Shown here piece by piece: positions 1 to 64,000 of a stretch of 64,000 nucleotides of DNA. The first letter of the stretch is position 1, and every line of letters begins with the position of its first letter. The DNA is taken from positions 352,001 to 416,000 of the forward strand of contig CAWBZI010000006.1 in the NCBI GenBank assembly GCA_963793265.1, written 5' to 3'. The notes beneath the pieces were generated by a model. That model searched no databases, had not been told where the DNA came from, and saw only the letters and a list, made by a program, of their open reading frames with translations. The position numbers and the translations under genes are program-made. This DNA is from an uncultured cyanobacterium (GTDB taxonomy: Bacteria > Cyanobacteriota > Cyanobacteriia > Phormidesmidales > Phormidesmidaceae).

Positions 1-1244
1 TTCGGACTAATCTCAATCACCGATCGCCTTGCTCTAGCCCCTTCAGCAGAGCTAATCATGCCTAGTGTTACCATTCGCTCAATCACGCGGTTTCGATAGT
101 CTGCTGCCGCGCTAGGATCGCGCACCGGGTTAAACGCATTTGGTGCAGGCAAAATCCCTACCAGCGTTGCCGCCTCAGCAATACTCAAGTCGCTAGCTGA
201 TTTGTCAAAGTAAAACTGTGAGGCATCTTCAAAACCGTAAAGGTTGTTGCCTAAGTACACCCGGTTAAGATACAGCAGCATAAGCTGATCTTTGCTGTAA
301 AAAGTCTCTAGCTTTAGCGCCACCACAGCCTCACGGATCTTGCGAGCAGCGCTATCTTCAGTCCCTACATAGTCTCTGTAAGTGTTACGTGCTATCTGCT
401 GGGTAAGCGTACTTGCACCCTCTCGAATCTCTCCGCCAATGATGTTTGTTCTTAAGGCTCTGATAATGCCTAGCGGATCGACGCCGATATGCCAGTAAAA
501 GCGAGAATCTTCTGAAGCGACGGCTGCCTTGGGCAGGTAGGACGAGTATTCTTGCAGCCGCTTTTTCTCCAAGTGAGCTAAGTTAGGCAGCTCATTAAGC
601 GGTATTCTCTCACCGTCTTCTTCAGCCGTAACCAGCACCGGCCCCTGCACTGACTCGGGTATCGGCCTAATCGTAATTTTTGGCCATTCTAAGCCTACAA
701 TCCAAAAGGCCAAGAGCCCGGTGAATCCAGCGGTACCATACAGGCCGTAGCGCACTACGTTCATGTACCAGGGCGGCGGATCAATATAGCGAACGGTCAC
801 CGCGTCAGCAAGTTCTCTGGGGCCTAATGTCAGCATGTCACCGTGACGCAGCGGCAGTGAGCGAATTCGTTTTTTGCTGCGATAGATGCCGTTGGTTGAG
901 CCCTGATCTTTGATGACAAAGGGGTTGCCGGGTCTGGAATAATCGCGCGTCAGCGAAAGATGAGTTTGGCTGACAATCGGGCTGCGCACCACAATGTCGC
1001 AAGCTTTAGAGGAGCGGCCTAATAAATAGTGTTCGCCTACCAGCGGGTATGTCTGCGGCTTGCCCGTGCCATCAGCGGTTTCAATTTGCAGCTTAGGCAC
1101 CCTTGCATTGGCTTTGAGTGGAATTTTAGAGAAGTCCACATTGGCCTGCACCGTCTGGAACGCCTGAGTAATCGAGCCTAGAAAAGTTTTTGGCTGCGAG
1201 TTAGAACCTTGCTTTTTGGGTGGCTTAGGCGGCGGAGAAGTCAT
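1..1244 (-). CDS. FHA-domain class A penicillin-binding protein (transglycosylase), 3' part outside window
   Basis: My translation from ATG at 1244: MTSPPPKPPKK...YLLGRSSKACDIV...VSQTH...DQGSTNG (FHA motifs), a TM segment, then GT51 motifs EDSRFYWHIGVD, GASTLTQQIARN, RKIREA, LYLNRVYLG. Not in the ORF track because it runs off the window. Confidence 0.9.
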   Translation of the reverse strand, partial: MTSPPPKPPKKQGSNSQPKTFLGSITQAFQTVQANVDFSKIPLKANARVPKLQIETADGTGKPQTYPLVGEHYLLGRSSKACDIVVRSPIVSQTHLSLTRDYSRPGNPFVIKDQGSTNGIYRSKKRIRSLPLRHGDMLTLGPRELADAVTVRYIDPPPWYMNVVRYGLYGTAGFTGLLAFWIVGLEWPKITIRPIPESVQGPVLVTAEEDGERIPLNELPNLAHLEKKRLQEYSSYLPKAAVASEDSRFYWHIGVDPLGIIRALRTNIIGGEIREGASTLTQQIARNTYRDYVGTEDSAARKIREAVVALKLETFYSKDQLMLLYLNRVYLGNNLYGFEDASQFYFDKSASDLSIAEAATLVGILPAPNAFNPVRDPSAAADYRNRVIERMVTLGMISSAEGARARRSVIEISP

Positions 1245-1411
1245 AGACAGCGAGGGGTTAGGCAGAAAGGTGCGAACAAAAGGCGACTGACAGCTATAGA
1301 AATCAACAGTTGCTATTCTATCTATTTCGGATGGACTTTTGGACGATTCGGCTTCAAGGGTTCACTGCCAAAGACGACTTTCAATCAGGCAAAACTTACC
1401 GCTACGGTGCG

Positions 1412-1888
1412 CTACGGTCGCCGGGCAGGAGTCTTGTTCTCAAATATCAACACTTTTACTAAGCAAATAAAACCGATGTTGATCCAAATGTCTGCCAGGT
1501 TAAAAACCGGGAACTGAGTTACCGGGAATACCTGTAAAAAGTCCACAACTTCTCCAGTCAAAAAGCGATCGATACCGTTGCCAAAAGCACCACTTAATAT
1601 AAAGCCGTAGCCGACTTCTTCCCAGCGGTCGGGCCAGCGCGCGGTGAGCCCTAGCACAATTAGCGCCACACTCACGAGCAGCGACAGCCAGCGCAACCAT
1701 TCGCCGTTTTCACTAAACAGGCTCCAGGCAGCGCCTCTGTTAGTGGTGTGATAAAAGTTCAGTACACCTGGAATGATTTCGATTGCCTCTCTGAGCGGTA
1801 GCGCCTGAAGTACCCACTGTTTTGTGAGCTGATCGAGGATGACGCCAGCGATCGCTACCAGCCAAAAAACAGGGTTTCTAAGTCTCAT
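1412..1888 (-). CDS. lspA: Lipoprotein signal peptidase II
   Basis: DQLTKQWV, NRGAAWS, GAFGNGIDR, VVDF, FPVFNLAD motifs. Confidence 0.96.
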   Translation of the reverse strand: MRLRNPVFWLVAIAGVILDQLTKQWVLQALPLREAIEIIPGVLNFYHTTNRGAAWSLFSENGEWLRWLSLLVSVALIVLGLTARWPDRWEEVGYGFILSGAFGNGIDRFLTGEVVDFLQVFPVTQFPVFNLADIWINIGFICLVKVLIFENKTPARRP

Positions 1889-1921
1889 AGATAATCACTT
1901 CAAGTTCGCTAGGTCAGTAAG

Positions 1922-2518
1922 TTAGTAAAACAGGGCTTTACGCAAGCCGTAGGCAATAAGGGCGATCGCACAGGTCACCATTACCTGTCCAGGGATCAGC
2001 ACTATAGAGTATGTCATGATGGCGGTTGGCAGGGAAAAGTCAGCCGCGATCCAGCGAAATAAGTACCCCAAGCACAGATAGGTAAGCCCGCATACGTGCA
2101 CCACCAATAATCCGCTCAAAGCCGCAAATCCTAGCCGCTCGGGCGTGGGCTTATCTCGAAATGCCAGCTTGCCACACAGCCACGCTGCCGGAATAAAGCC
2201 CAGTAAATAGCCGAAGCCCGGATCGCGCAGGTAGCTCAGCCCAGCGTCCTGAGTAAATATTTCTAGCTGAAACCGCTCAAACAGTACAACGCCTAGAATC
2301 ACATAGGCAATTTGTGCGATCGCTGCCGCATTCTTCCCGCCCATACAGCCCGTAAACAGCGCCGCACCGACCTGAAACGTCACCCCCAGCGAATAGGGCA
2401 CCACCGCACTCGCTTCGCCCTGCCACAAAAGCCAGGGCACCCCAGCTTCAAGCCAGCTACTCAAAATCGTCAAAATCAGGCCAATCAGCGCCCAAAGTAG
2501 CTCGTACGGAGCAAACAC
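1922..2518 (-). CDS. bioY: Biotin transporter BioY
   Basis: Hydrophobic protein with VTFQV and PGFGYLLGFIPAA motifs; lies just upstream of lspA as in many cyanobacteria. Confidence 0.88.
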   Translation of the reverse strand: MFAPYELLWALIGLILTILSSWLEAGVPWLLWQGEASAVVPYSLGVTFQVGAALFTGCMGGKNAAAIAQIAYVILGVVLFERFQLEIFTQDAGLSYLRDPGFGYLLGFIPAAWLCGKLAFRDKPTPERLGFAALSGLLVVHVCGLTYLCLGYLFRWIAADFSLPTAIMTYSIVLIPGQVMVTCAIALIAYGLRKALFY

Positions 2519-2728
2519 CTATCTTTTTCTCGCCTACGTAAAAACCTTATTAGCGAACCTTTGCCGCCTGTCTCTGCTCAGCATTCTAGGCTAATACCTC
2601 CCCCGCGCGGCCCGTATCTATCCAAACCATCCTTTTTTAAGGAACGTAACTTTTAGGCAAATCTGCTTAAATCCGCTTGATACAGGCTTTACACTTGTTT
2701 GCACTATTGTCTGAGTGTAGAGCCCAAC

Positions 2729-3706
2729 ATGTTTCCTACTCATCGCCCCCGCCGCCTGCGATCGCACGAAAACCTCCGCCGCATGGTGCGAGAAAACATC
2801 GTCACCACAAACGATCTGGTCTATCCCCTATTCGCCGTTCCCGGCGATAGCTTTTCTCAAGAAGTCAAATCGATGCCCGGCGTCTATCAGCTTTCGGTAG
2901 ACAAAATCGTTGAAGAAGCTAAAGAAGTCTATGACCTGGGCATTCCTGCCGTCATTTTGTTTGGCATTCCTACCGAAAAAGACACCGAAGCCACGGGCGC
3001 ATGGCACGATCATGGCATTGTGCAAAAGGCAACTGAGGCCATCAAAAAAGCCGTCCCCAATCTGCTAGTAATCGTCGATACCTGCCTGTGCGAATACACC
3101 GATCACGGCCACTGCGGCTACTTAGAAGTGGGCGATCTTTCAGGCCGAGTGCTCAATGACCCCACCTTAGAATTACTAAAGAAGACGGCCCTTTCTCAAG
3201 CTAACGCAGGCGCTGACATTATCGCCCCTTCCGGCATGATGGACGGCTTTGTGCAGGCCATTCGCCAGGGTCTAGACTCAGGTGGCTTCAACGACTTGCC
3301 CATTCTTTCCTACGCCGCCAAATATTCTTCTGCCTACTACGGCCCCTTCCGTGACGCTGCCGAATCAGCCCCTCAGTTTGGCGACAGACGCACCTACCAG
3401 ATGGATCCAGCCAACGGCACCGAGGCCATTAAAGAAATCGCCCTCGACATTGCCGAAGGCGCTGACATGCTGATGGTCAAGCCCGCGCTAGCCTACATGG
3501 ACATCATCTGGCGAGTTAAGGAAGCGACTAATCTGCCGGTAGCGGCCTACAACGTCTCTGGCGAATATTCCATGGTGAAAGCAGCAGCGCTCAACGGCTG
3601 GATAGATGAGGAAAAAGTGGTTATGGAAACGATGACCAGCTTTAAACGATCTGGCGCAGATATGATTTTGACTTACCACGCTAAGGATGTTGCGCGCTGG
3701 CTCTAA
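2729..3706 (+). CDS. hemB: Porphobilinogen synthase (ALA dehydratase)
   Basis: [11 protein letters not shown] start, [45 protein letters not shown]. Confidence 0.98.
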
Positions 3707-3727
3707 TAGATTCCTTTTTGGAGCTGT

Positions 3728-4420
3728 TTAGTAAGCCCCAGACCCCTTAGACAAAATTGTGGTTACCGTCTTTACAATCAGCTTCAGGTCATAGGCCGGG
3801 CTCCAGTGATGCTGATAGGCCAGATCCATATCCACGATGTCTTCAAAGTCTTTGACTTGCGATCGCCCGCTCACCTGCCACTGGCCGGTCAGGCCCGGTC
3901 GTACGTCCAGGCGCTTCCAATGGCGATCGCTGTAGTGCTGCACCTCATCGCCCGTAGGGGGGCGTGTGCCAACTAGGCTCATATCACCCGTGAGCACGTT
4001 CCAGAACTGGGGGAACTCGTCCAGGCTTGTTTTCCTCAAAAACTGCCCGATTCGGGTTACGCGCGGATCGGTAGAGTTCTTGAATATTAAGCCCTGGGCT
4101 TCGTTGGCAATAGTGGCTTTCAGCTCATCGGCGTTGCTCACCATTGAGCGGAACTTCCAAATGCGAAACGGCTTACCCTGCAAACCGAAGCGCTCTTGCG
4201 AATAGAGGATAGGCCCAGCAGAGTCAAGGCGAATAGCGATCGCGACGGGCACAAATAAAACGCACAGTATTGAAAGCCCGACACAAGCACCGACAATATC
4301 AATAGCGCGCTTGAATACAGAGCGCGTGGATATATGAGGCAGTCGTGGGAAGGGAGGCTGATAAAGGCTCACCCGTGACGGTCTTGACATAACTGGATAA
4401 GATATGGCGCTACGTGACAT
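3728..4420 (-). CDS. Bacterial sugar transferase (priming glycosyl-phosphate transferase domain)
   Basis: KRAIDI, KFRSM, DPRVTRIGQFLRKTSLDEFPQFWNVLTGDMSLVGTRP, RPGLTGQWQV; start uncertain (4420 or 4468). Confidence 0.92.
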   Translation of the reverse strand: MSRSAISYPVMSRPSRVSLYQPPFPRLPHISTRSVFKRAIDIVGACVGLSILCVLFVPVAIAIRLDSAGPILYSQERFGLQGKPFRIWKFRSMVSNADELKATIANEAQGLIFKNSTDPRVTRIGQFLRKTSLDEFPQFWNVLTGDMSLVGTRPPTGDEVQHYSDRHWKRLDVRPGLTGQWQVSGRSQVKDFEDIVDMDLAYQHHWSPAYDLKLIVKTVTTILSKGSGAY

Positions 4421-4816
4421 GGGTTTTCTCGAACGTTTGATAGTGACCAAAGGTACCTGCACCCTCATCGAACAGCTTGTTGCTTAAGGCGTGTATATCC
4501 GGCATACATATAGATATACAAACATTTAACAAAAGACAGTCGTAAGTTAAGTACTTCTACCCAACTCAGACTGACCAAATTATAGTTAGTGCCTCAACTT
4601 TCTACGCCTTTATGCGTAAAAATACCGAAATATCTCCTGAGCGACAAGTTAACGGTCGTATTCGTGAAGAAACGATGAAGATTCTGTAGGATTCTCAGAA
4701 AGCTATCTTCTAATCGCTTCCTCTTGCATCAAAGCGCCTTCCATCGGAGGCTTGAGGGTTTCTTTGATGGGGTAGAGTAAGTCAATATCAATTCTGGTGC
4801 TAGATTCGCAGCCGCT

Positions 4817-6013
4817 ATGACCAATCCCTTACACAGCCCAGAAAACGCGCTAGAAAGTTCATCCAAGCGTGTAGATTCTTTCTATTCAGACGTTTTGTCG
4901 GTTTGGCGAACTCAGATTGCCGCTGACCTGCCAACTCAACCGGCTAGCACGCATGAGGCGATCGCGCAGTGGCTTGTCGGCGAATCAGCACGATTCGAGC
5001 CGATGGGCTCGTCTGAGCGCAAGCTGGCTCAAAAAGCGATGGACTATCGTTACAGAATCTTTATATCTCGCTACTGGGGCCTCTCGCCCGAAAGAGCCTA
5101 TAAAAGGCTGCTGCAAAAGCTGGGCGGTTTGTTTTTAATTCGCAGTAAGGTGCGTACCTGGATTGCGCTGAGTCGCGATCGCAAACGCGCGGTCAAAGAC
5201 GTGCTGCAAGAGGTAATTCAAGAAATGCTTCAGAGCGATCGCCACATGCGGCAGCAAACGCAGTGGATCGGCCAGTGCACTACGCGCGGCAGCCTGCGAA
5301 ATTTGTTGACCCTTGCCACCATTGAAGAGTACTGTCTGCGGCCTATTCGCAACCAGCCGCTATTGGTCTATCGCTTTGTGAACTACTTGAGAAGGTCGCA
5401 GCGCGGTGGCATGACTCAGGTTCCCAGCGCCGAACTCATCCAGCTCATCTCCGAAGAAATCGGCACCAGCGAAGCCGACGGCACCCTCAGCCTATTGGAC
5501 TTTGAGGCGCTAGACCGCTACGAGGTGCAAAAAGAATTTGAAGAACAGCAGGCCGCTCGCAGGCACGTCAAGCAGGAATTTTCTGACTACTTGAACGAAG
5601 AGCTAGGCTCTACGGCGGTGCAGTGGCTAGAGCTGCACTTGCAGGGCTACACCCAAGACATGATTTCACAGCAGCTCGATATAAAAGTTCGCGAAGCCTA
5701 CCGCCTGCGAGAAAAAGTCAGCTATCACGCCATCCGCATTTTCACGATCAAAAAGCAGCCCGATCTGGTTTTCACCTGGCTAAAAACCTCGCTTAAGCAC
5801 CACAATTTAGGGCTCACGCCGACTCAGTATGAAGCCTTCTTAGGCGCGATTTCTGAGCCTCAGCGGCAGATCTTAGAGGCTTTTAAGGCAGGGAATACGG
5901 TTAAGGAAGTCGCTGGGATGTTTGGGCTTACCGAAAAGCAAACGACCAGTCAGTGGGCTGAGCTGTATCTTAAGGCGCAGGATATTCGGACTGAAGGGAC
6001 GGAGGGTAAGTAG
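4817..6013 (+). CDS. HetZ-related putative DNA-binding protein
   Basis: YRYRI..RY.G.SPERAY..L...L, WIALSRDR...V.DVLQEVIQEML and EEYCLRPIRNQPLLVYRFVNYLRR resemble the cyanobacterial HetZ-related family; HTH-like segments near the C-terminus. Confidence 0.75.
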   Translation: MTNPLHSPENALESSSKRVDSFYSDVLSVWRTQIAADLPTQPASTHEAIAQWLVGESARFEPMGSSERKLAQKAMDYRYRIFISRYWGLSPERAYKRLLQKLGGLFLIRSKVRTWIALSRDRKRAVKDVLQEVIQEMLQSDRHMRQQTQWIGQCTTRGSLRNLLTLATIEEYCLRPIRNQPLLVYRFVNYLRRSQRGGMTQVPSAELIQLISEEIGTSEADGTLSLLDFEALDRYEVQKEFEEQQAARRHVKQEFSDYLNEELGSTAVQWLELHLQGYTQDMISQQLDIKVREAYRLREKVSYHAIRIFTIKKQPDLVFTWLKTSLKHHNLGLTPTQYEAFLGAISEPQRQILEAFKAGNTVKEVAGMFGLTEKQTTSQWAELYLKAQDIRTEGTEGK

Positions 6014-6025
6014 AGGCGGTCGAAG

Positions 6026-6049
6026 CCCTCATCCCCAACCCTTCTCCCA
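6026..6049 (+). repeat. Half of a CCCTCA...CTCCC REP-like element
   Basis: CCCTCATCCCCAACCCTTCTCCCA between convergent genes; resembles the left arm of the CCCTCACCCC..CTCTCCC/GGGAGAGGG intergenic repeat family, with the right arm absent. Confidence 0.5.
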
Positions 6050-6050
6050 A

Positions 6051-6632
6051 CTACGTCTTCGACGCCCGCCGCGCGTCCATCACCCGGCCAAAATTAAGCT
6101 TAAACTCCTTCAGCCCAACCAGCCCGCCCGGCTCAGTATCCCAAGAAGCCGACAGCACACCATACGTCAGCCCCAACACGCCAAGCCCAAAGCAGCCCAT
6201 CGTCACCAACAGCACAGCAATCGGCGGAAACTCCACAATCTCACGGCTCTGCAAGTAATAAGACAAAAAGAAAATGCCGACGCCTAAAGCCACAGGCGCA
6301 CCTGAGAGTATCGCCATTCTGCGCAGCATTCGACGGCTCACGGCTTCAGGAATCGCGCCGCTATCGTCTTTCTTCTTACCCGGCTTACCCTTCTCCGCTT
6401 TAGCCTTAGCCTTCCGACGATTGCCCGCCAAAATCTCATCGGCTCGGGCTCTTGCCCTTGCCGACATATCAGAGGCTTCAGGCTTTTTCTTCTTAGCCTT
6501 AGCCGTTTTGGCTACAGAATTCTTCGCTTCAGTAGCCTTGTCTTTATTAGCACTAGCTGCCTTCTTAGCTTTGGCTTTTTTACCCTTGGGCTCAAAAGGC
6601 AGGCCAGCTTTATCGTCAGATTGAGAAGCCAT
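6051..6632 (-). CDS. pam68: PAM68 family photosystem II assembly factor
   Basis: LPFEP N-terminus, IPEAVSRRMLRRM, two TM helices, YGVLSASWD; directly downstream of rpsO. Confidence 0.92.
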   Translation of the reverse strand: MASQSDDKAGLPFEPKGKKAKAKKAASANKDKATEAKNSVAKTAKAKKKKPEASDMSARARARADEILAGNRRKAKAKAEKGKPGKKKDDSGAIPEAVSRRMLRRMAILSGAPVALGVGIFFLSYYLQSREIVEFPPIAVLLVTMGCFGLGVLGLTYGVLSASWDTEPGGLVGLKEFKLNFGRVMDARRASKT

Positions 6633-6693
6633 ATCGACAACTCCCGTGTTTACAGCGCTGAACAGATCTAAAAAGTATCTGTGTCGGATGACT

Positions 6694-6963
6694 TTAGCGA
6701 CGAATGCCGAGCTTCTGGATCAAAGCTTTATAGCGCTCGGGATCTTGCTTAGTCAGATAGGCAAGCAAACGCTTGCGCTGACCAATCATCTTCAGCAGGC
6801 CGCGACGGGAGGAATAGTCTTTTTTGTTCTGCTGTAGGTGCTTAGTTAGACTGTTAATCCGATCGGTGAGCATGGCAACTTGCACATCAACCGATCCGGT
6901 ATCGGTTTCATGAACCTGATGCTCGGAGATAATTTCTTGTTTGCGTTCTTGAAGCAAAGGCAT
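6694..6963 (-). CDS. rpsO: 30S ribosomal protein S15
   Basis: [38 protein letters not shown]. Confidence 0.98.
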
Positions 6964-7177
6964 AGTTTCAGACAATAAATAAGATTCAATATTCTACCAT
7001 AGCCAATCTTATCTATTGCATCTGTGGCCTAACTTCAATCAATAAACCGACTGATAAATCAGCCTGACTTGATAGCTGCAAACCCGCTACGGGAATTAAT
7101 GAAGGGTGAGAATCGCGGCTGGTGATTCTTACTGGTGATTTTTTAAATGCCCTTCACACAATATTTAGTCAGCTCAA

Positions 7178-9205
7178 ATGATTCAGGTTTCTCGCTCACA
7201 CACTTTGCCGGTAGCCTTAGGTCGATTGACTGCTCCTGCTAAAAAGACTGGCGATCGCACTCTACACGGCAGGCCCACTAGAAAACTCGCGACAGGACTA
7301 CTCGGATTTGCAGTCGGTGCGCTGTCTTGGAGTGCTTTGTCTTTGGGTGCGATCGCCAATCAAGCGATCGCCCTACACCGACCCCAAATTTCTACCCAAG
7401 CCGCAAGCAATCCTGCACCATCCCGCAGCCCGCTCTCTACCCAGGCAATGTACCGCGAGCTAGCAAATCTCACGGGCCGAGTCGAAAGCACCTATCTTGC
7501 TAATCACGCTCAAAACCAGCCAACCCAGCTCCGCGTAGTCGATTCCACACTCACCGCCAGCGCGAACACCGCTCCTACTATTCCAACGCCCCTACCCGCC
7601 GAACTACAGGCCGCTCAGCAGCTTTTAAACGACTGGCAAGGGCTAATCTCCCAGGGCGAGTACGAAACAGCACACCAGCGTTTTCAAACGGTGACTGATT
7701 CGTTGCGCAGTGCCCAAGTAGCCCAAACGCAGATTGCCGGGCGCAGCGCTCAGCCCGAAGTCCGCTCTATCTGGCTAGACCGTGAAACGATTGTCTCTGC
7801 CGGTTCTCAAGAGGGCTTAGCCAAAATCTTTGAGCGCTTCAAAGCAGCGGGCATTAACACCGTTTTTGTTGAAACCGTCAACGCGGGCTACCCCATCTAT
7901 CCCAGCACGGTTGCCCCAGAGCAAAACCCGCTCATCTCAGGTTGGGATCCGCTTCAGGCTTCTGTAGAACTCGGCAAAGCCTATGGCCTAGAAGTTCACG
8001 CCTGGGTTTGGCTATTTGCAGCGGGCAACCAGGCGCACAATCCGCTCGTGGGCAAGCAGACCAACTACCCTGGCCCTATTCTCACCGCTCACCCCGACTG
8101 GGCAGGCTTCGACAATCACGGCAACCTCATCATCCCCGGCCAAACCAAACCCTTCCTCGACCCTGCGAATCCCGAAGTCCGCCAGTATCTCTTCAACATC
8201 CTCAGCGAAATCGCTGGTCGCTACGACGTAGACGGCATCCAGTTCGACTACGTTCGCTATCCTTTTCAAGATCCTGCTAACAACCGCCTCTTTGGCTATG
8301 GCAATGCCGCTCGCCAGCAGTTCCACGCTCTCACTGGTGTCGATCCAATTTCTCTTTCTCCTAAAAACGGCGGCGACCATCGCAAAGCCTTCCTCTGGGG
8401 TCAGTGGACAGAATTTCGCACGCAGCAAATCAGCTCTTTTGTGGCTGAAGCCTCTCAGCGCCTCCGCCACCAAAAGCCCGGCATCAAAATTTCTGCCGCC
8501 GTTTTTGCAGACGACACTCGCAAGCGCCAGCAAACGCTTCAGCAAGACTGGGAGGACTGGGCCGATCAGGGTCTAATTGACTGGATTGTGCTGATGAGCT
8601 ATGCCAGCAGCACTCAGCGCTTTGATGAGCTGATTCGGCCTTGGGTTGTTGAATCTAGCTATCGTCACACGCAAGTGATTCCGGGTATTCGATTGTTGAA
8701 TCTGCCAGCCGCGATCGCCCACGACCAGCTTCAGCTACTGCGAGATTTGCCCACCAACGGCTATGCTCTCTTCGCTGCTGACAACCTCACGGGCGATGTG
8801 CAGGCAATGCTAGCGAGAACGCAGGGCAATGCTCAAAGCGATGTTGCGACCAGCGGCAGTGATACAACAAGCTATACAACCGCTTCGGCTCAGTACAAGT
8901 CTCTTCAACAAGAGTGGAACTGGCTGCTGACAAATCAACAGATTCAGGGAGATTCGCAGCGGTTAGCGCGATGGGTGAGTGATGTCAATCAGATAGGAGA
9001 GAGTTTGGATGATTTGGGGAGTGAGCCTTCGGCTAGGGAGTTGCAGCAGGTGACGGCGCGGTTGGATGGGTTGGGGCGATCGCTCCCCACCAGCCTGAGC
9101 GTAAATGTAGCAAGCACCCCTTATCGCCTCCGCACCTGGCAAAACCGCCTCACCGCCATCAATCGGCTATTGGCCCACACCCAAACCTCACCTGTAAATT
9201 CGTAG
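7178..9205 (+). CDS. Glycoside hydrolase-like family 10 (YngK/DUF187-type) protein, probably exported
   Basis: EVRSIWLD, GINTVFVET, GLEVHAW, LDPANPEVR, YDVDGIQFDYVRYP, QDWEDW; hydrophobic N-terminal segment. Confidence 0.85.
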   Translation: MIQVSRSHTLPVALGRLTAPAKKTGDRTLHGRPTRKLATGLLGFAVGALSWSALSLGAIANQAIALHRPQISTQAASNPAPSRSPLSTQAMYRELANLTGRVESTYLANHAQNQPTQLRVVDSTLTASANTAPTIPTPLPAELQAAQQLLNDWQGLISQGEYETAHQRFQTVTDSLRSAQVAQTQIAGRSAQPEVRSIWLDRETIVSAGSQEGLAKIFERFKAAGINTVFVETVNAGYPIYPSTVAPEQNPLISGWDPLQASVELGKAYGLEVHAWVWLFAAGNQAHNPLVGKQTNYPGPILTAHPDWAGFDNHGNLIIPGQTKPFLDPANPEVRQYLFNILSEIAGRYDVDGIQFDYVRYPFQDPANNRLFGYGNAARQQFHALTGVDPISLSPKNGGDHRKAFLWGQWTEFRTQQISSFVAEASQRLRHQKPGIKISAAVFADDTRKRQQTLQQDWEDWADQGLIDWIVLMSYASSTQRFDELIRPWVVESSYRHTQVIPGIRLLNLPAAIAHDQLQLLRDLPTNGYALFAADNLTGDVQAMLARTQGNAQSDVATSGSDTTSYTTASAQYKSLQQEWNWLLTNQQIQGDSQRLARWVSDVNQIGESLDDLGSEPSARELQQVTARLDGLGRSLPTSLSVNVASTPYRLRTWQNRLTAINRLLAHTQTSPVNS

Positions 9206-9229
9206 GGGCCCCGCCGCCGTGCGCCCTCC
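9202..9229 (+). repeat. GTAG-type REP-like element
   Basis: GTAGGGGCCCCGCCGCCGTGCGCCCTCC overlapping the stop codon of the upstream gene; degenerate GTAGGGGCG...CGCCC palindrome. Confidence 0.5.
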
Positions 9230-9293
9230 AGCACGGCAACCTAGACGCACTCCCTATAATAGAGAGCAATAAGGAGAGAAGGAGTTAACGGTA

Positions 9294-9974
9294 ATGGTAG
9301 CCACTCGTGATACAAAGCTGAGCTTACCTGCGCTAGAAAGCGGAGATCGGCTCACTCGTGACGAATTTGAAAGTCGTTATGAAGCAATGCCTACTCTCAA
9401 AAAAGCAGAGTTAATTGAAGGAGTGGTTTACTTGGGTTCTCCTGTTCGTGCTGGAAAACATGCTTTGCCCCATGGCAACATAATGACTTGGTTAGGTGTT
9501 TACGGCGTGTTTACGCCAGGTGTGAATGTCTACGACAATGCAACTGTTCGATTAGACGATGCTAACGAGCCTCAGCCAGATGCGCTATTGCGTATAGACG
9601 AAGAGAGAGGTGGCCGTTCCAGTATTAGCAGCGATGACTATATTGAGGGCGCACCAGAGCTAGCGGTAGAAATTGCAGGGAGTAGTGCTTCCTACGATTT
9701 GCATGATAAGAAAATGTCTTATCAGCGTAATGGTGTGCAGGAATACATTGTCTGGAATTCGGGAGAAAGAACGCTGAGCTGGTTCATTTTGCAATCTGGC
9801 GAATACGTAGCGCTAGCGCCCGACGAATCTGGAATTATCCGCAGCCAGGTTTTTCCCGGCCTATGGCTAAACGTGAATGCTTTTGTAGCCGGAGATCTCG
9901 TTCAGGTTTACGAGACTTTGCAAACCGGCCTAAGCGATCCATCCCATCAGGCCTTTGTTGATAAACTCCGATAA
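9294..9974 (+). CDS. Uma2 family (DUF820) PD-(D/E)xK endonuclease
   Basis: LESGDRLTRDEF, KAELIEGVVY, EPQPDA, PELAVEIA, DKKMSYQRNGVQEYIVW, FPGLWL. Confidence 0.93.
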   Translation: MVATRDTKLSLPALESGDRLTRDEFESRYEAMPTLKKAELIEGVVYLGSPVRAGKHALPHGNIMTWLGVYGVFTPGVNVYDNATVRLDDANEPQPDALLRIDEERGGRSSISSDDYIEGAPELAVEIAGSSASYDLHDKKMSYQRNGVQEYIVWNSGERTLSWFILQSGEYVALAPDESGIIRSQVFPGLWLNVNAFVAGDLVQVYETLQTGLSDPSHQAFVDKLR

Positions 9975-10052
9975 AGGATGTGCATCCAAACAACATACCG
10001 TCTACAACGATTTCACCATAGGCCCGCAGCGCACATCGCAATTCACCCTAAC

Positions 10053-10079
10053 GTAGGAGCGTAAGGCTTTACGCCCTCC
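10053..10079 (+). repeat. GTAG-type REP-like element
   Basis: GTAGGAGCGTAAGGCTTTACGCCCTCC; GCGTAA/TTACGC stem, same orientation and same CGCCCTCC end as the 9202 copy. Confidence 0.55.
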
Positions 10080-10146
10080 GGCGCAACAACCCTTCGATCC
10101 GTCAGCAAACCCTCCTCCGTATATTCAACAATCCCTAACAAAACAA

Positions 10147-10176
10147 TTGACACAACAGAAAGTATCCTGATACGCT
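10147..10176 (+). promoter_or_regulatory. Sigma70-type promoter
   Basis: TTGACA (10147-10152), 18 nt spacer, TGn-TACGCT (10168-10176). Confidence 0.6.
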
Positions 10177-10215
10177 ACTTAGCAAGGCATTACTCCAAGT
10201 AATCGCCGCCCGCCC

Positions 10216-10300
10216 GAAAAATTAGCCGTTGTCGGCGTTGGATTAGGCCCCAACACCGACAACTAACCTCAAAACTGACACTAGACAGTTCAGAGGCTAT
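10216..10300 (-). ncRNA. Candidate cis-antisense small RNA (about 85 nt)
   Basis: Minus-strand TGG-CATGAT extended -10 at 10305-10313; the transcript folds a small hairpin, then a 14-bp stem that is fully paired (with a G-U) only on this strand, followed by a U-run. Confidence 0.45.
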
Positions 10301-10314
10301 TGGCATCATGCCAT

Positions 10315-10354
10315 AGCCACCCTGACTCCTGGCAAGTTAGAGTGGCTTTTTTTT
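10315..10354 (+). terminator. Intrinsic terminator/attenuator hairpin in a 5' leader
   Basis: AGCCAC-C-CTGACT / AGTTAG-A-GTGGCT stem followed by a long T run, immediately before the 10389 ORF. Confidence 0.6.
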
Positions 10355-10388
10355 CGTGGCTTTCTTCCCCTACTCACCGGAGAAACCC

Positions 10389-10679
10389 ATGAAACCCCTA
10401 TCATTCCTCAGCGATCAGCCCACTGGTCGCACAGCTCAACACGCCCAAAACGCCCCCACGCTCCTCACCGCCCTCACGCCTCACGGCACCCCTCAACGCG
10501 AACCCATCCGCCACATCCTACTAGGCTCCCCCGCCGCCGTTCGCCAAACCATCCACACCTCGCACATCCTACATTACGCCGAAACCGTTCTGTGGAGCCC
10601 CATTATGGCTACTGAAGAACAGCTAATTATTACGCCTGCCCAAGGTGAGGCAATGAGTCTTTTGCGAAAATACTTGTAG
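10389..10679 (+). CDS. Small cyanobacterial hypothetical protein (REPIRHILLGSP...VRQTIH..H...YAE...WSP type)
   Basis: GGAG ribosome-binding site before ATG 10389 (alternative GTG at 10356); I recognise the motif from a cyanobacterial family of unknown function. Confidence 0.7.
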   Translation: MKPLSFLSDQPTGRTAQHAQNAPTLLTALTPHGTPQREPIRHILLGSPAAVRQTIHTSHILHYAETVLWSPIMATEEQLIITPAQGEAMSLLRKYL

Positions 10680-10725
10680 ATTCTGCTTCTAGCGGTAATA
10701 ATTTAGATCTAAATTATTGTTGTTT

Positions 10726-10752
10726 AGGGCACGAAGTATAGTTTCGTGCCCT
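10726..10752. terminator. Hairpin between convergent genes (REP-like)
   Basis: AGGGCACGAA-gtatagt-TTCGTGCCCT perfect 10-bp stem. Confidence 0.6.
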
Positions 10753-10770
10753 CTTGTTATGCTGTTGTTT

Positions 10771-11583
10771 CTAAATATCGGAATTATTTGCGCTTTCAGA
10801 GTCTTCTGCCTTCTCGTATTGAACGCCAAGGCTACCATCCTCACTAATCACGATGCTTCCGCCTAATTCCTCTATTTTTTTAATTGCTCGAATGCGAGTA
10901 TCTTTATCTAGTGCCGTAGTTAGTAAGCTACTCCAAGCGTCTATCTGTGCAACCCGGCTATTGGGATTATCTGCCAAGAAGTCAGCGGTTCTACGTGACT
11001 GTATGGCAATTTGCTCAGAGCCAGGAGCTTTTGATTGCGCTGCCCAGTCTGCTGCCGTACCGAACGATGCTTGTGCGGCTTTATTATCGCCCAAAAATAA
11101 AAGCTCATCTACGGCTTTATATCGCCAAACGTAATAGCTATCAGGGGGTTGATTTGGACTCAGATTAGAAAGTCCCGATGCCGTTATCTCAACAGACCTG
11201 TCTGGTCTGCCAGCATACAAAGTGCTGCTACCCGAAAGGAAAATATAAAAGTCTCGATAGTAAGGATCTTGACTAATCAGAGCCTCAAAAAAATCCGGGC
11301 TTTTAGCATAGCCAAATTGTTTGCGAGCATCATCATCACCAAAGTACTGCAAAAACTGAATAAACACAGTATTAGCGACAACATTCCTAAATCCTATACT
11401 TGGTGAGTGCCGCACAAGCTCTAAACTCGCACTCAGTTCTTCTCCACTGCTATCTATTTGTGCCTGAGCACTGTTTGTAGAGCGCGCTTTGAGATCGGCC
11501 TTTTCTATAAATTGCGAACCCACAACTGTTGCGCCCAAAATGGCTGCTGTTGCTAACCTTAGAAAAATGTTGGTAGATATCAT
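10771..11583 (-). CDS. Pilin-locus associated membrane-anchored protein (similar to the gene following pilA1-pilA2 in Synechocystis)
   Basis: N-terminal TM; PSIGFRNVVAN..FIQFLQYFGDDDAR...GY, YYVWRYKAVDELLFLGD; position downstream of two pilins. Confidence 0.7.
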   Translation of the reverse strand: MISTNIFLRLATAAILGATVVGSQFIEKADLKARSTNSAQAQIDSSGEELSASLELVRHSPSIGFRNVVANTVFIQFLQYFGDDDARKQFGYAKSPDFFEALISQDPYYRDFYIFLSGSSTLYAGRPDRSVEITASGLSNLSPNQPPDSYYVWRYKAVDELLFLGDNKAAQASFGTAADWAAQSKAPGSEQIAIQSRRTADFLADNPNSRVAQIDAWSSLLTTALDKDTRIRAIKKIEELGGSIVISEDGSLGVQYEKAEDSESANNSDI

Positions 11584-11667
11584 GGCACGATAAACCTCTC
11601 AGCTCTTGTCAGGAGGCAATTTTATTACTTAGTCTATAGTCTGTTGTTATATTCTTGACAACTGAAC

Positions 11668-12249
11668 TTACTTTACTGTTCGATAAACGGATGCATCGCA
11701 AGCGGGTGGCCCAGCAAGAGCTGATTCAAGATTGTTAGGTTCTAATATCGTTCCATCTTCACCAGAGACAAAAGGCGGAGTTAATGCTTCACAGATAACA
11801 GATAAAGTACTTGCTTCCCCAGTGCCGCTATGCCTTCCTGCTTTGACACCGCCTAGATATGCTAAAGCGCCCGACTGTAAACCGGGTACGTTGCTGAAGC
11901 TTCCGTCACTTGGAATCGCTCTATTAACAACGCTATTGCCAGCCGCGCTACCCACACTTATTCGATAAATATAATTAGCTGTTTCAGATGAAATGCCAAG
12001 ACCTAGCTCTCCAGCATCTACTGTGAAGCTTCCCTGCTCCATATACTCTGCTTGCTGCGCACGATTCATTGAGCCGATATACGTTTTAGCTTCTGTTTGC
12101 CTAGCTTTGTTAGCCTGGCTTAAAAAAGAAGGTAGTGAGATCGCAGATAAAATTCCTATAACAATGATAACCATCAGGAGTTCAAGAATGGTGTATCCCT
12201 GATTGTTATTCCTTTTCCTCCTTTTTACATACTCATAATCAATCATCAT
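11668..12249 (-). CDS. pilA2: Type IV pilin-like protein (PilA2-like)
   Basis: Basic leader, G|YTILELLMVIIVIGILSAISLPSFL, KARQTEAKTYIGSMNRAQQA, C-terminal Cys pair. Confidence 0.85.
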   Translation of the reverse strand: MMIDYEYVKRRKRNNNQGYTILELLMVIIVIGILSAISLPSFLSQANKARQTEAKTYIGSMNRAQQAEYMEQGSFTVDAGELGLGISSETANYIYRISVGSAAGNSVVNRAIPSDGSFSNVPGLQSGALAYLGGVKAGRHSGTGEASTLSVICEALTPPFVSGEDGTILEPNNLESALAGPPACDASVYRTVK

Positions 12250-12294
12250 GAAACTCTACGAAACTGCTAGGACTTATGTCTTCTGAGTCTTAAA

Positions 12295-12337
12295 CAAGCA
12301 AAGGGAAGCGAGATATGACATCACTTCCCTTTGCTTG
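12295..12337 (-). terminator. Stem-loop between pilA1 and pilA2
   Basis: CAAGCAAAGGGAAG / CTTCCCTTTGCTTG 14-bp perfect stem; second small stem GCTTGC/GCAAGC at 12356-12372. Confidence 0.7.
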
Positions 12338-12404
12338 CTCTTACTTATTATCTGCGCTTGCTAAACGCAAGCAACAGAAGCAGACGCTCTATGTATCAGC
12401 ACAA

Positions 12405-13067
12405 TTACTGAATTGCCTTAAAACCAGCACCACACTCAGGAGCACCTGCAGCACTGGCCAGTAGGCTGGCTGGTGCTGGTGTAACAGCATACATTCCAGG
12501 TGTTGGGTTTGAAATAGGAGGCGTGAGTGCTTCACACAAAGTTGCGAGAGTCGTTGCATCGCCAGCTGTAGCAGTAGTCACACCAATTTTTACAGTACCA
12601 AAGTACTGCTTAACGGAAGCGGCGGGATCAGGATCACCCACGGCACCTGTAGCCGGGGTGAGGCCAACGGAAGGCGTAGCAGTGTTGTTAACCGCACTGC
12701 TTCCAGCAGCAAGGCCAGTGATCCCGCCGATTGCATAGCTGTAGTTCTCTGTCTCAGGCGTAATTCCTAAACCTAAAGCCGAAAAAGCAAGTGCATCAGT
12801 AGTAAGGCTAGCATCTGAACCGTTAAAAGCGAAGTTTCCGTTCTCTAAGTAGTAAGCTTGCTGAGCACGGTTCATAGAACCAATGTAAGTCTTAGCTTCA
12901 GACTGCTTAGCTTTGTTAGCCTGGTTCAAGAAGGAAGGCAGTGCAATCGCCGACAGAATACCGATGATGATAATTACAACAAGAAGCTCAATGAGAGTAA
13001 AACCGCCGTCAGCCTTTTTCTTTGCTGCGAAGTGCTGAAGCAATTTTGCCTTAATTTGAGTTGTCAT
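12405..13067 (-). CDS. pilA1: Major type IV pilin
   Basis: G|FTLIELLVVIIIIGILSAIALPSFLNQANKAKQSEAKTYIGSMNRAQQAYYLE; GGAG RBS; C-terminal Cys pair. Confidence 0.93.
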   Translation of the reverse strand: MTTQIKAKLLQHFAAKKKADGGFTLIELLVVIIIIGILSAIALPSFLNQANKAKQSEAKTYIGSMNRAQQAYYLENGNFAFNGSDASLTTDALAFSALGLGITPETENYSYAIGGITGLAAGSSAVNNTATPSVGLTPATGAVGDPDPAASVKQYFGTVKIGVTTATAGDATTLATLCEALTPPISNPTPGMYAVTPAPASLLASAAGAPECGAGFKAIQ

Positions 13068-13425
13068 GGAAGGTGTCTCCGTGATGTTTTGAGGTAGGTT
13101 CGTGTGTTTAATGAAATCAAGCTAGCCAGCTTACCAAAAAGAGAAATCAAAAAGCTTGAAACCCTCTCAGCGCTTAGCGTTTACTTGCTTTCCGCTCCGA
13201 ACTTAAGTTGCCCGCCAACATTTCTTGAACAGTCAGCCTATTTACACAAGGAGCCACCCACAAATCTCTCACTTATCCGTACTTTGCCGGTACCTTCTCC
13301 CCGACCATCCACTCAAACCACCGCCAACATCCCCCTGCAACCCTATAATGCCCTCTCACTAATCAAAATAACTTGCTAACAAAAACTTCTGTTGTTTTAT
13401 AAATAACTCTCAGGAGAGAGCACAG

Positions 13426-14199
13426 CTACGACAAATCCTCTGGGTCAATCCCCTGCGCCCTCAAAACCTCCTCCAACCGTTCCCTTCGCAGCCGCTCCTC
13501 CTGCAATAGCGACTCTGCCTGATCTGCTCGCAACTGCTCCTGATCCGCTCGCGATCGCGCCTGATCTGCTCGCAACCGCGCCTGCTCCTCCCCACTAAAA
13601 TGCCGGACGCCTTGCTCGTTATACCAGGCCATCATCTCCATTTGTACATTCCCAAACTGCCCCTGATACCGCCCTATCCCCAGCCCAACCTCCGGCATCC
13701 AATAAGGCTCACCCTGCTGTAGCTGGTAGTGCCCTTCTTCTAACCTATACACCTCAAACGGCTGGTGCCCATCCCGCTGCCAAAAGCTCTGATTATAGAC
13801 AACGTAATACAGCACCCCCAGCTCAGCATAAAGGCTCATACCCTCATCGTATTCTCCTCTAGGAATATGAGAAACCATCTCCAAAACCAGCACAGGCCGA
13901 ACATCATCATTCTCCCAGGTTGCATAGCTCCCTCTATCTTCCGGCTCCCGCCGCCGATCCACACCCACACACAAAAACGCCTCAGGCACCGCTGGCACTC
14001 TCACATCAATCCCTGTCGTATGATAAATCGCCATCTTCACCCCAAAATACCAATCCATCCGCTTCCCCCATAAATCTAGAAGCGAAAACCTCAGCAAATT
14101 AGGCAACAGATTATGCAGCTCATTATCTACCGGCCTACCATCCGAATAAGGCAGCTCAGTCGTACTCGGCAAATCCTGACAACGATAGGCAGATGACAT
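13426..14199 (-). CDS. Uma2 family (DUF820) protein with coiled-coil tail, possibly catalytically degenerate
   Basis: LPYSDGRPVDNELHNL, YAELGVLYYVVY, PYWMPEVGLGIG, RADQ repeats, LRAQGIDP end. Confidence 0.88.
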   Translation of the reverse strand: MSSAYRCQDLPSTTELPYSDGRPVDNELHNLLPNLLRFSLLDLWGKRMDWYFGVKMAIYHTTGIDVRVPAVPEAFLCVGVDRRREPEDRGSYATWENDDVRPVLVLEMVSHIPRGEYDEGMSLYAELGVLYYVVYNQSFWQRDGHQPFEVYRLEEGHYQLQQGEPYWMPEVGLGIGRYQGQFGNVQMEMMAWYNEQGVRHFSGEEQARLRADQARSRADQEQLRADQAESLLQEERLRRERLEEVLRAQGIDPEDLS

Positions 14200-14329
14200 C
14201 GCAAACCCTTAAAAAGCTATGCTTATTCTGTATGAGTCAACTATCACAAACGAATTCATCTCTATTAGCGTTCTCAAAGCTTGCGCTACTGATATAGTCA
14301 ATACCAGTAGTACCAATCAAAGGCGGACA

Positions 14330-14566
14330 ATGGATACTTCTCTTCTGAAAAGAATCACCATAGACTCAGAAATATGCCACGGGAAACCTTGTGTCCGTGG
14401 ATTACGCTATCCGGTAGAATTTCTTTTGGAACTGCTCAGCTCTGGAATGACACACGATGAAATACTGTCAGACTATGACGACTTAGAAAATGCAGACATC
14501 TTGGCTGTACTGCTATTTGCGACACGACTCAGCCAAGTCAAAAGCTTACATAAACTTGCCTCATGA
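14330..14566 (+). CDS. DUF433 family putative antitoxin
   Basis: RITIDSEICHGKPCVRGLRYPV...LSSGMT.DEILSDY..LE..DI.A.L.FA; overlaps the next gene (ATGA). Confidence 0.9.
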   Translation: MDTSLLKRITIDSEICHGKPCVRGLRYPVEFLLELLSSGMTHDEILSDYDDLENADILAVLLFATRLSQVKSLHKLAS

Positions 14567-14916
14567 AGTTTATCGTTGATGCCCAATTACCAAAGCGATT
14601 GGCATATCTTATTCAAAGCGAAGGCTACGATTGTCTTCACACCCAAGACCTAATTCAGGGCAATGCAACTTCAGACGCCGATATCAACACGCTCTCTCTC
14701 GAAGAAGAAAGAATCGTCATCACTAAAGATGCTGATTTCGTACAGTCCTTCTTATTACAGCAAAAACCGTACAAGCTGCTCTTAGTTGCTACAGGCAATA
14801 TCAAAAACTCAGAACTTGAAAAGATCTTTAAAGATAATCTGCAACAGGTAGCAACGCTACTTGAATTACACGATTATATTGAACTTGGTCGAGACGAAAT
14901 CTTCATCCACCAGTAA
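14563..14916 (+). CDS. DUF5615 PIN-like putative toxin
   Basis: MKFIVDAQLP, SDADI, RIVITKDADF motifs. Confidence 0.9.
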   Translation: MKFIVDAQLPKRLAYLIQSEGYDCLHTQDLIQGNATSDADINTLSLEEERIVITKDADFVQSFLLQQKPYKLLLVATGNIKNSELEKIFKDNLQQVATLLELHDYIELGRDEIFIHQ

Positions 14917-14933
14917 ATAACACCTCACCCTCC

Positions 14934-16409
14934 TCAAAAATTCTCTAATCCCTCAAACTTACCACCTGCCCCATGCGCCGACTCTCCACAAGTCCTCGGC
15001 GTCGGAAAAATCTTCGTCGGATTCGCCAGGCCCTTCTTATTCACCGCCCCCCGCACCCACTGCATCGTCTCCAAATCTGTTGCACTAAACATATTTGGCA
15101 TATAGCACCGCTTATCCGCCCCAATCCCATGCTCACCCGAAATACTCCCCCCCACGCTCACACACAGCTTCAAAATATCTCCCCCCAAAGCCTCCACTTC
15201 CTCTAGCTGCCCCGGAATATTGTTGTTATACAAAATCAGCGGATGCAAATTCCCATCCCCCGCATGAAACACATTCGCCACCCGATACCCGTGTTTGTGG
15301 CCAAGCTGTTCTATCTCCTGCAACACCTCCGGCAGCCGGGTTCTCGGAATCACCCCGTCCTGCACATAATAATCAGGGCTCAGCTTCCCCATCGCCGCAA
15401 ACGCCGCCTTTCTCCCCTTCCACAGCCGTAGCCGCTCAGCCTCATCTGTTGCAATCGTGAGCTGCCGCGCCCCGTTCTTATTACAAAAGGTCGCGATCGC
15501 CTCAGCACTCGCCGCCACCTCAGCCGGAGCCCCATCTATCTCAATCAACAATATCGCCACCGCATCACGCGGGTAGCAGTTCGTCGCCACCACATCTTCC
15601 ACCGCATTCAAACTAAAGTTGTCCATCATCTCCAGCCCCGCCGGAATAATCCCCGCGCCAATGATGTCCGACACCGTTTCGCCCGCCGCCTCCACACTCG
15701 TAAAGTCAGCCAAAATCACCTGCACACACTCCGGCACCTTCAGCACCTTCAGCGTCACCTCAGTCGCAATCCCCAGCGTCCCTTCCGACCCCACAAAAAC
15801 GCCCGTCAGGTCATACCCTGGCATCTCCGGCAACGATCCACCGATTTCAACAATCTCACCATCCGGCAGCACCACCATCACACCCATCACGTGGTTCGTC
15901 GTCACCCCATACTTCAGACAGTGCACCCCACCCGAATTCTCAGCCACATTGCCCCCCACCGAGCAAGCCTGCTGGCTAGACGGATCGGGCGCATAGTAAA
16001 ACCCCGCCCCGCTCACCGCCTGCGTCACCCAGCCATTAATCACACCCGGCTGCACCACTACGCGCTGGTTGTCATAGTCAATATCCAAAACCTGCTGCAT
16101 ACAGGTCGTCACAATCAGCACGCACTCCTCAATCGGCAGCGCCCCGCCCGAAAGCCCAGTACCCGCCCCGCGCGTCACAAAAGGAATATCCTGCTCGTGG
16201 CACAGCTTCACCACCGCCGCCACCTCTTCAGTCGTGCGCGGCAACGTCACCACCGCTGGCCGCTGCCGATAGCTCGTAAGCCCATCGCACTCATACACCA
16301 GCAGCTCTTCTTTACGCCGCATTACTCTGTTTGCATCCAGCAGCGCTTCGAGCGATCGCACCACCGGATTCCAATCACGAGCAACAGGCCGAGCAACAAC
16401 AGCAACCAT
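14934..16409 (-). CDS. glcD: Glycolate oxidase subunit GlcD
   Basis: YECDG, RGAGTGLSGGA, YAPDPSSQ, GGNVAENSGGVHCLKYG, FHAGDGNLHP, SGEHGIG. Confidence 0.95.
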   Translation of the reverse strand: MVAVVARPVARDWNPVVRSLEALLDANRVMRRKEELLVYECDGLTSYRQRPAVVTLPRTTEEVAAVVKLCHEQDIPFVTRGAGTGLSGGALPIEECVLIVTTCMQQVLDIDYDNQRVVVQPGVINGWVTQAVSGAGFYYAPDPSSQQACSVGGNVAENSGGVHCLKYGVTTNHVMGVMVVLPDGEIVEIGGSLPEMPGYDLTGVFVGSEGTLGIATEVTLKVLKVPECVQVILADFTSVEAAGETVSDIIGAGIIPAGLEMMDNFSLNAVEDVVATNCYPRDAVAILLIEIDGAPAEVAASAEAIATFCNKNGARQLTIATDEAERLRLWKGRKAAFAAMGKLSPDYYVQDGVIPRTRLPEVLQEIEQLGHKHGYRVANVFHAGDGNLHPLILYNNNIPGQLEEVEALGGDILKLCVSVGGSISGEHGIGADKRCYMPNMFSATDLETMQWVRGAVNKKGLANPTKIFPTPRTCGESAHGAGGKFEGLENF

Positions 16410-16417
16410 AGTGAATC

Positions 16418-16459
16418 AAAAAGAAAAACACCCCTCGATCCTAACGCAGAAGGGTGTTT
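16418..16459 (-). terminator. Intrinsic terminator after hmpE
   Basis: AAACACCC / GGGTGTTT stem followed by a U-rich run on the minus strand. Confidence 0.55.
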
Positions 16460-16488
16460 CAATGCAGGCGCAGTTCTCTATGCTTAAA

Positions 16489-19400
16489 TCAGCCGCCTCT
16501 ACCCTTGGCCAGCGTCTCTCCATTCAGCATTCGCTGCGCCGCATCTAGCAGCGCCTCCTCCAAATAAGGCTTCGTAAAGTAGCCGCTCGCCCCCAAGTCC
16601 ACCGCCATCTGCCGATGACGATCCGCCCCACGCGAAGTCAGCATCGCAATCGGAATACTGCTCAAATGATTGTCCTTCTGCATCCGCGAAAGCAGCTCTA
16701 GTCCATCCATCCTCGGCATTTCAATATCACAGAACACCAAATCGCAAGGCAACCCCGAACGCAGCTTATCCCAGGCTTCTTGCCCATCTCGCGCCTGCTC
16801 CACCCGATAGCCCACTTTGTTAAAGCTCATCGAAAGCAGCTCGCGCACCGTAATCGAGTCATCCACAATCAGCACAGTCGGATCGTTCTTCACCGGAGCC
16901 TCTTCCATCGCCTTAGCCGCATCTTGCGCCCAAGTCATCGAAGCCGAATCACGACGAATTCGGCCCATCGCAATATCAATCAGCTCCAGCACGTCAGCAA
17001 TCGGCATCACCCGCCCATCACCCAGCACCGTCGCGCCTGCGATTCCCAGCGGCTTAGGCACCGGCCCCTCAAGCTGCTTAATCACAATCTCCTGCTCACC
17101 AATCACCTGGTCAACCTGAACGGCGATGTAAGTGTTTGCGCTTCTGAGCACGATAATCGAGAGCACGTCATCATCCTGACTGCCACCATACACACGGCTT
17201 CGCCCTAACGTTCTGTTGAACTTCAAGAGATTAGTAACCGGCTGGAAAGGAAGTAACGTATCGCGCCATTTTACGCAGTCTTGATCCTGTTCGTTTTTGA
17301 CAATGCGATCGCGAGGTACATCCAACATATCCTCCACCCCATCCATCGGGAAAGCAATCCGCGCCTGATTACTCACACAGCTTAGCGCCTTAGAAATACT
17401 CAGCGTCAGCGGCAACCGAATCGTAAAGCTAGTCCCCTTCCCCATCTCAGAATCAATCGTGACGCTGCCGCGAATATCCGCCAGCGACGTTCTCACCACG
17501 TCCATTCCCACGCCGCGCCCGGCAAAGTCGTCAGCCTGATCTCGCGTACTAAAGCCTGGATGAAACAACAGCTCATAAGTCTCTAGGTCAGAGAGATCTG
17601 CCGCTTCAGCTTCACCGATCAGGTTCTTCTCAATCGCCTTGCGCTTTACAAACTCAGTATTTATGCCGCCACCGTCATCAGCGACATAAATTACCGTTTG
17701 GTTACCCTGATAAAACGCTCTGACCGTGATCGAGCCCTCGGGCAATTTTCCCGCTTTCTTTCTCTCTTCTGGCGGCTCAATGCCGTGAGTAATCGCATTG
17801 TTAACCAAATGCGTAAGCGGATCGTACAGGTGCTCTACAATCATCTTATCGATCAGCGTATCTTGCCCTTCAACAATCAATCGAGCTTCCTTACCACACT
17901 TCAAAGAAATATCGCGCACCGCCCGAGGGAGTCGGTCAGCCGCCTGAGAAAAAGCCACCATTCGAGCGGTGTTTAAGCCCTCCTGTAGCTGAGTCGTAAT
18001 CTGGCGAAACTGGCGCGTCACCTGATCAGAAGATTCCACCGTGTAGCCAATGTCAGAAGAAGACTCTCGCACTCTTACAATCAGCTCAATCATCTCTTGT
18101 GAGAGCGTATGAAAGCCAGTGAAGCGATCCATCTCTAAAGCATCAAAGGTTTCACCTGTAGCATGGTCTTCAAAGGCTGTAGGATCAGCCTGTTGTGCAT
18201 TAGCCGAATCGTGAGCCCGACGGTTTGACATCAAAGAGCTTTCTAGTAGCGATCGCTCATACAAGTCCCGCATCCTCTGGCCCACATCATTAAGCTGCTG
18301 CACCTGAAACAGTAGGTTGTCTAAAAACTGTCTCAGTCGTTCTTGGTCACGTTCTAGCGTGTTTCGGCTCACTACTAGCTCGCCTACTAAGTTGCTCAGC
18401 GTGTCCAAATGCTTCACAGAAACTCGCATGTTCTGCTCACGCACGCCGCCGCTGCTGCGTCTTTGCACCGCTCTTTGAGGCGATCGCCGCTGAGTTTCAG
18501 CCAAAGGCGCACCCCCACCTTCATCAGGCCCGTCTTCCAATAGCTTCTCTAAATCACCAAAATCCTCTTCTTCGTGACTCTCTTCGCTAGAACTATTCGA
18601 GGTTCTTAAACCACCTACAAAAGTAGGCATATCGTCTGTATCAGGCTCACTGCTATCGTCTTCTTCGGCCAGCAGTGAATCAAGATTATCAAAGTCATCA
18701 CCGTCGCTGCTTTCTTCAGCTAGCAGCGAGTCGAGATCACCAAAATTATCGGCAGGCGGTATGGGAATAGCGATTGCCTCAGGTTGAGGAAGATCGAATT
18801 GCAGCGGCTCATCATCTATGGCTGCCAGCTCATCTTCTGTTAAGAACCCATCTAGCGCTTCATCTGAATCATCTTCTATCTCCGCAACAGCAGCTATGTC
18901 AGTTTTGATGTCATCGGCCCGGTCGCCATCTAACGAGTCAAAATCCAACAGATCGTCTATTTCTAGATCATTGATGTCTAAAGCATCTATTTCAGAAGTG
19001 TCAATTGCGACTTCTTGACTAAGCGCATCATCCAGATCATCGCTGAGATTATCAGCCACAGCATCTTCAATATCATCAGTGAACAGAATATCGTTTACAG
19101 GCTCAGACGCACTGGCCGGTACTTCATCTGATTCAAACTCACTGGCGTCCAAAAATAATCCATCGCTGGCATCTTCGCTTGAGTCAGCAACAGAACTTTC
19201 TAACAACTCATCTAATGCCTCTTCGCCACCAAATGCCGTTTCAAAGTCAGCTAAAATTTCCGCTGACAGCTCATCTCCAGAAACGTCAAAGCCCTCCAAA
19301 GCGTTTGAGCTGTCCTCTACACTCGCTATCTCTGCATCAGGCATCGATAAAACGTCTTCAATTTCTTCACTATCTTCTGTAGTCTCGCTCATCAGATTCA

Positions 19401-22032
19401 GCGTTAAATCGGAGGACTCCTCTTCGTTTTTTTCGCTGTCAGCTTCTTCAAAATAAAGACTCTCAGAATCAGCTTCTTCAGAGTTTTCTTCTTCTGGCAG
19501 CGATACTAAATCGCCCCATAGCTCATCTGTATCTAAGTCAAAACTAGAAGATGAATCAAAGCCTATCTCTGGTGAGTCTGATTTTGTTTCATGGCTAACC
19601 TCTTCAGAAACTTCGAGTAGTTCATCTAGCTCAGAACCGGCCTGTTCAACATCTAAGCCGACATCAAATGAAGCTGACCGCTCAGAGCCTAAAAAGACAG
19701 CCTCTAAATCTATATCATCGGTACTTGACTGTGGTTCGCTCGTCGTTGACCATTCCAGCCCAGATAAATTGTCTTCGTTCTGATTGACAGTATCATCTAT
19801 GCCCGTCAGCGTAGACTCTACAGCAAGCTCCCCCCAAGGGTCATCGGCAAGCTGTTCTCCAGATTGCAATTCAGAACCTGCTTCTGACTCAAGAAAGTCT
19901 TCATCTATCGCTTCCTCAAACGCGTCAAATGTAGGCGTTTCGCCTGCTTTGTTGTTTGTTTTGCCAGTAGGTTGATCAGAATCTTCTGGCTCAGTGTCCA
20001 AAAAGAAACTATCGATGGCTTCTTCCGCTTCAAGAAGCTGAACGCCTGTCAGCGTAGGAAACTCAATATCTAGTTCACGAGGCGCAGCTTTTTGCGAAAC
20101 GGCTGGCTCGCGAACGATAGGCGTTTCTAACTGATCTACGTTAGAACTCTCTAAATTTTCACTATCTTCTGTATCAAAATCTATTCCTGCGCTTGTTTCT
20201 AATTCTTCCGATGTGTCCGCTGGTGCCTCTAGTAATTCATCAACGCTACCGCCGAACAGCTCATCGTTACTGTCTTCTTCCCACAAGTCTTCAGAGAGTG
20301 CAGCCATATCAGCAGCCATATCAACGGCCATTGCTTCAGGTGCGGTATCTTCCTCTACTGAGCTGTCTAAAACGTCTATGTCTGAAATGTCTAAGTTTAA
20401 GGAGTCTAAAGAGAAATCATCTAGGCTCGCCTCGTCGGCGATCGCAAATTCCTCATCAGTCAACGTCCCACCGAACAAATCATCATCCACCTCACCGTCA
20501 ACAGCGACTTCTGGAAGCGCTACGGCTGAGTCTGTGGCCAACAAGTCAGTCAGATCGCCCTCTGTTGACATGTCAATTTTTTCAGGATGAAGCTGCATTT
20601 CTTCTGAGATGAAAGCATGTCCGCCTAAGGTATTATCCAGCTCATCCAAATCGCCATCGAATAGATCAGCCAGGCTATTTAGCTCTTCCGTGCCTACATC
20701 AGGCCCAGTCACATTCACAGTCGCCAGTAGTGCATCTAGCGATTCGTCTGCTTTCTCGCTCTTACTATCGCTACGGTTTAGCGTCGAAAGTTCCGAAGGA
20801 ATTTCATCAAAGTCCAGATCCAGGCTCAGCCGACTGATATCATCCTCTATCTCTAAATCATCTGTCGTCTGCGTATCTGTTGTATCTATTCCACCTTTAG
20901 AATCAGCCTCAGAACCACTGTCAAAATCAAGTTCTGTGTGATCCGATTCACTTTCAAATAAGCCGTCGAAGTCGTCTTCAGCATCCGTATCTGCAAAACT
21001 ATCCTCTGCCGCTGAACCAAGTCCTTCTAAGCTCAGCGCTTCTAAACTAGCTGCTGACTCAGCAGGCGGCAGATCCGGCTCATCTGAAAACAAGCCATCT
21101 AGCTCACCTGCACTCTCCGCATTCTCTGGTGACTCAAAATCTTCATCCAGTTCGCTCAGGCTAGCTTCTAACCCGCTTTCAAAGTCCAACTCGTCTAAAC
21201 CTGCAGGCCCCGTATCAGCTAAATCATTAGCTAGCACGTCTTCTGGCAATAAAGCCTGCATTGCTTCTGATACAGCAACTTCCGAAGCTCTACCTGAGAG
21301 TACTAAGCCCTGAGCCTTCTTAATATCTTTGATCAGCACAGGTGCGAGCGAACGATAGTCATTGCTCGTACTCGCAGAGGCAAGCCGCGCTGTTTCTATC
21401 AAATCGCACCAAGCGTCTAGCTCAAACTGCTCCCCGAGGGCAAACAACTGAGTACAGATATTCTGAATTTTCTTTCTGGTTTCAGCATTATCAGCTTGCT
21501 TAAAAGCTGCCAGCATTTGCCGCAACAAAGCGGCTACGTCCTGCTTAAATGTGGCTTGCAAAGCTTCAGGCGAATGACTAGCCGTAGGCCGATCGGCCTT
21601 GCTACCCGCTTTGCTGACAAGTGAATTGAGGTGCGACTCCAATCGCTCAAAAACCGGCTCAACATCAGCCATAATTTCTTGAGCTTTGTCCTGCGTCAGA
21701 CCAAACGGGCCTTCTAGCTGCTCCAGCAAATCTTTAAGACCATCAGAAGTTCTTAGAAACATCGTTTCTAAAGTGCGATCTACCGTCACAGGAGCCTCTT
21801 TTAAGACCTTGAAGTAGTCCTCCATGCGGTGAGCTATCTGCTGGATGCTATCTAAGCCCAGCATAGCTGCCCCGCCTTTGACAGAGTGGGCCGCTCTAAA
21901 GACTTCGTTGGCTTTTTCAGAGTCTTCAATCGTGGCCTGAAGACTGAGCAACCCCTGTTCAATTGTGTTGAGGTGGTCTTTGGCCTCCTCAATAAAATAT
22001 CCCATGATGCGCTGTTGTTGCTCAGGCAGCAT
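16489..22032 (-). CDS. hmpE: CheA-like hybrid histidine kinase (Hpt - acidic linker - HATPase - CheW - REC), HmpE/PilL type
   Basis: FRAAHSVKGGAAMLG (Hpt), DPLTHLVNNAITHGIE, GFST...GRGVGMDVV, CheW domain, C-terminal receiver. Confidence 0.92.
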   Translation of the reverse strand: MLPEQQQRIMGYFIEEAKDHLNTIEQGLLSLQATIEDSEKANEVFRAAHSVKGGAAMLGLDSIQQIAHRMEDYFKVLKEAPVTVDRTLETMFLRTSDGLKDLLEQLEGPFGLTQDKAQEIMADVEPVFERLESHLNSLVSKAGSKADRPTASHSPEALQATFKQDVAALLRQMLAAFKQADNAETRKKIQNICTQLFALGEQFELDAWCDLIETARLASASTSNDYRSLAPVLIKDIKKAQGLVLSGRASEVAVSEAMQALLPEDVLANDLADTGPAGLDELDFESGLEASLSELDEDFESPENAESAGELDGLFSDEPDLPPAESAASLEALSLEGLGSAAEDSFADTDAEDDFDGLFESESDHTELDFDSGSEADSKGGIDTTDTQTTDDLEIEDDISRLSLDLDFDEIPSELSTLNRSDSKSEKADESLDALLATVNVTGPDVGTEELNSLADLFDGDLDELDNTLGGHAFISEEMQLHPEKIDMSTEGDLTDLLATDSAVALPEVAVDGEVDDDLFGGTLTDEEFAIADEASLDDFSLDSLNLDISDIDVLDSSVEEDTAPEAMAVDMAADMAALSEDLWEEDSNDELFGGSVDELLEAPADTSEELETSAGIDFDTEDSENLESSNVDQLETPIVREPAVSQKAAPRELDIEFPTLTGVQLLEAEEAIDSFFLDTEPEDSDQPTGKTNNKAGETPTFDAFEEAIDEDFLESEAGSELQSGEQLADDPWGELAVESTLTGIDDTVNQNEDNLSGLEWSTTSEPQSSTDDIDLEAVFLGSERSASFDVGLDVEQAGSELDELLEVSEEVSHETKSDSPEIGFDSSSSFDLDTDELWGDLVSLPEEENSEEADSESLYFEEADSEKNEEESSDLTLNLMSETTEDSEEIEDVLSMPDAEIASVEDSSNALEGFDVSGDELSAEILADFETAFGGEEALDELLESSVADSSEDASDGLFLDASEFESDEVPASASEPVNDILFTDDIEDAVADNLSDDLDDALSQEVAIDTSEIDALDINDLEIDDLLDFDSLDGDRADDIKTDIAAVAEIEDDSDEALDGFLTEDELAAIDDEPLQFDLPQPEAIAIPIPPADNFGDLDSLLAEESSDGDDFDNLDSLLAEEDDSSEPDTDDMPTFVGGLRTSNSSSEESHEEEDFGDLEKLLEDGPDEGGGAPLAETQRRSPQRAVQRRSSGGVREQNMRVSVKHLDTLSNLVGELVVSRNTLERDQERLRQFLDNLLFQVQQLNDVGQRMRDLYERSLLESSLMSNRRAHDSANAQQADPTAFEDHATGETFDALEMDRFTGFHTLSQEMIELIVRVRESSSDIGYTVESSDQVTRQFRQITTQLQEGLNTARMVAFSQAADRLPRAVRDISLKCGKEARLIVEGQDTLIDKMIVEHLYDPLTHLVNNAITHGIEPPEERKKAGKLPEGSITVRAFYQGNQTVIYVADDGGGINTEFVKRKAIEKNLIGEAEAADLSDLETYELLFHPGFSTRDQADDFAGRGVGMDVVRTSLADIRGSVTIDSEMGKGTSFTIRLPLTLSISKALSCVSNQARIAFPMDGVEDMLDVPRDRIVKNEQDQDCVKWRDTLLPFQPVTNLLKFNRTLGRSRVYGGSQDDDVLSIIVLRSANTYIAVQVDQVIGEQEIVIKQLEGPVPKPLGIAGATVLGDGRVMPIADVLELIDIAMGRIRRDSASMTWAQDAAKAMEEAPVKNDPTVLIVDDSITVRELLSMSFNKVGYRVEQARDGQEAWDKLRSGLPCDLVFCDIEMPRMDGLELLSRMQKDNHLSSIPIAMLTSRGADRHRQMAVDLGASGYFTKPYLEEALLDAAQRMLNGETLAKGRGG

Positions 22033-22179
22033 AGCCGCTTTCTCCCTTATTGCGATGGCACTGATAATAGGCTACTTTGTGATACTCGCAACCTGATTTT
22101 TTGTCTTCTGACGTTTGGTACTTTGACTTTTTGCACAATGGCTGTGCTCGAAAGGGATATGCCTGTAAGTAGCGATCGC

Positions 22180-25047
22180 TCACTTTTCACCCTTTTTATT
22201 GACCTTAAACTTATCAACCGAAGTCAATAAATCCTTAGCAACCCCAACCAGGTTCTGCAATGAACCCGATACCCGCTGCGACTCCTGCGAGGTTTCCTGC
22301 GCGGTCAGCTCAACCGACTGCATCACCTGAGCAACCGCCCGAGAGGTTTCAGTTTGCTCAACGGTATCTGCTGTAATAGAGCGCACCAGCACATCAATTC
22401 GATTAGAAACGTGAATAATATCGTCTAATGACTGTTTTGCCTGCTCAGCTAGTCTGGTTCCCTCAATAACTTGCTGAGTGCCCTCCTCCATAGCCGTCAT
22501 TACCCCGCCCGTCTCGCCCTGAATTTGCAGCACGATCTGCTCAATTTCTTTAGAGGCTTTGGCCGCCCTATCGGCAAGCTGTCTCACCTCATCAGCCACA
22601 ATCGCAAAGCCGCGTCCGGCCTCACCAGCTCTAGCCGCCTCAATACTAGCGTTTAGCGCCAGCAAGTTTGTCCGCGAAGCAATCTGCGAAATCAACGCCA
22701 CAATCTTAGAGATTTCTTGAGAAGATTCGGCTAACCGCTTCACCTTACGGGTGGTATCCGCCACCGTTTCTCGAATGTCCAGGATGCCAGCCACCGTCCT
22801 TTCTACAGCCTCTCCCCCTCGCAGCGCGGTTTCAGACGCCGAACGAGCCACTTCCTCTGCCTCGCGAGCACTTTCGGCCACACGCTGAATAGAGTCAGTC
22901 ATCACCTGCACAGAGTTCAGCGTCACCGCTAATTCTTCCGCCTGACGCAGCGCATCTGCTGAGAGCGCTCTAGCAAAGGCTTCATTCTCTGTCGATCCCT
23001 GGCTCACCTGTCGGGCCGCTACGCTTACCTGCTTTACGATTTCGCGCAGATTCTCAATCGTCAGGTTAAACGAGTCGGCAACAGCACCCAAAACGTCAGC
23101 CGTCACTTCCGCTTTCACGGTCAAATCGCCTCTGGCCGCACCTTCTACGTCATCTAGTAGACGAATCACCTGGCGCTGCAAGTCTTCTTTAGCCTGCTCT
23201 TGCTCTTGAGCCTTGCGCTGCGCTTCATTCGTGGTAGTGAAAATAGAACTCGCCATCTGGTTGAACCCTTCGGAGAGCTGGCCAAATTCGTCGCGGGTGA
23301 GAATGGTGGCCCTAGCGTTCAGGTCGCCCCTAGAAATTTGATTAAACCGAATTTGCAAGTCGTTAACGGTTTGACGAGTGCGTCGCTCCAATAAGTAGCC
23401 CAGGCCAAGGGCACTGCCAAAGCTGACAACGCCAGCAGCAGCACCCGTGGCGAGGGGATAGGTTTTTGACTGTTGGGGTGGGGACATTACGAAGCCCATT
23501 GCGGTGAGAGCGATCGCAGAAATCGTGCCGACCGAGCCCGCCAGCATCAGCCGCTTAGTCGGCATCGAAGCATTTTCTATCGGCGCAAGCGCTCCCTGCT
23601 TACGAGGCTTAGGATTGCTCACCGCCTTTTTATTAAACACGGGCATCGCAGACGCCTGAGCCACATCAAACCCGCTGGATTCTGCTAGTTCTGAGTCAGC
23701 TTCGGACATCGCACTGCCAAACTGACTGGGCATAGCCCCAATAGAAGGGCTCGTAAAGCCAGCAGAGCTATCTGAGAGATCAAAGTCGGGGATGCTCTCA
23801 AAGTCGTCAAAGTCATCAAACGCATCGCCAAAGGCAGTGGGCTCTGCATGGCTATCTAACGCACCATCGTCATCGGCAACTTCAAAATTATTAGCCCCAA
23901 AGTTATCATCTCCGAACGCATTACTATCATCAAAGCTCAAGGTCGGATCAGAAGTCTCTGCGGCAGCAAAGCCTTGCGACGCCTCCTCAGGCTCCACCAT
24001 AAATAAAGTCTTATCTTCTACGTCTGCCTCAGACATGGGCTCAAAAGACAAGTCGGCAAACGCCTCACTATCGTCCTCTGGAAAAGACTCAAAGCTATCC
24101 TCTGGCTTGTAGCTATTTTTAGCAGCAGCACTAGCTGCCGGGCTCATAGGCTGAGCAACCGGCTGGCTACCGACCGCGCCACTGGTGCCAAACGCCTCAT
24201 CAAATTCGGCCATATCGAAGCCACCAGTAGCATCATTACTGAAGGTCGTTACGCCACCGTCGTCGCTTGAGTCATCAGCCATGTTGAAGCTAAACGGATC
24301 GTCTTCTAGCGTGGCAACTAGCGGATCTGCCTCACCTAGATCTTCAGTTACGAGGTCTTCAGTTGCCAGATCCTCGGTGACAAAGCTGCTGACGCTAAAA
24401 GGATTATCGCCTTCGTCTTCATCTATTGCAGGAGATTCAGCATTGCTAGATGAAACCGCAAACGGGTTATCAGGCTCATCAAAATCGCTATCTGAAGCCG
24501 CTGAGTCGTCTGTGGGACTATCTGAGGTAAGCCCAGTCGAAAAATCACCAGATGAAAAATCGTCGAACGCTTCTAGCTCATCATGAGTTTCAGTTTCGGT
24601 AGAGCCTGACCAGGCAGCTACGTTTGCCCCATCAGCATTTGCTGGCTCATTTGCTGTCTCAAAGGCATCTACCGAGTCAAAAGCATCTACCGCATCAAAA
24701 TTATCAGCGGCTTCTGAGAGTCCGTCGTCAAATTCATCTGGCATAGGCGAAGATACTTCTGTAAATTCGCCAGCAGCCTCTGCGGCATAGGCCAAACCAT
24801 TATTGGCATAGTCTACAAACTCTGGGTCGGAAGAAAGGTGCAATACAGATTTGTACTGCTGTTGAGCAACCTCATACTGCTGCAACCCGTAGCAGTAGAT
24901 GTGCCCTTTGAGCAGCAATACGCTGGGGTCTGTAGGATATTCGTCAGCGAGCTGATTGATCGCATCTGCTGCCTCCTCATAGCTCCCTTGCATGTAGGCT
25001 TTTTCTGCCGCCTGATAGGATTGTGCGTAGTCAGTGCCCGATGCCAT
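22180..25047 (-). CDS. hmpD: Methyl-accepting chemotaxis protein with N-terminal TPR, HmpD/PilJ type
   Basis: TPR-like N-terminus, acidic linker, two adjacent TM helices, HAMP (DEFGQL..FNQM), [31 protein letters not shown]. Confidence 0.93.
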
Positions 25048-25142
25048 GGTTCCTTTTCCTCTTGCCGATCCGATGCTTGATGTGTGAATTGCCTAAATGT
25101 CTTGTTGGGTTGTCTTTAGTTAAAGTGGGTAAAGTTTTAGGG

Positions 25143-25688
25143 CTAGGCAACCCAGCGCGCCGAGCGCAGAATAGCGATATGATCTAACAGCTTTAGCGAC
25201 TTTCCTACCCCCGGCGGCGCATCATCTGATGTGAGTGGCCACTCCCCTTTCAAAAAAGGAGCCATCACATCAGAAGGGTCGGCGGTTGCTTTTAGCGCGT
25301 CAATATCTAACCAGTCGGTGCCGACGATCTGGTTAACGGCTAAGCCCAGCATCGTACCAGCTTCTTCTACCGCAATCACCGGAATCTCCGCACGGTCAGT
25401 ATTCATCGGTACCGAATAGCCTAAAAACTGACCTAAATCAGCAACCCAAATAACGCGGCCCTGCTCGTTGAGCGTGCCTAATAGCAAAGGCGATACGTTA
25501 GGAACCGGCGTGATGTGATCAGGCGCATGTTCAATAATGCGGCGAATGCCCGTAGCCGGAAGGGCAAATTCCTCATCGTCAGTCATAAAAAAACGCAGGT
25601 GAAGTTCACCTTCTGGCGTTTCAATTTCCTGAAGTTCAGGAGCCTGATCGCGTCCTGATATTGTTTGAAAGTCGGGGTTTCCTACCAT
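25143..25688 (-). CDS. hmpC: CheW protein, HmpC/PilI type
   Basis: MVGNPDF start, ITPVPNVSPLLLGTLN..GRVIWVADLGQFLG. Confidence 0.92.
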   Translation of the reverse strand: MVGNPDFQTISGRDQAPELQEIETPEGELHLRFFMTDDEEFALPATGIRRIIEHAPDHITPVPNVSPLLLGTLNEQGRVIWVADLGQFLGYSVPMNTDRAEIPVIAVEEAGTMLGLAVNQIVGTDWLDIDALKATADPSDVMAPFLKGEWPLTSDDAPPGVGKSLKLLDHIAILRSARWVA

Positions 25689-25716
25689 GGCACTCTTTTC
25701 CTAACGTTTTTTGGGC

Positions 25717-26082
25717 TTATCCCAGTAACAGTTGTTTGACAGTGCCCACTAGCTCTGTAGGCTGAAAGGGCTTAGCAATGTAGGCGTCGGCCCCTTGCTT
25801 CATGCCCCAATAGCGGTCAAATTCTTCCCCCTTAGAAGAGCACAGCACCACGGGAAGATCTCTGGTGGCGACGTTTGACTTGATCCGGCGGCACACCTCG
25901 TATCCGTTCATCTTGGGCATGACAATATCGAGGAGTACCAGATCAGGCACGTTTCCTTGAATAAACCTCAGCGCCTCAATACCGTCACTAACAGCGGTGA
26001 CGGTTAGCCCGCTCCCTTCGAGCAGACCTTTAATCATTTCTCGCTGGGCGACGCTGTCTTCGACGACCAAAACTGTGCTCAT
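25717..26082 (-). CDS. hmpB: CheY-like response regulator, HmpB/PilH type
   Basis: VLVVEDS, DIVMPKMNGYEVCR, CSSKGEEFDRYWGMKQGADAYIAKPF. Confidence 0.94.
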   Translation of the reverse strand: MSTVLVVEDSVAQREMIKGLLEGSGLTVTAVSDGIEALRFIQGNVPDLVLLDIVMPKMNGYEVCRRIKSNVATRDLPVVLCSSKGEEFDRYWGMKQGADAYIAKPFQPTELVGTVKQLLLG

Positions 26083-26472
26083 AATCTCTACAACCTGTGA
26101 CCCTATGAGCTGCCCAGTTGCGGTCAGCTATATATAAGGCGTTGGGGGCTACTCAGCAAAATTAACTGTTGCGTTAACTGGCTCAAGCATTCCCTGAGAA
26201 ATAGAGAATAGCGCACTTTTGAGCGGTAGCCCTTTTAAGAACACTTTGCGCTACAGGTGTCTGCTATGTAATCAAAGTACCCTGGCTAGTTTTATTTGTT
26301 AAACATTAATTGATAAATGCCGCATTGTTAGCTCATGGGCCGGTTTACAAAGCGCGCTTGTGGGCATATTGAGTGGGCATATTAAGAGCCCCACTAAGCC
26401 TTGTGCCCATCGGGCTTTGGGTAAGAACTGAGCCTTGGGTTAAGGGCCTGCATAAATAGAGGAAACGCCAGC

Positions 26473-28218
26473 GTGCTTTATCTAGCTGAGACACAAAAGA
26501 AGAGTGGATTTATTGGGAGCGGTAAGGCGGAGTTTAAGCTGCTTGCCTGTCAGCGTTCTGAGCACGATTGGAGCGCGGTACCTGGAGACGAAGTGGTAGC
26601 TGCACCCGATGATGCGACCTATGGCGCGGATACGCTGGTAATGATTGAGCTGAATAGCAGTCGCCAGGTGCAGCGTCATAAGGAGGCGGGGCGATCGCTC
26701 GTGAGCATTCTGCAAAATTTCTCTGGGCTAAGCAAAAAGTTTAAGGCCCAAGGGGAGGAAATTGAGCAGTGGAAGGAGTCGCTGACCTATCAAAGCCAGG
26801 CGCTAAACCGGCGGGAGATGGAAATTGAAACTCGCCAGGATCAAATTGATCAGGCGGAGGCGGATTTAGCACAGATAGAGGAAAAGCAGCAGGCTGTAGA
26901 GGCTCAGCAAAGTGAAGTGGAAGCGCTGCGAGAGGAGCTAACAAGGAAGAACGCTGAGCTAGAAGGCGCTTGGGCTCATCTCAATGGAGAAATTCAGCGG
27001 TTTGAAGAGCAGCAGTCTGATGCGAGCGCTAGCGGTGGGCTCAGCGATGAGCAGGCACACCAAATGCGGACTGCGATCACTCAATTAGCAGAGGCAAGCA
27101 TTTCGGCAACGGCAGTCAGCGACGATCTGACAGCGGCATTCGAGCTGGTGGCTCACTACCAAGCTGAGGTTGTAGAGAACCAGCAGATTTTAGATCAGAA
27201 GCGAACGGAAGTTACCGCTGGAGAAGAAGCGTTGACGGTTCAGACTGAGACTTTGGTAGAGGCAAAGCGATCGCTTACCGAATCAGAAACAATGCTCTGT
27301 GCCACGCAAGGTAACCTACAGCAGCAGCAGACTTTACTGGGCGCGAAACAAGACCAGAACCAGCTACTCACCGACCAGCTCAAGAACCAATCGAACCTTC
27401 ATCAGCAGGTATATAAGCTACTCAACGCAACCGACAAGGTACGCTTGAGTAAAAAAGTAGATGTCGCAGCGCTTGAGGCCATGTCAGTCGATGAGCTGCA
27501 AGGTGTGGTATCACAGCTAGAAAAAGACCTAGATAAAATGTCTCGGTTTGTCAGCGACCAAGAGGAAGAGCTAAAGCTACAGCAGGATGACATTGACGCA
27601 ATTCAGGCAAAGATAGAAGCGGCCAGTGAGTTTGACCGACTACAGCTAGAGACTGAAATTGCTGAAGAGAAAGACCGCCATGTAATGCTTAACCGAACGC
27701 TAGTCGGGCAGCGGCGTAATTTGCTAGAGCGAGAAGAAGTGCTTGAGCAGCATCGAGCGGTTTTACTCCGTAGGCAAGGGCTGGCCACGGAAGGCTCGGC
27801 GGGGGCCGCTGAACTTGAGCCTTTCTTAGATGAAATTGATGAGATGCGGGCTCGATTAGGAGAGCAAATTCAGGAGATAGAGGCTCAAAGCGCTCAGATT
27901 CAGACTGAGATTGACGCGCTTAAGCAAACCAAGCAGCAGCAGCAGGAAACGATTGAGGCTCACAAGCAGGCCGTAAGTGCGGCGGTAGAAAGCTGCGATG
28001 TGCAAAGGCACGCGATCGGTCAGGCTCAAGGGCAAGTTGTGCTGTATGAATCGCTATTGCCTTCAATTGAAGAACGGCTTGGCAGCTTTTATCTGAAGCT
28101 AGAGGCTATTTCTCAGACGGTTGCGCAAATTCAGTCGGCAGAGGCTCAGCAGCAAAGCGCGATCGCCCAGGCTCAGCAGGTCGTGAGCGCCTTAGACGCA
28201 GCGCCAGCATTGGTGTAG
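26473..28218 (+). CDS. hmpF: Pilus motility taxis coiled-coil protein HmpF
   Basis: MLYLAE.QKK, LLACQRSE..WSAV, EEIEQWKESLTYQSQ.LNRREME; long coiled coil; divergent from hmpB. Confidence 0.9.
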   Translation: MLYLAETQKKSGFIGSGKAEFKLLACQRSEHDWSAVPGDEVVAAPDDATYGADTLVMIELNSSRQVQRHKEAGRSLVSILQNFSGLSKKFKAQGEEIEQWKESLTYQSQALNRREMEIETRQDQIDQAEADLAQIEEKQQAVEAQQSEVEALREELTRKNAELEGAWAHLNGEIQRFEEQQSDASASGGLSDEQAHQMRTAITQLAEASISATAVSDDLTAAFELVAHYQAEVVENQQILDQKRTEVTAGEEALTVQTETLVEAKRSLTESETMLCATQGNLQQQQTLLGAKQDQNQLLTDQLKNQSNLHQQVYKLLNATDKVRLSKKVDVAALEAMSVDELQGVVSQLEKDLDKMSRFVSDQEEELKLQQDDIDAIQAKIEAASEFDRLQLETEIAEEKDRHVMLNRTLVGQRRNLLEREEVLEQHRAVLLRRQGLATEGSAGAAELEPFLDEIDEMRARLGEQIQEIEAQSAQIQTEIDALKQTKQQQQETIEAHKQAVSAAVESCDVQRHAIGQAQGQVVLYESLLPSIEERLGSFYLKLEAISQTVAQIQSAEAQQQSAIAQAQQVVSALDAAPALV

Positions 28219-28294
28219 GTAGGTGTAGCTAAAGTACGGTAGATAGCGGTACCTTAAAGGCTGAAAGATCTATGCTGAGTCGAGAGAAACAACT

Positions 28295-28534
28295 ATGTCA
28301 GCAGAAAAAGGCTCAGCAGAGTTTATTAAGCTCGATCAGTTTTTGAAAGTTACTGATGTCGCCCAGTCTGGCGGTGAAGCGAAGCTAATTATCCGCAGCG
28401 GCGAAGTCTTTGTGAATGGCGAGATGGAGCTAAGACGCGGGCGCAAGCTATACGATCAGGATGTGGTAACCGTAGACAACGTTTCTTTTACGGTCGAGAT
28501 GGAGCCTGCTAGCGAATCTGACAATGTTGAGTAA
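28295..28534 (+). CDS. S4-domain RNA-binding protein (YbcJ/YaaA-like)
   Basis: IKLDQFLK...SGGEAK..I..GEV.VNGE.E.RRGRKL. Confidence 0.92.
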   Translation: MSAEKGSAEFIKLDQFLKVTDVAQSGGEAKLIIRSGEVFVNGEMELRRGRKLYDQDVVTVDNVSFTVEMEPASESDNVE

Positions 28535-28643
28535 AGCCCTGCTTTCTTGCAATCGGCTCTCCCACAATATTCTGTAAGCCACATACACTAGAGATGCCGG
28601 TAGGCAATTGTACACAGACTTATTACTTATAGGAGAGAAATGA

Positions 28644-28904
28644 ATGCAGCCCAAGGTTGAGATTTATACATGGAGCCGCTGCCCTTTTTGTATTCGCGCT
28701 AAGTCGCTGTTAGACAAAAAAGGGGTTGAGTATACGGAATATTGCATTGATGGCGATGAGGCTGCTCGCGATGAGATGGCCGACCGAGCGGGACGGCGAT
28801 CGCTGCCACAAATATTTATTGACGATCAGCATATCGGTGGCTGTGATGATATTCACGCGTTAGAGCGCAAAGGTCGTTTAGATAGCTTGCTGGCTGTTAG
28901 CTAG
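28644..28904 (+). CDS. grxC: Glutaredoxin 3
   Basis: CPFC active site, SLPQIFI, IGGCDD. Confidence 0.96.
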   Translation: MQPKVEIYTWSRCPFCIRAKSLLDKKGVEYTEYCIDGDEAARDEMADRAGRRSLPQIFIDDQHIGGCDDIHALERKGRLDSLLAVS

Positions 28905-28929
28905 AGACATAAGCCGAGCTGGATGAGAA

Positions 28930-28977
28930 AAAAAGACCGTAGCGATTGCTTTTAGAGGCGATCGCTACGGTCTTTTT
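28930..28977. terminator. Bidirectional terminator between grxC and hpf
   Basis: AAAAAGACCGTAGCGATTGC / GCGATCGCTACGGTCTTTTT. Confidence 0.85.
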
Positions 28978-29004
28978 AAGCTATTACTCAAGTCTCGGTT
29001 GGTT

Positions 29005-29676
29005 TTAAGAGGCTCGCGATAGCGGCGTTACGTTAGACATTGCCATCTCTTTGCGACCGTTTTGAGATGCTTTGCCGTGGTTTTGCTTGGGCTGTAGCAA
29101 TCCGTAGCCCTTATGATTGCGCTCATAAATCACGTTGATTTCGTCGGTAGCAATATTACGGAACATGTAAAAATCATGGCCAACTAGCTCCAGGTTTTCT
29201 AAAGCTTCTTGAACCGTCATCGCAGGCATTGCGAAGTATTTAGTGCGAACCACTTCAACCGGTAGCTCAGGCTGATGGTTTAGCACTTCGCTAATGTCAG
29301 GGCTTCCATCAGGGGCTATATCAGGAGCGCTCAAGGTCGCATCTACATCGGTGGGGCGAACCGAGGTGTGATCTTGATGGCGGCGCTTCTCTTTGTACTT
29401 GCGCAACTGACGGGTAATTTTGCTGGTTACCATGTCGATGCTGGCGTATAAATTCTCGCTGCTTTCTTCTGCTCGTACGACCGCATTGTTAAGATAGAGC
29501 GTGACTTCTGTCGCTTGCTTCGGAGCTATTCGAGGGTTGTTTTCAACAGAGAGATTGACATCTACTTTATGAATTAGGTGTTTAAAGTGGGCTGTCGCTT
29601 TCTCAATCTTTTGGTGAACATGAGTCCGAATGGCATCTGTGATCTCAATGTTTTTACCCTGTACTACTAGCTTCAT
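29005..29676 (-). CDS. hpf: Ribosome hibernation promoting factor (LrtA, long HPF)
   Basis: MKLVVQGKNIEITDAI, ENLYASID, RQLRKYKEK, VVRTKYF, HDFYMF. Confidence 0.95.
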   Translation of the reverse strand: MKLVVQGKNIEITDAIRTHVHQKIEKATAHFKHLIHKVDVNLSVENNPRIAPKQATEVTLYLNNAVVRAEESSENLYASIDMVTSKITRQLRKYKEKRRHQDHTSVRPTDVDATLSAPDIAPDGSPDISEVLNHQPELPVEVVRTKYFAMPAMTVQEALENLELVGHDFYMFRNIATDEINVIYERNHKGYGLLQPKQNHGKASQNGRKEMAMSNVTPLSRAS

Positions 29677-29806
29677 AAAAAGCAGCCTCCCGTATGGCGG
29701 TTGGTGTATACCTTTTAAGCCTAACACCGCTTATTTTGAGCGCTCAAAATCTGTCAATTATTTAAGCATCCGTTGATATTTCTTGACCTGTTTTTAACTC
29801 TGACGA

Positions 29807-30529
29807 ATGAAAAATAATACTGATAGAAACTCATTGATCTCAGCGCTGAGTTGTCAACCGCAAAGACACGGGAATCTATACCTGCTCGATAAAGTGCCCT
29901 ATCAGACAGCGTGGCAGTGGCAGCAGCGGCTAGTTGCAGATCGAAAGGCAGCGGCGTTAGATGACGTGCTGCTGCTGCTACAGCATTATCCGGTTTATAC
30001 GCTCGGCCATGGCTCAGATACGCGATTCTTGAAATTCGACCCTGAGCAGAGCAACAATGAGATTTACCGCATAGAGCGCGGGGGAGAGGTGACTTATCAC
30101 TGCCCTGGGCAGTTAGTGGGGTACCCAATTTTGAACCTTCGGTTTCATCGTCAGGATTTGCACTGGTACTTAAGACAGTTAGAAGAAGTAATTATTCGGA
30201 CGCTGGGCGTTTATGGGCTGGTGGGCGATCGCATTCCTGGGCTGACGGGTGTGTGGCTAGAAGGCCGCAAGGTTGCCGCCATCGGCATCAAAGTAAGTCG
30301 GTGGATCACAATGCACGGATTTGCTTTGAATGTGTGCCCAGATTTGTCAGGGTTTGAGAAGATTGTGCCCTGTGGAATTGAAGGAAGACCCGTGGGATCG
30401 CTGGCTCAGTTTTTACCTGGAATTGAGATAGAAGGCGTGCAGCAGTGCTTAGTTGCTCAGTTTGAACAGGTTTTTGGAATGGCCTTATCTCTATCGACTT
30501 TGCCGCATGAATTGGCTGTGTTTAAGTAG
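29807..30529 (+). CDS. lipB: Octanoyltransferase
   Basis: [44 protein letters not shown]. Confidence 0.96.
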
Positions 30530-30567
30530 TTGCTTAAAGGGCAGTTACCTACAGCTGTAGTACGCAC

Positions 30568-31845
30568 TCAAAAAGCAATTTCTAAAAGAGAGAGATCGTC
30601 GTCAAAATGGTTGCCGCCGAAGTCACTGACCTTTTGAATAATACTATCGACGCTGAGGTGGTGCCCAGATTCTAAATTTGCAAGAATCTCTGTAAATCCC
30701 TCTAAACCAAGCTGGGGCACATCGTAGCCTTTGTTGGCAGGCTGAAGTTCGTAAATGCCATCGCTAAAAATGTAGAGGCGACCGCCTTCGGCCACCCGGC
30801 AACGCTGCCATTGGTAGGGCGTATTTGGCATCATGCCAACAGGGACACCGGGCGTTCGCAGGGGCACTAATGCGGCTGGATCGTTGGCGGTAGCTGGGCT
30901 AATGAGCACAGCGGGCGGATGTCCGGCGCTGGCGTAGGAAAGCTCGCGGGTGGCTCGGTTATAAACGCCGTACCAAATTGTGAAGTACTTGTCGTTTTGA
31001 TCGTCCATTTGAAAGGTTTCGTTGAGCCCTTTGAGAACGGTTTCGGGGCGGTAGAAGTTAACGCCAGGGAGAGATTGCGATCGCAATACATTCAGCACCG
31101 ATGTAGACAGTAGCGCCGCGCCTAGCCCATGCCCTGAAACATCCAGCAGATACATCACCAAATAATCTGGGTCGAGCCAGTAGTGATCAAAGCAGTCGCC
31201 GCCGAGTTCTTGAGATGAGATAAAGCGAGAGGTGATAGAGACGTGATTGCTTTGCAAGCTCGCACCTAAAGGCTTTGGCACATCTGCTGGTAGTAGAGAC
31301 ATGACGTAAGTAGCCGCCTCAGCTAGCTCTGCTTCTAGCCGCTGGCTCTGTGCCTTCAGCGCTTGAGTGAGCTGATGCAGGCGCATTCCTGCTTTAACTC
31401 TCGCCGCTAGCTCAGCCTTATTCACCGGCTTAAAGAGTAGGTCATCGGCCCCAGCCTCAAGCGCTTCTACACGATTAGCCATGCCGGTATGGCTAGTCAT
31501 CATCAAAAAAGCGGTAGTTGAAAGCTGCGGATCTTGCTTGATGCGACGGCAGATTGCGATGCCATCCATCTCGCCAGGCAGTATCCAGTCGCAGATGATG
31601 ACGGAGGGATCTCGCTGCGCTTTTTGCAATCCATCTGCCGCGCTGGCCGCTGTGACTACCTGATATCCCCACTTTTGCAGCAGCCGTTGCAGGCTTGTGA
31701 GCACCGCTGGATCGTCATCAATCACTAAGATATCAATCGCTCCGTCTTCTGCCTGATCGACCTGTGAATTTGGCTGCGAATTTGGCTGCGAACTGGCCAG
31801 ATCGGAACGATTGGCTGCTGACGAAAAAGGAAACTTAAAAATCAT
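30568..31845 (-). CDS. Response regulator with SpoIIE/PP2C phosphatase domain
   Basis: REC (ILVIDDD, CDWILP, KP) plus ELGGDCF, DVSGHG, SAGHPP, FSDGIYE, DDLSLL. Confidence 0.92.
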   Translation of the reverse strand: MIFKFPFSSAANRSDLASSQPNSQPNSQVDQAEDGAIDILVIDDDPAVLTSLQRLLQKWGYQVVTAASAADGLQKAQRDPSVIICDWILPGEMDGIAICRRIKQDPQLSTTAFLMMTSHTGMANRVEALEAGADDLLFKPVNKAELAARVKAGMRLHQLTQALKAQSQRLEAELAEAATYVMSLLPADVPKPLGASLQSNHVSITSRFISSQELGGDCFDHYWLDPDYLVMYLLDVSGHGLGAALLSTSVLNVLRSQSLPGVNFYRPETVLKGLNETFQMDDQNDKYFTIWYGVYNRATRELSYASAGHPPAVLISPATANDPAALVPLRTPGVPVGMMPNTPYQWQRCRVAEGGRLYIFSDGIYELQPANKGYDVPQLGLEGFTEILANLESGHHLSVDSIIQKVSDFGGNHFDDDLSLLEIAF

Positions 31846-32713
31846 ACGTGGCCTTTACAGGAAGCTCCTCTTCAGGAGCGGTAGGCGCGTCTGAGATGAG
31901 ACGACTAGAGATGGCGTGATTCCATAGGTCAATGAAGTCAGCTAGATAATAAGGAAGATCTGCTCTGGTGTCTTCCTTAATGCCTGAGAGCGAGAAGTCT
32001 TCTAGATCAAAAAGATGCAGGCGCTCTATCGACTGAATTTCTGAAGGCTCTAGAATATTGGCCCGGTAGGCTCCTGATTCATCAATTGCGCTAAAGCAGC
32101 AAACTTGGTAGTAGTTTTCTCCAGATAGCTCGCGGTACTGCACCAGGGTGTACACATCAACAGGCTGCACAGGGAAAGGCAGCGAGAGTACAATTTTCTG
32201 CTGGGTGGGTAAAAGCGAGAGCCGAACGGCGTTGCGAACGCCGTAATAGCCGACTTTATCGGCCTGAAGCGGATACTTGCGGTGGCGAGGCTGCACGTGG
32301 CTGCGCATGAATGTGGCAATGCCTAAGCCTTCTTCGGTATAGGCTCCAATTAGGCTCACGTGAACATCGTAGGCTGGTACGTTACTGATATTGAAAACTT
32401 CGAGAGATAACCCGCTGGCACTATTCGCAAGATCGCCAGTTAGGCTATTTTCGCCATTCCTTTTGTATTCAGAGCGGCTATCGAGGCCACTACCTAAGCC
32501 TTTGTCAAGCTGGGCGTTTGTCAAACGATTTTCGGCTGGCCGTAGATCCCAATACAGATGGGGCAGGGCGCTAAGGCGTAGCTGCTTTTCGATAACGCTG
32601 CGGTAATAGGTGCTCTCTTGCTGAAGCTGGTTGACGTTTTTATTCGTTAACCAGGCGTAAGTGCCGGTTAGCCCGATTAAAACTAAGTTACTAATAATTA
32701 AAATGGGTTCCAT
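31835..32713 (-). CDS. Hypothetical protein with N-terminal TM helix
   Basis: 292-aa ORF whose stop overlaps the start of the REC-PP2C gene. Confidence 0.75.
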   Translation of the reverse strand: MEPILIISNLVLIGLTGTYAWLTNKNVNQLQQESTYYRSVIEKQLRLSALPHLYWDLRPAENRLTNAQLDKGLGSGLDSRSEYKRNGENSLTGDLANSASGLSLEVFNISNVPAYDVHVSLIGAYTEEGLGIATFMRSHVQPRHRKYPLQADKVGYYGVRNAVRLSLLPTQQKIVLSLPFPVQPVDVYTLVQYRELSGENYYQVCCFSAIDESGAYRANILEPSEIQSIERLHLFDLEDFSLSGIKEDTRADLPYYLADFIDLWNHAISSRLISDAPTAPEEELPVKATYDF

Positions 32714-32846
32714 TCGTCCACCCCTTTACCTATATCCCTCATTAAAAATACCAGTTCTGTTTAATATTAAAGCTCTGAAGTCAAGCTCTACGGTTTGTAG
32801 GCTGAGAATCTACTTTTTGTCGCAGTTTCTTTAAAAGAAGTGGCCT

Positions 32847-34520
32847 ATGTTTGCGCTCCAGCCTTTGCAAACTCATTCTATGCTGACGCGCGATGGTGTT
32901 CGACTAGATGCCGATGTGTATGTACCCGAAGGTACAGGGCCGTTTCCCGTTTTGCTGATGCGTCAGCCTTATGGACGCGCGATCGCCTCCACAATTGTCT
33001 ACGCTCACCCACGCTGGTATGCCGCTCATGGCTACATCGTCGTGATTCAAGATACGCGCGGTCGCGGGTCGTCTGAAGGCAAATTTTCTCTGTTTGCTCA
33101 CGAAGTTGATGATGGTGAAGACACGGTGAAATGGGCAGCTCAGCTTCCGGGCAGCGATGGACAAGTGGGCATGTATGGCTTTTCGTATCAGGGCATGACG
33201 CAGCTATACGCGGCCCAAGCTCAGCCAAGTGCGCTAAAGACGATTGCTCCGGCAATGACGGGCTATCACCCTTATGAAGATTGGGCTTATGAAAACGGGG
33301 CGTTTTGCTTCCAGTTGGGCTTAACCTGGGGTCTTCAGCTTGCGGCTGAAACCGCTCGGATAGCAGGCGATCTTTCAACGTATCAAAAGCTTGTTCAAGC
33401 CGCTCGCCATCCTCCTCTATACGATCCGACGCCCGCCTGCCCTGACGTGCTAAAAGGCGTTGAGTCGTTCTTTCACGACTGGGTTGCAAATCCCAAAGAT
33501 AACGGCTATTGGCAGAGTCTCACGCCTCGAATGGCGGATGTGGATATGCCGATGCTGCATATTGGTGGCTGGTATGATCCTTATCTGCGAGGTGATTTAC
33601 GGCTGTATGAGGAAATGGTAGATTTTAGCGATCACACCCATCATCTATGCATAGGCCCGTGGGGACATATTCCCTGGGGCCGTAAGGTCGGTGAAGTAGA
33701 TTTTGGCGCGGCGGCAATGAGCCCAGTAGACCAGATTCAGATTCAGTGGTTTGATCATGTCCTTAAGAGCAAGGAGCTGCCGAACGAGGAACTGCCTGTC
33801 CGTTTGTTCGAGATGGGTCGTAATCAGTGGCGACGATTGGCAGCATGGCCTAGCAATTCAGCGGCTCAGAAGTCGTTTGCAACCTACTTTTTGCGGAGCG
33901 CGGGCCTAGCGAATATTAGAGAAGATAGCGGTAGGCTTTCGGTCACACCCGCTGAGACAACCAGCACTGATACGGTGGTTCACGATCCTTGGAATCCGGC
34001 TCCGGCACTGGGCGGGCATAGTGCCATACCGGCAGGGGTTTTTGAGCGCACGAAGGTGGATGCTCGGGGTGATGTGCTGACCTACACGAGCGCGCCGTTT
34101 GAGCAAGAAATGCGGGTGGTGGGAGTTGTTGAAGTGGTTTGTGCGATCGCCTCATCGTCCCCTAGCTACGACCTGTGCGCGGTGCTCTCGCGCGTTTGTG
34201 GTGGCGATCGCACCGGCCAAGTCTATAACCTGACCCAAGGCTATTGCCGAGTTGAAAATAGCGGTCTAAACGACATGAAGGCGGTAAAGCTGCTGTTGCA
34301 TCCCACCTGCTTTAGCCTAGCGCCAGGTGAAGCCATGCGATTGAGCCTAAGTGCAGCTTGCTTTCCGGCTTATTTAGTCAATCCAGGTACAGGCGCACAG
34401 CCGAAAGAATCAAAGGCGATAGATGCTCAGATTATTAAGCTAGCGATCGCCCTCGGTGGCCCTGATGGTGCAAGCCTCAAACTTCCTTTACTCAAAGACG
34501 ATATCAGCGATAGATACTAA
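32847..34520 (+). CDS. CocE/NonD family hydrolase
   Basis: RDGVRLDADVY, RQPYG, QDTRGRGSSEG, GFSYQG nucleophile elbow, GGWYD, IGPWGH. Confidence 0.93.
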   Translation: MFALQPLQTHSMLTRDGVRLDADVYVPEGTGPFPVLLMRQPYGRAIASTIVYAHPRWYAAHGYIVVIQDTRGRGSSEGKFSLFAHEVDDGEDTVKWAAQLPGSDGQVGMYGFSYQGMTQLYAAQAQPSALKTIAPAMTGYHPYEDWAYENGAFCFQLGLTWGLQLAAETARIAGDLSTYQKLVQAARHPPLYDPTPACPDVLKGVESFFHDWVANPKDNGYWQSLTPRMADVDMPMLHIGGWYDPYLRGDLRLYEEMVDFSDHTHHLCIGPWGHIPWGRKVGEVDFGAAAMSPVDQIQIQWFDHVLKSKELPNEELPVRLFEMGRNQWRRLAAWPSNSAAQKSFATYFLRSAGLANIREDSGRLSVTPAETTSTDTVVHDPWNPAPALGGHSAIPAGVFERTKVDARGDVLTYTSAPFEQEMRVVGVVEVVCAIASSSPSYDLCAVLSRVCGGDRTGQVYNLTQGYCRVENSGLNDMKAVKLLLHPTCFSLAPGEAMRLSLSAACFPAYLVNPGTGAQPKESKAIDAQIIKLAIALGGPDGASLKLPLLKDDISDRY

Positions 34521-34948
34521 GCTGAATACGACTGATTGAACACTTCAAACACGCGACGACAGCAGCTTCTTAAAGATTCTCCTGACGTGGGCTCTGGCGT
34601 TATCTCACCTTCAAATCGCCAGTTGTCGATAGTAGAGAGTCGCCACTGCTGACCGCGATGGTCGAACCCAGCAACTTCTAAACCAATAGCTTTGAACTCA
34701 TCGGTTTCGACATCTTGATGCAGCCTGATTTGTATCAGCAGGCTGCGGCACTGAAATAGGCGGCTGACGCCGGGAAAATGAAAGCCGATATCTACAGAGT
34801 GTGGATCGAGTAAATTGCGTGTCTCAGGATCATTGGCCCAAGGTTTGAGGTCAGCCCGCAGGTCAGGGAGTTCAGACTTGAATAATCCGATAGTTGCCGC
34901 GATCTTACTGGCAAATTCAATCGTTGATGCTTGTTCTGCTGCGTTCAC
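34517..34948 (-). CDS. Conserved cyanobacterial hypothetical protein
   Basis: MNAAEQA...ASKIA, DLKPW.ND..T...DP.S.DIGFHFPG pattern. Confidence 0.8.
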   Translation of the reverse strand: MNAAEQASTIEFASKIAATIGLFKSELPDLRADLKPWANDPETRNLLDPHSVDIGFHFPGVSRLFQCRSLLIQIRLHQDVETDEFKAIGLEVAGFDHRGQQWRLSTIDNWRFEGEITPEPTSGESLRSCCRRVFEVFNQSYSA

Positions 34949-35120
34949 GCTTAACCTTTACTCCTCAGAACCTATTGTAGCGACCTAATAATAAGCAGTT
35001 CTAGTGCAGCCGCTTAGATACTAATGCCATAGCTATGAGATGGTTGAATGTAACCACCCTTACAAAAGTTTGAAGAGGTTTGGCGCTCAAGATGCCAGAG
35101 TGCAGCTTGAGGATATGCCT

Positions 35121-35735
35121 TCAAAGGTGGGCCTGGCAGGTGGCTAAGATGCTGCGATCGCTCTCGCTAACCGGTAAAGCGTGAAATCCTTCAATATTAG
35201 GCGGAACCGATACGCTCAACCGACTAGCAATCTCCGAGGCAGGCGCGTTGAGCGTTAGCGCGTAAGCGGAGGTTTCTTGTGAATAGCTATCTGTTACCTG
35301 AAGCGCTATGTCCGTCGAACTCATTTGACCTTGCACACAGTCAAAAGATGATGATGGCATATAGAATGCGCCGGTTACGCTTCCAGACTGAGACTCAAAA
35401 ACAAAGTAGGTTGTTGTAGCTTGATTGGCTACGGGCCGCTCACCATATAAATAGACACCATCGGCCGGGTAGCTCTCTAAGTGATCCTCAGTGACCGCAG
35501 GCATTGACTCAACCGAATGCACTTGATCAACGAGTATCCGCTCTGCTTGCGCGCGTCTGGCCCCTTCTTGCAAAGCTTGTAGCCGCTGAAGGCGAGAGAG
35601 ATTATTGGTAACAGACTCTACGAACTCGGCATGGGCCGGGGAAGAAGTAGTGCCGATTGTTAATGCGGTTGCCCCTATCGTCAGCCCCGTCAATCGAGTG
35701 GGAAAGAGCCAAACTTTACGTTTTAGTTGTGTCAT
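35121..35735 (-). CDS. Hypothetical exported protein
   Basis: Signal-like N-terminus (…PAHA), DGVYLYGE...YFVF...GAFYMPSSSFDC motif seen in cyanobacterial hypotheticals. Confidence 0.72.
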   Translation of the reverse strand: MTQLKRKVWLFPTRLTGLTIGATALTIGTTSSPAHAEFVESVTNNLSRLQRLQALQEGARRAQAERILVDQVHSVESMPAVTEDHLESYPADGVYLYGERPVANQATTTYFVFESQSGSVTGAFYMPSSSFDCVQGQMSSTDIALQVTDSYSQETSAYALTLNAPASEIASRLSVSVPPNIEGFHALPVSESDRSILATCQAHL

Positions 35736-36258
35736 TTTTATGAATTCCAGGAAAGCAAAGAAACCGCCTTGGTTACTAATTGACACTACATAAAAACACG
35801 GACGGATTTCTCGACGAGAATCACATCTAGTCATTCCTTCATCGAAACTTGAGCGATGTGTGATCTCGACTAAAAAACGGCAAATTAGGTTAAATTGATG
35901 CTTTTATAGCTATGGTGTCGGCTGTTTAAACGCCAACTATGTAGGGTCTGCTTTCCAAATATGTCCGCAGCTATGGCGTCACTGTAGCTTTAGATACACA
36001 ACGTCGAAATTATGAATAGTAATCCCTGTATCATTCAGCTCAGTGCTTGCACGCAAAAACTTCTTTAAGATCTGATTTTGCAAAGGGCAGACAGTATCTA
36101 GTCCGTGAAAAATATCGGAGGTGTCGCTAGCAAATACTTTTTAGTCGGAGCAGTTTCTTAAGGCTTTCTTTTAAAATAGCCGAAACTTGCTTGTAGAAAG
36201 AATTTGTCAAGAGGTATTGTAGGTATCTAAACGCCAATGCAACTCGATAGGAGGCTAA

Positions 36259-37431
36259 ATGGAGGCTCGCGCTTCAGTTTCGCCCAAGACTGATGAACCC
36301 TTTAAGCTTTTGCTATTCATCGACAAACGACCCAACGCGACCGAACATGTGCGACAGCTTCGTCAGCACCTCAAAGCACTACAGGGTGACAGCCACATCA
36401 GCTTAGAAATTGTAGACGTTACGAACCAGCCGTATCTAGCTGAGCACTTCAAACTTGTCGCTACGCCCGCGCTAATCAAAGTTTCGGCGGATAAACATCA
36501 GACGCTAGCAGGCAGCGATATTATTACGCAGCTAGACCATTGGTGGCCGCGCTGGCAAAAAGAGATAGACGACGCTCAAAAGCTCACTGCGAGCGGGGCT
36601 GATGATGTTATAGAAGATAGAAGCACGCTTGTAGATGCAGTGGCTCAGTCTACTGAAATATTGCGACTAGGCGATGAGATATTCAAGCTTGCGCAGGAAA
36701 AAGAGGGCTTGATATCACAGATTGCCTTTAAAGATCGCATTATTGCGATGATGGCTCATGACCTGCGAAATCCGCTCACAGCGGCTTCTATTGCTATAGA
36801 GACTTTGGAGCTAGCCTACGAGCCGAACAGTAAACGCACCGAGAAATTTACACCACAGCTAAAAGCTCATCTGCTGCGAAGCACTAAAGTGCAAATTCGG
36901 ACTATCAACAGCATGATCACAGAGATTTTGCAGGCTGCAAAAGGCTCTAGTGCTAACTGGCAGGTCACACCAGAAAAGCTCAATCTGCAAGTGCTATGTG
37001 GCAAAGTGATGGATACGTTTCAGGCAAAACTCAGGCACAAAAAGCAGAGCATCGATACCGATATTCCACAGGATCTTCCTTTTGTGTATGCCGATGGCGA
37101 TCAGGTGCAAAGAGTGCTAACTAATTTGATTGACAATGCCATTAAGTACACGCCTGCAAACGGTCAAATTGGCATTACTGCACTGCACCGTACAACCGAA
37201 AAAGTACAGGTGAGCATTAGAGATACAGGCCCTGGCATTCCAAGAGACAACCAAACGCTTATTTTTGAAGAGAGCTTTCGACTCCAGCGAGATCGGACAA
37301 AAGACGGCTACGGGATGGGGCTAGCCCTCTGTCAGCGGATCGTTCGGGCGCACTATGGCCAGATCTGGGTGGACTCAAAAAAAGGTGAGGGAAGCTGCTT
37401 TCACTTCACGCTGCCTGTTTATAAAGGATGA
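36259..37431 (+). CDS. sasA: Circadian output histidine kinase SasA
   Basis: KaiB-like N-terminus (PYLAEHFKLVATPALIK, WWPRW), AHDLRNPL, NLIDNAIKYT, GYGMGL. Confidence 0.93.
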   Translation: MEARASVSPKTDEPFKLLLFIDKRPNATEHVRQLRQHLKALQGDSHISLEIVDVTNQPYLAEHFKLVATPALIKVSADKHQTLAGSDIITQLDHWWPRWQKEIDDAQKLTASGADDVIEDRSTLVDAVAQSTEILRLGDEIFKLAQEKEGLISQIAFKDRIIAMMAHDLRNPLTAASIAIETLELAYEPNSKRTEKFTPQLKAHLLRSTKVQIRTINSMITEILQAAKGSSANWQVTPEKLNLQVLCGKVMDTFQAKLRHKKQSIDTDIPQDLPFVYADGDQVQRVLTNLIDNAIKYTPANGQIGITALHRTTEKVQVSIRDTGPGIPRDNQTLIFEESFRLQRDRTKDGYGMGLALCQRIVRAHYGQIWVDSKKGEGSCFHFTLPVYKG

Positions 37432-37448
37432 TTAGGCCGAGCAGGCTA

Positions 37449-38111
37449 CTACTTGCCTTTAATCATTTGGGCCTTCATCTGAGCGAGCTGCGCTTCGACG
37501 TTGCTCTGATTTTCTAGCTGGGAGAACTGCTTCTCAATCAGGTCACCAGAGAGTTCGCCAGCGACTTCTGCCTGCGCTTCTAAATCAAGTACGCGAGCCT
37601 CCATCTTTTCAAAGGCACCTGTTGCCGTCGCGCCACCGCCGCTCATTCTTTCATGCAGCCTAGTGCTCGACTGAGCCGCCCGAGCCCGAGCGATGTACAT
37701 ATCTTTTTGGATGCGGGCTTTGGCTAGCTGGCTTTCGAGCGATCGCATATTGGCCTTAAGCTTTTTAACGATGTCTGTATGCTGAGCAATTTGGCTTTTG
37801 AGCGTGTGGGCGTTTTGAGCATAGGTTTGCCGGTGCGATAGCGCTTGGCGGGCGGTGTCTTCGTCGCCTTTTTGCAGGGCTAGCTGAGCGCGCTGGTAGT
37901 ATTCTTGAGCGGTGCGAGTGGCCTGCTCGCTCTGTCGTTCGGTGCGCTTTTGGGTTGCGATCGCCTGAGCCACCGCCTGTCGCAGGCTCACCAAATCACC
38001 CTGCATATCAAACACTGCCTGCTGCAACGCTTTTTCAGGATCTTCAGCGCCATTCACCAGCGTATTAACGTTTGCTCTTACAACCCGAGAAATGCGATCT
38101 AGCAGTCCCAT
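37449..38111 (-). CDS. pspA: PspA/IM30 family protein (no Vipp1-type C-terminal extension)
   Basis: MGLLDRISRVVRAN, AEDPEK.L.Q, AFEKME.RV. Confidence 0.9.
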   Translation of the reverse strand: MGLLDRISRVVRANVNTLVNGAEDPEKALQQAVFDMQGDLVSLRQAVAQAIATQKRTERQSEQATRTAQEYYQRAQLALQKGDEDTARQALSHRQTYAQNAHTLKSQIAQHTDIVKKLKANMRSLESQLAKARIQKDMYIARARAAQSSTRLHERMSGGGATATGAFEKMEARVLDLEAQAEVAGELSGDLIEKQFSQLENQSNVEAQLAQMKAQMIKGK

Positions 38112-38151
38112 AGATAAACGCTTAGTACAAACGCAAAATCACAACACTCTT

Positions 38152-39198
38152 CTATTCTGTCGTAGGGCCGTAAATTTGGGCACTCACCCCTTTTGCTTTA
38201 ATCTCACTGACAAATTCCTGAGCGGCAGTTGGATTGTCAAATGCCGCTAGCTGTATGCGGTTACCATCTGCAAACTGCCGGACAAAAGCTTCTGATACTG
38301 ACTGTCGGATATCAAGCAGACCTTGCTCAGTGGAAAAAGGCACGGTGACGTAGTAGGTAACGCCCGCTGGAATAGCCACCGCCTGAGTTTCAGTAGGTAG
38401 TGCCGTAGCTGTTTGAGTCGGCGGCTGGCTAACGATGGGTGGCAGCGGCGTTTGAGCAGGAGAATCAGGCTTAAGCGCTGGATCTATCGCTGTTTGAGGC
38501 ATTTTTAGTGAGCTGAGATTGTCAATATCGATATCAACAAATTCTTGCTCTGATAGGTCTGGGCCGGGTGGATCGAACGTGGGCTGGGAGGCGGTTGCGA
38601 TCGCCGGATCTTCTCGCCTAAACCCTTTAGTCAATCGCTGCACAAGTGCAGGATCGTTCATGATGTAGCTAGAACCTAGTCCAGCAGCTAAACCCAAAAA
38701 ACCAAGGGTTGCACCTGCTAAAAGCGAAACCGTTTTACGCTTGGGTTTAAATGTCGCATCTACCGGTTCGGGCATTTCTGGTACATCTGTCAAGCTTTCA
38801 ATCAGCTTTTCAGACGATTCTAAATAGCTGCCTGATGTCGCAAGCGAACCTTCCGTATCTGATAGTCCACTGTTGAGCGCAAGCGGTTGAGACGATACCG
38901 ACGCGTCTGCTGATTCACTTTTGCTCTGCAGAAGCTTTTTGTTGCGAGGGAGCGGGGGTGGCTCGCTCGCAGGTAAGGCAGGCATTGCGACAGATGGAAT
39001 CGCCAGGGTGGACTCAAGCGTATCCAAATCGAAGGCAGGATCTTCAAACCCTGTAAACAAGTCACTAGCTGACGTACTGCTATGGTTGAGGCGGTTGCGA
39101 CGATAGCGGTTGAGTTCAGCTTCTAAGTTGACGTTAAGACTGCTGAGTACGGCTTGTAGTGAGGGAGATAGGTTGTCAGAGGATCGCTGGTCTGCCAT
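38152..39198 (-). CDS. Hypothetical membrane protein with SPOR-like C-terminus
   Basis: LEAELNRYRR motif, one TM, GPDLS..EFVD...NLS.L, RIQLAAF...AQEFV..I. Confidence 0.75.
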   Translation of the reverse strand: MADQRSSDNLSPSLQAVLSSLNVNLEAELNRYRRNRLNHSSTSASDLFTGFEDPAFDLDTLESTLAIPSVAMPALPASEPPPLPRNKKLLQSKSESADASVSSQPLALNSGLSDTEGSLATSGSYLESSEKLIESLTDVPEMPEPVDATFKPKRKTVSLLAGATLGFLGLAAGLGSSYIMNDPALVQRLTKGFRREDPAIATASQPTFDPPGPDLSEQEFVDIDIDNLSSLKMPQTAIDPALKPDSPAQTPLPPIVSQPPTQTATALPTETQAVAIPAGVTYYVTVPFSTEQGLLDIRQSVSEAFVRQFADGNRIQLAAFDNPTAAQEFVSEIKAKGVSAQIYGPTTE

Positions 39199-39383
39199 TA
39201 CAGACTCCGTTTAATTGAGGATAGTTAGTCGCCTAGTAGCTTATTAAATTATCTTAGTGAGACACACAGAGCAAGGCTAAACGCCTGTATTATCAGGGAA
39301 TTGGGCGATCTCACGCAAATAGAATTAGACTGAACAAATCATTTGTCACCACAGCACTTGCTCAACACTTACGTATCACGCAG

Positions 39384-39968
39384 ATGGCGCTAGAAGGGTT
39401 AGACGGATTAATCAAAGGCTTAGAGAACCAGGAAAGCTGGCAGGTGCAAAAGCAGTTTCGCCTTGTGCTTCTTCACTGGCCAAAAGCCGTCGGGTTTGCC
39501 GTGGCTCGCAAAACTCGCCCGGTAGGAATTCAGCGCGACACGCTATACGTTGCAACCTGTACAGCGGCTTGGGCACAAACGCTGGCTTACGAACGCCTCA
39601 ATATTTTACGTAAGCTCAATCGCTATCAGCCAAAGCCGCTAAAGACGATTCGGTTCTCGACAGCTCAGTGGAATCAGGCGGTGGGGAGAGGGCGCGAGGC
39701 AGGTGGTGCGATCGCATCTTCTAATGCACCCAACAGTGACCCCAACACAGGCAGATTGAAAGGCCACCCCAGCTACATCGGAGAGGTTCCTACCATCCCA
39801 CCCGATACCCAGCTCACCCCTCAAGAAGCTTTCCAGCGCTGGGCAGGTACGTTGCAACAGATGCAGCGTGTTCAGTCGCTTTGCCCGATTTGTCATTGCC
39901 GCTGCCCGAAAGGAGAGCTTGATCGGTGGGGTAGGTGCGCACTATGCGCCACAAAGCAGTGGCAGTAA
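39384..39968 (+). CDS. DUF721/DciA family protein with C-terminal Zn-ribbon
   Basis: WPKAVG..VA..TRP......LYVA....AWAQ.L; CPICHCRCP...CALC. Confidence 0.85.
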   Translation: MALEGLDGLIKGLENQESWQVQKQFRLVLLHWPKAVGFAVARKTRPVGIQRDTLYVATCTAAWAQTLAYERLNILRKLNRYQPKPLKTIRFSTAQWNQAVGRGREAGGAIASSNAPNSDPNTGRLKGHPSYIGEVPTIPPDTQLTPQEAFQRWAGTLQQMQRVQSLCPICHCRCPKGELDRWGRCALCATKQWQ

Positions 39969-40341
39969 ATCGAACCTTTAACAAATTTCAAGGTATTGTT
40001 TAACCTTCAAAAGGTAGAATCTGTAACGACAAAATGTCTGTCTAGAAGTCAGTAAATTCCGCGGTTAAAACTAACAAAAAGTAGATGCTTTCTCAGCGAT
40101 CCCCGAGGGCTTTTTGAGCGGCGATCCCCAGTGTTTATGTCTCTTTTAGAATTCGTGAGATGCTTACCTGCAAACGTGTGTCGGTTCTTTAACTGATTGT
40201 GAAGAAAATCTAAAGCTCAATATGTTACGGCAGTCGCTTAACGGCTTGTTCTACCAAAAGGATCGGGTGTTTTGATCCCCAAAAGTAGGTTTCTTTAATA
40301 AGTCATCATATAGTTGAACTTACTAAGGTTTAAAAACTTTT

Positions 40342-40608
40342 ATGATGGCTGCTTCAAAGGGTGAAATGTCTCGTTGTGGTCTGTGTCGTTTTTATAGACA
40401 TGAAGGGCGAAGAGGAGGAACATGCAGTCAGCTAAACGTGCCTGTGAGCGGTAGTTTGAAGGCTTGCTGTCTCTCAGAGTCACCTTTTTCTAGTGACACT
40501 GAGACGATGGTGGGGATCGCTGACTGGGAGTCTTCTAAATATGTTGTGAACGACGTTATTTTGACAGCTAAAACGCCCATTAAGGTCGAGGCAATGTCTT
40601 TACACTAA
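40342..40608 (+). CDS. Small Cys-rich cyanobacterial hypothetical protein
   Basis: C..CRFY..EGRRGG.C.QL.VPV...KAC motif. Confidence 0.78.
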   Translation: MMAASKGEMSRCGLCRFYRHEGRRGGTCSQLNVPVSGSLKACCLSESPFSSDTETMVGIADWESSKYVVNDVILTAKTPIKVEAMSLH

Positions 40609-40757
40609 TGCTAAGAATTAGCGTTAGTTTGTCTGAGTCTTTGCAGTCGTCAGTTGAATCAATTGTCTAAATCATTTATGAAGATGAGATCACAGTAGAG
40701 TGTTTACTGTTGGTTTGAGCGATCGCTATTGGCTTATTCAATTAATTCGTGCGATCG

Positions 40758-41600
40758 CTATGGTAGCCAAGGATACTGTTTAAAGTCAGGTTCTCTTTTT
40801 TCAAGAAAAGCCTTTTTCCCTTCTGCACCTTCCTCACTTAAGTAATAAAGTAAAGTCGCATTTCCCGCCAGCTCTTGCAATCCAGCCTGGCCATCGCAGT
40901 CCGCATTAAAAGCTGATTTGAGGCAGCGAATAGCAATCGGGCTCTTTTGCATAATTTCCCTCGCCCAGATCACGCTTTCCGCTTCTAGCTGATCGATTGG
41001 CACCACAGTATTTACCAACCCCATATCCAACGCCTGCTGCGCGTCGTATTGACGGCAGAGGAACCAAATTTCGCGGGCTTTCTTTTGGCCGACCACGCGG
41101 GCCAGGTAGCTAGCCCCAAAGCCGCCATCAAAGCTACCCACTTTGGGGCCAGTTTGCCCGAAGATGGCGTTATCAGCAGCGATGCTCAAGTCACAGACCA
41201 GATGAAGCACATGACCGCCGCCGATTGCGTAACCTGCCACCATTGCAATCACCACTTTGGGCATGGAGCGAATCAGCCTTTGCAGATCCAGCACATTGAG
41301 TCGGGGCACGCCGTCGTCTCCTACGTAGCCAGCTTCACCGCGCACGCTCTGATCGCCACCTGAGCAAAAAGCATATTTGCCATCAGTGTGAGGCCCCATG
41401 CCGGTTAGCAAAATTACGCCCACACTGGTATCTTCGCGCGCGTTACAGAAGGCATCGTACATTTCAAAAACGGTCTTAGGACGAAAGGCGTTGCGCTTGT
41501 GAGGGCGGTTGATGGTGATTTTGGCAATGCCCTCATCCGTTTTGTGATATAGGATATCTTCGTAGTGGTTGACGGACTGCCAGATGACGGGTGTGGACAT
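40758..41600 (-). CDS. menB: 1,4-dihydroxy-2-naphthoyl-CoA synthase
   Basis: [34 protein letters not shown]. Confidence 0.98.
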
Positions 41601-41717
41601 GGTTTAGTGAGGTGAAACGTTAAGAACCTATGAGCTAGGCGATCAAAATATAAGCCGCTAGCGGAAAATAGAGAAACTATATCTTCTAGAGGAAATACGT
41701 TTTCTCTTCTTGAATTA

Positions 41718-42305
41718 ATGGCTTATTACTGGTTCAAAGCGTTTCATATTATCGGTGTTGTGGTTTGGTTTGCAGGCTTGTTCTATCTAGTGCGCCTGTT
41801 TATCTATCATGTGGAGGCCGAGGCCGAGCCAGAACCCGCTCGCGGCATTTTGCAAAAGCAGTACGGCATTATGGAAACGCGGCTGCTAAAAATTATTACA
41901 ACGCCCGGCATGATTTTGACGCTAGCGATGGCGGGCGGGCTACTGTGGCAGCGGCCAGAAGTGCTGCACGAAGGCTGGATGCACGCAAAGCTAGGCTTTG
42001 TCGCGGCGCTGGTGGTGTATCACATGTACTGTGCGAAGCTGCGAAAACAGCTCGCTGCCGGTGAATGTAAGTGGGGGCCAAAGCAGCTCAGGGCTCTGAA
42101 CGAAGCGCCTACGTTGCTGCTGGTGTCGATTGTGATGCTGGTCATTTTTCAAAACAGCTTTCCCACCGGGCGAGTGACTTGGCTGATAGCAGGACTGGTT
42201 CTATCGTTTGTGATTAGCATTCAGCTCTATGCCCGTAAAAGACGGTTAGATAAAGAGCGCGAGACGGCTGAGCCAACGGCGGGTGCTCAGGCGCTACAGA
42301 GCTAG
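41718..42305 (+). CDS. hemJ: Protoporphyrinogen oxidase HemJ
   Basis: WFKAFHII.VV.WFAGLFYL.RLFIYH, WMHAKL, R.LNE.PT. Confidence 0.95.
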   Translation: MAYYWFKAFHIIGVVVWFAGLFYLVRLFIYHVEAEAEPEPARGILQKQYGIMETRLLKIITTPGMILTLAMAGGLLWQRPEVLHEGWMHAKLGFVAALVVYHMYCAKLRKQLAAGECKWGPKQLRALNEAPTLLLVSIVMLVIFQNSFPTGRVTWLIAGLVLSFVISIQLYARKRRLDKERETAEPTAGAQALQS

Positions 42306-42399
42306 TGGACAAGGGGAATAGACTAGGCTGAAGAACAAGCCAGGTGATCAGCATTCGTAGTACATTGAGCATGAGCTAATCGTGATACAAGGGAAATGA

Positions 42400-42546
42400 A
42401 TGATGAGTAAAGCACCCGCCAAATTTGGCTTCACTGAATTTGCCGAGACTTGGAATGGCCGACTGGCAATGATTGGTTTTGTAGCCGCTATTATTAACGA
42501 GCTGATTTCTGGAAAAGGCGTTTTGGCTCAGCTAGGCTTGATGTAG
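42400..42546 (+). CDS. hli: High-light inducible protein (HLIP/SCP), 48 aa
   Basis: My translation [48 protein letters not shown] with the [11 protein letters not shown] chlorophyll-binding motif; below the ORF-track size cutoff. Confidence 0.95.
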
Positions 42547-42650
42547 CCAGTTCTGACGCTAATAAGACGTGCTGATTGGCTATAGAATTAAGCGAAAAAG
42601 GTCAGGCAGATAGATAGATGAGAGGGAGCAGGCGAGTTTCGTCGGCTCCT

Positions 42651-42711
42651 TTTTGTTTGGTTCGCAAGTAGTTTGTTTGGTTTGAAAGTAGTTTGTTTGG
42701 TTTGAAAGTAG
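42651..42711. repeat. 20-bp tandem repeat, 3 copies
   Basis: TTTTGTTTGGTTCGCAAGTA / GTTTGTTTGGTTTGAAAGTA / GTTTGTTTGGTTTGAAAGTA. Confidence 0.85.
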
Positions 42712-42728
42712 CTTTCGGTCTAATCCAA

Positions 42729-43082
42729 CTAGCTACGCCAGCTAGCCATATCTTCGTCGGCATCATCCTCTTCGACATAATCAGAAGGGTCGTACCAAGC
42801 AGCCGCTGCCCTAAGCACGTCTGGAATCTCATCGTCAGGCTCAAATTCGAGCTGAGTTTCTCTTAGACCTAAGTAGCCTGATTCAGCAAAGGACGTAAGC
42901 ATTCGAGTAAGGGCAATCCATACGCGCTCTTCAAACTCCCATTCTTTAGTAAAAGGCGCGCGATCAGCGATAGATTTGAGCGCCCAGAAGTAGCTGTTAC
43001 GGACGATAGGGCCTTTTTTCTTGAAGGGGGGAACGTCTTCATTACGGATGAATAGGACGCCGTTGTCGATTCGGACACGCAT
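42729..43082 (-). CDS. Conserved cyanobacterial hypothetical protein
   Basis: VRNSYFWALKSIA, F..SGYLGLRET.LEF; acidic tail. Confidence 0.8.
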   Translation of the reverse strand: MRVRIDNGVLFIRNEDVPPFKKKGPIVRNSYFWALKSIADRAPFTKEWEFEERVWIALTRMLTSFAESGYLGLRETQLEFEPDDEIPDVLRAAAAWYDPSDYVEEDDADEDMASWRS

Positions 43083-43171
43083 ATTATTTAGAGATGAGAT
43101 TCTGATATAGGCTGGATATGGCTAGGTATATCCAGACAACAAGCTAAAGATAGCAAGTAGAGCTGAAGCTG

Positions 43172-44026
43172 ATGGTGGCTGCTGTTTCCCTTCAAAATGT
43201 TCACAAAGTTTATAACAATACTTGCGTGGTGAATGACCTGTCGCTGGCCATTCAGCCAGGAGAAATTTTCGGACTGCTGGGGCCGAACGGGGCTGGAAAG
43301 TCTACGACGATTCGGATGCTAACGACCCTAGCGCAGCAGACTCAGGGCGATATTGTGGTAGCTGGCTATGATGTGAGCCGTCAAGCAGCGCAGGTACGGA
43401 GCCAAATTGGGGTGGTGTTGCAGCAGGTGAGCGTCGATGCGGATATGACGGCCTGGGAGAATATGGAGTTTCATGGGCGCATGCACCATATTCCATCGGC
43501 GCAGCGGCAGGCGGATATTCGGCGCTGGCTGGACTATGTGGGCTTGAGCGATCGCGCCCAAGACAAAGTAAAAACCCTCTCCGGCGGCATGAAAAGGAGG
43601 CTACAAATTGCCCGAGCCCTCCTGCATCAGCCCAGCATTTTATTTTTAGACGAGCCTACTGTCGGCCTTGATCCGCAAACGCGCAGGCGGCTATGGGAAA
43701 TTATTCGGGCACTGAATAAGGATCAGGGTATGACGATGCTGCTGACGACGCACTATATGGAGGAAGTGGAGTATTTGTGCGATCGCATCGGCATTATGGA
43801 TCAAGGCAAGCTGATTGAAACTGGCACCCTGTCAGAGCTGCAGCAAAAGCATGGCGAAGGAATTGTGATGAAGCAGAAGGGCGATCGCTGGGACTATATC
43901 TTTTTCCCGACCCTGCAAGAGGCCAACGATTATCTTGACGCGCAGCCAGACAAAACAGGTATGATGACGCGACCTGCCAACTTAGAAGACATTTTTGTTG
44001 AGCTGACGGGTCGCAACCTCGACTAG
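43172..44026 (+). CDS. ABC-2/DrrA-type ABC transporter ATP-binding protein
   Basis: GPNGAGKST, LSGGMKRR, LFLDEPT, TTHY, LEDIFVELTG. Confidence 0.93.
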   Translation: MVAAVSLQNVHKVYNNTCVVNDLSLAIQPGEIFGLLGPNGAGKSTTIRMLTTLAQQTQGDIVVAGYDVSRQAAQVRSQIGVVLQQVSVDADMTAWENMEFHGRMHHIPSAQRQADIRRWLDYVGLSDRAQDKVKTLSGGMKRRLQIARALLHQPSILFLDEPTVGLDPQTRRRLWEIIRALNKDQGMTMLLTTHYMEEVEYLCDRIGIMDQGKLIETGTLSELQQKHGEGIVMKQKGDRWDYIFFPTLQEANDYLDAQPDKTGMMTRPANLEDIFVELTGRNLD

Positions 44027-44060
44027 CTCCGCCTTTCTAGAATTGATGAAGCACTTAAAT

Positions 44061-44852
44061 ATGTCTCGTCTTGCCAATACCATCGAAGCGATTTTATATC
44101 TGAAGGCGCAGCCCTTAAAAATTGCTCAGATTGCAGAATTTGCTAAGTGTGACAAAGACAGCGCCGAAGAAGGCTTGATTGCGCTGATGGGCGAATATGC
44201 TCACAGAGAAGGTGCTTTAGAAATTGCTGAGACAGAAGAGGGCTATGCGCTTCAGCTCAGGGAGGTGTATAAGCCGCTGGTTGATACGATTGTGCCATTG
44301 GATATTGGATTAGGGGCGCTGCGGACGTTGGCGGCGATCGCACTACGCGGCCCCATTGCCCAAAGCGAACTGGTTGATTTACGCGGCTCTGGCGTCTATC
44401 AGCACGTGCCTGATTTAGTTTCGCAAGGCTTTATAAAAAAGCGCCGACAGTCTGACGGGCGCTCCTCGTGGCTGCAAATCACCGAGAAGTTTTATCAGCA
44501 CTTCAAAATCGACAAGCTGCCCCAAATTGCGAATTTGAGCTTGCCTACACCCATCAAAGCAACGCCATCCGATGTCGATGCCACGACAGTTGCTACGACA
44601 TCGGACGCAACAGTTGACGCCGATGGCTCAGCGCCCGTGCCGACTGCTGAGCCGCTTGACTCTTTAACCTCAGCGCCCGAGACAGAAGGCGAAGTGTCCG
44701 AGACAACTGAGCATCTATCTGAGGCTAGTCGTGAGGAGATTGCGGTGCTTTCTGGAAGCGCGCTCCCCTCTGAAGGCTCTGTGCTCTCTGATGCCGCTAT
44801 CGATCAGGCCATGCCGTCTGAAGACGAAGAATCTGCAAAAGAAGAAGAGTAG
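44061..44852 (+). CDS. scpB: SMC-Scp complex subunit ScpB
   Basis: IEAILY, ALRTLAAIA..GPI.Q..L..LRG, TEKFYQHF; long acidic tail. Confidence 0.9.
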   Translation: MSRLANTIEAILYLKAQPLKIAQIAEFAKCDKDSAEEGLIALMGEYAHREGALEIAETEEGYALQLREVYKPLVDTIVPLDIGLGALRTLAAIALRGPIAQSELVDLRGSGVYQHVPDLVSQGFIKKRRQSDGRSSWLQITEKFYQHFKIDKLPQIANLSLPTPIKATPSDVDATTVATTSDATVDADGSAPVPTAEPLDSLTSAPETEGEVSETTEHLSEASREEIAVLSGSALPSEGSVLSDAAIDQAMPSEDEESAKEEE

Positions 44853-45047
44853 GCTTTACAGACAAGCAAATAAATTAAGAAAATGCATATCCGGGTCATA
44901 ATTCGTTAAGCTGTCACTAGCTGACCTTTAAAGCTTGCAGAATTCTTTGAAGGATGCGTGGAAATGACCCAGAGATGACCTCTGAAGATTCACCCATTCT
45001 GATTGCGCTCTCAGCGGTTAAGCTAACAGCAGTTATGCAGTATCTCT

Positions 45048-45404
45048 ATGGTTTTCAACCCTGAAAGCGCAGACTTCATCAGCCTGAATGCCGAGGACGG
45101 CAAGTCCAACGAGCTTTTGACTTACTTGCAGCACCAGCCACCCGAGGTTCTTAGCCGGGTTGCTCAATCAGTCAGCGGTGAAATTAAACAGATCATTTCT
45201 CACAATGTTCAGGGCCTTGTAGGCGTTTTGCCTGCTGATGGTTTTAATGTGCAGGTGAGTACCGACCGCGAAAATCTAGCAGGTTTGCTCGCCTCAGCGA
45301 TGATGACCGGCTACTTTTTGCGTCAGATGGAGCAGCGTATGGAGCTAGAAACCAATCTGTCGGGCTCATTAGACTTAGACGACGATCTTGATTCTGAAGA
45401 GTAG
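45048..45404 (+). CDS. DUF760 family protein
   Basis: L..YLQ.Q.PE, NVQGLVG.LP, RENLAGLLASAMMTGYFLRQMEQRMELE. Confidence 0.9.
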   Translation: MVFNPESADFISLNAEDGKSNELLTYLQHQPPEVLSRVAQSVSGEIKQIISHNVQGLVGVLPADGFNVQVSTDRENLAGLLASAMMTGYFLRQMEQRMELETNLSGSLDLDDDLDSEE

Positions 45405-45444
45405 CGTTTACTCTAAATTCTAATTACATCTACTCAAATAAGGC

Positions 45445-45498
45445 CAAATAACCCGTAGGCGATCGCTTCCAACATGCGATTCTCCTATGGGTTATTTG
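45445..45498. terminator. Long hairpin between convergent DUF760 gene and htrA
   Basis: CAAATAACCCGTAGG / CCTATGGGTTATTTG stem extended by a HIP1-containing segment. Confidence 0.7.
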
Positions 45499-45523
45499 CA
45501 TTTACAGGCGATTGGAGTCCGGC

Positions 45524-46771
45524 CTACTGGAACTCATCGGGTAGGGCGGTCGGGACAACACCAATCACCTGTAGCTCGCCTCCACGAACGACTTCTACTT
45601 TCAGTTCCTTGTCTAAGCCACCGCTTTCCACCTGTGACTGTACGTCGGTGACATCTAGAATGTCTACCTGGTTGACGCGTTTAATCAGATCGCCCCGTTT
45701 AAGTCCTGCAGATTCCGCTGGCGTACCCGGCATAACGCGCACAATGACGACACCACGATCTTCATCGATTTTGACGCCAATTTCTTCGTCCTGGTTAATA
45801 CGATCGCGCATTTCCTCATTCAAATTCACCATCTGAATGCCCAGATAAGGATGCTGCACCTCACCTGTTTCAAAGAGCTGATCTGAAATGCGCTTAGCCG
45901 TCTCAATCGGAATCGCAAATCCCAGACCCTGCGCGTTCGCGCGAATAGCCGTATTCACACCAATCACTTCACCATTTGCATTCAGCAAAGGCCCACCAGA
46001 GTTACCAGGATTAATGGCGGCATCGGTTTGAATGAACTGCACGCGCTTATCGGAGATACCGACCTGATTGCTAGATCTATCTAGAGCGCTGATAATGCCT
46101 GCGGTGACGGTGTTGTCTAGGCCCAGCGGATTACCGATTGCGATCGCCCACTGTCCAGGTGAGAGATCTTTAGTTGCGCCTAACGGGGCAACCGGCAGAT
46201 TATCAGCCTCAATTTTGATCACAGCCACATCTGTAATCGAATCAGCGCCAACCACCTCACCTATGAACTTTCGACCGTCTTTAAGCGTGACTTCTACCTT
46301 GTCGGCCCCTTCAATCACGTGTGCATTCGTCAGCAGCTTGCCATCGGCGCTCAAAATAAATCCAGATCCGGTACCTTGCTCAAACCGCTCTGGCAGTTCG
46401 GGAGCAACGGGCAATTCAGGCGAATTTTCTTCCTTAAAGAAGCGTCTAAACAACCGTTGCTCAAACGGATCATTTAGGCTGCTTACCGAACGAGAGGCAT
46501 CGATACGAACCACGCTAGGCCCCACTCGATTAACCGCCGTTGCAATAAAGTTAGAGTTGACCGGCAAACCCGCTACCGGTGCAATAGGCGTCACAATCTC
46601 CTGAGCAGCCGTAATCACAGATGGCTGCGGGCTAGTCTCATCCGGCGTTTGCGCCGCAACACTATTCTCAAAATTTTTCTCAGAAAGGGTAATATGCCCA
46701 GCCCAGCCCGCACCTGCCCCTAGCAGTAGCAGCAGTCCACCAAGACCCAACTGTTTAGGAGAAACCCCCAT
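45524..46771 (-). CDS. htrA: HtrA/HhoA/HhoB family serine protease with PDZ domain
   Basis: GTGSGFI, TNAHV, DVAVIK, TDAAINPGNSGGPL, PYLGIQM. Confidence 0.95.
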   Translation of the reverse strand: MGVSPKQLGLGGLLLLLGAGAGWAGHITLSEKNFENSVAAQTPDETSPQPSVITAAQEIVTPIAPVAGLPVNSNFIATAVNRVGPSVVRIDASRSVSSLNDPFEQRLFRRFFKEENSPELPVAPELPERFEQGTGSGFILSADGKLLTNAHVIEGADKVEVTLKDGRKFIGEVVGADSITDVAVIKIEADNLPVAPLGATKDLSPGQWAIAIGNPLGLDNTVTAGIISALDRSSNQVGISDKRVQFIQTDAAINPGNSGGPLLNANGEVIGVNTAIRANAQGLGFAIPIETAKRISDQLFETGEVQHPYLGIQMVNLNEEMRDRINQDEEIGVKIDEDRGVVIVRVMPGTPAESAGLKRGDLIKRVNQVDILDVTDVQSQVESGGLDKELKVEVVRGGELQVIGVVPTALPDEFQ

Positions 46772-46980
46772 GTCTAAATATTCCTCTTCAAAGTAGCCGC
46801 AATCATCTCAGCCGTTGTGCTAGTTGTCATCTCCAACTCCTTTCAAGAGCCCCTCTCAAGAGTATAGAGGTCAAAAGTCATAGAGACGTTCCTTCTACTT
46901 TAGCGAGTTCTGCCCTGAGAACCTGCTGGCTATCTTGAAATATATGATACTTACTAAAGTTTGTAGACTTTACATAATTC

Positions 46981-47940
46981 ATGCCTCGATCTTTCGACTC
47001 GCCTCAAGCAATCAGCCGACTAGCCAGTTTAACCAGTATCGCTGCTCAATTAACGACTCGATTAGCAGCTCGGTTGACCATCGGCGTTCTAGTCGTTGCG
47101 GCCTACGGTCAGCCTGCTTATAGCCAGCCTACTAACCAGTCTGTAGTTAGCTCTACTAAAGCAAACCCTAGCTGTCCGGCTGCTTTAGATCGAATGAGAT
47201 CGCATACTGTCTCATCAGGCGACACGCTCGCTAGCGTAGCAGCAGCCTACCGCATCGCACCGAATACACTAGCTCGGTTCAATCCTGGTATTGGCAGTAG
47301 CCTATCGCCGGGATCGACGCTGGCGATTCCGCCCTTCAATGGCGTGGTTGTGAGCCCAGCCGCTGGTGATACCTGGCAGACGGTGGCAGAGCGATACGAA
47401 AGTCGGGCTGATCTACTGTTTGAGATCAATGGCTGTGTCGCTGATTTGCCTGGGCAGATTTTTGTGCCGGGTGCGATTGGCCCTAGTGCGGCCCCAGGCG
47501 CGATCACAACTCGATCAACCACCGTCACCCAGCAGCTCGGCTATCCCCTGGCTCGCCCGGCAAACGTCGCTCTTAGCTATGGCTGGCAACCGCACTCCAC
47601 CCGAGACGAACTCGTCTTTAACAGCGGCATCGCCTTTATCATTCCAAACTCCGATGAGGTATTGGCGGCGACTGGTGGTACGGTAGCGTTTGCTGGCGCG
47701 CAAGCAGGGCTTGGGCAGATGGTGGTGATCAATCACTCACAGGGGCTACAAACTCGGTATGCCAACTTGAGTGAGATATCGGTTTCTGTCGGGCAAGCTG
47801 TAGCGGCGCAGGCGACGGTGGGCAAAGTAGGGGGCAACAGCGACCCCACCTTTATGTACTTCGAGGTGCGTACCAACTCAGACTCGGGTTGGATTGCTCA
47901 AGATCCGGGCAGATATTTGCCTGATTTGGAGCTGCGTTAG
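46981..47940 (+). CDS. LysM / M23-like peptidase domain protein
   Basis: HTVSSGDTL (LysM), second LysM-like unit, M23 fold (V.AA.GG.V.FAG, VVINH..GLQTRYA.L). Confidence 0.85.
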   Translation: MPRSFDSPQAISRLASLTSIAAQLTTRLAARLTIGVLVVAAYGQPAYSQPTNQSVVSSTKANPSCPAALDRMRSHTVSSGDTLASVAAAYRIAPNTLARFNPGIGSSLSPGSTLAIPPFNGVVVSPAAGDTWQTVAERYESRADLLFEINGCVADLPGQIFVPGAIGPSAAPGAITTRSTTVTQQLGYPLARPANVALSYGWQPHSTRDELVFNSGIAFIIPNSDEVLAATGGTVAFAGAQAGLGQMVVINHSQGLQTRYANLSEISVSVGQAVAAQATVGKVGGNSDPTFMYFEVRTNSDSGWIAQDPGRYLPDLELR

Positions 47941-48105
47941 GTGCCATGCTAGCTTTTTTGGCCGAAGTTTCAAAGATGTACGCATAAACAGCTATTTATG
48001 TCTAACTGAAAGAAAAACTCGCTTAAAGCTAGCCAATCGTATAATATGCCTCTACAATTCCGGTATCTTTTGGATAAGAGGCTCCTTAAAGGACTCCTTA
48101 TTACT

Positions 48106-49293
48106 ATGCATAGGCCGTCAGAGAGATCTAAAAATATGAAGCTTCCCACTGCTGAATCTAAAGGTCTGCCCCTCAAAAGCACAAAAACGCAGGACACTAA
48201 GACCCATAGCGTTTCGCCTTTAAAGCAGCTAGTCCGCAAGCTCTCCGGCTCTGCTAGTACAAAATCTTCTAGTGCGAAAAGCCCTAAGACAGAAGATGTT
48301 CAAACAACTGATACCGATGAATTAAAGATTTCTTCTGTTAAAAGCTCCAAAGGTTCTAAAGGCATACGAGTTGCGTTCACGCTGCTGCTCGTCAGACCTT
48401 GGGTGCTGGTACTCGGCTTTTGGCTATTTTCTATGTTAGGTGCGGCGTTAGCACTAGAAGGCATGATCAGCCCCAGAAAGCTAACCATGGCGCTGCCTGA
48501 ACCGGCTCAGATAGCGCCTGTGCGCAGTAGCTCTTTAATTGACGTTGAGCAGGCCGAATCAGGTGATATCGCCGCCGATGAGGTTCCTTTAGCAGAAGCT
48601 AGCGAATTGATTGACGGCACCGCTGAACGCGAGTTAGACAGCAGCTCAAACTTCCCAATGTGGACGTTGGGTGGTGTTGTCGGCACCTGCGCGGCAGGTT
48701 GCCTAGTGATGTCGAGGCGAAGGGCGATGGCGCGCATGGCCGTAGCTCGTGCACGCGGTCGGGTGCGTCGGGTGCGAGTGAGCGCAGCGCCGTCTATGAG
48801 TTCTAGCAGTACAGGCCAGAAGGGTGGTCAGGCTGCAGGACAAAAGACGCTTGTTCGTAAGCCTTCTAAGTCGTCCTCCAAATCTTGGAGCAATAGCTCA
48901 TCTGTTAAAAAGCCTCAAAAGCTGTCAGCTCAAAGCGGTGCTGAGTTGAGGCCGGTGACTGTCTCAAAAATCTCCGCTAAACCTGAAGTTGCCAAGCCCA
49001 CAAGAGCTAAGAAACGCCGCCAGCGCAACAACCGTGGCGCTGTGGTCACTCAGCAGGGCACAGTATCAAAGTCTAGGAGAAATCAGGTTTTGGCATCTCG
49101 CTCGACTGCTAGGCCATCGGCGATTGCACGTCCGTCTCATACTCGCTCCGCGCGTCGGTCGCCTTCTCGCATGGCTAGCCGTCAGTCTGTAGTCAGCGTG
49201 GTGCCCGCTAACGAATCTCACGCGCTTGACTGGTCCAGTGGCAGCCTGGCGCATCAGGTAGATGTGCGGCCTCAGCGAACGGCTTCGATGTAG
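48106..49293 (+). CDS. Hypothetical two-TM protein with basic, Ser/Arg-rich tail
   Basis: Two hydrophobic segments; C-terminal VSVVP..ESH.LDW...SLA..VD.R motif; start uncertain. Confidence 0.7.
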   Translation: MHRPSERSKNMKLPTAESKGLPLKSTKTQDTKTHSVSPLKQLVRKLSGSASTKSSSAKSPKTEDVQTTDTDELKISSVKSSKGSKGIRVAFTLLLVRPWVLVLGFWLFSMLGAALALEGMISPRKLTMALPEPAQIAPVRSSSLIDVEQAESGDIAADEVPLAEASELIDGTAERELDSSSNFPMWTLGGVVGTCAAGCLVMSRRRAMARMAVARARGRVRRVRVSAAPSMSSSSTGQKGGQAAGQKTLVRKPSKSSSKSWSNSSSVKKPQKLSAQSGAELRPVTVSKISAKPEVAKPTRAKKRRQRNNRGAVVTQQGTVSKSRRNQVLASRSTARPSAIARPSHTRSARRSPSRMASRQSVVSVVPANESHALDWSSGSLAHQVDVRPQRTASM

Positions 49294-50555
49294 CTTTTCG
49301 CCCAGGCGATCGCCTCTTCTTTTGAGTCAATAGTGCCTGCTGCCTGCGCTTGTTCTACCGCCTTGAGTAGCGCACCGACTTCTGGCCCTGGCCTAACGCC
49401 GAGCTGCTTCATGATGACGGTGCCGGTTATCAGCGCGCGGCTGTGAGCGATGGGGTTCTCAGGGTCGAGAAAGCGGGCAATCATGGGCCGTAGCATGGCG
49501 ATGTCTACGCCTTGAGCTACGGCTAATAGAGAAAAGGCTGGGAAGCTTTGACCGACTGCTTTGAACAGGAAAAACTGCTGCGATCGCGTTAACACATCAC
49601 AGCGCATGGCCTCAATATGGGGCTGCGCTTCGATTAGCATGAGCACTACTTGAGCTTCGCTGCGGCTGTATTTGAGCGCCTTGAGCTGCTCGCGGGCGAT
49701 CACCACATCCGCACAGAATATTTGACTCAGCTTGGCCGCTTTTATCCAGCTTTGATAAACGCCTGCTGGCACTGGCTTGATCCAATCTTGCAGGCGTTCA
49801 GCGTAGGCTGGCATTTGCTGCCTCAATTGAGCGATCGCCCGATCAATTGAGGCTATTTCCTCAACGCTATCTGCGGTGAAATGAGGTAAGCAAAACTGTA
49901 AGAGCTGGCTGTTTACCATTGGGTTCAGCACTGCTTTGTATAGCTGTTGGCCGCTTGACTGAACGCTGAGCAGGGCATCCAGTTCGCTATGGATACGCTC
50001 AACAGAGACACCTGCGAGCTGAGGAGCAAGCTGATCAATAGCAAGCTGAGTTTCTGGCGATAGGGTAAACCCTAGCTGCGCGGCCTGGCGGTAGCCTCGC
50101 ATCAGGCGGAGCGGATCGTCAGTAAGATTTTGGGGGCTGACCATGCGGATAACTTTGGCTTGGATGTCTGCCTCGCCGTTGAGCGGATCGATCAGGGTTT
50201 GGTTTTTGGGGTGGTAGGCGATCGCATTAATCGTAAAGTCGCGTCTGTGCAAGTCGGCCTCAATACTTTCCCCTTGCTGCTGCGCAAAATCCACCGTGAC
50301 CTGATCGAAAACAACCCGCGCAATTTCTCGTTCGGCATCAAGCACTACAAATCCAGCCTTGTAGGCTCGCGCAATTTTTGAGGCGGTTTTAATTGTGTGC
50401 TCGGGCAGCACGAAGTCTAGATCGAGGTAGCTGGCCTGGCGGTTGAGGAGGCGATCGCGCACGCTTCCGCCGACCAAGCAAGCCGCATCAGGCAGTAAGT
50501 CAATTGAAAAAGGCCAGGTTTCAGGTAAAAAGAGAGACATAAAAAATGGGCGCAA
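49272..50555 (-). CDS. cca: CCA tRNA nucleotidyltransferase (class II; probably the CC-adding type)
   Basis: LVGGSVRD, DLDF, DLHRRDFTINAIA, DDPLRLMR; no DHH/CBS domains. Confidence 0.88.
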   Translation of the reverse strand: MRPFFMSLFLPETWPFSIDLLPDAACLVGGSVRDRLLNRQASYLDLDFVLPEHTIKTASKIARAYKAGFVVLDAEREIARVVFDQVTVDFAQQQGESIEADLHRRDFTINAIAYHPKNQTLIDPLNGEADIQAKVIRMVSPQNLTDDPLRLMRGYRQAAQLGFTLSPETQLAIDQLAPQLAGVSVERIHSELDALLSVQSSGQQLYKAVLNPMVNSQLLQFCLPHFTADSVEEIASIDRAIAQLRQQMPAYAERLQDWIKPVPAGVYQSWIKAAKLSQIFCADVVIAREQLKALKYSRSEAQVVLMLIEAQPHIEAMRCDVLTRSQQFFLFKAVGQSFPAFSLLAVAQGVDIAMLRPMIARFLDPENPIAHSRALITGTVIMKQLGVRPGPEVGALLKAVEQAQAAGTIDSKEEAIAWAKSYIEAVR

Positions 50556-50682
50556 TCTTTCTTTAGAAGATCGAAGAGACGCGCAAACAAAGAAACAAAA
50601 AACTTGCGCTACAGTGAAAGCAGAGCCGCATAGCAGCGCGGTTGGCTAAAAGTTTTTAGAGGCTTTGGGAGGTTAAAACGCT

Positions 50683-50963
50683 ATGTGTATTTGCGTCAAC
50701 TGCCACTACGTTGATGACTGTGTTACCTATCATGCAGTAGAAGAACAGCATCAGCAGCCTCACCTCACCGAATTACCGAGCTTTGAGCCTAAAAATCCGA
50801 CGATTAACGTCAACATTACCCCACCGAAAATAGAAATCAGCGGTGACAAAATGCTGTCGGGCAACGAATTTGGCTCGGAGTATGACGTGGTAGGCTGCGA
50901 TAGCTTTAAAAAGAGATGGGCAAGTGGGCAAAACTGCGTCCTGGCGAAGCAGTTCCAACCTAG
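50683..50963 (+). pseudogene. ycf34: Ycf34 family Fe-S protein with a 1-nt frameshift at about 50908-50912
   Basis: MCICVNC..VD.C.TYHAVE.QH...EYDVVGCDSF in frame 1; the conserved tail EMGKWAKLRPGEAVPT* is in the -1 frame and ends at TAG 50961-50963. Confidence 0.8.
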
Positions 50964-51004
50964 TTTTTCCCAGGCTAAGTCTTGTCTGAAGGTAGTTCGA
51001 GGCG

Positions 51005-53023
51005 ATGGTCTATTGTCCAAATCCTGTGTGTCCATCGCCGCAAAATGCTTTGTTGGCTAATTTTTGCCAGGCTTGCGGTACGCCTTTGACAGTAGCCGAA
51101 CAGTATCGATTGAAATCGATTTTAGGTGAAGGTGGCTCAGGTCGAACGTTTTTGGCCGAAGATGCAGCGGGTAAAACCTACGCCATTAAGCAGCTCTACG
51201 GGGCTCAAGTAGGCAAAACCGACCGTGAATATGACTTTAAAGCGGTAGCTGAGCGACTGCGTAAGCTGGGTGAACATTCGCAGATTCCACGGTTAATAGA
51301 AGCGATAGAAGTCAGCTTGCAGCACCAGATAGTTCGGTTTTTGGTGCAGGAATATGTGTCAGGTGACAATCTGGAAAAGCAAGTAGAGACGGATGGGCCT
51401 TGGACGCCGATGCAGGTGCGATCGCTCCTTTCCCAGTTAGTACCCGTTTTACAATACGTCCACAGCTTCAACGTCATTCACCGAGACATCAAACCTGCAA
51501 ATATCATTAGCCCGAGCAAGAACGCTTCAGATTTGCCAATGCTGGTAGACTTTGGCGCGGCTAAGTGGATACGCAAAGCACCCGCTAAGACGGTTGTTGG
51601 CAGCGCGGACTATGCGGCTCCTGAACAAACGATGGGGCAAGCGACTTTTGCCAGTGACATCTATAGTTTGGGGCTCACCTGCCTACATCTGCTCACGAGC
51701 ATTCATCCTTTTTCGCTTTATTCTATTGCCGAAGATCGCTGGGTTTGGCAAGACTATCTGCCGCAGCCGATTGAGCCGCGATTGGCTCAGGTACTCGATC
51801 AGATGGTGGCTCGCGCTTTGCCTCAGCGCTACGAGAGTTTTGATCAGGTCGCACTCGACTTACAGTTTTCGCAAGACCCGTTGCGCTATGCGTCTAAGCA
51901 GCTCTTGACACTAGCAAAGGAAGCAGCTCCTTTTATTAGTTCTGCGTCGAGTTCTGTTGCAGGCGCACTTCACTCAGCCCGTAAGCAGCCTTCTAATCGG
52001 ATATTTGCCAAAAGTAAAGCGGCTATTGGACAGAAATGGTGGTGTCAGTACCGGCTAACTGAAGCGATTGGCGTAACGCAGGCGATCGCACTCAACATTT
52101 TCTCACCATCTTCCACCCAGGCCCCGACCCTAGCCACCGCTGGCACCGATGGCTCAATTCGCCTGTGGCATCTGCCCAGCGGTCAGCTTATTCACACCTT
52201 TCATCGGCGACGGCTCATAGGTAGCGGTCACACTGCTGCGGTTACGGCGCTAAAGTTTCACCCTGACGGGCGGGCGCTATATAGTGCAAGCGTCGATGGC
52301 ACAATTAAAGAGTGGGACTGCGGCGAATGCTGCTTGCTCAATACGTTGCCGAACGCGGGCTGGACGCCTACAGATTTGGCCGTTACCCCTGATGGCACTC
52401 AGCTCGTGAGCCCTTACAGTGATGGCCAGATTGCCCTCTGGGATATTGCCACGCTTCAGCCTACGGCCCAGCTTGCCCAGCATCAAAACAGTGTGAGGGC
52501 GATCGCGTTCACTACAGATGGCGAATGGCTAGCCAGCGCTAGCGACGATGGCACGATTAAGCTATGGCGATGTCAGCAAGGACAAGTGAGGAGGCAGGTG
52601 CCTCAGCTTTCTAAAACCATCAGCCTTGAGAAGCCAATCGCGCTAGCCTTCTATTCATCGCCACTTAACCCATCGGCCTCTATCTCTACAGTCTTTACCT
52701 GGCAGCTCATCGTTGCGACTGCTAGCGGACTTGTGCTGCGCTACGGTTTAGACGCGCAGGCTAACCCTAGTGAGCCTGAAACTATCTATCAGTCACCTTT
52801 GGCTATTACGGCTTTTGCGCTTAGTGCTGACGGCACACTCGCAATCGGCAGCGAAAACAGAGTTCTAACCCTGTGGAACTTGAGCACAGGAGAATGTGTG
52901 GCCGAGCTTGCGCATGACTGGGGGCTAGTGACAGCTACTTTCACCGCCGATAGCCAAACGCTGATTACGGCGAGCGCTGATGAGGTAGTTTCGGTATGGC
53001 AGCGGGACTCGAAGGGTTCGTAG
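51005..53023 (+). CDS. Ser/Thr protein kinase with N-terminal Cys4 motif and WD40 repeats
   Basis: YCPNPVC...FCQACG, GEGGSG, AIKQ, HRDIKPAN, DFG, APEQ; WD40 repeats (DGSIRLW, DGTIKEW, DGTIKLW). Confidence 0.92.
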   Translation: MVYCPNPVCPSPQNALLANFCQACGTPLTVAEQYRLKSILGEGGSGRTFLAEDAAGKTYAIKQLYGAQVGKTDREYDFKAVAERLRKLGEHSQIPRLIEAIEVSLQHQIVRFLVQEYVSGDNLEKQVETDGPWTPMQVRSLLSQLVPVLQYVHSFNVIHRDIKPANIISPSKNASDLPMLVDFGAAKWIRKAPAKTVVGSADYAAPEQTMGQATFASDIYSLGLTCLHLLTSIHPFSLYSIAEDRWVWQDYLPQPIEPRLAQVLDQMVARALPQRYESFDQVALDLQFSQDPLRYASKQLLTLAKEAAPFISSASSSVAGALHSARKQPSNRIFAKSKAAIGQKWWCQYRLTEAIGVTQAIALNIFSPSSTQAPTLATAGTDGSIRLWHLPSGQLIHTFHRRRLIGSGHTAAVTALKFHPDGRALYSASVDGTIKEWDCGECCLLNTLPNAGWTPTDLAVTPDGTQLVSPYSDGQIALWDIATLQPTAQLAQHQNSVRAIAFTTDGEWLASASDDGTIKLWRCQQGQVRRQVPQLSKTISLEKPIALAFYSSPLNPSASISTVFTWQLIVATASGLVLRYGLDAQANPSEPETIYQSPLAITAFALSADGTLAIGSENRVLTLWNLSTGECVAELAHDWGLVTATFTADSQTLITASADEVVSVWQRDSKGS

Positions 53024-53038
53024 CCGCCTTAGATGAAT

Positions 53039-54637
53039 CTAGCGACCAATCTTTTGACGAATGCGCTGAACTAGCATGTCCGCTTCAGGAATGCCCAAGA
53101 CCACAGTCAACAAAGCAAAGGCTGCAATACCAACGGCCCCAGCAATGCTCATTAAGATCAGGTTCGCCAAGAATCCTTCTGCGCCGATTAGGCTAGTGAG
53201 TCCGCCTAGTGTCAGCCAGCAGAAGATGCCGCTAACGAAGCTGGCTGCTGTGAGCGTGAAAATAGTTCGTGCCCAGTTCGCAATTGGTAGACCGCCCAGC
53301 TTTCTATCGAGTATCACCGTCATTGCTATCAGCGAGACAATATTGACACCGATGGTCGCAACGACTAAGCCAGTCGGCCCCATTAGGTTGAAGAGAACGT
53401 AGTCTAAAACGGCGTTGACGGCGATGTTAACCAGACTGATTTTAAAGGGCGTATTGCCATCGCCTAGCGCATAAAACACGCGCACCATAATGTCACGGGC
53501 TAGGTAGACGAACATGCCTACGCCATAGGCAATCAAAATTGGCGTAACCAGCAGAACCGCATCTGTATTGAAGTTGCCGCGCTTGTAAACGACGGTGATG
53601 ATGGGCCGCGCGAGCGTAATGATAAGGGCACTCATAGGCAGCATTGTGAGCGCGACCAGCACTAAGCTTTGGCGAATGCGCTGCTTGAGTTCGGGCCATT
53701 GTGACGGGTCGGCTAGCCGCGAAAACATTGGGAAAAACGGCACCAGAATGATGTTGGACACAAGCCCTAGCGGCGTTTGTACCAATAGGTTTGCAAAGCC
53801 TAAAGCGGCTAATGTGCCTGGGACAAAGGCGGCAAAAAACAAATCAGTGTACACGTTGATCTGCATTGAGCCTGACGAAAACGTTGCCGGGCCGAGCACT
53901 TTGAGCACGTCGCGGACGCCGGGATCTCTGAGATTAAAGCGCAGCCGTAGTCGGCCTAAGCCTGATTTCCAGAGGGCGGGCACCTGTACGAGCCATTGTA
54001 GAATCGCGCCTAACAAAGAACCGAGAGCCAGTACCATGCCGCCTAGCATAATGTTGTCTGGATTGGTGATATCTCCGTTGGTGACGAGCCAAAAAACGCC
54101 TAACGCGACAATGACCGCCGAGCTAGAAAGTAGTGGGCTAATAGACGGTAGCCAGTACTGATCATCTGCATTCAAGCTGCCAAAGCCGATGCCAATCAAG
54201 CAGGCAAAGATTGTAATTGGCGACATAATGCGGAGCTGAGTAATGGCAATTTGCCGACTCACCTCGCCCACTTCGGTGCCGATAAACCCGCGCCCTAGCA
54301 GATCGATAATGGGTTCTGCGCACATGAACATAGCAATGCTCACGAAGATCATGCCGATGCCCACGACCGTTGTTACGGTTTCTACGATGGGCGCGATCTC
54401 TTCCTTTCTTCGCTTGGAGACGGCGCTGACAATGGCGCTGTGAAAAGGGCCGTTAATGCCGCCTAGCAGAATGAGTAAAAAGCTGGGAATGACATAGGCA
54501 ATGCCGTAGGCGTCTGTAACTGGCCCCGTGCCAAAAGAAGCTGCGATCGCCTGTTCTCGAAATAAGCCAAACACCTTACTGAGCAAGGTAGCCGCTGCCA
54601 CAATGCCCGCAATTCCTGCCAGCGATCGCTTACCCAA
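53039..54637 (-). CDS. murJ: Lipid II flippase MurJ
   Basis: TLLSKVFGLFRE..IA..FG, GGINGPFHSA, RVFYALGD..TP. Confidence 0.95.
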   Translation of the reverse strand: MGKRSLAGIAGIVAAATLLSKVFGLFREQAIAASFGTGPVTDAYGIAYVIPSFLLILLGGINGPFHSAIVSAVSKRRKEEIAPIVETVTTVVGIGMIFVSIAMFMCAEPIIDLLGRGFIGTEVGEVSRQIAITQLRIMSPITIFACLIGIGFGSLNADDQYWLPSISPLLSSSAVIVALGVFWLVTNGDITNPDNIMLGGMVLALGSLLGAILQWLVQVPALWKSGLGRLRLRFNLRDPGVRDVLKVLGPATFSSGSMQINVYTDLFFAAFVPGTLAALGFANLLVQTPLGLVSNIILVPFFPMFSRLADPSQWPELKQRIRQSLVLVALTMLPMSALIITLARPIITVVYKRGNFNTDAVLLVTPILIAYGVGMFVYLARDIMVRVFYALGDGNTPFKISLVNIAVNAVLDYVLFNLMGPTGLVVATIGVNIVSLIAMTVILDRKLGGLPIANWARTIFTLTAASFVSGIFCWLTLGGLTSLIGAEGFLANLILMSIAGAVGIAAFALLTVVLGIPEADMLVQRIRQKIGR

Positions 54638-54692
54638 AACGATATCCCCTCATAACCAATCCTCATTTAATCACTCCACGGAGCCCTTGTTC

Positions 54693-56384
54693 CTAACGAA
54701 CCGCAGACCGCAGCCATCCACTCATAAAGTCCACGCCAATCGTCAGGACTATAAACGCTGTAAGCGTAGCGGCGAGTCCGCTGTAGTCAAAGTTGCTGAG
54801 CTGCTCAGTCATCAGTCGTCCCAGTCCGCCTGCGCCAACTAAGCCCACAATGACCGTCTCTCGCAGGCACACTTCCCAGCGGTAGAGAATGTAGGCTAAA
54901 AACCGCGCCAGGGTTGCCGGTAAAATGCCGTAGAAAATGAGGCCACCGCTAGAGGCCCCGAGCGATCGCAATCCCCTCACCGGCCCATCAGGCAGGTTCT
55001 CATTCACCTCGGCCATGAGCCGCCCCAAAATGCCAAAGTTGTGAATGCCTAACGCCAAAGCGCCCGGCAAAATGCTGGGAAACATGCCGTATAAAATTAC
55101 CAGGGCCAAGATGGGAGCCGGGATTGCTCTAGCGCCCAAAAGTAACAGCCGAGTCAGCAGCATCGCCACGTGCCCTATGCTCCAACGACGCGATTCACCG
55201 ACTGAGCTAAGCAGACCGCCGGGTAAAAAGAAGTTCTGAGCGGCTGGGAAAGAGAATGCAATACCGCCGATACCAGCAAAGGTGATAGCCAGCGCCGACA
55301 TGGCGACGGTTTGTAGCGCGAGCGGGAAAAGGGACAAGGAGAATTCGGGTAGGACTTGGGCGGGGGTGACTTGAGCAACAAGATCTGTGAGGAGCGATCG
55401 CGCCCTTGCCCATCGGCTCCAGTCAATATTCAAGTAGGCAAAGCTAAGCGGCAGGGAAAGCGCCATTACGCCCCACGAGAAGGCTATGAACAGCGGTTGG
55501 CGTCTGGGCGATCGCACCCCACTATTTTCCGAAACCCCACGCCCCAAACTCAACCGGCTCACAAATCCCATCTGCCGCCGCAGCCGAGCACTCCAAAAGT
55601 CCACCGTCCCATTCAGCAATATCAGCGCATAAAATCCTGTCCATAGCTCCTCGTAGCGCAATGATTGCAAGCTCAGTAAAATCTGATAGCCCAAACCGCC
55701 CGCGCCAATGACACCTAGAACGGCAGCGGCCCGCAATGAACACTCGAATCGATAGAAGCTGTAGGAAATTAGGTTCGGCAGTGCTTGGGGCAAAAGCGCG
55801 TAGGTAAACGCAATAACTGGCTTTACACCGCTATTAACCAGACTCTCTAGCGGCGCTGTTGGCGTTTCGTCCAAAATTTCTGAGAAGACTTTCGCAGTAA
55901 TTGCGCCAAACGGAATTGCGATCGCCAGCACCCCTACAATCGCATCCAACCCAAAGACATTCAGCAGCAACAGTCCCCAAATCAGCTCATGAATGGCCCG
56001 AGGGATGGCAATCAGCCCGCGTAACGCAATCCATAGCCCGCGCCCAATTCTGCCAGGAAAGCACACCTGCCACCACACCTCAGAGCAGGCAATCCCAAGC
56101 ACAAATCCAATGACTAAGCTCAACGCCGTACCGCAAATGGCAAACGCTAACGTCGTCAAAGTAGCCTGAGCCATCACCTGTAGAAAGTCGGCATCTAAAG
56201 CTGGCCGAAACATGCCCGCCCAGAACTGGCCCATCACCGTAAAGCCCGCCCAGTTCACAACCGGAGATCGACCTATGCCAGAAAGCCACAGCGCCCAGAG
56301 GATTAGCCCTATCCAAACGAGTAAGGCAACTTGAGAATGACTTAATTTTTGAGGTATTTTAGGCAGCAGTTTCTCAGGCGGCAT
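54693..56384 (-). CDS. phnE: PhnE/PtxC-like ABC permease with two fused membrane domains
   Basis: RAIHELIW, YRFECSLR.AAVLGVIGAGGLG and YRWEVCLRETVIVGLVGAGGLG. Confidence 0.85.
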   Translation of the reverse strand: MPPEKLLPKIPQKLSHSQVALLVWIGLILWALWLSGIGRSPVVNWAGFTVMGQFWAGMFRPALDADFLQVMAQATLTTLAFAICGTALSLVIGFVLGIACSEVWWQVCFPGRIGRGLWIALRGLIAIPRAIHELIWGLLLLNVFGLDAIVGVLAIAIPFGAITAKVFSEILDETPTAPLESLVNSGVKPVIAFTYALLPQALPNLISYSFYRFECSLRAAAVLGVIGAGGLGYQILLSLQSLRYEELWTGFYALILLNGTVDFWSARLRRQMGFVSRLSLGRGVSENSGVRSPRRQPLFIAFSWGVMALSLPLSFAYLNIDWSRWARARSLLTDLVAQVTPAQVLPEFSLSLFPLALQTVAMSALAITFAGIGGIAFSFPAAQNFFLPGGLLSSVGESRRWSIGHVAMLLTRLLLLGARAIPAPILALVILYGMFPSILPGALALGIHNFGILGRLMAEVNENLPDGPVRGLRSLGASSGGLIFYGILPATLARFLAYILYRWEVCLRETVIVGLVGAGGLGRLMTEQLSNFDYSGLAATLTAFIVLTIGVDFMSGWLRSAVR

Positions 56385-57162
56385 TTGCGCTCAAGTCGCT
56401 TAATTCATAAAGCCTCGTTAGCTGATCGCTGGTGACTGAATGACTCGGTAGATCGAATACTAGCTGACCTTGACGGAGGCCGATAACGCGATCGCAATAT
56501 GCCTTCGCCAGATCTACATCGTGCAGGCTCACCAGCAGAGTTCTATCTTTTCCTAGTTCGCAAAGCTGAGCCATAATGTCGTGCGATCGCGCTGGATCAA
56601 CGCTTGCCACCGGCTCATCGGCCAGCACAATCGCCGGGTCTTGCACCAGCACTCGCGCTAGGGCCACCCGCTGCTGCTGACCGCCAGAGAGCCTATCCGT
56701 GCGAGCGTAGAGCTTATCGGCCAAACCGAGCTGCGAAAGCGCCTGCTGTGCTTGCCACGCCTGCTGCGGCCACGCTAAAGACAAGAGTGCTTTCCATAGC
56801 GGCCATCGCCCCAAATGCCCAGCATTAACGTTGTGAATCACGCTGAGATTCGTAACGAGGTTGTGCTGCTGGTAAACGGTGCCGACCTGTCGCTGAAGCT
56901 GACGGCGCTGATGATTACGCAAGTTCTTGAGCGATCGCCCCAACACCCGCACTTCTCCTGCTGTAGGACTCAGCGAGCCGTTGAGTAAGCTTAGCAGCGT
57001 ACTTTTGCCTGCGCCACTGGGGCCGACAAGCGCGACCCGTTCTCCAGATGCGATCGCTACACTCACAGACTGCAACGCCATCACCGAGCCAAAATTGCAG
57101 GTGACATCATCAAGCGAAAGCACAGTATTAGAAGCTACAGCCAGGTCACAACCATCATTCAC
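56374..57162 (-). CDS. phnC: PhnC-like ABC ATP-binding protein
   Basis: GPSGAGKST, LSGGQQQRVALAR, LADEPVASVDP, SLH. Confidence 0.88.
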   Translation of the reverse strand: MNDGCDLAVASNTVLSLDDVTCNFGSVMALQSVSVAIASGERVALVGPSGAGKSTLLSLLNGSLSPTAGEVRVLGRSLKNLRNHQRRQLQRQVGTVYQQHNLVTNLSVIHNVNAGHLGRWPLWKALLSLAWPQQAWQAQQALSQLGLADKLYARTDRLSGGQQQRVALARVLVQDPAIVLADEPVASVDPARSHDIMAQLCELGKDRTLLVSLHDVDLAKAYCDRVIGLRQGQLVFDLPSHSVTSDQLTRLYELSDLSANAA

Positions 57163-57174
57163 TTAGCAAAGTGC

Positions 57175-58134
57175 CTACTCAATTTTGCCAATCTCTCGAC
57201 CCACCGCCTCAATCTGAGCATAGTTATCATTTTGAGTTTCAATAAACCTTTCAGCGCCAAACAGCTCTAGTATCTCAGCCTGATCGGGATCGCTCGCATC
57301 CAGCTTCAGTAAAGCGGCCTGAACTTTATCAGTAAAGCCTTCGCCATACTGCTCATCTAGCTTTTCGCTATTCACGACCCAGTGATAATCGTAGTAAGCA
57401 GGCGTTTGCCAAATCGCACGCACCTTGCTTTCATCCACACCACCTTCGGCCACCTGATCTAGCCACACCTGCTCATTCAAAGCCCCGGCCTCATAGCTGC
57501 CCGCCTCGACCAGCTTAATCGTGGCATCGTGATTACCCGAGAAACCCGGCTCGCCCTTCAAGTCGTCAAGCTTAACGCCCGCCTGCTCCAAGAAATATTG
57601 AGGCATCAGCCGCCCTGAGGTAGAAGACTCAGATCCAAACGTAAATGATTTATCTTTTAGCTCGGTTAAGTCTGCTTCGCTTTCAAAAGGCTCTATGCCG
57701 CTGCTGGTGTTGGCAATGAAAATGCTGTGAAATTCGGCATCAATGCCTCGCTGGGCGATCGCCTCTGCCCCTGGCACCTGTAGCCGAGACTGCACGCCAG
57801 TGAGCCCGCCAAACCAAACTAAATCCAGGTCACCTACCTTGAATGCAGTCACAGCGGCAGTGTAGTCAGTCACCGGCTCGTACGCTACGGGCACGCCGAG
57901 TTCTGCGCTCAAATAATCAGCTAGCTTGCTGTAAAGCCGCTGCAACTTTTCAGGATCCTGGTCAGGGATTGCACCTACCGATAACGGCGCTGCCGACAGG
58001 TTTTCAGCGACAGCTCCATCCGATGTCGTGGTACCTGTAGTTTCACTGGGCGCGCAGCCTGACATCAATAGCAAGAAAAGTCCACACGCCCCAGAGATTA
58101 CGGAACGACGATTGCAAGACATCAAAAGCTTCAT
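57175..58134 (-). CDS. phnD: PhnD-family ABC substrate-binding lipoprotein (putative selenate/phosphonate-type)
   Basis: Lipobox MSGC, AIPDQ, WFGGLTGVQ, FGSESSTSGRLMP, SGNHDAT, YYDYHW. Confidence 0.85.
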   Translation of the reverse strand: MKLLMSCNRRSVISGACGLFLLLMSGCAPSETTGTTTSDGAVAENLSAAPLSVGAIPDQDPEKLQRLYSKLADYLSAELGVPVAYEPVTDYTAAVTAFKVGDLDLVWFGGLTGVQSRLQVPGAEAIAQRGIDAEFHSIFIANTSSGIEPFESEADLTELKDKSFTFGSESSTSGRLMPQYFLEQAGVKLDDLKGEPGFSGNHDATIKLVEAGSYEAGALNEQVWLDQVAEGGVDESKVRAIWQTPAYYDYHWVVNSEKLDEQYGEGFTDKVQAALLKLDASDPDQAEILELFGAERFIETQNDNYAQIEAVGREIGKIE

Positions 58135-58719
58135 ACAGAAATTTACTTACAAAAGGTAGTGGGACTAGAGGTTACCAAACTTCTGAATTCAATATCAATG
58201 GGGCGTCAGTGAGATTTGAGGAGAAGATCACAATCGAAAATAATAGAGATAGGTATCAGCAGTCGTTCACGCAAACGAAAAAATCTTCTGCTATGACGGA
58301 ATTTATGTACATGCTGGTAAATAACCTGACGTGCAGGTAAGTGTTTTCACTTCTATATAAACAGGCGGTCTGTGACAAAAGGCACCTCAAAAAACTGCTT
58401 GCCGTGATGCGTGATGCGATCGCAAAAAGTTTTCCCCAGGCCACATCGACGACGCTTCGACTAAATTGAGCTGCCATACAAAACCGTGAATATCGCTCCA
58501 ATACCTATTAATTGCCATCTAGGAAGCATTCAAAAATATTTCAGCTCGAACGCCTACTGGTCTAGTACCTCTCGGCACAAGCGTGCGAAACCCCCGAAAG
58601 ACATGAACTCCCGCAATCACTCATAGAGGCAATCGACGCCAAATGCAACCCTTGCAACCGACTAATTTCACTCATTTGACGATTTTTCAAATTCTCTTTT
58701 TTCTAATCTTCCTCAGACA

Positions 58720-58782
58720 CTTTCCACAGGTTATCCACCGATTGAGCAAAAGTTTTCCACAGGTTGCCTATAGTTTTCCACA
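58720..58782 (+). promoter_or_regulatory. Cluster of four co-oriented DnaA-box-like 9-mers
   Basis: CTTTCCACA 58720, TTATCCACC 58731, TTTTCCACA 58753, TTTTCCACA 58774; AT-rich flanks. Confidence 0.7.
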
Positions 58783-59036
58783 GCTTTTTACGCAGTACCA
58801 GTAGCTTCACGCATTTCTTGGGAATTTAGTTGACGGCACGCTCAAATATGAGAAATCAGCATAACTTCATAAATTTATATGACAAAAAAGTGCCTTAAAC
58901 GCTTATTTTTCGTTGATAGCGCTTTAAGTAAAAAGGCTATTCAAAGTTTTTTTATCATTGACAAACCCTACCCCTGGCAACGCAGAATAGGTCAACACCT
59001 GCACAACTCGCGCAGTGACTAAGCAAGAGGTTCTCC

Positions 59037-59243
59037 ATGCAATCGACCGTAAGCATCCTAGCCGAGATTCCTGAAGAGCTTCACGATTCTCTGAAAGGCT
59101 TTATTGAAACGCACCCTACCTGGGATCAAGACCGCGTATATGCAGCGGCACTGTCTTTATTTTTGCTTCAAAACGGGCACGCGCAAGGCGATCGCACCCC
59201 ATCCCGAATTTATCTAGATACGTTGTTCAACTACGCCCAATAG
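59037..59243 (+). CDS. DUF2811 family protein
   Basis: VSILAEIPEELH..L..F...HP.WDQDRV..AALSLFLLQNG; GAGG RBS. Confidence 0.9.
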   Translation: MQSTVSILAEIPEELHDSLKGFIETHPTWDQDRVYAAALSLFLLQNGHAQGDRTPSRIYLDTLFNYAQ

Positions 59244-59375
59244 ACACATCAATAAACGCGCTAGTAGATACCAAAAATCGGTCAGGGTTTGCGGTCATTG
59301 ACAGTAGGGATATTTCCCCCATCTGTCAAGAGTTTGGGTATAGTATATGAGTCGTAAGATAAGTGCTATACAGCC

Positions 59376-60125
59376 ATGTCTGCCAATCCTGCTGATAGGG
59401 CCTCTACCCAACCGGTAACCCATCGGACGGCGACGCAGGATTCTTTACTACTTAAAGAAGTATTACAGAGTATTAACGCGCAAAGCTGCCCGAGAACCTA
59501 CAACTTCCATATGCATACCAACTGCTCTGACGGGAAACTAACCCCCGCAGAGCTGATGAATCAGGCCGTAGATATTGGCCTAACGGGTATGGCAATTACT
59601 GACCATCACAACGTCAAGGGCTATCGCAAAGCCCGTCAGTGGATGGAAGATTGGCGGTGGCACAACCCCTCTAGCTGGAGCCGTAAGCGCAAGCCAGGAA
59701 CGAAATCTTTGCCTAAGCTTTGGACAGGTGTCGAAATCACCTCATACTTAGCCGGTACCGATGTGCATATTCTAGGCTACGCCTTTAGACCCGGTGATGA
59801 GGGGATGGCCCCTTATATTCAGGGCTCGGCCCCAAAAGGTGAAGATCGAGAGGCGAGCCGTGTCATTAACGCTATTCAGGCAGCAGGTGGAATTGCTATT
59901 TTGGCCCACCCTGTTCGCTACCGGACAGATGAAATTACGCTCATAAGGGCGGCAGCACTGTTAGGGATTGATGGTGTAGAAACCTACTACGCTTACGACA
60001 ATCCAAAGGTTTGGCGACCTAGCCCTGGTAAAACAGAGCGTGTGCAGGCACTAGCTCATGAGCATAGATTATTGAGCAGTTGCGGCACGGATACTCATGG
60101 CAAAGTACTAACCAAGCGTTTGTAA
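59376..60125 (+). CDS. PHP domain metal-dependent phosphoesterase
   Basis: HMHTNCSDG, ITDHH, GVEI, HILGY, AHP, GTDTHG. Confidence 0.92.
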   Translation: MSANPADRASTQPVTHRTATQDSLLLKEVLQSINAQSCPRTYNFHMHTNCSDGKLTPAELMNQAVDIGLTGMAITDHHNVKGYRKARQWMEDWRWHNPSSWSRKRKPGTKSLPKLWTGVEITSYLAGTDVHILGYAFRPGDEGMAPYIQGSAPKGEDREASRVINAIQAAGGIAILAHPVRYRTDEITLIRAAALLGIDGVETYYAYDNPKVWRPSPGKTERVQALAHEHRLLSSCGTDTHGKVLTKRL

Positions 60126-60173
60126 GGGGCGCGGGTAGTCACGCCGTGAGTCACAGGCCAAAAAGAACATGAG

Positions 60174-60207
60174 AAAAGCCGCCCTTGGCTGACCAGAGGC
60201 GGCTTTT
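60174..60207. terminator. Bidirectional intrinsic terminator
   Basis: AAAAGCCGCC / GGCGGCTTTT. Confidence 0.8.
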
Positions 60208-60280
60208 GCTATTTTGCGTAGCAGAGGTTAAGGAAAAGATTCTTTTCTAAACGAATCTTTGTAAATCCTCTAAGAATGCC

Positions 60281-60388
60281 TTATACCGAAGCGTAAGACA
60301 TAATAGCGATCAGGCCAGCGCATCCCACGACGAGCATTAAACCCAACCCAATTGACTGACCTAGACCCGACTTGCGTGCAACTTTCAT
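60281..60388 (-). CDS. Putative 35-aa single-TM small protein
   Basis: My translation MKVARKSGLGQSIGLGLMLVVGCAGLIAIMSYASV; basic N-terminus plus hydrophobic helix; terminator downstream. Confidence 0.5.
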   Translation of the reverse strand: MKVARKSGLGQSIGLGLMLVVGCAGLIAIMSYASV

Positions 60389-60569
60389 AATGAAAAGAGG
60401 CGATTGAGCCTTTAGCTATCTATGTATAAACACTAATGCAGCGATCCCCATAGTCCTCATAAAGGACAACAATCCGCAACGAAAAGTAACAGTACTTAAA
60501 GAAGAAGTGAAGTGCCTGCTCAGATTCCTGTTCAGACAAAGGGGACTAAGAAATCAGCGACGTTAGGGC

Positions 60570-61817
60570 TCAAGGCGTATCGGGTAGTGCTTCTACACAG
60601 TCTTCAGGCTCGTAGATGACTTCAACGTCAACTTGATACTGAGTAGGCACTTCTGGCTGGCCAAAGTCGTAGTAGTCCAGCGTACTCAGCGCCAGTCGGT
60701 TCAGCGTATCGTAGCCAATGCTCTTAAGCACAGTAATGTTTTCTCGCGACCCGTCAGGATTTACAAGCACGCCAATCCGACCATCTTGAGGCGGATCTTC
60801 TCGGCAAGCTTTGTAGGCAGAGTCTATCTCTATCTCTGCGGTACCCTCAGCAACCGTTTCCTTCCCTTCAGCGCTAGCGGTTAACCAATCTTTAGTGCGT
60901 TCCTCAGCCGCTTCTTCTGACACGCCTCTCTCGTCATAAACGATGGTGCCGTTAATGAGCCTAGAGGCATTGCCTTGAGCGGGAGCCGTTGCGATTACCG
61001 GGGGATCTACGGGAATCTCTACAACGGGTTGGTCTATAACAGGCTGCTGGCTGGGTTCTCCATCTGAGAGCTGAGGCAGGCCAGGCTGCTGACCGGGCGT
61101 AGGCGCTGGATTAGCGGCAATTCCAGCTGACTGCGTACCCTGCAAAGCTTCACTAAACCCGCCGCCTTCGGCTGGTAAGACAACACCACCCGGTAGAACA
61201 GGCAGCTCGCCGTTGACCCGATCGGTTGGCAGCGGTGGGGGATTGGATTCAATCGTGCTGGATAGAGGCGGCGGTGAAGGCAGAATAGCAACGGAGGGTG
61301 CTGGCGGGGCTGTTGGACTAGTCGGAACTGTCGTAGTTGGAAAATTTAGTGAAAAAGGTCGGGTGACACCGGCAGGGAGCTGGTTGCCTAAGGGCCTAAC
61401 CGGCTGGCTGGGACGCGTGACGAGTGAGCGGTTCGGCGTGGGTGAGGGGATGGGGTTCGCCGGAACAGTTCTTTTACGAATGGTGCTGTTATTGGGCGTG
61501 TTGGGAATGTAGGAGGGTAAAGAGAGAGAACCTAAACCCGTCGCGCTGGGTGGATTGCGGCGGGGCTGGGCAAAGCTCGGCAGGCGGTTGCGTTCAGCAG
61601 GGCTAAGCTGAACGAGCGGCACGATGCTTTCTTCAGCGCTGGCTTCTTGAGCGGCCTGGTTGAGCCTGGCAAAAGAAACGTTGGTGCTGGGGCCAAAGGC
61701 GATTAAAGCGGCGTGAGCACCGACTGAAAGCAGCACGCCTATGCCCGTGGGGGTGATAACTTTAGTCGTTTTGGCAATGGGGCGTAGGGCTGACTTTAGG
61801 CGGGATGGGATGGCCAT
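60570..61817 (-). CDS. Pro-rich membrane-anchored protein with TonB-C-like domain
   Basis: TM with S..AH motif (LLSVGAHAAL), long Pro-rich linker, VLVNPDG....V.KS.GY..LNR.A. Confidence 0.72.
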   Translation of the reverse strand: MAIPSRLKSALRPIAKTTKVITPTGIGVLLSVGAHAALIAFGPSTNVSFARLNQAAQEASAEESIVPLVQLSPAERNRLPSFAQPRRNPPSATGLGSLSLPSYIPNTPNNSTIRKRTVPANPIPSPTPNRSLVTRPSQPVRPLGNQLPAGVTRPFSLNFPTTTVPTSPTAPPAPSVAILPSPPPLSSTIESNPPPLPTDRVNGELPVLPGGVVLPAEGGGFSEALQGTQSAGIAANPAPTPGQQPGLPQLSDGEPSQQPVIDQPVVEIPVDPPVIATAPAQGNASRLINGTIVYDERGVSEEAAEERTKDWLTASAEGKETVAEGTAEIEIDSAYKACREDPPQDGRIGVLVNPDGSRENITVLKSIGYDTLNRLALSTLDYYDFGQPEVPTQYQVDVEVIYEPEDCVEALPDTP

Positions 61818-61944
61818 AGTGAGATGCTAAGGACTTATTTAAGACTATGTTATTTCGGCAGAATTGATTGTGGGGCGCTATGCCAATTTTAGAGATCGAA
61901 TTTTCAGACAAATTTTCAGGCGATGGATTTGAGGGCGCGATCGC

Positions 61945-62724
61945 CTACAGCATCTTGCGCTCTGCTTGCTGCACAATCAGCAAAGAAAAGTAAGGAAGCT
62001 GCAAGTCAGGGCAGCTTTCAAGCCCCCGAAAAACCTTTTGCTCGGTTCTGGTAGCCCTTTCTACCACATAGCTATGTGCCAATAGCTGATGCCGCTCCAA
62101 TATTTTCCACACCTGACGATAAACGCTGCCTACTTTCATCAGCACCACGACCTCAGCCCATTTCAAAGCCTTTTCCAGCTCATTCCCCGGCTCATCTTTC
62201 AGATCATCACTATCTGCCTGAAAGCTGTACAGCGCTGGCAAAATCGCAAGCTTCTCGGCCTGACACGTGAGCGGAATGCCAAGTGCTGCTGCTGCTGCCA
62301 TCGGAGAAGAGACGCCCGCGACAGCCTCTACCTTTACGCCGGGATGCTGCTTTTGTAAGTGCTGAGCAAGATAGGTAAACGTGCCATAAAAACTTACGTC
62401 ACCTTCGCAGGCAAAGGCGACATCGCCTTTTTGTAAGTAGGGCCAAACCATTTCAGCGGCCTTCTGCCAGGCAGCGGATAGCGCTTGCGCGTCTAACACG
62501 TAGGGAAATCTCAGCGCGAGCCGGGTTTGCGAGTCGTTCAGCCACGGCTCAATAATTTGTTCAGCCACGCCCGGTCGGCCTTTAGTACCGGCGGGGAAAG
62601 CCACGACTGGCGAAGACTGTAGGTATTTTAGGGCTTTAAGCGTCAGTAGCTCTGGATCGCCTGGGCCGACACCAAGGCCGTAGAGCGTGCCTGGTGTGTC
62701 TGTAGCGCTAAAGTGCTGTTCGAT
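61945..62724 (-). CDS. cobI: Precorrin-2 C20-methyltransferase
   Basis: GTLYGLGVGPGDPELLTLKA lies in frame upstream of the track's GTG 62604; CEGDVSFYGTF, GVSS, VLMKV, PYFS; start apparently ATC at 62724. Confidence 0.9.
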   Translation of the reverse strand: MEQHFSATDTPGTLYGLGVGPGDPELLTLKALKYLQSSPVVAFPAGTKGRPGVAEQIIEPWLNDSQTRLALRFPYVLDAQALSAAWQKAAEMVWPYLQKGDVAFACEGDVSFYGTFTYLAQHLQKQHPGVKVEAVAGVSSPMAAAAALGIPLTCQAEKLAILPALYSFQADSDDLKDEPGNELEKALKWAEVVVLMKVGSVYRQVWKILERHQLLAHSYVVERATRTEQKVFRGLESCPDLQLPYFSLLIVQQAERKML

Positions 62725-62806
62725 GGATAGTACCTCGTCATCGTTTTATGAAGCTTGTATCATCTATCACCTCTTTTGCTTGCGATCGCGTCAAGGTCGT
62801 TAGAGG

Positions 62807-64000
62807 CTAAGCATTATTGTTAGTCGGATTGGGATTGGTTTGTGAGTCTTTGGCTAGCTTTTCTGCTTTTGGTTTTTCTGCTTTTGGCTTTGCCAATTGC
62901 CGTGATGGCTTACGTGCTCCAGATAATCGCTTCATCATCTGAGGCGTTGGATCGTGAATCAGACAGATGAGGGCGCTGTCAGGCTGCCACTCTGCTTCGT
63001 CTAGCACCAGCTCTAGCTTGCCGTTCGTCTCAATCGCTAAAGGCACCGCGTCGCCTGCTCTGATCAGTTTGTTGACGCGATCGCGCTGAGCACTCATATC
63101 ATCTTCAGTATCCGTACTCGTAAACTCGTAGGTCGTTTTTTCAAAAGCATCGTCTGCAATAAAAGTATTCCACTGCTTCACTGGCAGCCGAGGCGTCTTA
63201 ATATCCCCCCGAGTCTTGCTGTCGGCCTCACCCGCTTCGGTACGCGGCAGCACAGCAAACACACGCGGCGGCCCAAACTCCTCCTGAGCCCGCTCAGCAA
63301 TCACAGAGTTAACCTCACCGTTATTCGTAATCGCTAAAAACGTCCCAATCGAGCTAAGCCCGGCCTCTTCCAGCATCTCTTCATTTAGCGCAGAGCCCAC
63401 ATAAGTCGTAAAGCCCTCGGCCTTGGCCTGCTCACAAGCCGCCTCGTCAGTGTCGATAATCACCACCGATTCACCTTTATCTTTAAACAATCGCCCAATC
63501 GTCAGCCCCATTGCATTACAGCCCACAATCACCACCCCCGTAGCGCTGCTAGAGGTAACGCCGAGCAACTGCGCAAAGCTACGCGCGGTCAGCCCTTGAG
63601 CAAACACAGTCATAATAATGGTTAAAAACACCAGCGCCTTAATAGAGTCACCACCGTTGATACCGCGCTCAGTGAGCAAAATCGCGAATAAAGAGGCTAC
63701 CGAAGCCGATACGATCCCACGAGGCGATATCCAGCTCATGAAAGCCTTTTGTCGCCAGTTGAGGTCGCTATTCCAGGTGCAGACCAAAATGTTGATAGGC
63801 CGCACGATTAGCATCAGCACTAGCACCGTGAGCACCGAGCCAGAACCAAGTTCAAACACACTGGCAATGGAAAGATCGGCTGCTAGCAAAATAAACAGCA
63901 CCGACACCGAGAAGATTGTGAGCTGTCCTTTGAACCGTCGCAGCAGTCTTTCTTCAGGAATGGAGATCGCGCGCACGACAATGCCTGCGGCGACTGTGGC
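62807..64000 (-). CDS. Cation:proton antiporter (NhaP-type) with TrkA-N/RCK domain, 5' part outside window
   Basis: FKGQL...VSVLFILLAA, WISPRGIVSASVASLF, TVFAQGLT, Rossmann-like IVGCN..G. Confidence 0.9.
   Translation of the reverse strand, partial: ATVAAGIVVRAISIPEERLLRRFKGQLTIFSVSVLFILLAADLSIASVFELGSGSVLTVLVLMLIVRPINILVCTWNSDLNWRQKAFMSWISPRGIVSASVASLFAILLTERGINGGDSIKALVFLTIIMTVFAQGLTARSFAQLLGVTSSSATGVVIVGCNAMGLTIGRLFKDKGESVVIIDTDEAACEQAKAEGFTTYVGSALNEEMLEEAGLSSIGTFLAITNNGEVNSVIAERAQEEFGPPRVFAVLPRTEAGEADSKTRGDIKTPRLPVKQWNTFIADDAFEKTTYEFTSTDTEDDMSAQRDRVNKLIRAGDAVPLAIETNGKLELVLDEAEWQPDSALICLIHDPTPQMMKRLSGARKPSRQLAKPKAEKPKAEKLAKDSQTNPNPTNNNA

Follow-up and report, generated by a model that had tools for sequence, protein, structure and literature searches.

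The window analysed here, a stretch of 64,000 nucleotides of cyanobacterial DNA, contains 72 copies of the palindromic octamer GCGATCGC, known as HIP1, where 1.74 would be expected; the highest count among 100 shuffles of the window was 6. An earlier note had proposed that base composition switches at these octamers, with G and T enriched on the 5' side and C and A on the 3' side. The switch itself is borne out: 60 of the 72 copies have a G-to-C lean (score >0), compared with 46% of 5,000 random window positions (binomial p 1e-10). All 12 sites named in the note score positive (+8 to +26), and those it had placed in + genes (9076, 34143, 43548) and - genes (37957, 50218, 55508) do lie in ORFs of those strands. 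The features are as follows:

1848..63084, no strand assigned: the 72 HIP1 copies (GCGATCGC), each the centre of a switch from G-rich (5') to C-rich (3') that is identical on either strand, with exceptions as given below
7349..7371, + ORF: pair of HIP1 copies 15 bp apart (7349, 7364), scores +20 and +21
9076..9083, + ORF 7178-9205: HIP1, score +22
34143..34150, + ORF 32847-34520: HIP1, score +17
37957..37964, - ORF 37449-38111: HIP1, score +19
39708..39715, + ORF 39384-39968: HIP1, score +20
43548..43555, + ORF 43172-44026: HIP1, score +11
44334..44341, + ORF 44046-44852: HIP1, score +12
50218..50225, - ORF 49272-50540: HIP1, score +15
51418..51425, + ORF 51005-53023: HIP1, score +16
52082..52089, + ORF 51005-53023: HIP1, score +26, the window maximum
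55508..55515, - ORF 54693-56384: HIP1, score +17
61937..61944, no called ORF: HIP1, score +8
62782..62789, no strand assigned: HIP1, exception with reversed lean, score -18
33628..33635: variant GCGATCAC, 515 bp from the nearest HIP1, score +8
47500..47507: GCGATCAC, a C-to-T (m5C deamination) derivative 1,360 bp from the nearest intact HIP1, score +17

Further negative scores in the window are found at 4958 (-12), 45459 (-11) and 52499 (-10). Over all positions at a distance (d) of 3-50 from the window copies, GC skew is +0.121 on the left and -0.188 on the right; at four-fold sites in the same range it reaches +0.403 (G 207, C 88) and -0.447 (G 86, C 225), respectively.

The whole genome holds 6,888 HIP1 copies in 5.68 Mb, and 84% of the 6,886 that could be scored show the G-to-C flip. 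Left-flank GC skew declines from +0.36 (positions -5..-1) through +0.18 (-20..-10) and +0.09 (-75..-50) to +0.04 (-150..-100), and the right flank is its mirror image. The T/A part of the earlier claim is real but weak (AT skew -0.03 to -0.05 on the left, +0.04 to +0.08 on the right), while the G/C part is strong. When four-fold GC skew is plotted against signed distance for each gene strand, the sign changes on both: at d 3-10 it is +0.58 on the 5' side and -0.61 on the 3' side in + genes (3,087 sites), and +0.58 and -0.59 in - genes (3,020 sites). Per-site scores are unimodal (mean 8.4, sd 8.0, versus a random sd of 6.9), and young HIP1 copies still lacking a footprint do not obviously stand out as a group. 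After deconvolution, the footprint f(d) decays in a tract-like manner and fades over ~1 kb: 0.72 (d 4-10), 0.49 (31-50), 0.26 (101-150), 0.16 (201-300), 0.13 (401-600), 0.06 (801-1200) and ~0 past 1.6 kb. The midpoint of the gradient coincides with the octamer (within 3 bases), and its size scales with the distance to both neighbouring HIP1 copies.

HIP1 copies lie mostly inside genes, and the skew profile has a 3-base periodicity. The note had argued that codon bias or transcription direction would not be enough to explain the flip, and this holds, given equal four-fold skew in + and - genes and its continuation into genes of the opposite strand. There, four-fold f(d) is +0.39±0.04, +0.21, +0.15 and +0.11, compared with +0.29, +0.18, +0.12 and +0.08 in the same bins of the HIP1-holding gene. 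A footprint is also present in strictly non-coding DNA that lacks 3-base periodicity (+0.25±0.03 at d 4-10, +0.09±0.016 at d 11-30). Thus, the process acts on DNA rather than on mRNA. At equal distance and for the same HIP1 class, the non-coding footprint is 3-5 times weaker than that at four-fold sites, which counts against a uniform DNA-level bias unless such DNA is under strong constraint or is replaced rapidly. After anchoring, the footprint is equal on either side of the large-scale skew; the HIP1 arms have no complementarity beyond that due to composition, and a deficit at ±1 to ±3.

The flip is specific to HIP1, as comparison with control sites kept 250 bp or more away from every HIP1 makes clear. 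Skew is flat around GATC outside CGATCG (n=10,220; -0.013/-0.011), CGATCG outside HIP1 (n=606; -0.019/-0.029), 55 palindromic 6-mers (odd skew sd 0.007) and 70 palindromic 8-mers (sd 0.020, largest magnitude 0.065); the odd skew of HIP1 is 0.172, and none of these 125 palindromes flips. Nor do 22 of the 24 one-mismatch variants of HIP1. The two that keep the footprint, GTGATCGC (n=195; +0.14/-0.154) and GCGATCAC (n=239; +0.124/-0.136), are 2-4 times commoner than the others; both are what a C-to-T change yields at the cytosine methylated in Synechocystis, where HIP1 methylation is described as m5CGATCG (PMC6105098). Their flanks thus hold the history of a methylated HIP1, and the copy at 47500..47507 is probably a dead HIP1 that has retained its flip.

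To describe the base changes, we call the part of a strand that runs 5' to 3' into HIP1 'incoming' and the part that leaves it 'outgoing'. At four-fold sites of the incoming strand, C drops to 0.12-0.15 (from ~0.29) and G climbs to 0.42-0.45 (from 0.29), whereas T (0.23-0.25), A (0.16-0.20) and GC3 (0.57-0.61) stay level; the shift in ln(T/A) is only -0.03 to +0.06. The footprint is an exchange of G for C with A and T unchanged, and so simple C-to-T and A-to-G deamination, as suggested in the note, does not explain it. The T/C and G/A shifts expected from deamination do appear at two-fold sites (upstream ln(T/C) +0.93 and ln(G/A) +0.56, mirrored downstream), but the T gain, A loss and GC fall are absent at four-fold sites. 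Incoming-strand purine content also rises from ~0.48 to ~0.60, beyond what transitions can produce. Base preferences are additive (incoming-strand ln(G/C) +1.30, ln(G/A) +0.65, ln(T/C) +0.62, ln(T/A) -0.03); the two-fold sites agree, and the opposite flank mirrors them. All eight four-fold codon families shift alike, with G/C up 2.4-4.4 fold upstream and down to 0.30-0.43 fold downstream. The weaker the selection, the stronger the footprint: at d 10-20, codon positions 1 and 2 shift by ~0.10 and 0.05, versus a four-fold skew of 0.45.

HIP1 is the anchor of a strand-polar DNA process that pushes the incoming part of each strand toward G and away from C, and the outgoing part the opposite way; the sign fits 5'-to-3' removal of the outgoing strand, the direction in which the note had pointed, with the incoming strand left in place. 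Our preferred reading, to which we give somewhat less than an even chance, is such polar removal combined with uneven mismatch correction. We infer a strand break made or used at HIP1, after which the outgoing strand would be excised 5' to 3' and resynthesised on the incoming-strand template, partly in patches tens of bases long and partly in tracts of up to ~1 kb. Mismatches within the tract would be resolved toward the incoming strand by mutS/mutL mismatch repair; replication errors, transforming DNA and heteroduplex joining two chromosome copies are their possible sources. If G:G, G:T and G:A are recognised better than the reciprocal C:C, A:C and C:T, the incoming strand would retain G and shed C, a strand-asymmetric biased conversion. 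E. coli MutS follows the hierarchy G:G>C:C, G:T>A:C, G:A>C:T and A:A~T:T, although that of cyanobacterial MutS may differ; with the outgoing strand always excised, this hierarchy would yield all six pairwise signs. In favour of this reading, the genome has MutL, and in Synechococcus PCC 7002 methylated HIP1 is reported to stimulate recombination 'in a manner reminiscent of Chi' (bioRxiv 10.1101/2024.09.10.611283). The genome-wide scar points to a one-directional repair or recombination process starting at this long-unexplained word.

Several observations count against polar removal with uneven correction. Half-sites that retain one G-m5C (NCGATCGC, GCGATCGN) have no half-footprint. No nicking enzyme was identified in this genome, which yielded no MutH or Vsr homologue. 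Among the HIP1-rich genomes of the draw, MutL was missing from G128 (94% complete) alone, yet R, the ratio of G-triple to C-triple counts flanking HIP1, is 1.73 there; MutL is thus not discriminating. Across the phylum, 97 of the 106 HIP1-bearing genomes scored lean the same way (G-to-C), the present one being the extreme. Genus g25, however, is reversed at d 4-10, and genome G029, with a HIP1 every 320 bp, has a near-zero footprint (0.12±0.47 in 80 kb; whole-genome R 1.30). On the supporting side, lineages differ in the footprint's amplitude and, at short range, even in its sign; the footprint is no automatic result of HIP1, as expected of an enzyme-dependent process.

Damage to single-stranded DNA, the model put forward in the note, is an unlikely alternative that has several points in its favour. 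Here a nick or double-strand break at HIP1 would be followed by 5'-to-3' resection, and C (and A) in the incoming 3' tail would be damaged and misrepaired. The polarity is correct, C is the base lost from the incoming strand, the two-fold shifts are as predicted and the 0.1-1 kb range fits resection. The model also matches human meiotic break hotspots, where resected flanks carry strand-asymmetric C>N and A>N mutations, with C>G among them attributed to translesion synthesis (PMC7615360). At four-fold sites, however, T is not raised, A is barely lowered, GC3 does not fall and the net change is C to G. A pure mutation model requires several rates tuned to leave T/A unchanged, and the C>G route of eukaryotes requires REV1, which is not known from bacteria. 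That the skew is itself selected seems to us improbable; it would form part of a larger element, such as a G(/T)-rich 3'-ending strand by a Chi-like HIP1, giving better recombinase loading or binding of an uptake or processing protein. Additive log-odds are the outcome of any selection-like force, and RecA prefers GT-rich DNA. HIP1 in donor DNA is also reported to stimulate both transformation and recombination, dependent on methylation and in a 'Chi-like' manner (bioRxiv 10.1101/2024.09.10.611283), but a smooth ~1 kb gradient at 6,888 sites would mean thousands of sites each very weakly selected. The effect is also weakest in non-coding DNA, where selection could act freely; dead HIP1 copies retain the skew, and some HIP1-rich lineages have little or none.

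Reverse causality, in which HIP1 arises or survives preferentially at existing G-to-C switch points, we regard as very improbable. The order of events lies beyond cross-sectional data, and the unimodal scores set no young class apart; but there is no independent source of switch points (random positions average 0, control palindromes are flat), near-HIP1 words that could be precursors lack the flip while deamination products alone have it, and the gradient is centred on the octamer and scales with both neighbours' distance. An artefact of codon usage, reading frame, gene orientation, replication skew or extended hairpins, which the genic location and periodic profile might suggest, was tested and fails, its chance being negligible given the equal sign and size across gene strands and codon families, the flip in opposite-strand genes and aperiodic DNA, the flat controls, the indifference to large-scale skew and the lack of excess arm complementarity.

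Elhai's G-m5C-directed mismatch repair (Life 2015, PMC4390886) joins HIP1, a CGATCG m5C methylase and MutS/MutL repair from a nick at the site, with action expected to ~1 kb, the range found here. That model is hypothetical and, in its accessible text, predicts neither polarity nor flank composition; any G-m5C (7-mers) would be enough, but the footprint found here is confined to the full octamer and its deamination product. The same text examines short HIP1 extensions alone and lacks the words 'skew' and 'asymmetr', and we found no published description of a strand-polar skew flip at HIP1. E. coli Dam/MutH repair likewise uses a short methylated palindrome, GATC, as break site, with excision over hundreds of bases; here there is no MutH, and the 10,220 GATC sites outside CGATCG do not flip. 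The E. coli system excises bidirectionally, and we know of no composition footprint at its GATC sites. Chi with RecBCD/AddAB is likewise an octamer found more often than expected, its polar effect weakens with distance, and the site-bearing 3'-end strand left as recombinogenic single-stranded DNA corresponds to the incoming strand here. Chi is asymmetric and replication-oriented, whereas HIP1 is palindromic and acts both ways; we know of no skew footprint in the flanks of Chi. On the basis of transformation data, HIP1 has been described as Chi-like (bioRxiv 10.1101/2024.09.10.611283).

At human meiotic double-strand-break hotspots (Hinch et al. 2023, PMC7615360), mutational asymmetry also flips sign at a site-specific break, the 3' single-stranded tail is affected over 1-2 kb, and C loss including C>G is prominent. 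Those are de novo mutations in eukaryotic meiosis, whereas here we see equilibrium composition, and they include A>N and C>T, at odds with the unchanged T/A. Replication-associated GC skew shares a G-versus-C asymmetry with sign flips at defined points (origin, terminus), but extends over megabases from two points rather than 0.1-1 kb at 6,888. The HIP1 sign change is of the 'terminus' type, independent of large-scale skew orientation, and its local four-fold skew (up to 0.6-0.7) is far larger. Finally, GC-biased gene conversion is a selection-like fixation bias from heteroduplex mismatch repair and would yield additive log-odds; it favours G and C alike over A/T, whereas HIP1 pushes G and C in opposite directions by strand and side, and GC3, going from 0.58 to 0.61, barely moves.

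HIP1, the palindromic octamer GCGATCGC, occurs 72 times in the window (C6:352001-416000 of the source genome), where 1.74 copies are expected, and 6,888 times in the 5.68-Mb source genome (mean spacing 822 bp, median 585 bp). This density, about one copy per kb, is a gross over-representation, and HIP1 is abundant here in the usual sense. Around 6,886 of the copies, the GC skew of the + strand on the 5' side is +0.36 at positions -5 to -1, +0.18 at -20 to -10, +0.09 at -75 to -50 and +0.04 at -150 to -100, and the 3' side mirrors these values. Individual copies can be compared by a per-site score, defined as G minus C at distances (d) of 3-50 in the left flank, less the same quantity in the right flank. 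Genome-wide, the score has a mean of 8.4 (sd 8.0) and is positive at 84% of HIP1 copies; at random positions its mean is 0.0 (sd 6.9), with 46% positive. The distribution is unimodal, and thus the flip from a G-rich 5' flank to a C-rich 3' flank is a trait shared by almost every copy and is not confined to a subclass. In the window, the score is above zero for 60 of the 72 copies (p 1e-10), and four-fold degenerate sites have a skew of +0.40 in the left flank and -0.45 in the right. The skew switch described in the earlier note is therefore real; all twelve sites that it named have a positive score, and the gene strands it gave for them agree with our ORF calls. It had described a change from G/T to C/A, of which the G/C half stands and the T/A half is real but weak (AT skew between -0.03 and -0.05 in the left flank and between +0.04 and +0.08 in the right, over the same 6,886 copies). 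Some copies lie close together, as at 7349-7371 (15 bp apart) and 40719-40758 (32 bp apart) in the window; 18% of spacings genome-wide are below 200 bp.

For codon-level analysis, genes were defined crudely as ATG-started ORFs of at least 100 aa with greedy removal of overlaps (4,406 ORFs, about 82% of the genome). In + genes (3,087 HIP1 copies), the four-fold skew of the left flank is +0.58, +0.45, +0.39, +0.31, +0.25, +0.21, +0.11 and +0.07 in successive bins from d 3-10 to d 150-200, and that of the right flank runs from -0.61 to -0.11 over the same range. Values for - genes (3,020 copies) are equal to these within 0.03-0.05, and the background skews are -0.05 and -0.01. The sign change thus persists in the four-fold comparison that the earlier note had proposed, with both gene strands alike. 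Constrained positions shift less, by about 0.1 at codon position 1 and about 0.05 at codon position 2 (d 10-20). With codons over 600 bp away from every HIP1 as the baseline, the eight four-fold codon families all respond in the same way, G/C being raised 2.4-4.4 fold upstream and standing at 0.30-0.43 fold downstream. An artefact of codon, frame or gene strand is ruled out by the agreement of the two gene strands and of the eight families. Amino-acid usage also differs between codons 4-50 bp upstream and downstream of HIP1 genome-wide: Val GTN (6,571 vs 4,732) and Gly GGN (6,204 vs 5,048) are commoner upstream, and Leu CTN (7,374 vs 4,979), Thr ACN (5,497 vs 4,149) and Pro CCN (4,296 vs 3,574) are commoner downstream.

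Control words, another comparison suggested in the earlier note, are flat. None of 55 palindromic hexamers flips (odd skew sd 0.007), and for 70 palindromic octamers the odd skew has an sd of 0.020 and a largest magnitude of 0.065, compared with 0.172 for HIP1. At least 250 bp from any HIP1, there is no flip at GATC outside CGATCG (n=10,220, flank skew -0.013/-0.011) or at CGATCG outside HIP1 (n=606, -0.019/-0.029). Only two of the 24 one-mismatch variants carry the flip, namely GTGATCGC (n=195, +0.14/-0.154) and GCGATCAC (n=239, +0.124/-0.136); the G3/C6 transition variants show a faint trace, and neither a flip nor a half-flip is seen at any of the six variants whose change lies at position 1 or 8 (n=44-82 each). 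The two carriers are the commonest one-mismatch variants in the genome and are the C2->T products of HIP1; the altered cytosine is the target of M.Ssp6803I in Synechocystis (m5CGATCG; PMC6105098). Their abundance is an indirect sign that the first C of CGATCG may carry m5C here. From their sequence, we read them as probable dead HIP1 copies that still bear the scar. The source genome has seven C5-cytosine methylase genes, candidates for the CGATCG methylase, with loci as follows.

C5-cytosine methylase loci in the source genome (contig:positions)
C1:1595214-1599113, C5 methylase locus
C4:629559-633638, C5 methylase locus
C6:499621-514138, C5 methylase locus
C5:1-2846, C5 methylase locus
C1:808348-812517, C5 methylase locus
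C4:91534-95584, C5 methylase locus

Neighbours of these genes include an HNH nuclease, a SmaI-like nuclease and a SinI-like nuclease (one each), none tied to HIP1; the methylase match beside the SmaI-like nuclease contains two stop codons. Three other C5 methylases have neighbours of 261, 265 and 189 aa without a Pfam match.

The reach of the footprint was obtained by regression, crediting each of 435,290 four-fold G/C sites to both neighbouring HIP1 copies. The result, f(d), is the deconvolved four-fold GC skew at distance d from HIP1.

Deconvolved four-fold GC skew f(d) by distance from HIP1; all values share a common offset uncertainty of ±0.02
4-10 bp: 0.72
11-20 bp: 0.60
31-50 bp: 0.49
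51-75 bp: 0.39
101-150 bp: 0.26
201-300 bp: 0.16
401-600 bp: 0.13
801-1200 bp: 0.06
1201-1600 bp: 0.03
beyond 1600 bp: about 0

The decay is steep over tens of bases and has a tail of about half a kilobase; given the median spacing of 585 bp, the skew forms a sawtooth between HIP1 copies. Where the HIP1 belongs to an adjacent gene of opposite orientation, f(d) takes the values +0.39±0.04 at 61-120 bp, then +0.21±0.03, +0.15±0.02 and, at 301-600 bp, +0.11±0.01; for HIP1 within the same gene, the values in the same bins are +0.29, +0.18, +0.12 and +0.08. The footprint crosses gene borders undiminished at four-fold sites, and it acts on DNA, not on transcripts; a cause at the level of mRNA or translation is rejected because the footprint extends into opposite-strand genes.

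Other candidates were also set aside. An extended hairpin or cruciform does not fit, since the arms have no complementarity beyond composition and show a deficit at ±1 to ±3; extension of the palindrome is avoided (-0.074 at ±1). There is no dependence on replication strand once values are anchored at large distance, the raw difference being circular because the strand classes were themselves defined by skew. The footprint appears about 1.2-1.7 times larger when the incoming strand, the part that runs 5'->3' into HIP1, is the sense strand, a difference that is collinear with the baseline terms and not robust. On contigs C1, C4 and C6, the 100-kb GC skew falls to -0.12 to -0.14 and rises in places to +0.13, which is large for a bacterial chromosome.

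On the incoming strand, C at four-fold sites drops from about 0.29 to 0.12-0.15, and G goes up from 0.29 to 0.42-0.45; A (0.16-0.20), T (0.23-0.25) and GC3 (0.57-0.61) are steady. Log-odds shifts at d 4-20, computed against distant codons, are listed below.

Log-odds shifts beside HIP1 (upstream, downstream)
ln(G/C), four-fold: +1.30, -1.09
ln(G/A), four-fold: +0.65, -0.56
ln(T/C), four-fold: +0.62, -0.63
ln(T/A), four-fold: -0.03, -0.11
ln(G/A), two-fold NNR: +0.56, -0.65
ln(T/C), two-fold NNY: +0.93, -0.51

These values amount to an additive preference of about +0.65 for G and about -0.65 for C, with A and T near 0. The weak AT skew arises mostly from two-fold codons, because there C can yield only to T and G only to A. 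Raised C->T and A->G alone would move T up and A down as much as C and G and leave purine content fixed, and neither is seen. Thus the deamination that the earlier note proposed as the cause is unsupported.

In non-coding DNA, the footprint is significant but weak. A first 'intergenic' class proved to be mostly unannotated coding DNA, with the same 3-base periodicity, and was replaced by a strict mask of positions outside all stop-to-stop frames of 80 codons or more, with both strands considered (7.2% of the genome, no 3-base periodicity). Here the skew is +0.25±0.03 at 4-10 bp, +0.09±0.016 at 11-30 and +0.09±0.012 at 31-60, then +0.05 and +0.02. Four-fold sites beside 212 non-coding HIP1 copies give +0.30±0.08, +0.17±0.04 and +0.12±0.03, and non-coding positions beside genic copies give only +0.13, +0.09, +0.04 and +0.03. 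Strength therefore tracks the type of flanking position rather than the location of HIP1, and so the age of non-coding HIP1 copies is rejected as the reason. Constraint (RNA genes and signals included) or fast turnover by indels could explain the weakness.

The footprint can be followed across the phylum. In 80-kb samples, two genomes of the same genus match the source genome in per-site score (8.6±0.7 and 8.1±1.0), and a further two score lower, at 4.5 and 3.7; G039, from another family, scores 3.4±0.7. Density and strength are uncoupled, as G029 has one HIP1 per 320 bp but almost no flank skew, with a score of 0.12±0.47 (250 copies in 80 kb; whole-genome R, 1.30). R compares HIP1 flanks that have G at -22, -13 and -7 with those that have C there, as a ratio of the first count to the second, taken on both strands over the whole genome; it equals 1 without antisymmetric skew, because these distances are all ≡1 mod 3 and the left and right flanks share codon phase. 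In one draw of 301 genomes, 128 were tallied, the remainder having zero or few counts, and R was scored for the 106 with at least 100 counts. R exceeds 1 in 97 of the 106 (p<0.01 in 57 of these) and is below 1 at p<0.01 in three, with a median of 1.41 over kin that are not independent; by genus, the median is above 1 in 64 of 70. The source genome ranks highest (4.76), followed by G077 (4.44), whose sequence has the same profile at a shorter reach, and G225 (3.85).

All three genomes with reversed skew come from a single genus, g25 (G219 by sequence, G149 and G182 by counts). In G219 (480 kb, 374 copies scored), HIP1 is effectively the 10-mer GGCGATCGCC, with G at -1 in 96% of copies, and the incoming strand is C-rich, with a four-fold skew of -0.38±0.04 at d 4-10 and -0.12 at 11-20. 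After deconvolution, the values are -0.33±0.04 (4-10), about 0 up to 100 bp, +0.08±0.01 (101-300) and +0.04±0.01 (301-1000). This suggests two components, one of long range and constant sign and one of short range whose size and sign depend on lineage. In G027, GGGATCCC (88 copies in 80 kb) stands in place of HIP1 (4 copies); its 88 sites show no clear flip, at low power. Among the genomes compared, the closest are mostly 65-82% identical to a 10-kb stretch, piecewise, and identity in the longest pieces is near 70-73%, a divergence at which silent sites are saturated. Near-identical DNA to positions 30001-50000 of the window is present in metagenome contigs from three studies (macroalgae, sediment and biofilm). 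The matching sequence sets number nine, with 924 differences in all; they are all metagenome contigs, in which the ends of molecules are not visible, and none is listed as RNA. Run X1 has about 34 differences over 20 kb, so there are close strains that could support polymorphism tests.

Together, these results point towards a process for which the two strands are not equivalent, their treatment depending on their polarity with respect to HIP1, and whose action spreads away from the site in tracts; the polarity and the HIP1-initiated process put forward in the earlier note are in this respect supported. In the simplest mechanism, a break would be made at HIP1, the outgoing strand (the part leaving HIP1) would be removed 5'->3' from the break, and resynthesis would follow on the incoming strand. 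Mismatches within the tract, whether from heteroduplex between chromosome copies, transforming DNA or replication errors, would be recognised unequally, in the order known for E. coli MutS: G:G>C:C, G:T>A:C, G:A>C:T and A:A~T:T. The retained, incoming strand would then gain G and lose C, with A and T neutral, and this hierarchy combined with removal of the outgoing strand gives the observed sign for each of the six pairwise log-odds. The same polarity would result if the retained strand were damaged during its single-stranded phase, and asymmetry of this kind is described at human meiotic hotspots (PMC7615360). Such damage also predicts the T/C and G/A shifts at two-fold sites, but it fits less well at four-fold sites, where T/A is unchanged and GC3 is not lowered; these are data on composition rather than a mutation spectrum. 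RecJ copy number is a lead only: there are two copies in the source genome, G077 and G029 and one in two genomes of the reversed genus (five genomes). The second RecJ-like gene of the source genome, at C6:55603-57079 outside the window, aligns to the family model as two separate segments (373.7 and 62.8 bits), each below the cut-off, with a TGA within the second; judged by these matches, it may be split or frameshifted.

We tentatively propose, at somewhat less than an even chance, that HIP1 serves as the point of entry or of strand choice for a cyanobacterial system of repair and recombination with fixed polarity, a functional analogue of GATC/MutH or Chi that is based on a methylated palindrome. 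This system would have rewritten synonymous sites and, measurably, amino-acid usage in a sawtooth between copies, and lineage differences in strength, reach and short-range sign would reflect differing enzymes that cut and resect at HIP1. If so, the footprint would serve as a sequence-only assay for finding HIP1 enzymes by phylogenetic profiling, as R or f(d) gives one number per cyanobacterial genome that can be correlated with gene content. HIP1 has been without an agreed function for thirty years (PMC13756078). A polar, kilobase-scale footprint linked to the complete octamer and to the methylated cytosine within it provides direct sequence evidence of one-directional action on each strand, and narrows the hypotheses to excision, resection or recombination initiated by a strand break. 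More practically, local GC skew, codon usage and the use of Val/Gly vs Leu/Thr/Pro depend on distance to HIP1, which matters for studies of codon bias, selection and horizontal transfer.

No description of skew or asymmetry in HIP1 flanks was found in the open-access literature searched, and word searches of PMC4390886 (Elhai), PMC5861425 (Xu et al. 2018) and PMC13756078 (a 2026 GBE paper) gave no mention of either. We believe that the present analysis contributes the following: recognition of the change as G-for-C rather than C->T, with additive log-odds; identification of the deamination-product variants as putative dead copies; extension of the footprint into genes on the opposite strand; its weakness in non-coding DNA; and the 301-genome survey (106 scored), with the source genome at the top and one genus reversed at short range.

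Among known systems, Dam/MutH repair requires MutL together with MutS, and the source genome has MutL (MutL_C match at C4:331509-331874, inside a 590-aa open frame); MutL is no discriminator, being present in almost every HIP1-rich genome of the draw. The MutH endonuclease that Dam/MutH repair requires has 0 PF02976 matches in the source genome (98.97% complete; the E. coli control was detected), and any GATC is a signal there, whereas the 10,220 GATC outside CGATCG are flat here. Likewise, Dcm/Vsr very-short-patch repair uses the Vsr endonuclease, with 0 PF03852 matches in the source genome. Replication GC skew has a sign that tracks replication direction over large domains, whereas the HIP1 footprint is alike where the 100-kb skew is + or -. 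In GC-biased gene conversion, G and C both gain over A/T, whereas here they move in opposite directions and GC3 goes from 0.58 to 0.61 to 0.57. The hypothetical G-m5C-directed mismatch repair at HIP1 outlined by Elhai (PMC4390886) agrees in range with the reach of the footprint; as outlined there it predicts no polarity, whereas the footprint is polar, and the 7-mers GCGATCG or CGATCGC (one G-m5C) would suffice, whereas 7-mers carry no footprint here; it would also call for a nicking enzyme able to read G-m5C. The Chi/RecBCD hotspot shares a polar effect that decays with distance; here the polarity holds for each strand, and the effect has faded to about 0 at 1.6 kb. A review places recC mostly in marine picocyanobacteria (PMC5101192), and methylated HIP1, which raises transformation more than 100-fold, has itself been likened to Chi (bioRxiv 10.1101/2024.09.10.611283).
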